In this document: positions 1 through 64,000 of the stretch, one piece after another
Layout of the letters: each line of letters starts with the position of its first letter
Position numbering within the stretch: position 1 is the stretch's first letter
Assembly: GCA_016748015.1 (NCBI GenBank)
Contig: JAAOMT010000003.1
Span: forward strand, 1,430,373-1,494,372
Length of the DNA: 64,000 nucleotides
Origin: Geosiphon pyriformis uo1
Lineage: Eukaryota; Fungi; Glomeromycota
Direction: 5' to 3'
Program-made: the position numbers and the translations under genes
The notes under the pieces: generated by a model
Databases searched by the model: none
Told to the model about the DNA's origin: nothing
Seen by the model: only the letters and a program-made list of their open reading frames with translations

Positions 1-199
1 GAAAAAAAGCAGAGAATCGAATAAACTCTTTTTTGCATCAAAGCATTCCAAATATTTTAATAAAATAATTACTAAAGTTCAATGTAAATTGCACTGTTCA
101 AGTATAAATTATAAATTTAAATTTAAATTTAAATTTGCCTTGGCTTGTCTCAATAATTTAAATTTATAATTTAAAAACGATTTTACATTCTTGATCCAG

Positions 200-1657
200 T
201 TAGTATACTAAGATAGGATCAAATGAGGGATATGAATCGAAGCAACTTCCCATAAGGACGTTAAGGTAGGGGCCGTTATTTGATTCATAACGTGATAAAG
301 AGTACTGGTTTATACATTCCTAAAAATAAAATCAATGGTTTTTCAATTCCTTGCTGATATCCAAAATACAAAAATCTCGAGACTTTTTGCAGATAGCTAA
401 CCTGACTCTCCTCTGTATACGACTCGCCTTCCGTAATAATAGTTGGACCTTCACATTGATAAACCTCAGACGTTGGACAATCACAAGAACTATCTATCCA
501 ATATTCGGTTTTTTGATGAAAGTACTCATCATACACGTTTCTCGATATGCGAGGAATATAGTCGTCCCTGTGAGTGAACCTATAGAATCTGATATTTTCT
601 CCAAGATTATTCAAAGTTTTTGCGAAATTTCGATCTCCAATATGGGGTTGTCCAAATGTGACTACACTTATAATGGAGGTTGACGCAGTTCGTTGATATA
701 ATTGGAGGAAATCAAGTATGAGAAATGTCGCATGAACTAATTCAAGAAATTGTTTAGCTTATATATTATTACTATATATAAAAAGAAATCAAGTGCATAG
801 AATTATTTCGATTTACCGCCTCCTATGCCATGACCGACAGCCGTGATTTTGTATATATGATTTTGTGTTATGGTCTCAAAGAGCCAATTGGCGATATCAT
901 TATTAGTTGCAAGATACTGTTGATAAAAGTTATCATCCACCTTTACACCAGGATATCGCTGTAATGGAGTCATGGTATTTCTTTTGCCAGACCAATAAGA
1001 GGGGTTATCTGCTTTATCACCCTTTACTCTGACAATTATTTCACCATTTTCCAATATTATATCAGCTAAGAAATTTGGAGAATTAAATTAGTTTTTGAGA
1101 TTGAAAATATTCAATAAACTTTATGCACTCCTTAAAAATTTACCAAATACTCCTCGAGCAAACTCTCTCATAAATTCAGGACAATATGCTCGCATAGCAT
1201 GCCATGCATATTTTTGATGACGCCTCAAAAATTCTTCATTTGTTATTTTTAATTTTATACCAGTGCTGCTTTTGACTTCTAAAGTTACATTTTCTTTTTT
1301 ACCATCGACTAACCCTAATTTTCCTGTCGAACTGTATTGAGGATTTAGAACAGCTGTAACAGCCGATTTATTCTCACATTCTAAGGAATCATAACCATTT
1401 CTATTAACACAATTTCCAGACTTCAAGTTTGGTTCATTCTTTTCCACCGAGAAATATCTTGGTTTTTCTTTAAGGCTGACCAGTCTAATTCCAATCCAGA
1501 CACATAAGGCAACAAGAGTGAAAATCAAAAGCATCAAATACCCACGAACTGATCTTTTCTTTGACCTGGGTTTTCGAAGTTGATTATTATGATCATAAAA
1601 AGTTGCTTCAACACGAGAATCAATCAAAGGTTCCTTTTCGTTAAGATTTTGCTTCAT
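200..1657 (-). CDS. Lipase class 3-fold protein, predicted catalytically inactive (copy 1), N-terminal signal-anchor; 4 exons
   Basis: Exons approx 1657-1144, 1065-817, ~737-401, ~319-200 with GT-AG introns. Motifs: TM (YLMLLIFTLVALCVWIGI), AYC, VGHGIGG, VVTFGQPHIGDRNFA, RFTHRDDYIP, EYWI, CDC, NNGPYL; stop TAA at 202-200. Confidence 0.88.
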
Positions 1658-3534
1658 TTTGAGTTTTAACGTGTAAAAGACGTAGGGCTTGATATATATA
1701 TAAAATGATTTTTATGCCTCAGATCGTATGTGTTTTTGTTTATTAGAACTCGAATAAAGACATTCTCATTAACAAAGAGACAAAAATTTTCCCAGTCCAA
1801 AGAGGTCTTAGATTGTGTCCAAGCACACCAAATACAGCAAAATTAAGAGTAAATGAAATTTCAGCCAAGTGGTAAGCCTTTTTTGTCAAGTATGTAAACG
1901 ATAAGCTCATACCCATGCAAAGAATGAGATTATCATTTTAAATAATCAAAAATCATACCTGTTATAGCCTCATTCCAAAAACCACAGAAAAGGAAATACA
2001 AACGCGAATTTCATAGATGTGACGTTAATTTGGTTTTTTTCATTTTGCCATCATCACATCGTTGATTTGATTGAAAACATGTATTTGGTAAAATCCAGAA
2101 TCTAAATTTCTTGCAATAAAGTTTATAAAAATTTTATCATTTCTATATTAGCACAAATTGGCAACAAAATAATTTTTGGAAATCTTATCAGTGATCTCTT
2201 TTGTTCAAATTCTTGTTGAGAGTTTACTACATATATTAAAGCCCTAAACACTCGAGAAAAGTATATATTGATATCAAAGGTTAGCATTCAGCCGGTATTT
2301 TTGACCTTGGGAAATCAAATTGCATCCAAAAATGAAAAAAACTGCACGGATTTAATATAGAACCTTTTCATGTTGAAGAAATATTTGATAAAATGGTGAA
2401 TAGTCAAATAAGCATTCGTTAATAAATAATGGTTTCACCATTTACGAGCAAAATTAGTTGAAATCATCTTCCGTCTTTAAAACATGTCCAAGAAAAAAAT
2501 AACTAGATCATAACGAAGCAAAATAAAATAAAATAGCACACTAAAATATTGAAATGCTTTTCATCTTCTAAAAAGAGTTTTTCATTATTCCAAAATTTAT
2601 TTCTCCTGCTACACTATCCTTCCAAATCTCGGTATTTCTTGTCGTTTCTAATGCAATTAAACCCGAAGAGAAAATCCTATGCCTTTTTTTCTGAAATTGT
2701 TTATAAATTGGTGACAATATTCTGCATATGGACTTGAATTTTTCAATTGGAATGGGAAAAGTGGTAATTAATTAGAATAAAATATACTCTGGCAGAACCG
2801 TATATCCGCATTATAATCTCACTACAATTTTACTTGCTAAACCCATTGAACAGAAGCACGCCTTTTGTTAAAAAACTTCCGAAAATTTAGCAGAGAAAAT
2901 TGCAAAAAAAAATTCTCGGAAAGCAGGACTTTGCAGCATATTAAACCAACGAAAATTCGTGTACTCCCAAAAAAAATGTAAGATTTGCGAAACAGGGTGA
3001 CTGCCTGAAAGAAAAAGATTTTTTTCCGCAGGCATTTACGATGAAGTGTCCTTTTTAAATATCAAATTATAGCCAGCATCATTAAAGAAGAAATCTTAAC
3101 AATGTGTAAAGATTTTAGTGTTCCCTTACACTAACTTTTGAGTCTGACAATTTGGTCTTTCAAAACAAAAAAGATACAGTTGCTTATTACATATTTGTGT
3201 AGTTTACGCTCTGCTATAAATAAAATTGGATGAAATTTAAATCAGGTGAACAAATATTATGCTTAAAGCATTTTCAAAGTTATTTATACGATGAATAATT
3301 GAAAAAAAGAGATGCTTAGCTTTTGGGTAACTTATTCTTAGGACTAAATAAATGTCTGCAAAGGAGATGGAGGTAGTTTAGTTTAAAGCATATCGGCATT
3401 TCTTATAAAAATATCGTATTTGCAATGTTCGAATAACATAGTGGGCTTAAAAGTTTAGGACAAGTAAATTCTTGAATCAAGATTATTGGAAATACTTATG
3501 AGTCTTGGAGTTTGGATTTTAATGTTTTTTCTGT

Positions 3535-6500
3535 TCAGCTCTCGCCAAGCCATTGAATTAGCTTGCTCTTAAGTTGTAGAAGTTTTAAAGGTTTCGTGAG
3601 ATAATCACTCATCCCGCTTTCCAAGCATTTATCACGTGTGCCCTTAGCAGCAGAAGCTGTCAATGCAATAATTGGGATCTCAGATTGAGGTGGCTTCATG
3701 CCACGAATAGCTCTGGATGCATCAAATCCTGACATAACCGGCTACAAAAAATATATATAATATTATTTTATGCAAAGTGGAGAAAATGGTTTACTATACC
3801 AATTAATTTCAAATTACCATAGCACAGTCCATTAGGATCAAGGATATTCTGGTTTTAGGTGTGGAGACATCTGAGTCAATGGAATCTCCAATTTCCCCTT
3901 GAACAATGTCAATTGCTTCTTGACCATTAGTGGCGGATAAGGATTGGTATCCCAGTTTGGTAAGCTGATGTAGAATTACCTAAACAAGAGACCAAAATAT
4001 GGTCAAACCTATGCTTAGCAAGATAAAGAAAATTCTGTTTTACTGACCTTCATATTAATTGGATTATCCTCCTGACAACGGAAATTTATTTTCAAAAGTT
4101 ACACTCAAGCTTGTAGTATCAAAAAAATCCATTAAATGTTAAGAGAAAATTAAATACCACGCATAATATACACTTCGATTGTGAGACTGCTCGAGTTCGG
4201 GATTTTTTTGATGATTCAGATTGTGATGAGCCATTAATGTCACTCGATGCGGATCTCTTACTCGGTAGCCTTGAGGAATTTGGTTTTTGTAACTTCGCTG
4301 TTAACTCCTCTTCCGGCGAAATATTAATTGCTGATACAGGCAATGCTTCCTGTATCATTTCAATATCAGGCTCAATGCTAACATCCGAGCTTCTAATTAT
4401 CGTAGACTCCTGATCAGTAGAAAGCGTTGGTCGATTGTGATAATCATAATCCTCAACTCGAAATCGATTAATTGATAAACCGACTGTTGGTTTAGGTTCA
4501 TCCATTTTGGCAGAATTAAATATTTCCTTATCACACAAACAATCCAATAATCGTTGCCGCATTACAGGCTTGCAAAGTGCTGCGGTATGTCCACCAATCT
4601 TTCGAATTAGTTCCTTGCCTAAGGCGCGACCTCCAGCAGACCAAAAGACTAATAAACCAATCGCCAATTTATCTTCACAAATAGATTGTAATTCTTTCGC
4701 AGCTTTCAATACTTGTTCGGTGTTTTTAGAGGATACATTAAAGAAAACCAAATCCCATGGTGGGCTGTGATACTGATCCCGCCAAGCTTTTGATGCCATC
4801 ACAGCTTTGGAACAATCCTCAAATGCCTCTACTTTATCAACGTTTGGATTAAGCATCGCTACCATAGCGGATCGAGATACTGCCACCGTGTCTATAACCA
4901 TGACCCTCCTCAATTTTATTTTGCTGGGTAAAACAAACATTGGCTCACCATTTGCCAGTTGATGAAGGGATTTTAGCGGCGTTGCCTTAAGGGTAAGGGG
5001 TTCAATATTCCAGGTAAACCAGAACCGACTACCTTTATTTAATTCACTCTGAACCCCTAAATCACCTCCATTAATGGAGACTAAATGTTTGCAGATAGAT
5101 AGACCTAAACCGGTACCATCTTGGCGTCTAGTCATTGAAGGGTCACCTTGTGAAAAGCTATCCCAAATATCTTTGATAAAGACTGGATCAATTCTACAAA
5201 AAATTACAGTTTTATAAGTTTTTGTTATAAAAAGCCGATATAAAACTTCAACACCTTACCCGATGCCTGTATCAGTCAATTCAATAAGTAAGCTTCCTGT
5301 TTTATGAGTATTCGGCTCACTATACAGCTCTGTTTCTGTGTTTTGGACATCGATTGAAGAAATTTTAAGTACGATCTCCCCAGAATCGGTGAACTTCAGC
5401 CTGAAAATTCTCGTTAGCTTTTAACAAAAAATTGCAATCTTTAATTGAAAATCCAAGATAACTTACGAGTTTGATAATAAATTCATTAGAATTTGTTGCA
5501 ATCTGCGAATTTAAAAACTCGAGTATTTAAAATGTCATTCTATATTCATTTCTATGAAATAAATTTAATGACATTTTTATTTACCTTTCAGGATCAGATT
5601 TCACATATTTTGGCAACTCAGTTGGATCAAAGATGAGAACCAATTCAATCTGTTTCGTGCCAGCTCGTTCGCCAAATATTTCTATTGTTTTCTCCACAAG
5701 GTCAAATAAATCAAAGGTTCGACAGGCCAGCGTAATTTTTTGCGCTTCAAGCTTTGCCGCGTCCAAAATGTCATTTACAACGGAAAGAACTACATCGGAA
5801 GCGCGAGTCATTATTTGAACCATATCTTTTTGATCAGTCGAGAGTGGTGTATCTTCTAGAGCAGATAAAACACCAATTATAGCTCCCAAAGGTGTACGTA
5901 ATTCTAAAAGAATATATTTAAATTAATTAAAAGTTTACTTAAATATAAGTTGCTATCATCTTGACATACCATGAGAAGTGTTGGCAAGAATTTGACTTTT
6001 GGCTTCATTTGCAGCTTTGGCTGCTTCCATTTGTGCTTCACGTTTGAGTTTTTCTTCGGAAAGTTTTGCATGAGTTATAGCCAAGCTGATTTGATTAGAA
6101 ATCTGCTGCAAAAACATTTTTTCAGAATCTGACCAATTTTCATTGGGTTTTCGATGAGCAATAATCCATCCCCAAAAAGAAGAGTTCAAATGAATAGCAA
6201 CTGATACTGAGGAAACCGACTCGTTAAGGATTGGTGAAAAATAATTTGCATGCGTTTCGATCTCAAGATCAAGAAAATCATTATCAGTATCAGCATTATA
6301 TAATCGTGGAACCAATTTGTTTTGTATTGGAACTGGTTGATCAGCTAAGGCTCGAGTAAAAGATCCCAAAAATGAAGAGCGATCATAGGAAAATGCATCG
6401 AGGTCTGGTAACCCATCCAAGTGATCGACCCATCTCTCTTGACTTTCATCAATACCCCTACCAATCACATGTGTCCCGACTAGAGGCTGCGTTTTTGAAC

Positions 6501-9500
6501 AAGAAGTTGGAGCGGCCATAATTTTTGCTGAACCTTTGTTCATTGGATCACTGAACAGGATGAATATTGAATCACAGGTGAGAATTCTGTTGATTTCATC
6601 AACAGCAGTTGATAAAATTTCCTCAATACTTAATCCGGAACGAATTTTACTGCTAATAGAAAATAGCAATTGTTTTGTTTGGATTTGGCGATGTTGTTGA
6701 ACTACAAGTTCATAACGTAGATTTGAAAGCTTTATATTAACTCGTACACGAGCAATAAGTTCACGGCCATTGAAAGGCTTGATCAAATAATCATCAGCAC
6801 CTCTCTCCAATCCTTGAAAAAATCGAAGCATTATTTATTAATAGCTATAATAGAATTCAAGGTAATCAAAAGGGTCTTTCGTGCAAACCTTCCACGCTCG
6901 CTTCTTCGCCTGCTCTTGCGGATAACAGGATGATGGGGATCCTTTGAGTTGACGGATCAGAGCGTAACAATTTAGTTAGCTCAAGGCCATTTATGTTGGG
7001 CATCATTATATCTATTGTTAAATTAAAAACCCATACATAAATAAAATCAAGAAAAAGCTTCACAATTATTTTACTTCTACAACGTACCACTTAACACAAG
7101 ATCCGGTTTTAATTCGCGATTATTTATAAGGGTTAACGCTTGATGACCATCGTAGGCACAAAAAACCTCGAACTCAAGTTTGAGAATATTCGCAAGATAA
7201 TTCCTGGGTAAAATATTAATAGTTAAATTAGCTAGGAAAAGTGTTTTTTTTAAAAAAAATGCTTGAAATATGGAAAACCAATTATAATAATCACCTCATA
7301 TCATTATTATCTTCTACCACAAGAACTGTGTAACGTCTGTTGGGATTAGTTGACTCTTCAGTAGATAAAACCGAAGTTGAAGTTTCTTTGTAAGCTTCTA
7401 ATGTTGGTGAGGCGATGGACAAAGACTTTAAATGTTCCATCGTTTTGTTCGCATCTTCTTCCTCCTCCTTCTTCTCTTCGAAGTTTGTGATAAAATTGTA
7501 GGAATCAGGCTTTCTTGTGATCCATTGATCACTTTCTTCCAAATATAAATCAACATTGTTGGCAATTCGCCCCCGAGATGAGGAAGCTAAACTTTTTTCA
7601 TCTTCCTTTAGATCATTACTTACAATCTTACTTGGCGACAAATGATCTTTTCCGGTTAATAAGTAAACTTGAAATGTAGACCCAACACCAGCTTCTGAAG
7701 TCACTGTTATGTCGCCTCCATGATGCTTTGCTAATTCTTTAACAAGAGCTAAGCCTATACCAGTGCCTTCATGGCTTCGTGATTGTTTCGATTCAATTCG
7801 ATAGAAACGTTGAAAAAGATTACCAAGGTGCTCTTTTTCAATCCCAACACCTTTTAATTAATACAATTGATTGGAATAATCAAGATGCGTTAAATTATTT
7901 ACAAAGGAATTAAAAATATGCTGTTTTTAAATTAAAACAACAACCTGTATCAGATACTTCCAAGACAACAACTTCACCGCATTCCTTCCTATCAGCATAA
8001 AGACGTACAGTGACTCCTCCATACCACGTGTATTTGAAAGCATTGGAACCTATGTTCAAATATAATTAGAAAAAAGTTTTTACACTTTGAATTCTTGTTC
8101 GCTCTAGAATCTAAAGTCAGAATCTTACATAAATTGAATACTATCTTTTCATAAAAATCCAAATCAAGATAGACTTTGCGTTCCAATTGACTTTCTAAAA
8201 CTTCACAATCTGGAATGTCGATCTTATAGGTAAGTCCAAATGATTTAGCCATGCTCTCAAAATTGGAAGCCAATTCTTTGGTAATCTTGGCAATGTTGCT
8301 TTCGTTATATCGGGCTTCCAAATGACCTGCTTCAATTCGTGAAAACTTGAAATATTTGTAAAAGTCAAATTGATTTGATTCATTTACTCAATCAGCGAAA
8401 GTAAACGTTGAATTCTTATGATAATCGCCAACCTGCAACAGAGTGTTTACTAATTTGAGCAAGCGTCGCGTATTGCGTTGAATCATTTCCAAGTTACCTA
8501 AAAAAGGAGATTCACGTCCACATGTGGCAATGGTATCTTCAAGTGGAGCTAACATAAGCGTGAGTGGGGCTAGAAATCGATGTTCAAAGTAAGCATTTTG
8601 ATAAATTATATTACAGGTGACAAAGAATTAGAATTGCAAGATTTTCAAATATATAGTTACTTCTCAATTCATGACTGATATTTTGAAAAAACATAATCTT
8701 CTGACGATTAAGATCAGCCAAAAGTTCTGCTTGCTTTCTCTCTTCTTCACGTGATCGTCCATTTGTTAAGCTAGAACTGACATGTCCAATTACTAACTGA
8801 AAAAAATATAGCATTGAGTTTGTAACAAATTTAGTTTCCTAGATCGAGCAAATTATTGAGAGCACAAACCTGACAGAATTCCAAATATGGGGCGTCAAGT
8901 GCTCGATGTTTATTAATCCCGCATATAAGGACAGCCGTTAGCATGGATTTCCCAGAAAAAGATGCTAATACGGGAAGAAGGATTGCTTGCGAGCCCTCAG
9001 CGAGTGAGACGGTTACATATTTATTATTTCTAATTACTTCCTTTAGAGGCCATGAAATGGGGTTCGATTGGTCTGTTGATTTTTGATTGCTATCCCGAGG
9101 TTTTGATCTATTTTCCAGAAAAGCCTCCATTTCTTTGGTGACATCAAGGTGACCACATGTTTTCGGTAGAAAATCAGGTAAATTTCTTGTAGATTTCCCT
9201 TCCACAAATTGTAATTCGTCAACACCATCGTCCGCAGATTGGACGAGTAAATTATCATCAAAAGTTGTAGCAGTTAATCGTGCTATATATCCTTTATCAT
9301 TTTCGTTAATGTGTGTATGTTCAATCAAGTATATAATAGCATACGTTATATCAGCATTGTGCTCACGAAGAGCAGTTGTGACCAAATGGCAAGAACTTTC
9401 GATAGATTTGGCACCTTTCAATAAAAGTATATTTTAATTTAATAAATGGTTGAAAATGATAATTTTTTCTCAAGTTTATAACATACCGGGAGTTCGATTC

Positions 9501-10502
9501 CCTAATTCACTCAAAGTTTTTAAACGACGAGCAGAGAGAACTCTTTGAGTTGTTTCCTGAACTGGAGTAAATAACCCGAGAATATCTCCATTTTCTCCGA
9601 ATATTGGGCTGAAAGTAAACGAAAAATAGCATTCTTCGGTATATCCGGCACGCGACATTAAAAGTAATAGATCATCATTAAATTGCCCTTTGCCAGTTAA
9701 CATTACTCTGTTAATAAATCTGAGTATTAAAATATGATCAAGTCTGTAAAATTCATTTAAAATAGGGTGGAAGTATTACTTATCAAAAATTGGCCCTATT
9801 ACGTCCCATATTTCGGGCCAAACTTCCTTTGCTGGTTTACCCAATGCTGAGAAAAAAATATGTCAGTGTTAGAAATAAGAAATTGGTTCAAAGGTTTGGA
9901 TGTGGACTCTCAATTTCCAAGTCTAAAATATTCGCCTAACCTTCTGGATGTTTCAATTTTAATATAGGCCGCCACACTGAAAGGTTCGATCGAGAAATAG
10001 TCAAAAATTGTGAGATTTAGAAAGTTTCCGTTGAAAATTTTATTTTCCAGCATATTAAAAAAAAAACTTTACTTTGATTATAAATCAATACTTTGTCGGA
10101 TCCGCAGTACAACACCATTGGAAACACCGAGTGAAGACATAGGTCCTAGAATATTGGTAGGAAGAAAAAGAAATGGAAAAACTTTTAATGAAGCACACAT
10201 TCACAATGAAAGGCAATATTAGAATAATTGGATATAGGCTAGACATTGAAAAAGATGTCAATTTGTTTGGCGCAATTCAAACTCCTTCATGAAAAATCCC
10301 TGGGGTTTATCGTCAATACTTTGAAGCTAATAAAATATTAAAATAAGCGTACCACAACTGTTTTTAAGGAAGTTGGCCATGTGTTCATAGCACCAAGCTC
10401 CGTGGATGACCAGTCAAAAGCATAAACAAGCTCGGAAAGTGGTAGTTCATCTTGATATTGGTCCAAAGGTTCCTGGTCTAATTGGGTTTTGTCAGCCGAC
10501 AT
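3535..10502 (-). CDS. Dual hybrid histidine kinase (PAS-like, GAF-like, HisKA-HATPase, REC, GAF, HisKA-HATPase, degenerate REC, REC); many short exons
   Basis: Start MSADKTQ...FDWSSTELGAMNTWPTSLKT at 10502. H-box 1 FFQNISHELR|TPL; G-boxes DTGVGI and HEGTGIGL; REC1 VLVVEDNNDMR...DIMMP...ILLSA...GADDYLIKPF. H-box 2 ILANTSH|ELRTPL; DGTGLGLSICKHLV; REC2 CV|EDNPINMK (24-nt exon 4071-4048)...LMDCAM|PVMSG...IIALTA...DYLTKP. Confidence 0.93.
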
Positions 10503-11681
10503 GGATTGCCAAAATTTGGAATTTTTTGCTTAGTTGAATTCGAAAAAAAGTCCCAAATGATTATAATGAATTCGATCGATCGGACTCTTTGACGACCGTG
10601 CAAAAAATTTTTGGGAGTGAAAAGACGGAAGCGAGCAGTGCTTTTAACACAATTACAACAGGTTTTTAAGATCCACTGTATTAACTTAAATTGTACTTCA
10701 CTGAATTATAGCACTGAACTTTTTTTTTAATTTAACAAGATGGTCTAAGCGCGAGGGCGATAGTGGTCCAGAACGTTTTTTCACTCCTTTTTTTTGATGC
10801 CTTGTAGCAATAAAGATACGAGGTAGTGCGACCACCCTAAACGAAGATCAGCATTTCTATTAATGTAATTATGTCATCAAAGAATTATTTTTTGGTTCAC
10901 TCATCGCATGCATCATCGCTGGAAGATGAATCATGCATGTCATAATTGTTAGAAAAGTGCGACTTTGCATGTTGTTACATAGTAGGATACCAACAATGCA
11001 TATAGTGAGGGAGACTCAATTATTCTAGCAGAAGTCAAGTTTCGATGAAAGTATTCATTTAAAGGAAATAAATTTCCTTACCTCTCTTTGTTAAAAATTC
11101 AAATAAGAATTTGTAATGAAAGAATCTTGTTATTGTCGCAGAGAATTAATTTTCTACCAGCTCTTAGATCTTAAGATTATGAACACACAATCAAGAAATT
11201 GGTTTATGTTGCTGCCCTACATTGGAAAGACACATTAACCGAGTGATACGGTGGGAAAACTTATAAATGTTTGCATTAATAAAAAGATTTTAAAGTTTGA
11301 ATAGCGTTAAATGCATTAAATACTTTCAACCAAAATAAGAATGTATGTATTTTATACAATACAAATCAAAAAAAAATGTTTACACAACTTCCAAATATTT
11401 TTGATGTAAAAAACTGTGTAGTATTTTAACTTATAATTATGGAAAATGATAAAGTCAAAGCCTTTAATTAATAATTTTTGAATGGATTAATTTTTTCTAT
11501 TATGATGACAAACATATTTGTAATTAGTTCAAAATATTTTCAGATAATAATAAACATAAAATTTTTTAGTATTCCATGTATATATGAAGCTATATTAACA
11601 GGGTAAAACTTTTCTTTTTAGTTTAAAAGTAATTTCAGGATTACAAGGTAGGAGAAAATCAAATGTATAAAGTCTATTCTA

Positions 11682-13675
11682 CTAAGAAACCACTTCCCGA
11701 TGCATAACTTCAAGTGTACGCCCTTTGGTCTAAGATAAATAATCAAATATTAAAATCCTTTCGTAAGACGCATTTCAAAAATCAGAAATTAAATACAAAC
11801 CTCAGGAAGAAAAATATATGTTGCTAAAGCACCAATAGCTGAAATCACGGCAAATGCAAGGAATGTATAGTTTCCAAGGGTCGAATTAAGCACGGGAAAA
11901 GTGGCAGTAGATGAAAAATTCAAAATCCAATTTAAAGAAGATATCACCGAAGCAGCAGCACTTATTCCATGGGTCGGGATCAATTCTGGAATAAGTAGGA
12001 AGGGAATTGGACCCAAACCAATTGCAAAGGATGCGACGAATAATAAAACTATGAAAAAAAATCTAATTCTTATTTTCATCGTAATAAAATGGTTTATAAC
12101 ACAATCTCAACACAATCTCTCTAGACCAAAAATCGATCACTTGCCTGAAATAACTACGAGAACATCGTACGCATAAAAAGACCCAAATATAACGAGAACT
12201 GAAGAGATAAAGACTCCTATTTGTGAAAGAAGCAATAAAGGTCTTCTTCCATTTTTGTCAACAATCATGACAGCAAAAGTCGTAAAAACCAGATTGACAA
12301 GACCGACAGCTATTGTTGCATAGCTTGCCGAATTTCCAAAAACTGTGGAAAATATTTCAGTGCTCAAGATACAAAAGACTCGAATGGTAAATTTTTAGTT
12401 CTAAACATCGGCTATCGTAGAAATTTATAATTACCTGTAATAAATAATGCCATTAATGCCACATATTTGTTGCATGGTATGCACCCCAAAACAAATAAAT
12501 ATCATTTTTCGACAATTTTCATCTTGAAAAAGTTCATGGAGTGATAATGATCTTCCGGAATATATAATTGATTCGTTAGTGCTCAATCCATCGCTTGATA
12601 ATAATTCGGGATTTTGACTTTCAAAATTATTTCGTGCTTCAACAATTTCTTTAAATTCTGTCTGAATATCATATCCTTTTCGTAATTGCTGCAATGAATT
12701 ATTAGCCTCCTCCAATCGGTTCTTTAAAATTAAGTAGCGAGGTGTTTCTACACAAAATTTTAGTAAAATGATTTGGATTAAAGCTGGCAGCGCATTTAAA
12801 GCCAACAGGAATCGCCAGCCAGGAACAAATGACAACCAAAGGCCAAAAATCTGGGAAACTAGCACGCCAATCACTATAAAGAGATGATGACTTGTCCCTA
12901 AGGCCCCTCTTCCTTTCGTCGTTGCTATTTCACCTAAATATGTCTTTGAAATAAAATTTGAATCAAATTTAAAGGCCAAATTCAAAATTCTTCAAGAGTC
13001 CATTTACCGGGACAGTAACAGTGGAAATGCCGCTACCAATTCCAGTAAATATCCGTCCGATAATAAACATGGCTGGATTTATCGCAGAGGCCAGCACAAT
13101 TCCCCCCAGAATATAATTCAAATTGTTCACCCTAAGGGTAGGAACTCGACCAAACCTATTTTGTAAGTTTCCCCCCATAAGACTTCCCAACAAGCCACCA
13201 AAAGCATAACTTCCAACTGCAAATCCCCTAAATTTATCAGCAGTAAAAAATGTGACAATTTTCACGATGAGCAGGATGAAAAGAAAAGCTTAAAATTTTA
13301 CCAAAGTAAATTTTCCATTGGCAAACAATCTGGTAATGTGCTAGTCAAAAAATTTTGGCCACCATGTTCGCAATTACGAATCGTTTTCTCTTGACAAAAT
13401 TTTATTGAATTGGATTATTTATTTTCAACAAGTAAATTCAAAAGCTATTGCTTCTATAAATTTAAAGATTTCAGGGTTTTACCTGGTACGTTTGTTACCC
13501 CAATATTCCAACCATTCTCAAAGGCCGTCAAAACACTCACGAATGCCACAAACAGGCAATAGGATGGCAGATAAGCTGTCTTAGAATTGGGGGTTTCAAT
13601 GCTCGTCTCTGGGAATTCATTTTCAACAAAAATTTTTGGTGAACTTGGTTTCATTTCTGAACTTTGAGTTTGCAT
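11682..13675 (-). CDS. MFS sugar porter (GLUT/SLC2-like hexose transporter)
   Basis: Motifs FENGWNIGVTNVP, NRFGR, GRIFTGIG, EIATTKGRGALG, ETPRYL, QQICGINGIIYYSTEIF, VDKNGRRPLLL, GLGPIPFLLIPEL, LNW, LPE|TKGRTLE. Multiple introns; stop TAG at 11684-11682. Confidence 0.93.
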
Positions 13676-15249
13676 TTAGAATGTCTTTTTCTATATGTAG
13701 GATCAGATTTTAAAGATTTTTTGGTCAGAAAAATATCATATTTTATAGCTATCATTTTTGAGATTGAATATGGGTTGAAAAAACAAAGTTCTCCCTTTGA
13801 GATTCATGAATTTTCGCATGGATATTCCTACAAGAAACGATGCGTGTGAACTTTTAAAATAAAACTTACAAAGCTGAAATAAATACTTGTAGCATGACAG
13901 TATTTTCTACAAACAAAATTTCTATGATCGGATGATTTAATCAACAAGTTTGATAATTGAAATTAGTAATCTTTGTTCTTTCAGAGGAAAATCAAATGTG
14001 TGTAATTGGCATTTTTGATTGATAAGAAACAACCATCAGAAGCTTAATACAGATCTTGTGTATTCTGAAATCTAATGAAAAAAAATATACTAATTTCAAA
14101 TAATATATAATATAAGCCAATTAGTTTTGGAACTATTAAATTCATTGAATAAAAATGAATTTAATAATAAAATTGAATAAAGATTTAGATATACATTTTT
14201 TAATAATAGAAAAATAAGTTTAATTCAATATTTTTTCTCGTAAATTTATTAAAAAAACAATTACAAAAATTTCATATGTATTTTCATATTAGAAAGTCTT
14301 TAAAACTATTATATAAATAACTTTGTAAAAAAATCTTGGATAAATTTCTTTATTAATTTTAATCCAATCAATTGTTAAAATAAAACAATATTAAAATTTT
14401 CATTTATTTAATTGCAATACAGTCATATATTCACATATTTTAAAAGATTTAAATTAAAAATAACATGCTAATAAAAATTTTCTGAATTTTTTTTTTTTAT
14501 TAAGAAAAAATTGAAATATAAGTATTAAGAAACTTGATTTATAATTTTTTAAAATTAATTAATAAATATTGTATTGTGTTTTTAGCATTAATAAATTAAA
14601 AAATTTGAAGATTTTATAATTTTAACTTAATTATTAAATCATTATTTTTAATGCTTTTTTGAGTGTAGGTTTTTTACAATCTAATATACATATTAAATTG
14701 TAAACATAAATTATGCATTTTTTATATATAATTAGTCATTCAGATTAGTGTTATTATTGTGTTTTCTTATTATTTGTACTTTCTTATTATAACATAAAAC
14801 ACAACAAATAACAAACATATTATGAATTGTAACTGTTTTAACTATAAAATACACATGGTGTATAAATATATTTTTAAAAGTACAGAAATTAGAAAAGTGA
14901 ATAAAAATAAAAAAGTTATAATTTTGATTAAAAAAATTGTTAAATATTTGTTTTTAAACAAAAAGTTTCTTATTATTATAATTTATAAATACCAAGTTTA
15001 ATAATAATAATAATAATAATAAATATTTAAAAATTGATAAAAAATAAAAAATAAAAGAAAATATTACTTACTATAAAATTATAATAAATAAATTTTAAAA
15101 GTTACAAAAAACAGTTTATATAAAAAATTATTAAATTAAATGAGTTGTTTTAGGTTGTTTTATTAATAGTAATAAGAATAATTAAATAATTAAATAATTA
15201 AATAATTAACTAATTAAATAGTAAAAATGTTTATAAAAAAAAGAACAGC

Positions 15250-15282
15250 TGCATTAATTAATTAATTAATTAATTAATTAAT
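15250..15282. repeat. (TTAA)n self-complementary microsatellite
   Basis: attaattaattaattaattaattaattaatt run inside an AT-rich block. Confidence 0.8.
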
Positions 15283-16698
15283 TTACTCAGTTACCTTTAG
15301 TCAATCAATTAGAAAAACAGCATTAAAAAACGACGAAACAATAAATAGGTCCAGAGATAATATATTCAAGTTGTGTTTACTTCTTCGATTTAATTAATAT
15401 TTTAACTATATTATAATATTTTAACTATATTATTATATTTTAATTTCACAAATTTTGTAAATTTATTTAATAAATAATATATATTTATTATCTAGTACTT
15501 TTTTATTATTTAAAAACATAAGACTTAAAAGTTTTTAAAATTGGCTTTGGAAATGTGGTCTTTAAAAAAAACTTTGAAATTTTTCAAAGATACAATATAA
15601 TATTTGGTCATGTTCTAAAATTCTTGAAGATTTTCAATTTTTTTACATATAAAGCTAATTTTATAAAAATGATAAAATTAAAAACTTTTTTAAAGTTTTT
15701 TGTTATTTCTGACTAGATTTCTAAAAAAAAAAATTGAGCTACTTGTTTAGACAACCTTTCTCTAACAAGTGATCTAAAATAAATGGTTCACTACAATTAG
15801 CATTCACTCATATATAAGTTTTTTATATAAGTATTTCTATCAAATTGTACATTATATAATAGTTTTTTTTTCAGCAGATTTTGGGAAAAATATAAATTTT
15901 ATCTAATTGAAATTGAAATTATTGCATTAATATCATAGTTTTATGGGAAAATTTAAAAATCTCAAGCTATTTGTTTTTGTATAGGATAATTATTATGTTA
16001 AGTTTTTGAATGAATTGAATATTTAATAACTTTTATTAATTTAAGGTAATAGTTTTGCATTTGTTTTTGTCACATCGGTTTTAGTCAATATCATATTTAA
16101 TATCACATTCCCTTAATTCTATCAGTTAACTTTCAAAAATGAAATTTTGAGGGAATAAAGGCATTTCCAATTGCATTTCTTTCGAATAATGAGAACTTCG
16201 AGTATAGTCAATATATAAAAAGAAAGTTTTTGCAATTTTTAAAGAATGGCTTAATGTTTAATAAAAATCTGTTTATTAAAGAGTTACTACCTCAAAGCTG
16301 AAGTTATATTTTGTTTGAAAACTTTTACACTTTTCAAAAGCTTTTATATTGAATAGTTATTTAAAGTATTTTTTATATCATCGCACAGTAAAAACCAAAA
16401 CACTATCTAAATTTTACACTTTTAATAAACGGGGAACACACAAATATGCATTTATTTCTAATGCTATTCAGCTAAAGAGCGTTTTTATGGTTTTAGCCTG
16501 TGATAAAAACCAAATGTTCAAAGATCACTTTTTATTATAATTTTTAAAGTTTTTTTTGATGTTTGAAATAAAAATGCTATTCTTTTAACTTTATTGTGGG
16601 GCTTAAATAGTAGGCTATAGAATATTCTGCTAGTGAAAATTTTTAAGATAGGTAACACAAATTTAGAAAATGTATCATTACATTAAATAAAAGCGAAT

Positions 16699-18181
16699 CT
16701 ATTTTTTTATAATTTGAAAAACTTCATACTCCTCGACAAAAAAATCTTGCTTTTCTGATCCACGGATTATGGCATGCTCATAATCTGTTGTCTTTTGACA
16801 AAAGCACCCTGGACTATTTGCAAAATCATTGCCACCCAATCCAATACTACCATCTCCAAAATAGGGTCCATAATCTAGACCACAATAAGGTCCAGAATCG
16901 CCAAAATACCTGCTAAGTTTAATATTTTTATCTTCAAGGGAAAAAATAAAACTTCCTTCTCCATCCAACCAACCACCTCTAGAGTGCCAAGATTGTGGGT
17001 TAAAGCCGCCAATTAACTGACTAGTTCCTTTCACTTTGATTACGCTTACTGTTGCTCCTTTATTATCGCATAATCGATGAAAATCGGCTGGAGCGAATCC
17101 GTCTCGACTGCCTCGAAGTAATAAATTAAAATGATTTCCAAGTCGATCTTCAAAAGGGGTGTTTTTGTTTTTGCCTTGAATCCAACGATCAAGGCGTTTT
17201 ACATTCTGCAATTGAAGAAGCCTTGAATCAGTATTTGATCGTAATGGCTGATCGTCTTGAGACTTTTGTTGACTACCCGGTACGAGATAATGATGTAAAA
17301 GATCTTCATATAAAGTTCCAGGTAAAATTCTCGCAAATGGTTTTACTTTGTGATAAAAGTTAATTGAAGATATGTTAAAGAAGCGGATTAAAGGTAGAAG
17401 TCTTTCAATGGATTCCTTAAAGGCGTTAAAGTTTTCATCTGTCCAGTTAAGAACTTCTTTCATCTGAATGTTTGGATCTAATTTAGCAACTCCCCATTCC
17501 ACAATCTTTTCCCATATTTTAGATTCTTCCATATTTAGGTCATTCCGAGTTAAAATTGAGGAAAGAATATTCTCACTAAGAGAGGTGAAATCTCGAGAGT
17601 TGAAGACTATAGCTGGATTGTTAGCAGCTATTTGGGTGCAAAATTTTTGTAGCTTTTTGAAAGAATCATGCATAAATGAAGTTTTGTGCAAAGTGGCGAA
17701 ACTTTTTTCTAGCTCTTTTGGATGGTGTTCAATCAAATAGTCTTCAACGGTATCAATAAGATTCTCTATAATAAGCTCATCAGCTGTAACAAGCAATTGT
17801 AAAATGGTAGGCACATCATGTTTATCAAGAGAGATCTCGCCGTTATAAATATATCTGTATAGGAAAATGAACCATATAAATCTATGTTAGCCAAAAATAC
17901 TTTGAAGCAAATAAAAACCCTTACGTGAGAATTATTTCAAAAATATTAGGTAAAATATTAGGTTTAGCGAAGATAATAGTATTGTTTTCCCTTTTAACCC
18001 AATTACTAGAGAGTGCTACAGCAAAATATGGTGATCTTGCTGCTAAAATTTGGGAATGAGCGTGAAAAGTTCTAATATTAGGCGCTTCTCCAACAATAAT
18101 ACTAATATCAGAGAATTTCTGACTCTTTAGTAAATTCCCGAAATCATGGGATAAAGCGTGGAGGAATTGCTGGGCTGCCAT
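16699..18181 (-). CDS. BTB/POZ-BACK-TLDc domain protein; 2 exons
   Basis: BTB FSDISIIVGE...FHAHSQILAARSPYF; intron 17924-17855 then YIYNGEISL. BACK LTRNDLNMEESKIWEKIVEWG; TLDc LLLRGSRDGFAPADFHRLCDNKGATVSVIKV...IGGFNP...GPYFG...VEEYEVF. Typical expanded glomeromycete architecture. Confidence 0.92.
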
Positions 18182-18594
18182 TGATAAACTATGAGAAGTT
18201 TTTGAAGTGTTGATAGTTCAACCTGCAGTCTCCAGTTTCACAAAACCAAATCAGCACCGAGTTTTTTTATGCTAACAAGTGATCGACAGGTGATGGATAT
18301 TAATTTTTTCAGATTTAAATACAAATTACTATCTTAACCATTAAATTATTGTTATAAAACAAATGCACAAACAAGAATTGAAAATAATTTATATTAACCA
18401 TTAGATTTTACATAATTTGTTATGTGAAAATTTTAAATTAATATTGGGAAATTCCAAATATAGTTGGTTTGTTGACAATTAATTTGGATCTATAATTAAA
18501 AAGCTTAATTTCTTTAACATTTTATTTCAGTCAAATATTATATGATATATTAAAAAAAATATACCAACTTAAAAATAAGATTTAAACAAACAAC

Positions 18595-18636
<42 letters not shown>

Positions 18637-18729
18637 TTATTTTACATCTTTAAACACTTCACTGTTCTTTACAATTTTATAATTTATTTTTGTTATGATG
18701 TACAAGTTGAACTAATTAATTCATCAATA

Positions 18730-19070
18730 TTAGTTGTTTTATAAATTATGCCAAAATCCCTTTAGCAATTTCGTTGACCTTTTTAAAAATTCTTATGGAA
18801 TCCATTCATAATAATAAACTCTATTGTACTTATTAACCATACTATATTTCTTGACTCTAACAGGTGTATATAGATTAGAATCTTAATTTTTTCATTAATT
18901 ACTTTATCCCCGCTTGAAAATTTATTTAAAAGTTTTTCAAAAAATAAAAACTGGCATGCGCTACACTTATTCCACTGATCTTGAATATTCTCTTGACACC
19001 TTGTACACAAATTCAAATCATGAGAAGCTTCTAAACGAGTTCTTTTTAATTTCAAAGATTTCCATGGTTT
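18730..19070 (-). pseudogene. 5' relic of a tyrosine-kinase-like (TKL) protein kinase gene
   Basis: CxxC...CxxC then FSSGDKVINE (cf. WTSGNxxID), followed by broken YEWIP*EF...VNEIAKG/FGIIYK (subdomain I Gly loop) with a stop and frameshifts; nothing recognisable beyond. Confidence 0.6.
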
Positions 19071-21894
19071 GAATAAAGGATAAAAAATAAAATTAAATAG
19101 TTTATCATTTAAAAGTTTTTTTAAAACTTTATTAATTGTATATTTAGAAAGTAAATTTTTAAAGGCAGGATTTATATTGATATTGTTTTTCTATATTCAC
19201 ATAGTTTAACAAATTAAGTAATAGAATCATTTATTCTTTAACTTTGAAAAATATCATTAATCATTAAACTAATCATTTTCTAATAAATAGCTATAGTACA
19301 CAAGACACCCCACAAATTTTCTATTGTCTCATTATCACTTTGCCTAAAAAAGTGGTTTAACTTATACCTAATCAAGCATTTATGAAATGAAATGGTTATA
19401 TACAGGCTCTTTAATTCACTTTCCAATAGAGATGAGCTGTGGAAAAATTACAATAGTATCAAAATCGGTTTTTATAAAAGATTAATTTAGTTTGTCAATG
19501 TTTAATGTGTTTTTTAGTAGCTTCAAATATTGTTTTTTAAATTGATATAATACACTGAGACGATAAAAATTAACACATTTATTCAAATAACAGCGAAAAA
19601 AAAGCTATATTAAAATAATATTGAACATTTAAAATGCTTCAATTGCAAGATATTCGAATCTCGCCATTTTTTTATGTTTAGTTCTTCTGTAATAACATTA
19701 TTTGCTAAATGTGAATATTATATGTCCATAATAATCAAAATTTCATTTTTTTATTGTTTGAACATAGTAATTATTCAATATTAACATGAAACTGTTTTTA
19801 TAGCTTTTGAAAATTTAAATACGAGAAATTTAATCTTAAAACAATAATAAAAATCCACAAAGCTGATTTTTGATGCAAATTAATTTCTTTATAAATCCCC
19901 TTTTTTGACATTTTTTATGTTTAAGTTGTTATAAAAAATTTAAAATTTTTATAATATCTAAAAGCATTGAATTTATTTGTACATTTAAAAATTTTGAATT
20001 TTTACTTAAAATAAATAATTAAGGCAATATTCAACACAAAGCAAATTACCAAAAGTATAACAATTTAAAAATCTATTTAAACTAAAGAATATATTTACAA
20101 ATTATTTATAATTGAACTCTTTGGAATTTTATTGAAGTGTATAAAGATAGCTGTGTTATATTGGATTTGGAATGTGGTGGTTGTGTTCCATTAAGTTTGA
20201 CTGGATTGCGAAAGCTTGCAACACAAAGTTGTGCAGATCCAATAATAATATTCTGTTAATACAACATAATTAATAAAAACTGTTTTAAACATTACATAAT
20301 ACACAATACTTATTTTTCTCCTAATCTTTACTTGTAAAAAATGTTCAATAGTGAAGTAAAAACAGCAAAGTTATGTCTATCTCGAGAAAGATAACAGCAC
20401 TCCAAATAAATCATTCAATAAATTTGAGATCCATAATATACAGATTACATCTAAACCCTATATATTATAACAAAGCAATTATAAATCAAATTAAATGTAT
20501 TTTAAACATTTTTAATAAAACAAGCTCAAACAAACAATTACTTGCCTTAAACCAAAGACTACAAACAAAAATGGTTTCATCCATACCATCTTTTATTTTA
20601 TTTCCAAGCTTTACAGAACTATTCTATAAATTATTGCTGTAATAATTAAGTGGCTTGATTTCTGAAATTAAAAAATATGCTTTTTGTATCAATTCAATAT
20701 AAACACAATAAAATTTGGTCTTTTTTACTTGAAAATAAGAATTAAACTTTTTTTGCAATATGAAAAAAAATTTAATGTATAATTTAACTTAAATTGTTTT
20801 AAAAGACAATTATTTAATAAATATTATTACATTAAAAACATTTATATTTTAAAGCTTATTAGAAAAAATAAAAATGACTGATATGAATACTTTATAAACA
20901 AAAATATCTTTATTTCTATAGATTTTATTTCTGTTTGATAGTTAATTTATGCTGTAAAATAGCAAAAAAAATTAGAAAATTGATTATAAAATAAAATTAA
21001 AATGATTAATTTCAATATATTATATTTATATATTTTTAAAATACTTCAAAAACAATATTTTAATTATTCTTATTAGAATATTACCATTGGTTAAGTAAAA
21101 CCTTAAAATCGTTAAAACTGTTTCTGGTCACTTAATTACGTAAATAACATAATTCAAAACATATGATATTATAATTTTGTCTTGGCTATTTAACTTTATA
21201 TTAAAATATTATTAAACAACTGCTTAAAAACGAACTTCGTTTTAGGTTTTTTAAAAATCAAATTTTTTCTGTATTTTTATAATATTTTTCTTTAAAAAAA
21301 CATAATTAAGAACACTATAATTATTTAAAATTACAATAAGTTAAAATTCAAAAGACTTGTACATTAAAATATTTATTAATAAAATATTTATAATAAGCAG
21401 AATTGTTGTTTGCTAATGCTTTTACAATTGATAACTGATAATACTTATAAAGTAAATTTGTTAAGTTAATATTTTAAATTATTTACTAAAACATTTAAAT
21501 ATAAATTATTATATATTTTTCTAATAATGTTTTAATTGAAAATGTTTATAAAATTATTATATTAAATATCTTTTTTTAATATTATCTTATTAATATTAGA
21601 ACTAATATTTTTTGAATCTAAACTAGAGTTTATTAATAAATAATAAAATAAATTGTCAATTTTATTAAAATTAAGATTTAATAATTTTTGTTTTAATAAA
21701 ATAAAATTATTTTTAGCTGTATTAATTATAAAATTTATTACAATACATATAATTTTTTTCTGCATATTAATTAATAAAAACCAAAAACATAAACAATATT
21801 AAGATTAGAAAAAAAATTATAAAAAAAATGCAAATTTTGTTTATTTATTTGTTTATGACAATTTTTCTTGGTTTTAATGTCTGTTTTTGTTAAA

Positions 21895-22735
21895 AATTAA
21901 TTATTTTTGAATTGGTTTTTTTAGAGATTTAAATAATAACAGATTATATTATGTTTTCTATCTAAATAATAATAAATTGTATTATACTTAATTATATATA
22001 TAATTAAATTTTTATATTTGTAATTTTAGACTTTTATATACCTTATAAAATACTGAATTATAATATGTTTTTTACTTTAAACAAGTTTATACAAAGCAAT
22101 TACTTAATTAATAAGTTTAAAGTATAGTTAATTATTTTTAAATTGGTTTTTTTGAAGATTTAAATTATAAAACTTTTTTTTTTTAAATAATAGTAAATTA
22201 TATTATGTTTGCTATTTAAATAATAATAAATATATTATGCTTTTTATTTAAGTAGTAATAGATTATATTATGCTTTTTATTTAAATAATAACAAATTATA
22301 TTATCCTTAATTATATATAATATAATTAAATTTTTGTATATATTATAAAAATATTAAATTATAATATATTTTTTATTTCAAACAAATCTTATATAACAAA
22401 ATTGCTTAATTAACAATTATAAAATGTAATTAATTATTTTTAATTTGATTTTTTGAAGATTTAAATTATAATATTCTTTTTTTTTATTTAAAGAATAGCA
22501 AATTATATTATGTTTCTTATTCGAATAGTAACAAATTGTATTATGCTTAATTATACATAATATAATTAAATTTCTATGCTTAAAATTTTAGAATTTGTAC
22601 ATAATATAAAAATAATAAATTATAATACACTTTTTATTTTAAACAAACTTTGTCTAACAAAGTTATTCAACCAACAATTGCAAAATATAATTAGTTATTC
22701 CAGATTGGTTTCTTTAAAAATCTAAATTATGTATT
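21895..22735. repeat. Degenerate higher-order tandem repeat (units ~230-300 bp with internal 33-bp subrepeats)
   Basis: Anchor aattattttt-aattggttttttt-gaagatttaaat recurs near 21898, 22130, 22432 and 22692. Subunit aaataataacaaattatattatgctttttattt occurs 2-4 times per unit. Confidence 0.75.
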
Positions 22736-23837
22736 TTTTTTTTCTACTTAGATAAAAACACATAACACATAACTACTTAAATATTTAACCAATAATTGCC
22801 AAGCATAAGATATGCTTATTTAATGAAAAAATATTCAAAGAAAAAACCAATTTTAAGACAATTGCAAAGAACTTATACTCTTTTATGTTTCAAGCAATTT
22901 TTATTAAACAGCATTTCTAATTCTATAGACAATCTTGAATGTATCTTCTCCATATTGCAAGAAGATATTTAAATATAGTACATGTCCCAATTAATTACAT
23001 CATTCCATAGATTTATAGTTCTGTTTAGTAACTTGGGTAAAAAGTAGAAAATGCAAGTTAGATCCCACTTTCATTTTATCTCAAGCTATCAAAGCATCAG
23101 AATGAAAGTTTACCTGGATAGTAAAGAAGATCAAGAAGCTTTTAGTAGTTAATTTTTAGGAGGCATTCTTAGATGTCTGATAAAAACTGCTGAAAGGTAA
23201 ATCAGTTAGGCGTGTTGTCTTGTAAAAAAAAATTTCCAGCTCCCTTAATTTACGTCACCTTCATAGAAGATTTATGCCATACACAAAATGAGAAAGATAT
23301 AAACGCGTGTCGTTTTTTATCAAAATTCATCTTATTTTGTGACGTCAAAGCATCTTTTGCATAATTATATATAAATTTTATTATATTAATATAATTATTG
23401 AAAATCATAATTTTTTTATTATCACATTTTTCATATATGAAACATGATATTTATTTTTAAATAATGAATATCAAAATTCAAATTATTAGTATAAGAGAAA
23501 CAAAAAACATTGAATATTCGAGTACATTTCAGTAACGTCATTGTTGCCTATTTTCAGCTAGAAGCTTTTTGTAACCAATATCAAGATAATTTTTATTCAA
23601 AAATACTTGCGCCCTAAAAAGTCAAACAAGTTTATCTGTCATGTGATTATGCTGCCCAATCACACATTTTCCCCCAAGCAACTAATTTTCATAATTGTCT
23701 TGGAATAAGAGATTTCCTTTTTTAATGTGACTTCAAAACCAGAGTCTTAAAGAAATATGATACAGACGAATCGAATAAGGAGCTTTATGAACCAAATCTC
23801 CCTTTTTATCGCCCAACATATTTTCCATGGATCCAAC

Positions 23838-25081
23838 TTATGCAATGTTCATTAAACTAAGGAAAGCACCAATACCCCCACCTAAACCTACACCTACACT
23901 TCCACCTCCACCATCACCACCTCCAAATCCCAGCCCTTGTAAAATTATCCATAACATACTCCCTGCTGCTAAAGGCATAACAAGATTATCATCTAATCCC
24001 CAAATATCAATCAACTCGCTAGCTCCACTGATGAGACCTGTCAAGATTGCCAATATTGGCAATGATATAGGGCTGGTTTCTGGTTGCCAACTCGGCGAAG
24101 ATAATGATGATTGATTATCGTGTTTGAGAATATTAGTTCCCCAAAATAATAGAGCAGATATCGTCCCAACCGTAATGGCTCCCAAAGTACCAGCCAATGA
24201 TTTTCCATTTTTGAATTTATAAGTGTGATGACCATATAATCTTCCAATAAATGATGCCGCTGTATCACACCATGACAGGATTATAATTGACAATGCTGCA
24301 ATATCCTAAAGTGATGTACCAAAAATTTGAAATAAGGATCGATGAAACAATGCCAGTTGACAAGATTAATCCAAGTACACAAGGCAACAGAGAACCTCTT
24401 TATCTTGATTACTCACCTTCGGAAATATCGTCAATGCTCCAATACATCCAGCCAAATAGTATACTACACCATTTACTCTTTCATGCTTTTCTATATCCCT
24501 CATCAAAAACCCACAATACTTTATATAGAGGTGATTTATTCTTTGATTGGTGAAACGTATTATATCAGCCGAAGTAACGACAGCGAATGCAACAAGAAGG
24601 TAATTCCGTATAGTTATTGGATTTGCATCGATTGAATATAAATATATCACAATGAATCCTAATAATTGAGGGGACGAAAATTAAATGATGAATTCAGGTC
24701 AAAAAGCATCTCATATCAATTTGTAGCAGAAAAATAGATAAATCATGAAGACACGAACACGTTTATCTAACCTATTGATGAATGCATAGTTTTCCTTGGG
24801 ATTTCCCATTGCCGTTTGTTTTCTGTTTTCTGAGTGGATAGTCTAAAACCATTAGCTTTATGTTTGGAATTTTTTTGTTTCTTGTGAGCAGCTAGGTTTC
24901 GATGCAACGCCATTAAAAGAGTATTTGACGAATCGTGAAATTTAAAGTAACAATACAAACAATGACGCGTCAAAAGTGCAGCTGGTGAGGAATTAAGTGA
25001 GGTTAGTGACTCAAGGTCAATAAAGTTTTCTTGTAGTTGTTGACAATAGGAACAATGAGGAAACAAAGCGATATTGGACAT
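23838..25081 (-). CDS. DGK1: CTP-dependent diacylglycerol kinase (Dgk1-like, cytidylyltransferase family); 3 exons
   Basis: WEIPRKTMHSSIG|FIVIYLY...GFLMRDIEKHERVNGVVYYLAG...FPK|DIAALSIIILSWCDTAASFIGRLYG...NGKSLAG...SELIDIWGLDDNLVMP. First in-frame ATG at 25081. Confidence 0.9.
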
Positions 25082-27764
25082 GCGAAACAGTTTAAAAAGG
25101 AGCTTAGGAAAAGTTGGAAATCTTTTTTTAACTGATATTGCATCGTCGAACACACAAATTCACCACACCATCATGAATTAATCACTTTATTCTGGTTTCA
25201 CAACGTCTCACTGTTGCAGCGCGCAGTGGCATGCAGAACTGGTGCTCGCACACGCTTTAGTTACACAAAATCTTTGTTTCGAAAACCGGTTCGGAAAGCG
25301 ATATCCCGAAACTTGCTAGATTAGGCTAAAAATTTAGTCTACCGGTTTTTCGGAATCTGTAAACGACAAAGGCAAAATTTTCAGTCTTTCCTTTAAGTGA
25401 TTAAAACAAAGCGTTATTTATAATAAAGGAATTTTCACAGATTAGATTAGAATTGAAGCAATGTAGCAGGGAGTTACAACATATGTTGAAAGTTGGGAGT
25501 AAAATAAAGACGAAAATATTGAGAGCGAAAAAATTTAAACCGAGATTGCAGCGAAATAATCAAAGTGAATCAAGAGACAGAAAAGCTTAAAGGCAAAGTT
25601 TGTTAGAAGTTTAAACTAAGAAATACAGAGAAGGTTAGTGGAAAAAATGACCTTAGTTTTCTCATTGATTCTCTAAAAGAGTGTAAAAAAAGTAGTATTG
25701 AAATAAACTTTCTTTGATTTAACATTTTTTAAAAAACTTTTTTACTTTGAAAATATGTATTAAATTTTAGTGTTTTTAAATTATTTTTTTTTAATACAAG
25801 TTTTTCTATTTCATTTAATAATTAAGCAATTTTATTTAGTATAAAATAAATATAGTTTTATAAGCTAAATAGTTAGTTTATATATAAAACACATAAATTA
25901 TGTTTATTAAAATTATGAAATTTTTAATTTAATTTTGAAAATTATATTAATAAAAAACAAATAATTTTAATTAAAAAAAGTTAATATAAAGTTTAATTAT
26001 TAATTTATTGTTTTTTATATTATTTAAAAAAAATTCAAAAGTTAAAAAAAGATATTTTTAATTTAAACCAAAAAACATATAAATATTATTTTTAAAGCAA
26101 AAATAAAATTTTAGAATTATTAATAATCAAAATTTTTTTAATATTCTATTAAATTAAAATTTTACTTATTTAAATTTTACTTGGATCTTTTAACTAATTT
26201 ATTTTCATTTTTTTATAATTATATACAAATATAAAATATTATTATATAAAATTTTTTTAATTTTTACTATAATTTTAATGTTAAAAAAATTGTGTTACTT
26301 AAACAAAAATAATAATATTATTAAATAACTAATTAAATATTAAATATTATAAAAAAAGTATTTTTGTTTTAAATTAAAATTATTATAGTTTTTATTTAAT
26401 ATATATAAATTTAAATTATTATCTTAAATTTATAGTTTTTAATTATAATTATTAGTAAGTTATTAATTTTTTATTTTTTTACTTTTGTTTATTCTTAAAA
26501 TTAATTTGTTAAAAAAAATATAATATTATGATTAATTTAAAAAAACCATGTACACTATAAACATAAAATTAAACTTATTAATAATTTGTATAATTTTTCA
26601 AAAAATAATATAACACAAAAAAGTAAAACAGATTAAATACATTATTGTTACAAATAATAACTCAATTAAATTTTTGTTTTTTATATTTAAAACTAAATTA
26701 ATTGTTTTTATATATAAAATATATATTTATAAAATAATAAATTATTTTTGCAGTTTTGTTTTTAAATTGTAAATTATTTGTTTTAATTGTTTTTACAAAC
26801 AGAATTAAAAATAATATTAAACAGATTGTTTAAGCTTTTATGTCTTAATATTTTGATAATAACAAGCTTTTAAACTTAAATGGCTTTTTTATAATTTTAT
26901 TAAAAATATTTTTATATAAAATTATATTATTGTAATGTATTCTTTAAAAATACTTAAAATTAGAATATTTATAATTTTTTTTTGTTTAAGATATAATTTT
27001 TTATTATCATATTATATACAATTATATAATAACAATTATAATATAGAATCAATATTTCCAATATATATTATTTTTAAAATTTTATTTAACCTAATTTAAT
27101 TATTACTTTATTGTTATCTTTTGTTTTGTATTTAAATATACATAAATCTTTAAACTTTTTTATCTTTTGCTTTTTTTGAATATAAAAAAAACTCATGTTG
27201 TTAATAACTAGGATTTGTGTTAATTATAATAATATTTTTAACCAGATCATTGGCCATAAATTTGAATGTGTTATTTTATGTGTATATTATGATGGTTTTT
27301 GTGTTGTCTTAACAACAGTAACAGAATTAGTATCAATAGACAACCACAACCTAAATGCCAAAATAATAAGTATAAATCTTTATTTTTAAACAATAAAGAA
27401 TAAAAAAATGAAAAACACATCTCTTAGACCAAGCAGTAATATAATCGTTTCAAATAGGATTTCACTTGCAACATCAGTTAAAATGAGATGAAAAAAAACA
27501 TAAAATACGTAATAAAATCTTTTCACATACTATTAATAAGTGATCAAATTGTATGTTCACGTGATTGTGATTTATTGGCATCTTAAACCTATATCAAAGA
27601 AATAGTATAAATTTTATTTTTAGCGCCGACGTTGACCTGATCCTTCAAAAAGAGAATACATTGAAAACCCATTTTCTATTACAAAATCAAAGGCTTTATT
27701 CATTTGCTGTTTAGATACAAATTTTTTATGAATCTCTTCTACAATAAAGGATTGATTGATCAAA

Positions 27765-28204
27765 TTAATTTTTGATATCCTTAAAAGGACCTTTACCATT
27801 TCTTTGCAGAATGTAGGATCGCATTGGCTGAAACATTGGCCGATACTTGTTGGTTTGACTATCAATACCATCCTTTATAAATTCATCCCAGGTTATCCAA
27901 TCCCAAATTTCGCAATTATCTGGTTCCATCACCTGAAATAAAGAAAAGAAAATTTTAGAATCACCTTGCCTTAGCCTATAAAAAATGAAAGGTTGAAGAT
28001 AGCCAAGTTTGGACCAAAGAAATTTAAAAGGATGCTCACAATTGGTTACGCATTAATATCAGCCGATTCGGCGCACATGAAGATATCGACATAATGCCTA
28101 TTCAATTCGGGCATTGGGTCGTTTGTTGTAGTATGATATCTGATATTGTGAATGATATGCTTCCATATAGAACGGCTCAGAGGTTTTTCTTGATATTGTG
28201 ACAT
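27765..28204 (-). pseudogene. Truncated Nudix hydrolase (NUDT15/MTH2-like), lacking the Nudix box, with a premature stop
   Basis: MSQYQEKPLSRSIWKHIIHNIRYHTTTNDPMPELNRHYVDIFMCAESADINA*PI | intron gtgagc...tttcag | VMEPDNCEIWDWITWDEF...MFQPMRSY. Matches the C-terminal half of the NUDT15 family (HYVTI.M, EP.K...W.W..W). Confidence 0.72.
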
Positions 28205-28379
28205 GAGTATTTATTGTTGTAGTGTTTTGGCGCTTTTTAATGCTTTAAATATTTTCTTCTGTACAGAAAATCCGGATCCGTCTATGAAATCGTTTTTTGA
28301 AAGTATCATATAGGAACGTAAAAAGGTGAGCATAATTTATATGTTGTTACAATCCATTTTTTTATCGATACTCATTGTA

Positions 28380-30030
28380 TTCTCTATTGTCAACCTTGTC
28401 AAGCACAGTGAACGACGCAGCGTCATTACATAGTGTGGATCTGCTGCATGAACCACGAAAGCATGTGTTCAAGAAAGACATTTCCAAGACGGTCGGTGAC
28501 AGATTCATCGAAGAAGGTGGATAATCGTAGAGGATTGCAGTTGATTGCTGTGTTTTGATCTCAAAGGATTAACTTGGAGTATTACCATCGGATCAAGATG
28601 AGCTGCCATCTACAAGCCCTCTAACAGACAAAAATGACCATTATGAGCAATCCGGTGTATAATGTCATTATTGCGAGAGCACTGTACAAAGCCAGCTATT
28701 TCAAAGCTTGAGTAGGTTTATTGTTGCTAATTTTAAAATCCAACCGCATATTATGCTCATTGTGAATGATTTAACTTTTTGTGCAGTCTAGCCCACAGCT
28801 TCATCTTAGACGTTTCGCCATCAAGGATCGAGAGTGATTTTGATCTGGCTGAGCTCATCGCGGATCGTATGAGTCCAATACCATAAAGAAATTGAATCTA
28901 TCTGCAATAATTTGTTCGGCTCCCCCGGTGAGAAGGTAGTTATGCTGATGGAAGTTTGAGTCGATCTAAATTTACTAAATGCCTCTACGTGTTTGTGATT
29001 TGGGTAGAAGCGAACCGGCTAACTCCATCAAGCTCGTGCTAAATGGAAAGAGTTAAGAAATTTACAGCCGCCGGAATACCAAGACGATCTTTCCTAAACT
29101 GAGGAGAATTCAATGTTGAGCAGTTGTAAATCATTCCTATCTCTTGATGTGCATTAATTCGTTTGAATGTCCCATTTTTTAATCCGCTTCTTCCACTACT
29201 CTTCTAGCCTGGACGCCTTTGACGCTTAACATAACCCCATAGAGCAAAAGGACCGCAACGAGAGGAAATGGTTGGGCGATTACCTGGTTCCTATATTTCA
29301 AGGAGCTTTAAAATTGGACGGTTCCCTGGTATGTTGTCTATTGGTTTTCACTTTTCTCTTAATTTTTTGTGGTCCTCTCTAGTCTTTCCAGACGCAATAA
29401 AGAGAAAAATATACTGAAAGATCATGTGGAACGAGGTAATCAGGCAGATATGTAGGCTGGGTTGTGGTGGTCCGCATAAACATGATCTCACAAAACTAGC
29501 ATCACCTATCGAGAATGCTGAAAGATATGCTGGATGCCATGATAGAGAGATTCGTCGAATCTTTATACCATCGAGATTCAGGTGAGAAATTTAAAGTTTG
29601 CCTCTTTTAATAGCTGGCTGTGTGGTCGACAATGAATACTGAATTTTGGTTTAATTCAGCTATACATGACAGAAGTCCGAATATGCATGGTGGAAAAACG
29701 GGATGTTTATCGGCTTCACCTCCTGAAGTCGTTCGATCCCCCTTTGAGCCATTCATCGTATTGCAAACTACCGCCTTGCTCTTCGTAGGCATGGAAATAA
29801 GGGTAAGCTGCAATTTTGTATTTTTATTTTGACGGATCCCAAGACTGTCATCTATTGGTTACTACTTCATCACTTCAGTTCAGGGTATGTTGAGAAATCT
29901 GTGGCTGATGTTCGATGACAACACAGATCTTTCTCGTAGAATCCCTCATCAACATCCAAGAAATGACTTGATTACTATGGAATCACTCAGGAAGACGGTG
30001 AAAAAGAAAAAGTGACTGTTTGATATAAAG
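28380..30030 (+). pseudogene. Decayed gene of unknown function, possibly PD-(D/E)xK nuclease-like (Crinkler-type C-terminal) family
   Basis: Coding-like, higher-GC segment with many stops. Fragments ERKWLGDYLVPIFQGAL, an intron-like gtatgt...ctag, SRRNKEKNILKDHVERGNQADM, CGGPHKHDLTKL, RMLKDMLD. Confidence 0.4.
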
Positions 30031-30933
30031 AAATGAATGATGAACTGAATTTGATTCGTTTTGTATTCTTCCATCATAATGCATGATATGTTTAATCATT
30101 GTCTTTACCTTTTAATTATAATAATAAACAGCTTCAGACCTCTAAATTTACCATTTCCGCAGAGGAAGGGTATTTCGACATTGTACACAACTCTTGGTTG
30201 TAGTAGTTGAATATTGATTTGGCATTTTTCGGTTATTTTAAGGCGGTAAGAAAAGTTAATCGTGAAAAGTACTGGTCGAGATGGCTAAGCAGAGGGTATT
30301 TCCAGTTTGTCATGACCATAACACGATGTACAAAGCAATTGAGGCTTTTATTTTTTTATGCCTAGAAATAATAAAATAGGTATTAAATATTTAACTTAGG
30401 TCATATGTATAAAATAATTGCTGATTAAAAATACATATACATTGTCAAATAATTATTTATACAAAAAATATACAGGCAAAACTTTGTGAATTATGTAATT
30501 ATATTTATTACAATCTAATCTTTAATGCAAAATAAAATTTGATAATAATATTAATAATGCTTGTAACATTTTTTTTGTGATTTTATCATTGTGAACTAAT
30601 ACAAAACTTGAATTTGAACTTAAATGAATTTCACTTAAAATGTTAGCTATGATCAAATTACAAGTTGTAAATGGAAACATAATGTTGATTACTAAGCTCC
30701 CATACGATTAATCCACATTGAAAGTACAAAGTTTTAGAGAAAAAATATTACTACTATAGTTACTATTGATACGATAGTTATTACGTTAGAGTACTATCTA
30801 TCAGAAGCTTAATGAAAATTACTCCACTAATACTTATAGAGAAGATCCAAAAATTTTTCTTTGATATTATACGCCTTCAGATCAAATATAGTTTTCTTGT
30901 TAATGATTTAAAGACACGAAATTCAAATACTTT

Positions 30934-32314
30934 TTAATGCTTTTCCTTCTCCATCAAGGCATGTTTTTCCTCATCAGCGATATAAATGACTTGTTCGCCC
31001 TTAAGACAATTATCTTCTTCATCAGCAAGGGCCACTTGTTGATAAGTACCGCGACGACGACGAGCAGCAACAATCAGAGCATGAGTGGCGGTTGGGATGG
31101 CAATGAAGACGAGACCAAAAATGGAAGTAAGGAAGATTGAAGCGATAATAACACGTGTGAATCGTGATGAACATCTCCACCAGTGACGAAGACGACCGGC
31201 AACAAGGCCAAGAGCACATGGACGATGACGATCTGGTTTAAAATGAGTGATAGAAATAAAATTAGATTAATTCGGGTTCGTCATTTAAATAGTGATAATT
31301 AAAATTAATAAAGACCATCATAAATACATACCACTATACATGACTGGTGCTTCTTGTTCATCACCATTAGTAGATTCCAATTTAGGAATGAAATCTAAAT
31401 TCTCAGCATCATCATCAAGAACATTGAGAGTCTTGACTTCAAGAATCTTTTCAACGGCATCAGATTGTATAATATCAACACCATCAATTTCCACAATACG
31501 GGTTTTGATGGTAATACGACGAAGAGACACGTTTGAATCTTCAGTGGGCAATGATTCAGCGGATGAAGTTACTTCAACGGTAACAAGCCCAATATCAAAG
31601 GAATCTTCCAAATCTTCAATTTTAGTGTTATTGGCGGCAGCAGCGGTTGAGTTGGTAGAAATAATTTTGGCTTCAACGACTGTGATACTAGTAACACCTA
31701 ATTCAACTGGAACGTTGTTTACTAGAAGCTAAGAAATTGTATTCAAAGGGATTGATGTCATTTGAATGCCGCAAAGGGATAATTATTTAAATGATTTTGA
31801 TTGTATATATATATCTCAGATTGGTGAAAATACCTGGTCATCGTTTAATTCAAACTCAATAATGACCGACTCTAGTCTCTCCGCCAATAAGTCGCCATTG
31901 TCGTTGACAAGGTCATCAATACGATTAACTTCAACAGCAAAAGATTCTTTTTTGGCAGACGTCAGAGTCTCTGTAATATCAATTATAGTTTCGGCAATAT
32001 CCTCTATAGGTGTTGCCTGTGAAAAAACTATCAAACATAGACGAGAATGTGAACGATTAGAATGTGAAAGTTTTTGTCCAATAAAATTTAAGAGCTGCGC
32101 CTTCGCTAGGCCTCTTTCCTTCCTTTTCTTTATTATTTTTGTTTTATTTTTTATTGACTTTCAACTTTTGTTAACTCTTTATTGATTTTTTCGCATCCCT
32201 TCAGTTTGGATAAACTTCTCAAGACACTCGAAAATAAGGTTTTCTCCACCAATAAGACTTACCAGACAAACATGCCAAAAAGAGCAGAAGAGCATAGACC
32301 GAGAGCTTTGTCAT
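30934..32314 (-). CDS. Uncharacterised type-I membrane protein (signal peptide, acidic beta-rich ectodomain, TM, cytosolic tail); 4 exons
   Basis: Spliced product MTKLSVYALLLFLACLS|VFSQA-TPIED...NDDQ|LLVNNVPVELG...PVMYS|DRHRPCALGLVAGRLRHWWRCSSRFTRVIIASIFLTSIFGLVFIAIPTATHALIVAARRRGTYQQVALADEED...MEKEKH*. All introns GT-AG with matching phases. Confidence 0.82.
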
Positions 32315-33299
32315 TATTGACGGTGTTTGGGTTATTTTTTTCTAGAATAAAAAGTTGAAAAATAAAACAGTGTTGGTTTCTGGGTTTTTAATGGAAAGTG
32401 AAATGTGAGGATAATAAGAGAAAAGTGTAATAGATAAGGAGCGTTTTTAAAAAAAAAGAAGTTGAAAGAATGGATAAGTTGAGGCTGAAACCAATAAATA
32501 AGTGACCAACACGGAGTAACAGGTTATCTAATTATTATTGGTATAAATAATAGGGCGCTATGGTAAAGGTAGAATTGTATCGGCAGAACCTGAAATTGTG
32601 CAACTATGATAAAAAGATTACGAATGATGCTGAATAATTGTGGTTAAAGAATAGCCTTGGGCTTAACATAATGATAAAAAAAATAGGGATTTTTTTCCTC
32701 TAGCAACCCTCATTCTTATATGTGGCTACAAAAAATCACTTACCTCTTGAACAGAGAAATTGGGTAGCTGGTTAACTGATTTTGTTTTGAGAGAAACACT
32801 AAATAAAGAAATCATATTGAGAGTTAAACCTAAAATAAATATGTGTACAACATGGCAACGAGGTTCTAACGTTTTTCATCCGTTATAGTACACCCGATGA
32901 GATTGTATGTTTTTTTCAGATTAAAGGAACAAGATACATACGTCACCTGATAGATAAAAAAGCACCTTTTATTGAGGATACGAGAAAAGGGAAAGTGTGG
33001 TTGCAGATTTTAGGTCTACTGATGGATGATTATTTATAACTTTGGCTAAGAGTGATACTAGTTAATTAAAAGGAAAAATTTTGGGACAGTCTACTCATCG
33101 ATCATCGGAAAAGTTATCAATTCAAAGCATTATTTGGATGCTTAGGACGCATAACCAATCAGAATTTAAGAGAAATAAATAACCATTTTTTAAAGAAAAT
33201 ATAATCAAAATAATTATATTGATATAAATCAAGATACCAAGAAATAATTTATAAGATTTATTAAAAAATAATAATAAGATTTTAATATTAATAAATAGA

Positions 33300-33301
<2 letters not shown>

Positions 33302-33358
<57 letters not shown>
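33302..33358. repeat. (AAT)n microsatellite
   Basis: Uninterrupted aat run of roughly 19 units. Confidence 0.95.
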
Positions 33359-34949
33359 TTTTAAAGTATATAATTTTTGTTTTAATATATTTATAATAAA
33401 TTTTAGAATAATAAATATATTAAAATAAATTATTTTTTAATATATTTAAATTGTTTTTAAGTTTTTATCTAAATCAAAATATTTATTTAACACTGAAAAA
33501 TTAAATTAAACATGATTTAAATAAATTTTGAAAGTTTTCAAATCAAAATAGTAATATATAATATTATTTTTTTAACAAATTACTTTAAATTTTTTTGCTT
33601 TTATTAACATATTGTTTAAAGTTTCATTCAGATATATATATATTTAAAGTGAGACTAGAATAATTTCTTTTATTTGAAATTTGAAATTTAAATTAAAGTT
33701 CCTAAAGATGCTAAATTCATTGATTTCACTAATAAATTTTTTTTATTTCAAAAATTTATGCTTGCCTGAGTAAAAGGGTTCTCATGTATTAACCTTTTTA
33801 TTCCATAAAATTATCAATTATTTAGAAAAAAAAACCATTTTCTTTTACATAGGACTTCACGCTACTTTTGCTAGTCGTTAAAATAATTTCAAATTTCAAA
33901 TTCAAATTTTATTAAGCTATTGTAAAAAGATATCACGTCTAAAGAACGAAGAATTGTAAAAATAATCCAAAACAGTTTGAATTTTGCAAATAAAAAAATG
34001 CAAGTAAAAAAACCCATAACTTATTTATTAAAAAGCAATTAATTGAATATTGTTGAAATCATAATAACCTTTCTAATTTTAAATTCAAATCTCATTTCTT
34101 AATAAAAAGGGGATATTTTCTAACACGGGAGAAAGTTCACCGGGATCAAATAATCTACCTTTTTTGCGTTCTTTCAATCCTGATTGCTTTATTAAACATT
34201 TTTAATTTTTTTTAAAAAAAACATTCCAGCTATAGTCTCTTCACAATGCAAGAGAGTTTTATCTATTCGTCTAAGATTCTGAAGAATGAGTAATGCTATG
34301 AACAGAATTACAATCAAAAAATTTCTCGAAATCTCTTTGGGAAATGAAAAATTTTATACATACTTATAAACTTGAACTTTCAATTAAAATAAGTATAAAA
34401 TATAAAATATAAAATAAAGGAATAGGTGGTAAATTAATCTGAGAGTTAATTTTATAAATGTAAAAAAAGAACTAAAGTCTATTAAACTCCGAATTTATTA
34501 ACCGAGAATATTCTTGCAGCAAGACTTTTTAACAATTCAGGATAATAAATCAACTTTTAAAGAATCACAATAATTGAAATAAAAAATAAAGAATTCATTA
34601 AGATAAATGTATAAAACGACATTTAAATTAAACTTTTATTTGAACTTGTTTCATTTAAAAATAGCATGAAAGCTGACACTTTAGAAATAAAAATATTTTT
34701 TCTTTATATTTAAAATCAGTTGATTTTCTTTCTTTGGATTTTCAAACTTTTATTTAACCAAACATATTAACTCCAAATTTTTATGGTATGAAAGGTTGGA
34801 TGAAATTTCTTTTAAAAATGTTTTCAAACTTGGGACCGTAGAAAACAAAATATCATACAGTAAAGGGGTTGTGTGTTTGAAGTTACACATGTAGATTAAT
34901 ACTCAACAATTTATTGCATATTTATTGTTAAGTCTTCTTTCCCATAAAA

Positions 34950-37150
34950 ATGTTTGTAGTTAATAACCTCTTTGGCTAATTAGAAACCACTGTTCAGCAA
35001 CTGAAAACTCAATTTCCCCCTTTACACTTGCTTGAAAAGTCTATCCAAGAAAAAAATCTTGATCATTTTAAAGATGAGAAATTTCATAGCATCAAGAGTA
35101 TTGCAGAGAGTGGCTTTAGTGCCAAGCTGACAAGAAAGGGTAGCGATTTGCAATTGTATTGAAACGGTTAAAAAAACCCGTGAAAAGTGATATATCTGAG
35201 TTGAGAGAATTTATTAAGTATAAACTCACATTTATAATATCATTTTCAAAATATATATTTATCATAGAAAATGATTCTAAAATAACTTTTATTTTATAAA
35301 GCTGAAATTTTTGAGAAGCTTAAGCCGTTATGAAAAATATCTTGAAGTTTTATGGTGTCACGAAAAGTAATTATTAAGTCATTAAATAAAAACATATTCT
35401 TAAATTTCAATTTAATATTGAAGAAAGTGGTTCAAAATCGCTATAGATGGTCGAAATCAATATATATTCGTTCTGGAATATACAAATAGAGGAAACCTAC
35501 GTCAATACCTTAACTCAAGCTTTTCTGAAATGATTGTTGCAGAAAAATTACGGCTTCCAAGAAAGCTATCTACAGATGTAAGCCTACCTACATGAAGGAA
35601 ATATTATCTATAGAGATTTAGTAAGTGAAAGATATAGTCAAAAAGTAGAAGAAAGATTTTATTCAAGTTAAAATTTACAAAATCCTTTTACTTTTTCATT
35701 CGAATGTCCTAATTCACAATGATTCTATAAAAATTGCGGATCTTGGTAGAACTTAGTGGGAAAGTCTCGGAATTTTATGGGCAACCTGCATATATTGAAC
35801 CACAATGTTTTACGGATCTTGAATATATCCGAGATGAGAAATCTGATATATATGCACTGGGAGTGCTTTTATGGGAGCTATCGAGTAGACATCCTACATC
35901 CCTGAGCGTAGGGCTTACATTAAATAGAACTCGAGAAAGAAAAATTCAAAACATCCCTGTTAAATATGTTCAAATTTATACTGAATTTAGGGATAAATTA
36001 CCACAAAGTCGCCCATCCATAATTGAAATAGTTAATCATTTTAAAAAAATTGAATGGGAATTCGGCTCTTCTTTTCAAACAAATATTGAATTCGAGGAAA
36101 AATTCAGTGTTTCGAACTTTTGCACACCAAACCTGATCATATAAACTCTTTCAGCTTCAATGATGAGATTTATAATAATAAATTTGATATAATTAAAGAA
36201 TCATTCATCGTCATTAAAGAAAGTTTGCCGCTTGATGGTCATTCAAAAGTTGCCTGCATTGTGAAAAAGTATCTTATGCGCAATCAGAAAAAACTAAAGA
36301 TTTATTCAATTCCTTGAATAATAAAAGTTCAAAGCATTCGATAGACTATATTTTGCTCAGCTTTTCTTTATGAACATGGGAATCGGAACTATTCCTAGTT
36401 TAACAAAAAGCATTTTTAGAATATCAGAAAGCAGCGAACACAGAAGATTCTTTTGAACAATTCTTCTTAGGACGTTGTTATGATAATAGAATTGGTACTT
36501 CACAAGATCAACAAAAGCATTTGAACTCTATTCAAAAGCAGCAGAGGCGGGAAATACAAACGCACAATTCAATCTTGGAGGGTGCTATCAAGATGACGAA
36601 AAAGTATTTGAACTCTTCAAAAGCTGCAGAGGGGAGTAATACAAATGCACAATTAAATCTTGAATGGTATTATAAAATTGGATTAGGAACGACAAAGAAT
36701 TCAGAAAAAGCATTTGAACTCTATTCAAAAGCAACAAAGGCAGATAATACAAATAAACAATATAAACTTGTACTTTTTTATGCTAATAAGTGGGGAGCGA
36801 TGAAAAATGAGGGAAAATTTTTTGAACTCTATTCAAGAAATAGAACCCACAATTGATGAATGGGGAACGAAGAAAAATCCAGAAAAAGCATTTGAATTTT
36901 ATTCAAAAGCAATAGAGACGGGTAATACAAATGCATAATATATAAACTTGTACTTTGTTATGCTAATGGATGGGGAGGGATGAAAAATCTTTTGAACTCT
37001 ATTCGGAGATGTTATGAAAATGGATGAGGAATACAAAAAACCCAAGAAAAAGCATTTGAGCTGTATTCAAAAGTAGCGGATGCCGTAGACGAAATTGGCC
37101 AGTATTATTTGGAAAGATATCAAGAAATTACAGGAACAAAAACAGATTTT
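34950..37150 (+). pseudogene. TKL protein kinase + Sel1-like repeat gene, disrupted
   Basis: Kinase fragments IAESGF, LKRLK, LKFYGVTK, FVLEYTNRGNLRQYL, LHEGNIIYRDL, KIADLG, GQPAYIEPQ, KSDIYALGVLLWELSS, RPSI. Sel1 units [22 protein letters not shown] follow. Many frameshifts and stops, and no AG acceptor near 35698. Confidence 0.85.
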
Positions 37151-37686
37151 ATTTTTTTAAAATCCCTCCCTCCGTTTTCATTTTATTTTACGATGACGTA
37201 ATTTAAATTATATATTAGTATGTAAAATATAATTTTGATCATTTAATTTTTTTAGAAAATAGGCCAATTTGTTATACAAAGCATTTTTAATTAAATATTT
37301 CATCAATTAGCTTTTTAATATATTATAGAATTCAAATATGTTTAAAAAAGAAAATCAGTTTATTATATATCTTTTTAAAGATTTTTCATGCATTTAAAAT
37401 GTTAAAAATTTTTCATTAAAAAAAAAAAAGATTTACCATTTGAATCATTTTAAGGCTAAAAGTCAAATTAATAGCATCAAATTATTTTCTTCATATATAG
37501 ATAGTTGAAAGCCTCAAGAAATACTTTGTTATAAGAGCTGATAAAACAAAATTTTTATTATATTGAGGGTATTTTTTACTGAAAATTTTAATATTCTTAT
37601 TAATAATATCTTTAAAATAATCAATAAAATGGGAAAAATACATGTCATATTAACTATATCCTTTAATAAAAAGCTAACATTCGACA

Positions 37687-39471
37687 TCAATTAACTTGAG
37701 AAACTCGTGTTTTATGTTCAAGTTTTTGTGCCCGAACTAAATCAGTGGTATCTAAGAAATAGTAACTCAGAAATTCCTCGAGACGTTGGATTCTATCGTT
37801 TTGAGACACTTTCTTTTCCGAATCATTATTGTGATGGCCATAATTTACTAATGGAATGTCTTCGGACTCTTTGACAATTTCGTCAAGTTCGGACTTGAAA
37901 AATTTTTGCATAACGCCCCTAAATTAGAGAGCAAAATGAATATTGTGATTAAAAAATAAAAGAGAATTTTTAAAATATATACCAGGGTTTTATTTTACTG
38001 CCTCCAAACAATAAAATGTACAGGGCGGTAGCAAAGCCTAGAAATTTGAAAATTTCAAGTTAATTATTAAAAATAATTTGTCTTGTGATTTGTGAAATTT
38101 GTCAAAAATTAGCCGATTTAAAAAGTCATTACTAAATGCTCCTCCCGCAAGACCATAGGCACTCAAAAGTGTCCGAACGCTTGAATAAGATTAAGATTTG
38201 ATATTCAGTAAGAGAAGATAAACCATATACTAACAATGAAATTTAATCGTAGATGATTTAATGAAAATTCATTAATTACCGTCTCTCTTTTTCTACATGA
38301 TGCAAATAATTGCCAACGCTAACCGAAAAATATGTATCGTCGTATGTAAACTGAGGACTGGAATGTAATGGAATAATGTGACCTTTGGCCGAAAAAAAAC
38401 TGGTGTCATCATATTTGGGATCAAATCCACATAGTCCAGCGATATCTCCTTTTCGTATAGATTTAAAGGTTGATTGTTGAAACTTAATAATAGTTGAATG
38501 ATTTCGTACTATAGAAAAATTGTTATCTTGAAGTTTCAAGCTTTTTAATTGAACCAAATCCTATATATATGTATATATATATATATATATTAAATAAGAT
38601 ATTATTATTATTATTATTATTATTATTGAAATGTAGGCAAACAAAATTTATCAACTTTACCGCTTCATTTCTTATAGGTGTGCGATTCCAAAGAAAGTTG
38701 AAATCAGGATTGATTAATTGAACAGCTTCAATCAACGGATAAATAAGAAGTTAGTTCGAAAAAATTTCATTTGCAAACTTTCAATTAATCCCCCTCTCCA
38801 TATTTATTTGGCTTACCAGCATTGGCGAGGTTATATGACAAAGTCTCAGCTTTGCTTATATCTAAAAACTTTAAAAATATACCAATCTTACGGAAATCAT
38901 TAGGATAAGTTTCAGATTGAGAGAAATAAAGCTTAGATTCGGTGGAGAATTGATAACAATAGTTATTAGGTTGATTATAAGGTGTTTTTACGATATAATT
39001 GATACCAGTATTACTGGTACAATTTATATGTTCGACTTTAGAATAATTTTGAAAAGTGAAAACACAGCGTTTTATGTAAAGATCACTTCCCCAGCCACAT
39101 ATTTCAATGTCTGCGTTGATTCAATAAGAAAGAAAAGCACTATTTTTGAGCCAGAGGTATAATGAGAAAAAAAATTTCAAAAAAAAACTCTTATTACCCG
39201 GTACTTTTATTCTATCAAGATAATTTTGCTCTATTTCAATAACTGGCCGGTCATTATGGATAGCGTATGCCAAGTAAGCAAAGTATACAAACAAAATGAG
39301 GGCGATCAAGGTTATAAAAATTGTTCTCAAAATAGTAAATTGTTTCGGTTCCTTTTGTTCCAGAAAAATAAAAATATCAATTTTAGAATTTTGGTATCTT
39401 ATGTTTAAAAAGGAAGTTTTTTTTTTTTTTTTTTTTACCTTTGGATGTCTCAAGTCAGAGAAAATATTCAT
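37687..39471 (-). CDS. Uncharacterised two-TM membrane protein (N-terminal TM, large external loop, C-terminal TM); about 7 exons
   Basis: MNIFSDLRHPK|EPKQFTILRTIFITLIALILFVYFAYLAYAIHNDRPVI...; late exons VEKERR|VRTLLSAYGLAGGAF|SFATALYILLFGGSKIKPW|GVMQKF...RIQRLEEFLSYYFLD. Internal exon boundaries only approximate. Confidence 0.75.
38562..38627. repeat. Intronic (TA)n and (ATT)n microsatellites
   Basis: tatatatatgtatatatatatatatatat followed by an attatt run; explains the poly-N/IY ORF 38523-38735. Confidence 0.85.
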
Positions 39472-41719
39472 TTTTTGACCTCTAGAATGTAGTATTGGTA
39501 TTTTTCTAACAGCAATAACTTGATTTTTATTTTCAATGAAATGCTTTTTATATTTTGGAAACCAAAAAATTTATCAAGCTTAGAGTTATATATTTAAGGT
39601 TCAAAAATGATAAATAACTGTTTAATTAAACAATTTAATAATTAAATTATTTATCTTCTGTCTTTAGTATGTTGAAATATATTCAATTTAAAGGCAAAAG
39701 AAATTTTAGAAATTAGGATGATGAAAATATTTGAAAATTGTATGCATAACGTGGGAGGCAAAAAGCGTTTTCAATGAAAAACACGATTTTGAAAGCTTGA
39801 GAAAAACCATAAATATTTATTTTTTTTATTTAATGTCTAGATAGTTTTAACATATATTAAATTTTTATTTAATCTTTTATGCAACTTAAAAATCAAAATT
39901 AAAAATTAAAAATTTAGTTTTAAATCAAATAATAAAAAATATTCTTTTTTTAAATATAAATAAATGCTTATTTAATTATATGTTGTTATTGATCAGATTG
40001 AGTTTTTTAAATAAATTTTTTTTTAAAAAGGTTTGTAAATATTTAACAATAATTTGAAACTTACATTATTGTTATATTAATTAATTAAGTAATTAATTAA
40101 TTTTTTAAATTTAAATTTCAAATTTGTCATTTACAATAATTATTTTAACTATTTTATTTTTGAAAATTGTTTATTTAATTTAAATTATTAATTTAGCTAT
40201 TGATATAATTGTTAACCTTATTATTAACTTGATCATTTTAAATATACAAATAAATTTTTTCAACATTATAAAAATTATTAATTACATATTAAACATTTTT
40301 TTTAATATTTTAAATTAAAGTTAAATTAAGTTTTCCTTTTCAATCTTTATAATCAAACAATTAAATTATTTAAAATTTTATTTTAATTTATCATTATTAT
40401 TATTATTATTATTCTAATTAATCATACTTTTTTAGTTAATCATTATTTTAATTAATCATCTTTAATCACTTTTAATCACATAATTAATATATATAAAAAA
40501 ATAAGTTAAAAATAATTTAAATATAAAAAATTTAAAATTTAACATTTTTTATATGATAATAATTATGAAAACATATCTAAAGTATATCTCTAATATTTAA
40601 GCACTAGCCCCTATAAAATAAATTGTAGTTTAGTTCTCTAAAGAAATAAAAGTTAAAAAAACAACTAATCTTCCAAAATAACATTAATAAAGAAACAGTA
40701 AATAACTTTCACTTCAAGGAATTAAATTAAACCATTCTTTAGCTCATTTTAAATAAATAATTTCAAAGAACCGATTCTTTATTTGAATTCTTTCATCTGT
40801 TTAAACTATAAAATAGTTTGATATTAATAAAACAATAAATATTATTATTGAAATAAATTTAAAATGCTTGTTAATTTCTTCAACTCTAATAAAGATTAAA
40901 TAATTTGAGCTATCGGAGGATATTCAGGATTCGAAAAAAAAGGCGTTTAAATCAAAAAAACTTTCTTGGATATTAAATAATAATAATAATAAATAAAAGG
41001 CTTAAAGCTCGCGATTAATTGACTTCTATATTTTTTCATATCTTGTTTAGAATCTTGTGTCTCTTTGGAATTAAGTCTTTTTTCACGAATGAGTTCATTT
41101 AAGTTACAGTTATCGCGAGCAGTAATAACTCTTTTTTGAAGTTCTTTTGCAGTATCATGGAAATAGGGATCCTGATGTCAATTTTTTGGAATAATTTCCT
41201 AAATACATTGAAGTGTATGTTTTTCATTAATTTTAGGCCACTTTCCTTTAAGCACTTGAAATTACACGGGAATATTCTCTTTAATACTATTCTAAAGTCT
41301 TTCTCCTGAAATAATTGTAAAACTTTGTTTATTCCGTAGCATTCAAGCGATAAACTATTTAAATGCGTTTTCAATATTAGAAAAAGAAATTAAAAATAAT
41401 AAAGTCACATAGATTTCTTAAAAGGAAATATATTTTATATTTTGGCTATCTTTAAGATATATCAAAACAATTTTTATAGCACCACTATGTATTGATCATT
41501 GTTATTATTTTCCACTATTCTATGTTTCCAACTTTTTGAAAATCGTTAATATTAACAAAATTTACACCATATGGAATCTTTTAATGCTTTATATCATTTT
41601 AGAAATTTCAGCAACTCAGCTTTTAAACCTCGATTTCGAAATTTTAACATGAAACGTTTAATACTCTAAAGTAATTTTATGGACTTTTAAATCAAGAAGA
41701 TTGCTTTTATAAATGAAGT

Positions 41720-42882
41720 TATTTGCCTCTGCTGCTTTTAAATAGAATTCAAGTTCTCCATCCATTTCGATAATATGTTCTAATATTGGTTTGTGGACTC
41801 GGATTTCTATTTCGATAATATGTATCAAGTTTTATTTATCCAAATAAACTTCCCGCCTCTGCTACTTTTGCATATAGTTCAAATGCTTTCCTCATTTTTC
41901 GTCGTTCCACATCCATTTTGATAGCACAATCCAAGTTTGTATTGTGCTTTTGTAAGACCCGCCTCTGCTGCTTTTGAATAGAGTTCAAATGCTTTTTCCT
42001 CATTTTTCATCGTTCCCCATCCATTTTCATAACACAATCCAAGATTGAATTGTGCATCTAAACTTCCAGCTTCTGTTGCTTTTGAGTAGAGTTCAAATGC
42101 TTTTTCCTCATTTTTCGTCGTTCCCCATCCATTTTTATAGCACAATCCAAGGTTATTTTGTGCTTTTGTAAAACCCGCCTCTGCTGCTTTTGAATAAAGT
42201 TCAAAGGCTTTTTCCAAATTTTTCATCGTCCCAATCCATTTAAATAACACATTCCAAGATTGTATTGTGCATCTAAACTTCCAGCTTCTATTGCTTTAGA
42301 GTAGAGTTCAAATGCTTTTTCCTCATTTTTCATCGTTCCCCATCCATTTTCATAACACAATCCAAGGTTATTTTGTGCATTTGTAATACCCGCCTCTGCT
42401 GCTTTTGAATAAAGTTCAAAGGCTTTTTCCAAGTTTTTCGTCGTTACTTCTCCATTTTGATAATAAAGTCCAAGATTGTATTGTGCATTTGTATTTCCAG
42501 CCTCTGCTGCTTTTGAATAAATTTCAAATGCTTTTTCCTCATTTTTCGTCGTTCCTTCTCCATTTTGATAACAAACTCCAAGATTGAATTGAGCTTTTAT
42601 ATTACCCGCCTCTGCTGCTTTTGAACAATATTCAAAAGCTTTTACTTCGTTTTTCGTCGTTCCCCATCCATTATCATAACAAAATGCAAGACTGAATTGT
42701 GCATCTGAATCTCCTGCCATTGCTGCTTTTAAATAACGTTTAAATGCTTTTTCCTTCTTTTTTTGATCACGCTTAAGATTTTGTTTTGGAAAAATTGTTA
42801 AACTTTTTTTGATAAAGTTAAAGGTTCCTATAAGACAATTAGGAGATGAAATTGCGTTTTCAAGTGATAAAGTAGAAGACAT
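41720..42882 (-). pseudogene. Sel1-like repeat (SLR) gene with 108-bp tandem units, frameshifted
   Basis: About 8-9 36-aa repeats [33 protein letters not shown]. One-base losses near 42230 (GGA ACG to GG ACG) and near 41888, then decay. Confidence 0.8.
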
Positions 42883-43976
42883 GATTTTTCAAATAACACA
42901 AAGGAATTATTGATCTTTAAATATTTGGTATAGGGAAAGAAGGGTTTTTTATACTAATTCAATCTAAATCACATTCCCGAAAAAGCTAGGCTTTGTAACA
43001 TTAGAATATAAAAAAAAAACTTCTGAAAATAGACAATTCATTGACGGGGGTAGAGATAGTTCGGGGCAAAAAGGTTATTGTCTTAATTGGTAATTTGTAG
43101 CTTTATTGATGACTGCTGCTGAAGCAGGTTTTCTTTACACCACATGATCAAAATTTAAATTACATTTAATACTATATAATTTATACACTAGTTAATAATG
43201 TTATTTTGTGTAAATAAAAATAAAAAGTAATAAATTTTGTTAATTTTCAGTATAATTGATATCGGTTAAGTAAAGTTTTATTAAACAAATGATTTCAATC
43301 TCAAGTGGCATTTGTCTTGACAAATTATTTTGGAAATAAAAACCTTTTATCAAGATTAAATTGATATTTTATCATAGAAGCAAATGATTTGGAGCATTCA
43401 TTTTTAATGAAAACATGATTATTTTTCATTTACTTTTATAAATATGATGTTAGTTTATCAAAAAAATTTTGCTAGCATATTAAAAACTTTGAATTATAAT
43501 ATTCCATATAAACAATATGTGATATTCAAGTTATCTTAATCTAAGACTTTATTAAAAAATTGGGTTGTAAAAATTTATTGACAACTTATAACCTAACTTT
43601 ATTATTATCTATGAAAATTTTAAAGTTTTACTATCAAGTAAAATGTGAATGCTAAGATTTGTAATCATATTAGAACATAAAATTTCTTTAAATGAAGCAG
43701 CAATAGTTCAAAGCTAAGCATCAGTGAAAACATTATGAGCAAAATTCTGTAAAATATGGCCCAAAGATTTCAATTTTTATCAGTCAAAAATCCGAAGATC
43801 AATAATAAAATGATTAATTTATTTTCAAACTTATCGGAAATACTGAAATGCAGACTATTTCCAGAATGGTCCAAATCCAATGCAAAAACTAGGTCAATCA
43901 AGTTAAAAACTGGATCAATAATCAAATTACATGTAGTAACAACAAACTAAAATTAGATGTGTGATATAATACCTTT

Positions 43977-45486
43977 TTAATTCGTAACGCACTGTTTCAT
44001 TGTGACTCCAAAATAAGGGCCATAATGAGCTAAATTTTGTCCATCTTCTGAATCTTTTGTGGACAAATTACAATCCTAAATTTTTCAAAATTTTTTTAAT
44101 GTTTTTTATTAGTCAAAAGAAAAATTTTGTATTAAAATTCTTATCTTACAGGATTTTCACCAAATCTATTGACAGCCTTAATATGATAACCTTTGCAACT
44201 TAAGGTTATAAATCCATCCGGCATCGGTGCTGTTTTTCGAGCATTATTATTTCCAATACAATTACAATCGGCGGTTGTTATCCAAAATTCTTCCTCATGA
44301 TGCATATAAGGTGGAGGAAGAAATAACCTGGGTACCCAATCATTGGTGTGAGTTACTCGGGTTACTTCGAGGTATACGTTTACTAGGGTCGCGTACATTT
44401 CTAACCCGACTCGAGGTTGTCCAAATGTTATTACTCGAAGCCTGGCTGGGTGATTTTTACGTTTTGAGGATTGGAAATGATAAGATAAGCCGGCTAAGGA
44501 GGCGTAGGCTAGTAAAAAAAATGAATTTGAATGCTCAAGATGTCTGTCTAAGAGTGAAAAAATCAAAATTTATAGTTAAAATAGTACCGACCACCACCAA
44601 TTCCATGTCCAATGAATATAACAGGAGCAATTTTAAAAATTTCCGGATATTTTTTAATAGCTTTGTCAATACCGTCAGTGATTTGTGGTAACTCAAGTTC
44701 AACCGGATTATAAAATTGGGTATCCACGAATGCTTCTATTGACGTTGGTGTATCATTAGTGTATTGAATTAGGTCCATTGTGCTCGTTTCTGAATGTCTC
44801 ATCCATTGTTCCCGTATATATTCAGGTCCTTTAAAGTTGACAATAATTCTTTGTTTTTTAGAATATACTAAAACTGTTGCTGGTATATTTGAAAAATATT
44901 TGGAGAGCTAGAGTTGATTAAAATAAAATTTTATTTCAAACATTTCAATTACATGCAAACCTATTTGTCCTTCATGAGTGATTTCTACATTAGGTGAAAT
45001 GCCACAATATGCGTAATTTGTAATTTCGGCTAATTCTTTGTAAAAAAGATATGGAATATTCGTCCTTCTCGGTTTGTTTGCTTGTTTTTCTCGTTTTGCA
45101 TGCATAAATTTATAAATATTGCTTTTAAGTTTTTCATTTTCTATTGCAAGAGCTTCAGAGAGGATAACGGTGGCTTTTTGCCGTGGAAGATCAAGTTTTA
45201 ATGAGGATACAGGAAAAATAACTTGGGGTTTTGAAGGTTTAAATGAAATGTTGAATGATTTGTCCCCAATTGAAAGTATTTTAACTCTTGTTTCAGTCTC
45301 TAAATCTTGCCAGATTTTTCCATCTTGACCACTGAAAAATTTAATGATCAAACCAAAACTGATTAGAAAGCTTATTACTAAAGCAAATCCGGTCCAAAAA
45401 TGAAATCGAGTGAATTTTTGCAATTTTGATTGATTGAGGAAAATCAATTTCGAGTTTAAAATTGGAAACTGGTAAGTTTGAACCAT
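43977..45486 (-). CDS. Lipase class 3-fold protein, predicted inactive (copy 2)
   Basis: TM FWTGFALVISFLISFGLII; YAYC; FKGP; FIGHGIGG| intron; VITFGQPRVG; RVTHTNDWVPR; HHEEEFWI; DCNC; last exon DCNL...AHYGPYFGVTMKQCVTN*. Confidence 0.88.
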
Positions 45487-47744
45487 TCTAATTTGTGGAA
45501 TTTGTAGTCACAATCCGAAATCCTTCTTCTAATTATCTAATACATGTAATTCTTGTTTATTTTAATTTTTTCAATTAATACTACTATAATTACAGGTTAG
45601 ATTCTCAATTTTGGCAATTGATCAGTTATCTTCCACAGGGATCGAGATGTAAGCCAGCCTCTTGATCGATTTTAATAAGATCTATTACTAGTGAATATAG
45701 AGCCAAATAAATTTAAAAATCCTTTATTAATTATATATTTTGCGTTTTTAGCTGGATGTCATATGTCATTAATATCAATTAATTCCTTCAAGAATGTGAT
45801 GTATAAATTTGGTTAACCTCGTATTTAACAATCTTCAATCCATAAAATTAATGTTTTTCAAAAAATTGTCTTTATTCCGTGTTACCCACATGAACGATTA
45901 TTTAACTCGTCTTTCAAAAATTAGTGCAATTTTGCATCTTTCATTCGAAGTCCGGATTGAATCAGATTATAATTATTCAGCTAATAAAGATAATGACATG
46001 ACTTATCTTTGCCATATCCCCATCAATACATTAAAGATAAGTTTTTTCTATATTAAATATGTATTCATTGAATTTCAAATTATTAAACTTTTCTTAAGGA
46101 ATGCATTAATTCACAACCTTTTACATATAAAGATGCAGATTTTGGTCTTTAGTTTCAACATATAATAAAAGAGTATTTACATTCAGATTTTGAAAAATAA
46201 TGATTTATACATTAGAATAATCAAAAACTATTTGACTCGATATTGGCCTTCCATTATTTATCAAAGTATTCTATTGAATCTTCCCATTTTATAACTTTTT
46301 TTAATAATTCAATAGAAGATTCTTGTAAAACATTTAAATCATGAGATTTTTGCCATTATTAGTTTAATTTTCACTTAGAGTGTATTATATCTAGTGTTAA
46401 AAATATATATATATACACCATTTATTAAACTGATATTTTCCAAAGCTATTTTTACTAAAAAATAACCTTTTTTTTATTAGAATTTATTTGCAAATAATTT
46501 TATAGCAAAATACATTATAAACATTAAAATGCAATTAAAATTCAAAAATATTAATTAAATAATCGACTAGACATTTTTCAGAATTTAAATAATAATGTCA
46601 AATGTTTTATTTGTTTGATATTTAATTGTTCATAATATTTATACATTTAGTTTTTTTATGATCAAGCAATTTTTTAAAGAATTTCAAATAATCTGAATTA
46701 TTAAAAAAAAAATTGATTTTCTTTATTTAAAATACTTAAGCATTTATACAACATTTCAATTCTGATTCAAATGTTTTTACTAATTGTCACTTTGAAAAGT
46801 TATTATTTTTGCTTATGGTTTTGGCAGACTTTTTAATTAAATTAAGTATACACGAATATTTGAAAAATAACTTTTATTTCATGTTACTATTTGAAAAAAA
46901 AAAAAATTAATTCATTAGCCTTATTAACTTTCGCAAAGAAAATATTTAAGCGAAATTTCCCATTAATCATCCGCTATACATTTGAATGCTTAAGAGTTTA
47001 CCCGGTTATTTTATTTTTAATATCAAGTTAATAGGGTACTTTATTTAGTTTTTCCTATTTTAGCCTGTAGAAATCATATTGCCTTGGGAATATTAAATAT
47101 TGGATGTAGATCGCCGAAATCTTGATTCGAAGCGATCTTCCGATTCTTTTTATGTTTATTTGTGTATTTATTATTCTAAACTAATGAAAAGAATAATTGA
47201 AAATCTAAATTTTAATAAATCACAATACTCAAATAATTAATAGATTTTCCTTTTTTTCGCGAAAAACTCAAGATTGCAATAACCAAATTTCTTATATTTA
47301 TTATTAGAAAAGATCATGCTAGTTACTTTGGTGAAAAATTTTAATAATATTTTATTCCATCATTTTCAGGACTGGGAGAAGTAAAATATATATATTTATG
47401 ATTTTGATTACTTTAAATGCTATGCGTAGAAATAATTAGAAAAGAAATATGATTATAATTTAATTAATTATTATTATTTAGATATAACAAATTTTTTTTC
47501 TGAATAATCAGAACCTTTAAAAATCCTTAATGGTTTATTTTTTATAAGAAATTTATATAGATGGAAGCAATAACCATAAATATTTTTTTGGGCTAACCAT
47601 TACATTATAATTGTAATCTCAAATATCTCTTAATAATTATTAAGAATAAACCATGGTTTCGTATTGTTAGATTTTCCTCAATATCAAGTAAAAACTCAGG
47701 TTCTCTCTCCCAAAATAAAGCATCTCTAATTTTAGTGAGGCGCA

Positions 47745-49207
47745 ATGATTCTCAATCATTTTTGGGAAAAAAAGAAAGGGTTCTTTGCAAGACAAATTAT
47801 ATTTCTTTTCATCCTTATTCTAGCTACTCTCGAAATTCTTGTCAATGAAGTCGAAAAATATTACTTAACTAGAGCAAAATTATCTGAAAATAGGTTAACC
47901 TGGTTAAATAATCAAGACTTTTTTTATTTGTGGCCAGCAACACTCCAAAATAATAAGACCTTAAGTAAACGTGAATTAATAGCAGCTGGCCCTTCAAGAG
48001 GTTTCGGTGGCAGCTCTAGAAAGAAATCCCCTCCTAAAACACTAGTTACTGATCCGGAGATTATAAATTTATTAAAAACGATGGCGTTGTGGGCAAATAT
48101 GCCGTATTGCACTCCTAACCAGAAACTTGTAAAAGATTCCTTGGGATTAATTTGTAATGAAAATCTCTCTTTTAATTTGTAATTATTTGGAAAAAAAACA
48201 CCATTTTCAAAGCCTAAATTTTCATATTCACGATCTTATTTGCAATGAAAGTTGATATGTCAATACAAACGATAAGGGGAAAGGAAGGATTAATAATTTA
48301 TTTTCGTGGTGGGTTTTCTAAAACTTCCTTTGAATTTAATTTAAATTTAAACTTCAATATTTTTCTTTAAGGACCTGAACTTACTAGAAAGCAATGGGAT
48401 GCCAGGAAATTTTATTTGGAATTGGATAATAGAAAAAATCGAAATCCTTGGCCAATAGATTCTGAATGGCCTAAGGTGCTTACAAAAGGAGTAATCAGTA
48501 ACATTTCAAGGCAAATTGCAGCTTTTAGCTCGAGCCTTACTGGCGATACAGTGTTCATTTATTTTACGGGCCATGGAATAGGAGGGGGTAATGCTATATT
48601 TAAAATTTGTATATAAATATGATAAAGTAAATTAATTTTTATATTTTTTTTTGGATAATAGTATATGCCCTATATTTCGCTATAATATCTCTGATCATGG
48701 TAAAAAATTTAACTCAAAGACTAATCATCGATGGTAGGAAGATGGAAGTCGCAGTTATTACATTTGGACAACCAAGAGGGGGAAATTTTGATTTTGCAGA
48801 ACGCGCAAATGATTACGTGAGATTGAAACTTCTCAGAATTTACCGTGTGACCCACTCAAATGATCATGTGCCACAGCGACCATATTTAGAGTCGACTTCA
48901 AAACCTTGGTTCCATACCGACCGAGAATATTGGATTTCATTGAATTGTGATTGTTCGCAAAAAAAAGAGCCTGAATATGAACTTTTTGAATGTCCAGGAT
49001 ATTCTAATACTGATTCTAAAAAATACGGAGAAAATAAGGTAATTCCCTCAAGGTATTTTTTTTCGAGAGTTTAACTTTATATTTATTTTCTGATAACTTT
49101 AATAGGAATGCAATCTTGGTACTGATGGGGCAAGTAACACAGCTAATTATGGTCCATACTTTGGAACCACTTTTGGAAAATGCAATAAGTTTTTTGAATT
49201 GAATTGA
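47745..49207 (+). CDS. Lipase class 3-fold protein, predicted inactive (copy 3)
   Basis: TM QIIFLFILILATLEILV; LSKR; MPYC; short exon ...IIYFRG|PEL; FTGHGIGG (48569-48586) then intron; VITFGQPRGG; RVTHSNDHVP; HTDREYWI; CDC; last exon ECNLG...ANYGPYFG...C...TGA 49205-49207. Confidence 0.86.
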
Positions 49208-50029
49208 ATTGAATTGATTTGGTCTTATAATCAAGTATTATATAACCAAAGCAGAATTTTTAATAAATAAAGATAATGTTGGAGAGTCTTTTTAAATCTA
49301 ATTGATTTTGATTCTTAAAAGAGAAAAAAAATTTATATTGAACAAAGTTCAATATTTAAAAATAGAATAATATAGTTAATTGCAAAATTTTTTTTTAATT
49401 ATTAATGAAAAAAATAGGATTTACAATTTATAGAACTTTTAAGATAAACCTTTATTGGCATAAAATATTGTAGCATTCAGTTTATATAGAAAAAGTCTTG
49501 TCAAATTCAGATAGATTTATCCTTTGATATATTTGATATTATTCTCTTGATAATGAAAAAAATAAATTTTCAAAACTTGATTAATTTGTACCTAAATTTC
49601 GTTTATTTGAGTGTGAAATTTAGGTCATTTTTTAATTTGAAAATTTAAATATATAATAAAAAGTTGCAACCATTTAAACTTTTTATCTGGATTTGTGATT
49701 TCATTGTCCATTTTAATTTAAAATAGCTGAAGTTTCTTATTCCTAATATTATTATTTTAAAGCAAAAAAATACTCTTTGCTATTTTTATTGAAGTTTTAA
49801 TTATTTATACAGAATTAGGTTAAAATAAAAATTTCAAAATAAGTGGTACCTGTTCAAAGTAAAATATATCACCTAAAAATTAAATTTCACAATAAGTAAC
49901 AGCCCAAATACAATTGATATTAAATATGCTTTTAAAAGGTTTATTTCTAAGATGTTTTATTTAATCACGATATAATTATAAAAAAGCCTTTGAATTAAAA
50001 CCCTCTAAATACATTTTAGGTAATTATTA

Positions 50030-51508
50030 TCAAAGATCACCACCAAAGCATTCACGCATTTTTATGTTGAAGTAAGGTCCATAATGTGGGGACATCAGTC
50101 GGTTATTTGAAATAGGCTGACCAGCATTGCATTCCTTCATTAAAAAATAATACATTTATAGGCAATTGAATTTAAATTGTGGAATTACCTTAACATAAAC
50201 CAGCAAATTAAATAGATATCAAATACAAACCAAGTTTTCCCCCGTTCCAGCAACAATATTTCGCTTGACTCCATGGCAAATAAAAAGAGCTTTATCATAC
50301 TCAATCAATGACTTTGGATTCTTAATTGAACCATCACAATGACAATCAGGTTCTGAAATCCAATATTCCAATTCATGGTGCTCAAATTCTCCTCTGGGGT
50401 TTCCATTTTGTGGGACAAAGTCATCAGTATGTGTAACACGAAACACATTCAAATGTTTATTTATATATTCTGCAAAGTTAGGCGTTCCAATCCGCGGTTG
50501 TCCAAACGTTATAGCTTGAACACCATATTTCACTTTTGGAAACATACTTGGTCGTCTCTGAGTGGAATGTAGGAATTCTAGAGCTGCTAATATAGCAAAT
50601 GCTTGAAATGACAAAAATATTTTACAATTTCGAGTTATTTTGGAGTCTATTAATGTTTGTTCATTAAAAAATTTGAATTTCTTATTACATACCACCGCCA
50701 ATCCCATGACCGGTAAAATAAACAATTGGATGTGGCCTTTCTTTTAAGTAAGGGTTCTCCGTGGTTAAAAGATATTTAATCTTTTCTAGAAGTAGTGGAG
50801 TCATAGTCAGGACGTTTTTATACCATTCGGCATCAACGGCTCCTACGAAAGTTTTCTCTGATATTGTTTTATATTTTATGAATTCAGCTCTCCTATTTTT
50901 CCAGTTATTCAAAGTTAAGGTCGGCCCTTTGAAATAGGCAATGACCACTCTATCAACCGAATCTATGAAAACATCAGCTATTTATAAAGAAAGGTAAAAT
51001 AATGTTGGATAACAATGAATTTAAGCTTTCTAGACGATGTAAAAAAAATAATATGATATGTAACTAAACCTTTAATATCGGTCCTTCCTTTGATAGCCTT
51101 TCCAACTTCATTATTATCCAAACAATAGCCCAAATTTGCATACATTGCCATTTCACCCAAAAATGAGATCATTTTAAGGTCTGTAACTATCTTTTTTTGT
51201 GGATAAGGCGATGAAGGACTACTAGGTTGTCCTTTAAATTTTGGAGAACCATCATTTTGGCGTTTACTAAATCTAAAATCATATTTATCATGAGAAAATT
51301 TAAGCGACGATATATTTTTTCCTTTTCGAGTAATCACTAATGTAGTAAAATTGTGATTTGGATGATAAACACTTAAAGTTGTCGACTTTAGCAATTCAGA
51401 GATACTAATTCTAAAGAGTTTTAGATGCCATGATCTGTAAAAAATCAACACAGAAATGAGTCCAAAAGCATAAAAGGTGAGTTTTGAAGATTTAAATCTT
51501 TTTTGCAT
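50030..51508 (-). CDS. Lipase class 3-fold protein, predicted inactive (copy 4; left arm of inverted duplication)
   Basis: MQKRFK...FYAFGLISVLIFY; FSKRQ; LGYC; YFKGP; FTGHGIGG|; ITFGQPRIG; RVTHTDDFVP; HHELEYWI; CHC; ECNAG...PHYGPYF...ECFGGDL*. Confidence 0.88.
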
Positions 51509-52361
51509 TGCTAAAATTTCAATGTTAATGATCTTCGAAAACGCCTCATTTAAATCATACAAAAATCGTTATCTAGTTTTTATTTTTCAGTGAGCAATTT
51601 CCGAATTGGGCTCTTTATTTAGGTGGGATAATCACCATGTGATTGAGAAGGGTAAAAGTTGAGTTAGAGGTTAAAATTAAGATAATGGGAAAGTTTCTAT
51701 TAAATAATAAAAATATCAAATTTTCTACGCAAAAACGATTTGTCTATACAATAAATAGGAAGCAGTCAATGTTTTGCTAATCGTATTTTTTCGTCATAAA
51801 CTGAGGGATAAAATGAAAAAATGATCGAGATTAGTTCAGGTTTAACCGAATTTTGTTGACCATACTCTAGTTATCCGAATTTGAAAGGCTTGTAGAAATA
51901 AACAAAGAGTACTAGAATTCGAATTTTTTTTAAACTTTAAAATTATTTATCATCTTATATCAAAAAGAAGTAAAATAAATTTCAGAATGGTTTTTTGACC
52001 AAAAATCCAGCTTTAAAATCAGACAGCTCACTATAAATATGTCCAAGTTAAAATACAATGTCGCTTAAAAAATCGATTTGCACGAAAAATTTGAATCTTT
52101 TACATGTGCATGTATAAAAAATGTGCACTAGCTTTTCTTTTAACCATTTATTTGTGTGATGATTGTTTCACCCAAATAAAGAGTTAATTTGGAAATTCGT
52201 CAATGTAAAATTTAGCAAAATGAAAACTAGGTAGTGATCTTTGTATAATATTTTTACCAATAATTTATTCATCACACTTAAAGATAATATAAAGTAGGCG
52301 TTTTCAAGATGATCAAACTCTCGCTCATCGTCAGAAATATTAACATTTTAGCATTCAACCA

Positions 52362-53838
52362 ATGGAAAAAAGATTTAAACCTTCAAAGCTCACCTTCTTT
52401 TGTGCGTTTGGACTCATTTCTGTGTTGATTTTTTACAGATCATGGCATCTAAAACTCTTTAGAATTAGTATCTCTGAATTGCTAAAGTCGACAACTTTAA
52501 GTGTTTATCATCCAAATCACAATTTTACTACATTAGTGATTACTCGAAAAGGAAAAAATATATCGTCTCTTAAATTTTCTCATGATAAATATGATTTTAG
52601 ATTTATAAAACGCCAAAATCATGATTCTCCAAAATTTAAAGGACAACCTAGTAGTTTTTCATCGCCTTATCCACAAAAAAAGATAGTTACAGACCTTAAA
52701 ATAATCTCATTTTTGCGTGATATGGCAAGGTACGCAAATTTGGGCTATTGTTTGGATAATAATGAAGTTGGAAAGGCTATCAAAGGAAGGACCGATATTA
52801 AAGGTTTAGTTACATATCATATTATTTTTTTTACATCGTCTAGAAAGCTTAAATTCATTGTTATCCAACATTATTTTACCTTTCTTTATAAATAGCTGAT
52901 GTTTTCATAGATTCGGTTGATAGAGTGGTCATTGCCTATTTCAAAGGGCCGATCTTAACTTTGGGTCAATGGAAAACTAGGGGAATCAATTTGACACAAT
53001 ATAAAACAAATTTTGGAGAAGCAGTGGATATCAGATGGTATAAAAACGTCCTGACTATGACTCCACTACTTCTAGAAAAGATTAAATATCTTTTAACCAC
53101 GGAGAACCCTTACTTAAAAGAAAGGCCACATCCAATTGTTTATTTTACCGGTCATGGGATTGGCGGTGGTATGTAATAGGAAATTCAAATTTTTTTATGA
53201 ACAAACATTAATAGACTCCAAAATAACTCAAAATTGTAAAATATTTTTTGTTATTTTCAAATAAAGCATTTGCTATATTAGCAGCTCTAGAATTCAAATA
53301 CGCTCTTCAAAACAACGAATACAAATTTCCTGAGCTTGATTACGATATTAAAGTTGTAACGTTTGGACAACCGCGGATTGGAACGCCTAACTTTGCAGAA
53401 TATATAAATAAACATTTGAATGTGTTTCGTGTTACACATACTGATGACTTTGTCCCACAAAATGGAAACCCCAGAGGAGAATTTGAGCACCATGAATTGG
53501 AATATTGGATTTCAGAACCTGATTGTCATTGTGATGGTTCAATTAAAAATCCAAAGTCATTGATTGAGTATGATAAAGCTCTTTTTATTTGCCATGGAGT
53601 CAAGCGAAATATTGTTGCTAGAACGGGGGAAAACTTGGTTTGTATTTGATATCTATTTAATTTGCTGGTTTATGTTAAGGTAATTCCACAATTTAAATTC
53701 AATTGCCTATAAATGTATTATTTTTTAATGAAGGAATGCAATGCTGGTCAGCCTATTTCAAATAACCGACTGATGTCCCCACATTATGGACCTTATTTCA
53801 ACATAAAAATGCGTGAATGCTTTGGTGGTGATCTTTGA
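52362..53838 (+). CDS. Lipase class 3-fold protein, predicted inactive (copy 5; right arm of inverted duplication)
   Basis: Same four-exon structure as copy 4; FTGHGIGG at ~53144-53167; VTFGQPRIG; THTDDFVP; PHYGPYF; stop TGA 53836-53838. Confidence 0.88.
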
Positions 53839-54969
53839 AGATAATTGTCTGAAATATATTTAAAAGGGGTTTATTACATAATTCTCAAAATTTTTTAATT
53901 AATTCTATTCGATAATTTTACATTTGTAAATTTGCTATTTTTTAAAATTTTCTCTGAAGCTTTTTGATATTCACATTTTCTAAAACGTTTCCAATTCAAC
54001 TTGGGAAATAAAAAAAAGTGTAGATCTGCATTTTAACACAACTTAGGAGCTTTGATTTTTTGATGTTCTTTATGGTTGAGATTGACGGGTGCCCAATCTG
54101 GTTTATCTCTCTTCAAACAATCATTTTAGATCCTATTTTTGTTTTTTACTAAAAGTTTCATGTCAAATCGGATAGTAAGCAAATTTATTAATTTTTACTT
54201 TGTGAAATTACCTGAAATTCAAAAATTTTCCGCTTTTGAGTACATCTTTGTTCCATTTTGTTATCAAAAACTTTGAAAATTCTTGAAAATTTTATATTTT
54301 TTATAACGCTAAAATTTCAAACTGATTCAAGTTTTTCTATTTCTTTTAAATAAAATTTAATGAAAATTAAGAATTCATGAGTTTTAAAAATTGTTATATG
54401 AAGTATTTTATTCAAATGAAATTTATTTTAAAAAAATAGGTTGAAAAAACTGCATATTAAAAACAAAAAGGCTGAACAGTTAAAATAAAGATAAAAACTT
54501 TTAATCTTTTATAAGATTTATTATGTCATAAATCAAAAAGTTTTAAGACTAATAACAGACAGAACTAAAAACAAGAATAAACATAACTAAAAATAAATAG
54601 GAAGAAATTTAAGCAAAGCATAATTTAATAAGAGTTTTGCTAAAAATAAAAAACTATTCTAACTTGAAAGATGTAATTTTTAAAAAAAACATAATAATAA
54701 TTCATCATTAGCATATTATTATTATTATATCTTATTATTATAGCATTTTATGTAAAAAAAATTGTATCAAATTTCTTAAAAAAATCCGAAAAAACCTCTA
54801 AAAACAAGATGTCTAATAAAATGAATAACGACATGAGAATTCCTATTTGTAGAACTTTCAAGGAAGAAAAACAAAAAAATTAATTCCTCGAATAATAATT
54901 TTCATTGCTTTACATGAGGTATATTGTGATGTTCCATCAAGTTACCTATTATTTGTAGTTGCCATTTTT

Positions 54970-54971
<2 letters not shown>

Positions 54972-55008
<37 letters not shown>
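54972..55008. repeat. (ATT)n microsatellite
   Basis: Pure attatt run. Confidence 0.9.
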
Positions 55009-55011
<3 letters not shown>

Positions 55012-55374
55012 GAAGAAATTCCTATTCTGTTGTCGCTATTAAATTTATTTTATAAAATATGTAATACAATTTGTTAACTTTCATTGAATCCTTTTGAACT
55101 TTGGAATTAACCGGGTTGTCATGGTTTAGGCTAAGCTAACTTGCCGAACAAATAAGTCGATTCTGGAAAAAAAGCGGTACGGCAGAATCATTACCACTAT
55201 TTATATTTTGTGATTTCATTTGTGAGTCACACAGTTGAATTTTTAAAACTCTTTTACTTTAATAAACGAGTCAATAATAATAGAAACATTTCAAAAACAT
55301 AATAGAAATAAGCGTATTATAAAAGTGCTTATTCTAAACCATCAAATTCATTTAATAAAATTACATTTAGTTAC

Positions 55375-56256
55375 CTATAGTACATTATTCTCGGATAAAA
55401 ATTCGCTAATTTCTTCCTCATACTGTTGAGTATGAGTGGCCCAATGCCTAACATGATCACTTTTTTCAAAAGAAACCCTTTTGGTAACATAACCTTCATT
55501 CAAACTTCTTTTTACATATTTTTCGACTTCTTGATATGGAACTAAGTCATCTGTTTTGGAAAACACAAATAATCTAGGACAATTGGTTGCCTCCTCTTGA
55601 AACAATGCATGCTCACAAAATGGTAGGAATGACTTAGTTCTCGTGAAGTAATAATAAAGTATCAAAAATGGAGTAATTAGTAAAACAAGAAATCTGACCA
55701 AAACCATTGTAAAGAATTTTTTCATTGGATTTGTTTGAACCGATGTAAATAGTTTGTGAAAATTTAAAACACCAGAGTGACCTGGTGCTGAATCAAGAAT
55801 CACAGCTGAAAATTGAAGTGGAAGATTTGAGTTGCGACAAGCGGCCACTAAACCGGCCATTCCAATTGTACCTCCGTTTGAAAGAGCGTGAGCGATAAGT
55901 TTGGGTTGTTGCTTGATTGACGGATTGCTCGAAATAATTGTTTCTTGATCATCACTAATATTTGATGTAATTAAACCGAACTCCTTCAAAAATGGAATAA
56001 AGCCCGCAGCGGCACGAGTTGCTGTCAGGGGGAAATAAACATAAGGGTAACCGGTCGAGATCCAGTATAAAATGTGAAAATTCCCTTTCTTTCTCCAATA
56101 AGAAGCAACCTTGGAAACATGTCGAAGTGTACAATTAGTCCATCCAAACATGATTACAACGTTTATGGGGCCGAGTGCGGGTGTTGGATTTTGGCATCGC
56201 TCAATGTATAATGGAAGGTTGGGGGCAATTTGTTCAATTATCGGGTTTGACATCAT
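55375..56256 (-). CDS. DUF829/TMEM53-family alpha/beta-hydrolase-fold protein, intronless
   Basis: 293-aa ORF with family motifs FGW, HALSNGG, ILDSAPG, central hydrophobic helix, PRLFVFSKTDDLVP, F.KSDHVRH...Y. Confidence 0.88.
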   Translation of the reverse strand: MMSNPIIEQIAPNLPLYIERCQNPTPALGPINVVIMFGWTNCTLRHVSKVASYWRKKGNFHILYWISTGYPYVYFPLTATRAAAGFIPFLKEFGLITSNISDDQETIISSNPSIKQQPKLIAHALSNGGTIGMAGLVAACRNSNLPLQFSAVILDSAPGHSGVLNFHKLFTSVQTNPMKKFFTMVLVRFLVLLITPFLILYYYFTRTKSFLPFCEHALFQEEATNCPRLFVFSKTDDLVPYQEVEKYVKRSLNEGYVTKRVSFEKSDHVRHWATHTQQYEEEISEFLSENNVL

Positions 56257-56979
56257 GTGGCGGTGCGATTCAAAAGAGTTGGAAATTAAGTTAAATAGAA
56301 AGAAATTAAGATTCGATACTGGATTTTTGAAAAAAAAACGGTCTATTTATATTAATCCCTCCAATTTGAGTATCCTAAAAATTAGACCTCAGAAACTTAT
56401 TTCGTATGTAATACGTGTTTGTAATAGCCATTGACTATTATTATTAAAAACGGAAGTTGATCACTGGAAAATCTTTTAACCTCGAGTTTAAATTTTGTTC
56501 AATTACTCAATGATAAATTCGTCATTGAAATGACTAAAATATATGCAAGATTATGTATTCCTCATAAACAAGTGTGAATTTTCAGATAATCTTACTTTTG
56601 AAGTTTCTAACATTTAGTTGAATCCTTAATAGAAAAAAATCATTGAGTGAATAAATTATAATTATTCCAATTCACATTTAATTAAATGAATTACAAATAT
56701 TCGGGTTAGAATTTCGCCGTTTATCGCTAAAAATATTTCCATCTTTCCAGAATTTTCTAAATACGTTGAAATTTTAAAGATTTCAAATGGTCAAAAAAGT
56801 GAGTTTAATTCCACTTATAAAATTGATAAACAATAAATCACAATTATATGACATTTTAGTTTTTTAATTAATAATGAATTCATGATTTAAGCATTTTTTA
56901 TAAGGAAAAATACTTGAATTTCAACTATTGTATTAAATTAGCATCTTAGCTTTTAATTTTAATTTTATATTATCATAGC

Positions 56980-56984
56980 TATTA

Positions 56985-57029
<45 letters not shown>
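56980..57029. repeat. (ATT)n microsatellite at the edge of an AT-rich block
   Basis: Long attatt run. Confidence 0.9.
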
Positions 57030-58927
57030 TTTTAATTTATTATTTTTATATTTCAAATTATTTTTAAATTAAATCATAAGTTTTTATAAGTATTATTTAG
57101 TTTACTATAACCTTATTATTTTTATAAAAAAAGAAATTAATTAAATAAATCATTTGTTTTAAATCATTTTTTATTAATTTATAAAAATAAATAATATAAA
57201 TAATTATGCTCTTATTATTAATAACTATATTTTTAATTATAAATATATTTTTTATAAGTTATAACCATTAATAAAATTATCTTTAAAATTGTATTTTTGA
57301 AACTTTTATATTTTTTTAAAATTAAACTATTTGTTAAAATAATATTGTATTTTTGCTAAAATAATAATTTTTTTATCAATTTAAGTTTTTTTGATTATTC
57401 TATTTTTTATATTATAATATATTATTAAATTTTGTTTATAAATTATATTTTTTGGCTATAAATATAAAAATTATTTGTTTTATTACTTTTTGAAATAATA
57501 TTATTTTTAAAAAAAACTTTACATATATTAAATAATTATTATAATTTAATTTAAATTTTTAAACAAATAATATATGTAATTTTTATTATATAAGATTTTA
57601 ATTATATAATAAATAAATATTATATTTATAATATATTAACAAAAATTTTATTTTATGTTTAATTAAAACTTTTTTGGTTGTTTTTTATTTAATGTAATTT
57701 AATTATTATATATTAAAAATAATTTATTTAATAAACTATATATACAATTTTTTCTTTTTTGTATTTTTATGATTATCTCTAAAACAAAAAGTAAAAAAGT
57801 TGTAATTTTTTTATTTTATGAAGCACCTAATTAATAAGATACTTACAGCTATTAAAATTGTTTAATAGTATTTTATAAAAGTGCTTTTCTTAAATAAATT
57901 AATAATAAACCAGTTTTCTGCTCGTTTTAAAACACTATTTTTGTTTTTAGTTAAAAATTTTTTCTTCTAAAATATTTTTAAAGAATTTTATCTGAAACAG
58001 TTCTGGTGTAATCTCTGTTTTATTTAAAAATTCTATAATACTTTATAAAAAACTGATAACTCAGTTATTTTTTTAACTTACTTTTCACCACTGCTTAAAT
58101 AACTAAAAAACCAAGACATCCAAAAAACAAACTCTTTAAATCTTTACTATAACTAATAAAACTTTTTTGAAATACTAAAGATCTTTTTTTGATTCTAATT
58201 CTGTTGTTTTAAAGTTTGCTTTTTTTTATGGAAAATAAAATTTTGATTTTTTCGATTTTTTGGTTTTTTTGCCAATTTTGTATTACTCATAAAATTTTAT
58301 GTTAAGACTGCTATTTCTTTTGTTTTTTTTGTTACTGCTGTAATTATTATTTTTTTGTTAGCTTTAAGTTAGCGTTTTTAAAATTTGAACTGATAAAATT
58401 AGTCTTGTTAATTATATCTGTTATTAAATTTATTGGTGCTTTAAATTTTTTGGTTATATAATGTCAATTAGAGTTTTTTCTTTTTTAAATAGTAATTAAA
58501 GGAAAAAATTCTTTTATTAGGAAAGATATCACTATTTTTGGAAAAATTGTTGGTAGTTTAAGTAAAAATATTGTTAATCTTAAAATAAAATATGATATAA
58601 ATAGTTTTTTTAATGATAAAATAATTAATATTTAATTAATAATAAGAATACTTTTGCTAAAATAATAATACTTTGAAAATTGTAGATTTCTAATATTAAA
58701 TTTGATGCAAATTAAACTATTATATAGTTAACTGATTTGATTTTTGGTAGTTATAATTTGATTGTAATTATATTAAAGATATCTGTTTCGAATCAATTTA
58801 CTTTTGTAGTTTTAATATAATTTTGCCTTAATTAAAATCATGTCTGATCACATGTAAAAACATATAAGTTGCATTTAATTAAGAATTTTTTACAATCATA
58901 TTGTATTAAATAATAATTGGGTCACAT

Positions 58928-58960
<33 letters not shown>

Positions 58961-61443
58961 ATTAATTATTTAAATAGATATTTATCTAATTTTTTTATTT
59001 TTTAAAATATTTATTTATCTTAAATATTTGTTTGCACTTATTTTTTTATTATTTCTTTGTAAAATTCTATTTAATATAATTTATTATAACTAAATATAAT
59101 TAATAAATGATTTTTAACATTATAAATATTTAAAAAATAAGTTTTACATCTATTTTTGAATTGAAAATTTTTTTTAAGCAAACCAATAACTAAATTAGAA
59201 ATATACTTAATTTGAGTCTTAAAAAAAATATATATTTATAATTATAATAAAACTTATTTTAATAGCCAAAAAAACAACCAAATCTACCAAAAATTTAATT
59301 TTTTTACTATAAATTCCATAGATTTTGAAAATCAACTCTAATATTTTTGGCAATAACATTGAAAGAATTGAAAATATATAATAGAAAAAAGACAAGAATT
59401 TTAACATTAAACATTAATACAACAAACCAATTTACAAAAATTTTATATACAACAAAAAACTTAAAAAAAGGCTTAAATAAATTGAAAAAAAAACAATTTT
59501 ACAATTTGCAGCCAAATAATCCAAATTCAAAAATTTTTTATTAAATATAATATTTTTACAGAGTATTAGTTTTAATAATAACATTATTAAAAACTTTCTT
59601 AGACTTAAAAATAACAACAAATCTTTAATAATAATTAGTATTAGAAAATTAAAAAATAAACAAGTCTAATTACAGATTTAAAAAACTAAATTACTAATTT
59701 TAAAAATAATACAGTTAACCAATTTAGTCTTAAATATATATATTGACTTCTTTTTAATTAAAAAAGAGAAAAATTCAAATATATATTTTTATATTAGTAC
59801 CAATTAATAAATAAAAGCAATATTAAAAGCTTTAAAAGACTTGAAATATACAATAACATATTGCTATAAACCAGCAAGTCTTAAAAACATTAAAAATATT
59901 CTTAATATTAAGAAAATACTTTAAAAAATATTATGAAAACTATAGCAACAAAACCAAAGCTGAAACTGCAAAAAATTTCGCAAATTTAAAAATGGCAAAA
60001 AAAAATTATTAAGTTTAATTTTAACAATATTATTTAAAGAGACTTAAAATAGAAACTTTACATAAAAATTCTCAATATGATTTTTAGAAACTAGTTTCAA
60101 ATTATTAAAACCATGTAAAAATTAAAATACAGTTTTAATTAATTTTAAAAGTAGTGCTTATTCAAAAAAAATTTGTTAATTGAAAATAGTTTTTAAGCAC
60201 TATTAAAACCAATATTGTTTTTTATTTTATCAAAGTTTGAGAAAATTTAAAAATTAACTTATTATTTTGTTAGCTTATATAATTTTTAATTTTCTTTAAT
60301 ATGACTTTTATTGGTAATTTGATTCCAAAATTCCTGTTAGGCCCAGTTTCACAGTTTTGAGACATGAAAAAATAGAAAATTTCTTAATTAGAAAAAGACT
60401 ACTTCAATGTTTCAGTAGTCAGATTGCCGGTTTGAGAGTCGTTCTATTAGTGTGTGACCATTTGTAGCCATAGCTCTAAATATTACCTGAAAAAAGTTAG
60501 CTTCATACTTGAATTAAATTAATCAGAATAGCATGGTAAATTCTTGAACCTTAATATTTTTTGATCTCAGAATTACGCAAAGTTTCAAAATCCTCCCAAT
60601 TGTGATATCAAATCTACTTTTCTCTCGCATTGCTTGCAACCCATTTATCTCCTTCACATGGACATAATGTTCAGAGGTCAAAAAAAGATTATCTATTTTT
60701 CAATATCCATTTTCGTCCAAAAACCTTTTCAGCAGGTCATCTGATCAGTAAAATTTGCCCACACATCATTTCTTTTATTTCTAAAACTTCATCTTTTAGC
60801 CGCTCGCTCGCATTTAAATATTGTGTATTATTTTAACCAATAATAATATGGTACTAACCGTTGTATTGGACAGATCATCAAATTGTGCTAATTTTTTTTT
60901 GACCATGTAATGTTGCTTCTCTTTACTATTTTGGACCTATACATGAATTATTAATAAAAAAAAACGTTTTTTGGTATTGTGTGTTACTATGGCACAGTTT
61001 TTTAAAGAAGGAGCTAAACCAAGTTTCATCGGGTTGTGCTCCATAAATTGATAATTTGAATACTGTTATGTGGGAAATGAAAAATTAAAGATATCGGTAA
61101 TGAAGTAAGTGAGCAACTCGGATTTTAACGTTCCGGATATCCGTTTAAAGAGCGAGAGAGAGATCCACATCAAATTATAATTTATACCTCATGAAGATCA
61201 CCTGTACCAGTTTTTGCTGATCTCACGAAATAAAAACCCCAAAAAATAAAAATTCCTCCTCAGTTCTAACTTATCATTATTTTTCATTTCTGATAGTATA
61301 TCAATTTGAAGCAAAAAGACAATGGCATTCACATATCTGACTAAATAATAACGTTATTCTTTTCGCTGTTGAAAATTTAATTTTTTAATAATATCGTAAC
61401 CGTCTTAATAAAACACTCTTTGGGACAATTGATCTTTCTCTAC

Positions 61444-61804
61444 ATGATGAAATCATTAATCATTGACACACCAAACAAATGTTCAGCCATTTTCAGTGAC
61501 ACTAGGACTAAAACTGCTCAAAGGGAAGGATTAATTTCAAGCTCCCCTGAACCCGCTGAAAATATTATCAAATTATTTTTTGAGATTGGAAGTTTAGTTG
61601 TCACGTTTTTGGTTATCTTGGCACTAAGATTACAACGAGTTAATAAATTTCGTTTAAGAATAAAAGAAGAAAATAATAGAAATTCGAAAAATCCTTTACG
61701 CGGAAAAATTGAAAATTTACAGATCTTGAACAGCGCCAAGAAAGAATTCGGTCTAAAAAGCTCATGGTCTTCATTTACAACAACAACAACAACAACAACA
61801 ACAA

Positions 61805-61848
<44 letters not shown>

Positions 61849-64000
61849 CGATCATCATCATCATCAGCATCATCAAAAAGTTTGACTAATATGGTAAAGA
61901 ATTTAATCAACTCTAACAGTAACTTCGCTAGAACAATATCGTCGAAAGCAACCATCTTAGCTTTGTCTTCCCCGCCTCCTTTACCCTCTAAGCAAGACCT
62001 TTTGCAAACAAGCGCCAAAGCCTCAAAGAAACTTAAAAATAATAAATCAAAAACAGCTTCTTCTCCTACTACAAACGTTTCAACAGCTGAAATGTCAACT
62101 ACGATGGAAACAGGTAATCGATCTCAATCACCAATAATCACACCAAAGTCATCATATTTTGTTCATTCCCACTTGGATCCGTCTGTTCTTGCTTCAACCA
62201 CCGAATTTTCAAGAAAGGGTAGCAAAGAGCATCAAACTACTGATTATTCTGAATTAGCAGAAACAGCCGTTGGTGTCCGAGAGATTGCGAAAGAATTGGG
62301 TGAGTCTTCAAGCCTCATGGAACAGGGTCGCGTACATTATTTTCCTTTGAAATTTACGGATTCTTTAGCATAGGGTTAAATTCTTAATTTTAGAATCCAA
62401 ATTTCGATTGACATTCATGACTGCCATCCTAAGGAAACAATTTCTCATCTTAAAGTTCATTTTCAGGTCGAGCTCATATTCAGTTAGTCATAAAAACTGT
62501 CATGATCGTGACGAAACCAGGGGACCTTCGCCTAATCAAATTCACCCGAGAGCTTGCCATGTATTTGATTAACACTCCAAGATATGGTAAAGATCATGGC
62601 GTTACCGTATTCGTGGATCAACGTTTCAAAGATGAGAAACGTTTCAAATATAAAGAACTCTTACAGAACTGCCCTTTGGTCAAAGAGAATCTAAAATTCT
62701 GGACAAGCGAATTATGTGCCTCTCGATCAGAAATTTTTAATCTCATTTTGACAGTGAGTTTAAACCTTTGATTTCTTAGTTTCTTCGAACTTCTGACATA
62801 GCAAAAAGTTATATTCTATTATTAAATTTGTTTCAATAGCTGGGCGGTGATGGAACAGTTCTATATACTTCATGGCTTTTTCAAAAAGTTGTACCACCAG
62901 TTATGCCGTTTCATCTGGGCTCTTTGGGTTTTCTCACCAATTTTAATTATCAAAATTACCCTGGACACCTCACCAATGCTATGGAAGAAGGTATTCGTGT
63001 CAATCTAAGGATGAGATTCACATGCACAATATATCGACGTGTTGTCGCCTCAGATAATAAGATGAAGGCGAAAAGATGTGGAGAAACTGGCAAAATTATA
63101 ATGGAAAATTTAAAAAATGGGAACGGAAGTTGGGATGCTGTAGAGAGTGACTCGAAAATGGATTCAGAAAAATTGGCCCATCGATGTGAACATGATAAAG
63201 ATTTACCTTGTTTCATCACGCAACCCGTTGGTACACATGAAGTATTAAACGATTTGGTAGTTGATCGTGGTGTTGGTCCGTATATGAGTCTATTGGAATT
63301 GTTTGGTAAGTTTCTTTGCATTCAGTTATTAAGTAAGATGATTAGGGAAATATCTGGTTAATATAATTGTTGGAAACAGGGGATAATGAACATCTAACAA
63401 CTGTTCAAGCGGATGGTTTGGTGATAGCAACTCCAACTGGTTCCACGGCTTATTCAGTATCAGCTGGTGGCTCACTAGTTCATCCCGAGATTTCTGCTCT
63501 TTTAATTACACCAATTTGTCCTCATACCTTATCATTTCGACCGATGTTATTGCCTGATACAATGGAATTACGAATTTGTGTTCCATTCAATAGTCGAAGT
63601 ACAGCGTGGGCAAGTTTTGATGGACGAGGTCGTGTTGAGTTGAAACGTAAGTCTCTATTCAAGTTAATCCTGTATATTTCTTTGAAAACCTATATATATT
63701 TGATATAATATCATTAAACCATTAATAATTCTATTCTCTTTTTCAAATACTTGAAATCACTATTGATTTCTTTATGCATTATAGAAGGAGACCATATAAA
63801 AGTCACTTCATCAAGGTTTCCATTTCCAACTGTGTGCGTTGATTCGCAATCAAAAGATTGGTTTAATTCTTTATCTCGTTGTCTAAAATGGAATGAACGA
63901 GAACGTCAAAAAGGTTTTGTTTTTGTGGAGGATGACTTGACTGACAATGAAAATGAAGAAAAGAATGATATTTCTGGCGATGAAAAGTCCAATCTCTCCA
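61444..64000 (+). CDS. NAD(H) kinase (Utr1/Yef1-like), 3' end beyond window; start uncertain (61444 or 61891)
   Basis: [16 protein letters not shown]; VMIVTK; LILT|LGGDGTVLY; [15 protein letters not shown]; [11 protein letters not shown]; [26 protein letters not shown]; [12 protein letters not shown]; SFDGR; WNER. GT-AG introns after ~62299, 62753, 63305 and 63646. Confidence 0.93.
61777..61874 (+). repeat. Compound (ACA)n(TCA)n trinucleotide repeat (poly-Thr/poly-Ser if translated)
   Basis: acaacaaca...tcatcatca run, in frame with and upstream of the NAD kinase core. Confidence 0.9.

Follow-up and report, generated by a model that had tools for sequence, protein, structure and literature searches.

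Fungal class-3 lipases, those of Rhizomucor miehei, Rhizopus and Thermomyces lanuginosus (PDB 1TGL, 1TIC, 1TIB), are the closest described counterparts of the proteins reported here. Both groups share the fold, the TFGQPR.G and HH..EYWI motifs, the aspartate of D.VP, the H..YFG histidine loop, the cysteine pattern and a lid tryptophan past the oxyanion strand. In contrast to these lipases, the five gene copies of our locus in Geosiphon pyriformis have glycine for the nucleophilic serine, proline or aspartate at the oxyanion position and, in copies 1 and 3, asparagine for the catalytic histidine. Whereas Rhizomucor-type lipases carry a cleaved pre-pro-peptide, the Geosiphon family, of about 300 copies, has a predicted membrane anchor and disordered stalk.

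A class-3 lipase-like domain is also used without hydrolysis in EDS1, PAD4 and SAG101, as we predict for the Geosiphon family, and these proteins appear as weak structural matches (Foldseek ranks 45-50). Unlike the Geosiphon proteins, for which an extracytoplasmic topology is predicted, the EDS1 family is cytosolic or nuclear, forms heterodimers, often keeps its serine and has a C-terminal EP domain. The Geosiphon proteins terminate about 15 residues past the histidine loop; no EP domain was detected in their Pfam records, since Lipase_3 is the sole family recorded there. More distant parallels come from animals. Neuroligins, of carboxylesterase type B, are membrane-anchored, cholinesterase-like binding or adhesion ectodomains on an α/β-hydrolase fold with the nucleophile changed to glycine; Drosophila yolk proteins, of the pancreatic lipase family, lack the active serine and carry lipids or steroids. 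Both have far fewer copies than the Geosiphon family. Finally, the S146A mutant of Thermomyces lipase is catalytically inactive. Its structure with oleic acid (PDB 1GT6), which by the entry title holds a fatty acid in a cleft without nucleophile, is the best precedent among structures for a lipase that binds and does not cut, although it is an engineered single mutant with oxyanion hole and histidine intact.

Five lipase-like genes and their predicted fold

The window, a stretch of 64,000 nucleotides, contains exactly five sites of the form GGN-CAY-GGN-ATH-GGN-GG, and none occurs in 100 dinucleotide-preserving shuffles. Each belongs to one gene (Table 1). The models of copies 2, 4 and 5 are those of public proteins, placed by exact spliced mapping; we built those of copies 1 and 3, again with an open frame and canonical GT..AG introns. 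A phase-1 intron is common to all five, its upstream exon stopping one base past the second GG codon, at G|GT, and copy 3 has an additional intron that splits FRG|P. The post-elbow exon of every copy scores 37-46 bits with Lipase_3 (PF01764), whose cut-off is 22, and a precomputed match to this family is on record for copy 5 and its relatives.

Table 1 Features of the five lipase-like genes, in window coordinates
Feature	Copy	Position	Strand	Details
Gene	1	200..1657	-	exons 1144-1657, 817-1065, 402-736, 200-319; VKGD, GHGIGG, DDYIP
Gene	2	43977..45486	-	P0034; annotated exons 45470-45486, 44953-45358, 44592-44907, 44150-44508, 43977-44075; FKGP, GHGIGG, NDWVP, HYGPYF
Gene	3	47745..49207	+	exons 47745-48153, 48252-48308, 48372-48587, 48662-49038, 49106-49207; GHGIGG, NDHVP
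Gene	4	50030..51508	-	P0151 (G9A89_023400), 399 aa; exons 51070-51508, 50693-50977, 50231-50601, 50030-50134
Gene	5	52362..53838	+	P0001 (G9A89_023401), 396 aa; exons 52362-52803, 52896-53168, 53267-53637, 53734-53838
GHGIGG elbow motif	1	818-835	-	Gly codon GGC
GHGIGG elbow motif	2	44593-44610	-	Gly codon GGA
GHGIGG elbow motif	3	48569-48586	+	Gly codon GGA
GHGIGG elbow motif	4	50694-50711	-	Gly codon GGG
GHGIGG elbow motif	5	53150-53167	+	Gly codon GGG
Catalytic-His position	1	278-280	-	Asn codon (AAT)
Catalytic-His position	2	44025-44027	-	His, first codon of HYGPYF
Catalytic-His position	3	49145-49147	+	Asn codon (AAT)
Catalytic-His position	4	50084-50086	-	His, first codon of HYGPYF
Catalytic-His position	5	53782-53784	+	His, first codon of HYGPYF
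Divergent patch 1	4/5	52940..53046 (copy 5)	+	copy 4 counterpart ~50815-50933 (-)
Divergent patch 2	4/5	53247..53366 (copy 5)	+	copy 4 counterpart ~50500-50625 (-)

The elbow glycine (Gly235) aligns with the catalytic Ser146 of Thermomyces lipase, and Asp299 with its Asp201, an aspartate kept in all five copies. The oxyanion position reads KGD in copy 1, KGP in copies 2, 4 and 5 and RGP in copy 3; the window copies thus lack two features of an active class-3 triacylglycerol lipase, the nucleophilic serine and the oxyanion serine or threonine. We anchored the catalytic-histidine column via a canonical protein of Glomus cerebriforme (P0144), whose histidine aligns with His257 of Rhizomucor lipase. 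By their residues, then, all five copies bear a second catalytic defect besides the change of serine to glycine. The initial annotation had read five GHGIGG paralogues with these glycine codons and oxyanion residues, intact frames and splice sites, a shared phase-1 intron right after the motif, and TFGQP, the D.[VI]P aspartate and the cysteine pattern retained; we recovered every one of these features in five copies out of five. The asparagines of copies 1 and 3 had been overlooked.

Its assignment to the class-3 lipases is likewise borne out by the predicted fold. Searched with Foldseek, the AlphaFold2 model of copy 5 (mean pLDDT 80.6; residues 43-97 below 50) finds Rhizopus, Thermomyces, Rhizomucor and Yarrowia lipases as best matches (E ~1e-13, TM ~0.7), and each of the top 30 is either a fungal class-3 lipase or feruloyl esterase A (TM by target 0.6-0.74). 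Hydrophobic N-terminal segments are found in family members: in copy 1, a 40-residue basic tail precedes a 22-residue hydrophobic anchor. Among annotated members with an N-terminal extension, only about half have a clear segment of this kind, the gene models being imperfect. In copy 2, annotated intron 1 cuts the segment out; it is present in the continuous open reading frame 44911-45507. We read the low-confidence stretch after the segment as a probable disordered stalk, and a surface or secreted location would fit the hydrophobic segment and the conserved disulfide cysteines.

Copies 4 and 5 are the youngest pair, a duplication of the gene body only, without transposon ends. They are 97-100% identical, introns included, outside two divergent patches. 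Patch 1 (50-85% identity) covers the oxyanion position, the lid helix and the next hairpin; no donor for it was found elsewhere in the assembly. Patch 2 (47-72%) is the loop following the post-elbow helix: the version in copy 5 is 82% identical to the gene of a paralogue, P0152, and that of copy 4 has no other match.

A genome-wide family without the nucleophile

In the whole genome, GH-G-x-GG sites number 329 against 30 in a reversed control, that is about 300, and GHS sites number 41 (control 5) and 32 (control 7), about 60 combined; a six-frame search with Lipase_3 gave at least 171 matches. The search and tally that the initial annotation had proposed as a check come out, at the level of the genome, with GHG sites far commoner than GHS. 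Its family is expanded, as it had supposed, but the five window copies are only a sample. Its fixed glycine holds for these five; family-wide the residue is merely predominant, at 140 of 186 aligned family domains, and a tally of 202 domains gives G 140, S 24, A 11, D 3, R 3 and F 3, plus others. All four glycine codons occur among the GH-G-x-GG sites listed. The genes are arranged in loose clusters and inverted duplicates, and several annotated products are short or resemble fused models.

Overall identity in the family is only 30-40%, yet the aspartate, an arginine, a glutamate, six cysteines and the motifs are 90-100% conserved. The catalytic aspartate is retained in 189 of 193 domains (98%) and the histidine in 135 of 156 (87%), with asparagine in 11; the lid tryptophan after the oxyanion strand and the disulfide cysteines are conserved as well. 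The oxyanion residue is proline, lysine, asparagine, arginine or glutamate, and rarely serine or threonine. A relocated serine, which the initial annotation had named as evidence against its own reading, did not appear: in the family domain alignment, no new serine or non-disulfide cysteine is conserved at 80% or above.

Some enzymes of the α/β-hydrolase fold use a His/Asp pair alone as base, and such a pair might here activate water or another nucleophile in the space freed by the glycine, for hydrolysis or acyl transfer that is altered or proceeds without a covalent intermediate. The frequencies of aspartate and histidine in so divergent a family argue for this, as do the conserved lid tryptophan and cleft scaffold. 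We nevertheless consider it unlikely that the proteins are still enzymes. Proline has no backbone NH, so the oxyanion proline of copies 2-5 and of 46 aligned domains removes one such group; the asparagine found 11 times in place of histidine, copies 1 and 3 included, can hydrogen-bond but is no base; G, A, D, R and F all occur at the elbow; and the inactive S146A mutant of Thermomyces lipase, whose structures are public, points the same way.

Transcription, selection and origin

Copy 5 is transcribed: zero-mismatch transcript contigs of run X1 skip its introns 1 and 3 as GT..AG joints; the tool gives this run, the only one with spliced contigs, the label 'RNA? (probably DNA)'. There is some support for transcription of copy 4, from a zero-mismatch contig on exon 3 that begins exactly at the exon boundary, and contigs of run X1 lie on exon 1 of copy 3 with one mismatch. 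The genes are under purifying selection. Against P0152, an older paralogue of 69% identity, omega is 0.31 (0.23-0.43) and 0.39 (0.28-0.54); between copies 4 and 5 it is 0.76, with a confidence interval (0.48-1.39) that spans 1. The initial annotation had called the family old and selected: saturation of dS between copies 1, 2, 3 and 5 agrees with the first, and the second stands for the older comparison but not for the youngest pair. Altogether, the open frames, introns, contigs, omega values and conservation of motifs and cysteines give the picture expected of a pseudoenzyme, a gene that has lost a catalytic residue and is still intact, expressed and constrained.

The same data bear on whether the family is functionless bloat, a serine-less lipase gene that a repeat-rich genome multiplied through tandem or segmental duplications, with many copies drifting to pseudogenes. 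The omega of the youngest pair would allow this, and so would the loose clusters and inverted duplicates, the variable elbow residue and the short or fused-looking products. We find it quite improbable, given five intact frames with all their splice sites, spliced transcripts, omega of 0.3-0.4 for older pairs, key positions preserved in old copies whose dS is saturated, and a duplicate of copies 4 and 5 that is free of transposon ends.

Geosiphon also has canonical class-3 lipases (L004, L005, L007-L009), presumably active. These and P0144 of Glomus cerebriforme, the arbuscular mycorrhizal (AM) relative sampled, share with the family the phase-1 intron after G-H-x-x-G-G, the H.GPYFG tail and D.[VI]P; unlike the family, they keep FRGT (RGT in P0144) and GHSLGG, with an AGY serine codon, and number tens, not hundreds. 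The canonical lipases of Geosiphon itself are the probable source of the nucleophile-less family, AGY (Ser) becoming GGY (Gly) by one A-to-G change, with the oxyanion serine or threonine lost as well. Such common ancestry, with active and dead paralogues in one genome, would also suit regulators: many pseudoenzymes regulate active relatives, and dead copies might bind, hold, inhibit, target or compete with the ~25-40 active class-3 lipases of this genome. This seems very unlikely to us at about five dead copies to each live one, the more so as the dead copies of the window adjoin each other with no active gene alongside.

The initial annotation had placed lipid carriers, receptors or effectors at the symbiotic interface of an AM fungus fed with lipids by its host; a predicted non-catalytic lipase scaffold with surface or secretory topology would suit this, and the helical domain of fungal type I fatty-acid synthase did not turn up in a genome search run without a positive control, but we regard this version as highly improbable, because Geosiphon pyriformis hosts a Nostoc endosymbiont in its bladder and forms no arbuscular mycorrhiza, so that plant lipid feeding is inapplicable as written, P0144 is canonical, and no AM-fungal protein is among the ~45 named nucleophile-less proteins.

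All of these ~45 are from Geosiphon pyriformis, and the nucleophile-less family has so far been seen only there, within the public proteins sampled and one metagenome scan. A literature search, with the genome paper's text beyond its reach, found no published description of the family.

Proposed role and significance

We favour, with moderate confidence, the reading that the family consists of non-catalytic, membrane-anchored, extracytoplasmic modules that bind a lipid or a partner and do not cut it. Their ectodomains, secreted or held in the membrane in type II orientation, would have lost ester hydrolysis, and their cleft and lid may still bind the surface of a partner or a hydrophobic ligand such as a fatty acid, an acyl ester or a glycolipid. 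Glycine would be kept at the elbow because it best fits the strained conformation once serine is dispensable, and aspartate and histidine, or asparagine, could remain to hydrogen-bond with the head group of the ligand. A family so large and divergent suggests a wide range of ligands or partners, perhaps where the fungus meets Nostoc. That the proteins bind at all is suggested by the conserved elements of the cleft and by the structure 1GT6. As a counterweight, the near-invariant aspartate and frequent histidine could likewise reflect chemistry that is residual or altered, and ~300 paralogues exceed the need of a simple carrier role.

A bolder proposal, speculative and in our judgement unlikely, is that Geosiphon has turned the dead lipase scaffold into a large, diversifying set of modules, anchored in the membrane, that recognise or sequester lipids or cell-surface glycolipids of Nostoc or other microbes. 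Variable lid and surface loops on a conserved core would then serve in sensing, capture or holding at the symbiosome or hyphal surface. If true, such a receptor-like family would be without a described counterpart in fungi.

Geosiphon is, to our knowledge, the only fungus that takes a cyanobacterium into its cells, and it is the sister model in which to study how arbuscular mycorrhiza arose. If its gene total is ~15,000, as PMC10234402 implies, perhaps 1-2% of its genes belong to the dead-lipase family. This share and the absence from the relatives sampled make the family an obvious place to look for biology specific to the lineage, such as partner recognition, defence or the capture of lipid by a probable fatty-acid auxotroph. 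The family would rank among the largest natural pseudoenzyme expansions on the α/β-hydrolase fold, a natural experiment in which parts of a lipase are kept after catalysis is abandoned, namely the elbow glycine, the Asp-His pair, the lid tryptophan and the disulfides.

Catalytic residues and fold of the five window copies

Scanned in six frames, the window reads GHGIGG exactly five times, once in each of five class-3 lipase homologues, named c1 to c5; the back-translated pattern occurs five times here and not once in 100 shuffles. In all copies, the stop-to-stop segment past the motif matches positions 75-137 of the Pfam profile Lipase_3 with 37-46 bits (cut-off 22). The models of c2, c4 and c5 result from exact mapping of the public proteins P0034, P0151 and P0001, respectively; those of c1 and c3 were built from sequence. 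Profile searches took these two copies one exon at a time, and their joined forms served for local alignment and dN/dS.

The scan and the models agree with the initial annotation on most points of anatomy. The middle Gly of the motif is encoded by synonymous codons, and a phase-1 intron common to the five copies follows the motif, the exon ending one base past the GG codon (G/GT). All introns are GT..AG and all frames open. The oxyanion position reads KGD in c1, RGP in c3 and KGP in c2, c4 and c5; TFGQP, D.[VI]P with its Asp, and the cysteines are found in every copy.

A further substitution had been overlooked. The loop of the catalytic His, placed on the last small exon, reads HYGPYF in c2, c4 and c5, NNGPYL in c1 and NYGPYF in c3, the latter two having Asn (AAT) instead of His. 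The column was set by transitivity: the His of P0144, a canonical lipase of Glomus cerebriforme, sits in that column of the family profile and is paired by HMMER with His257 of Rhizomucor lipase, so that c1 and c3 lack the catalytic His. In addition to the nucleophile, gone in all five, the second defect is either a Pro at the oxyanion residue, devoid of backbone NH (c2-c5), or the absence of His (c1, c3), with both in c3. Judged by sequence, every window copy thus has at least two catalytic defects.

Compared with PDB sequences by phmmer, the P0001 segment 'vyftGHGiGGafail' pairs with 'vvftGHSlGGalatv' of Thermomyces lipase, placing Gly on Ser146, and 'thtdDfvp' pairs with 'thtnDivp', placing Asp on Asp201. 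The AlphaFold2 model of c5, obtained from a 78-row family alignment, has a mean pLDDT of 80.6; a stretch of low confidence (43-97) separates its long N-terminal helix (9-42) from a confidently modelled domain (100-396). Its best Foldseek matches are the Rhizopus, Thermomyces, Rhizomucor and Yarrowia lipases and feruloyl esterase A (E ~1e-13, TM by target 0.6-0.74). EDS1/PAD4 are distant matches; a search of the ESM Atlas returned generic Lipase_3 clusters only.

The N-terminus of c1 begins with a basic tail of 40 residues, after which comes a hydrophobic segment of 22. In c3, c4 and c5 the basic start is short and leads into a hydrophobic segment of 16-17 residues, with no obvious cleavage site. 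In c2, the hydrophobic segment FWTGFALVISFLISFGLII is encoded in the continuous first ORF and spliced out in the public model P0034; unspliced c2 would share the N-terminal anchor of its paralogues. Together with the low-confidence stretch 43-97, these segments suggest a lipase-like ectodomain carried on a flexible stalk behind a type II anchor.

Features located in the window, in order of position
Feature	Positions	Strand	Observation
GHGIGG, c1	818-835	-	middle Gly codon GGC
Two adjoining hybrid histidine-kinase-like genes	4122-9775	-	first (~4.1-6.8 kb): GAF, HisKA, HATPase_c; second (~6.9-9.8 kb): weak PAS match, HATPase_c, Response_reg
ORF	12431-12985	-	matches Sugar_tr (MFS sugar transporter) strongly, E 7e-34; a monosaccharide transporter gene probably has one of its exons here
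ORF	16699-17814	-	BACK and TLDc domains
Very low GC (0.20)	20001-24000		no long ORFs
Sel1-repeat gene	41890-42882	-	immediately downstream of c2
GHGIGG, c2	44593-44610	-	middle Gly codon GGA
First ORF of c2	44911-45507	-	continuous
GHGIGG, c3	48569-48586	+	middle Gly codon GGA
GHGIGG, c4	50694-50711	-	middle Gly codon GGG
Intron 1, c5	52803 to 52896		omitted in transcript contigs
Patch 1, c5	52940-53046		oxyanion position, lid helix, next hairpin
GHGIGG, c5	53150-53167	+	middle Gly codon GGG
Patch 2, c5	53247-53366		loop past elbow helix
Intron 3, c5	53637 to 53734		omitted in transcript contigs
ORF	55375-56256	-	DUF829 match over full length, E 9e-33
Very low GC (0.18)	56001-60000		no long ORFs

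Other genes of the window are listed in the same table; BACK and TLDc together are typical of BTB-type expansions in Glomeromycotina. A sixth lipase copy near 42 kb was considered and rejected: the matches there are Sel1 repeats, matched by the annotated fusion protein P0071. This protein, encoded elsewhere in the genome, joins Sel1 repeats (residues 79-366) to a lipase-like domain reading GFSVGG, and may be a genuine fusion or the product of gene models merged in annotation.

A nucleophile-less family in Geosiphon

The assembly (128 Mb, 792 contigs, 28% GC) encodes proteins that bear the name Geosiphon pyriformis (G9A89_023401 and others). A plant-fed fungus of the arbuscular mycorrhizal type was assumed initially; Geosiphon, though a member of Glomeromycotina, lives with Nostoc. 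Its genome gave no match to the helical domain of fungal type I fatty-acid synthase in a search run without positive control, and this synthase is reportedly absent from Geosiphon.

Genome-wide, GH-G-x-GG occurs at 329 sites (30 in the reversed control), against 41 for GH-S(AGY)-x-GG (control, 5) and 32 for GH-S(TCN)-x-G[GA] (control, 7). A six-frame search finds at least 171 Lipase_3 matches, most of which begin at profile position 75-77, directly past the shared intron. The window, which covers 1430373-1494372 of its contig (G000:C787), is part of a wider region (~1.40-1.53 Mb) where at least ten family members are loosely clustered, with Lipase_3 matches at 1404319, 1411896, 1499798 and 1528581; a second copy lies in locus L024. 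Several annotated Geosiphon proteins (P0013, P0081, P0128 and others) contain two to five tandem lipase-like domains (up to 1286 aa); the domains may really belong to one protein, or tandem genes may have been merged.

Among 1.84 billion cluster representatives, phmmer with c5 exon 3 retrieves 360 proteins (E up to 1e-3). The best 150 of them mostly read GH[G]xGG, fewer having GHA, GHD, GFG or GWG. All ~45 nucleophile-less proteins whose names were looked up come from Geosiphon; Ser-bearing matches include Geosiphon, Glomus cerebriforme, Panaeolus, Coemansia and Paraphysoderma. Word-filtered protein searches gave 22 matches with P0001 and 26 with a 78-row profile, all from Geosiphon, and a search for contigs on record encoding P0001 found none. 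We also scanned 241 million metagenome records for the family motifs with a 14-row alignment: of 80 loci, 70 are GHS and three GHG. The latter (L061:930-947, L066:157-174 and L037:661-678) encode Lipase_3 relatives with GHGIGG or GHGSGG. Their contigs have a GC content of 43-60%, unlike the 28% of the Geosiphon genome, and the nucleophile seems to have been lost in them sporadically and independently, outside the Geosiphon family. Given the names and the foreign contigs, we regard the expansion as restricted to the Geosiphon lineage among public proteins and the metagenome scan, other Archaeosporales lying outside the comparison.

We aligned 202 domains from 166 proteins with a locally built domain profile. 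The Gly described as fixed is indeed present in all five window copies but not throughout the family, where the elbow residue is G in 140 domains, S in 24, A in 11, and D, R and F in three each. The catalytic Asp is kept in 189 of 193 domains, the His in 135 of 156 (N in 11); the oxyanion residue is P (46), K (26), N (13), R (12) or E (10), with S and T in eight each. The canonical RG[ST] is missing, too, from those Ser-bearing members that nest among Gly members and read, for example, RGP, WAP or LGP. On a FastTree tree, star-shaped and long-branched, the elbow state must change at least 23 times, and well-supported branches force eight of these changes. The idea that Gly arose only once was discarded, with no verdict on gains versus reversions. 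The within-genome control consists of the canonical Geosiphon lipases (loci L005, L007-L009), which have FRGT, GHSLGG (AGY), D.[VI]P, H.GPYFG and the same intron. They are the likely source of the dead family; AGY to GGY takes one transition.

Conserved at 80% or more in nucleophile-less members are the elbow glycines, TFGQPR.G, R.T...D..P, H...E.WI, six Cys and GPY. The lid Trp, 7-9 residues past the oxyanion Gly, is conserved at 35-60% family-wide and present in all five window copies. Since the cysteine pattern is that of the Rhizomucor-family disulfides, an oxidising, extracytoplasmic location would fit. The profile holds no new Ser and no unpaired Cys at 80% or more, which argues against a relocated nucleophile, the outcome envisaged initially as contrary to a non-catalytic reading. 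Ordinary ester hydrolysis appears very unlikely, because Ser is lost, the oxyanion Ser/Thr is lost (often to Pro) and His has repeatedly become Asn. Some residual chemistry through the Asp-His pair, both residues of which persist in most domains, is improbable.

Expression, selection and the c4/c5 pair

Transcript contigs come from one public run of 2019, coded X1 and labelled 'RNA? (probably DNA)'. Zero-mismatch contigs omit introns 1 and 3 of c5 at GT..AG joints; as the introns are removed exactly, the material is spliced. One contig fuses c5 exon 2 straight to c4 exon 3 at exon boundaries, apparently because spliced transcripts of the two paralogues were joined during assembly. Others map to c3. 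These contigs give no expression levels.

By the Nei-Gojobori method, ω against P0152, a 69%-identical paralogue, is 0.31 for c5 (confidence interval 0.23-0.43, dS 0.60) and 0.39 for c4 (0.28-0.54, dS 0.65). Among c1, c2, c3 and c5, dS is saturated (>1.7). From both results, the family is old and under no more than moderate constraint. The expectation of selection thus holds for these comparisons but not for c4 against c5, the youngest pair, whose ω of 0.76 (0.48-1.39, dS 0.087) is indistinguishable from neutrality. That the whole family is neutral bloat, as this last pair taken alone might imply, is distinctly improbable beside the purifying values.

The c4 and c5 genes are inverted copies, head-to-head, with exons and introns 97-100% identical and identity dropping to random within ~40 bases beyond the coding region. 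Two exon patches stand apart at 47-85% identity: their 55 codons hold 28 non-synonymous and 6 synonymous differences, the other 340 codons 16 and 7. We found no donor for the c4 patches elsewhere in the assembly, and c5 patch 2 shares 82% identity with the P0152 gene, the expected paralogue. This gives no support to a recent import of the patches from some other assembled copy through gene conversion. Either gene conversion is homogenising the gene bodies with two surface segments kept different, we infer, or these segments evolve very rapidly. Seven independent close pairs show variation scattered over the N-terminal half and the loop past the elbow helix; the two-patch pattern thus holds only in part beyond c4/c5.

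A putative lipid-binding module

Non-catalytic α/β-hydrolases are an already known kind of protein. A full-text literature search, which did not cover the Geosiphon genome paper (Malar et al. 2021), returned no published description of this family. As far as we found, a lineage-specific, predicted membrane-anchored family of ~300 dead class-3 lipases is undescribed.

That the dead copies regulate active paralogues, canonical lipases being encoded in the same genome, seems a rather remote prospect. Lipid binding is the reading we favour. Gly is the residue best fitted to the strained elbow turn of the α/β-hydrolase fold; with Ser no longer needed, it may have been kept through synonymous turnover because it suits that turn. 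A precedent for the predicted acyl binding is the S146A variant of Thermomyces lipase, which holds oleic acid without a nucleophile (1GT6, entry title). By analogy, the retained lid Trp, cleft scaffold, disulfides and Asp-His (or Asp-Asn) hydrogen-bonding pair would make these proteins a module that docks on lipid and holds an acyl ligand.
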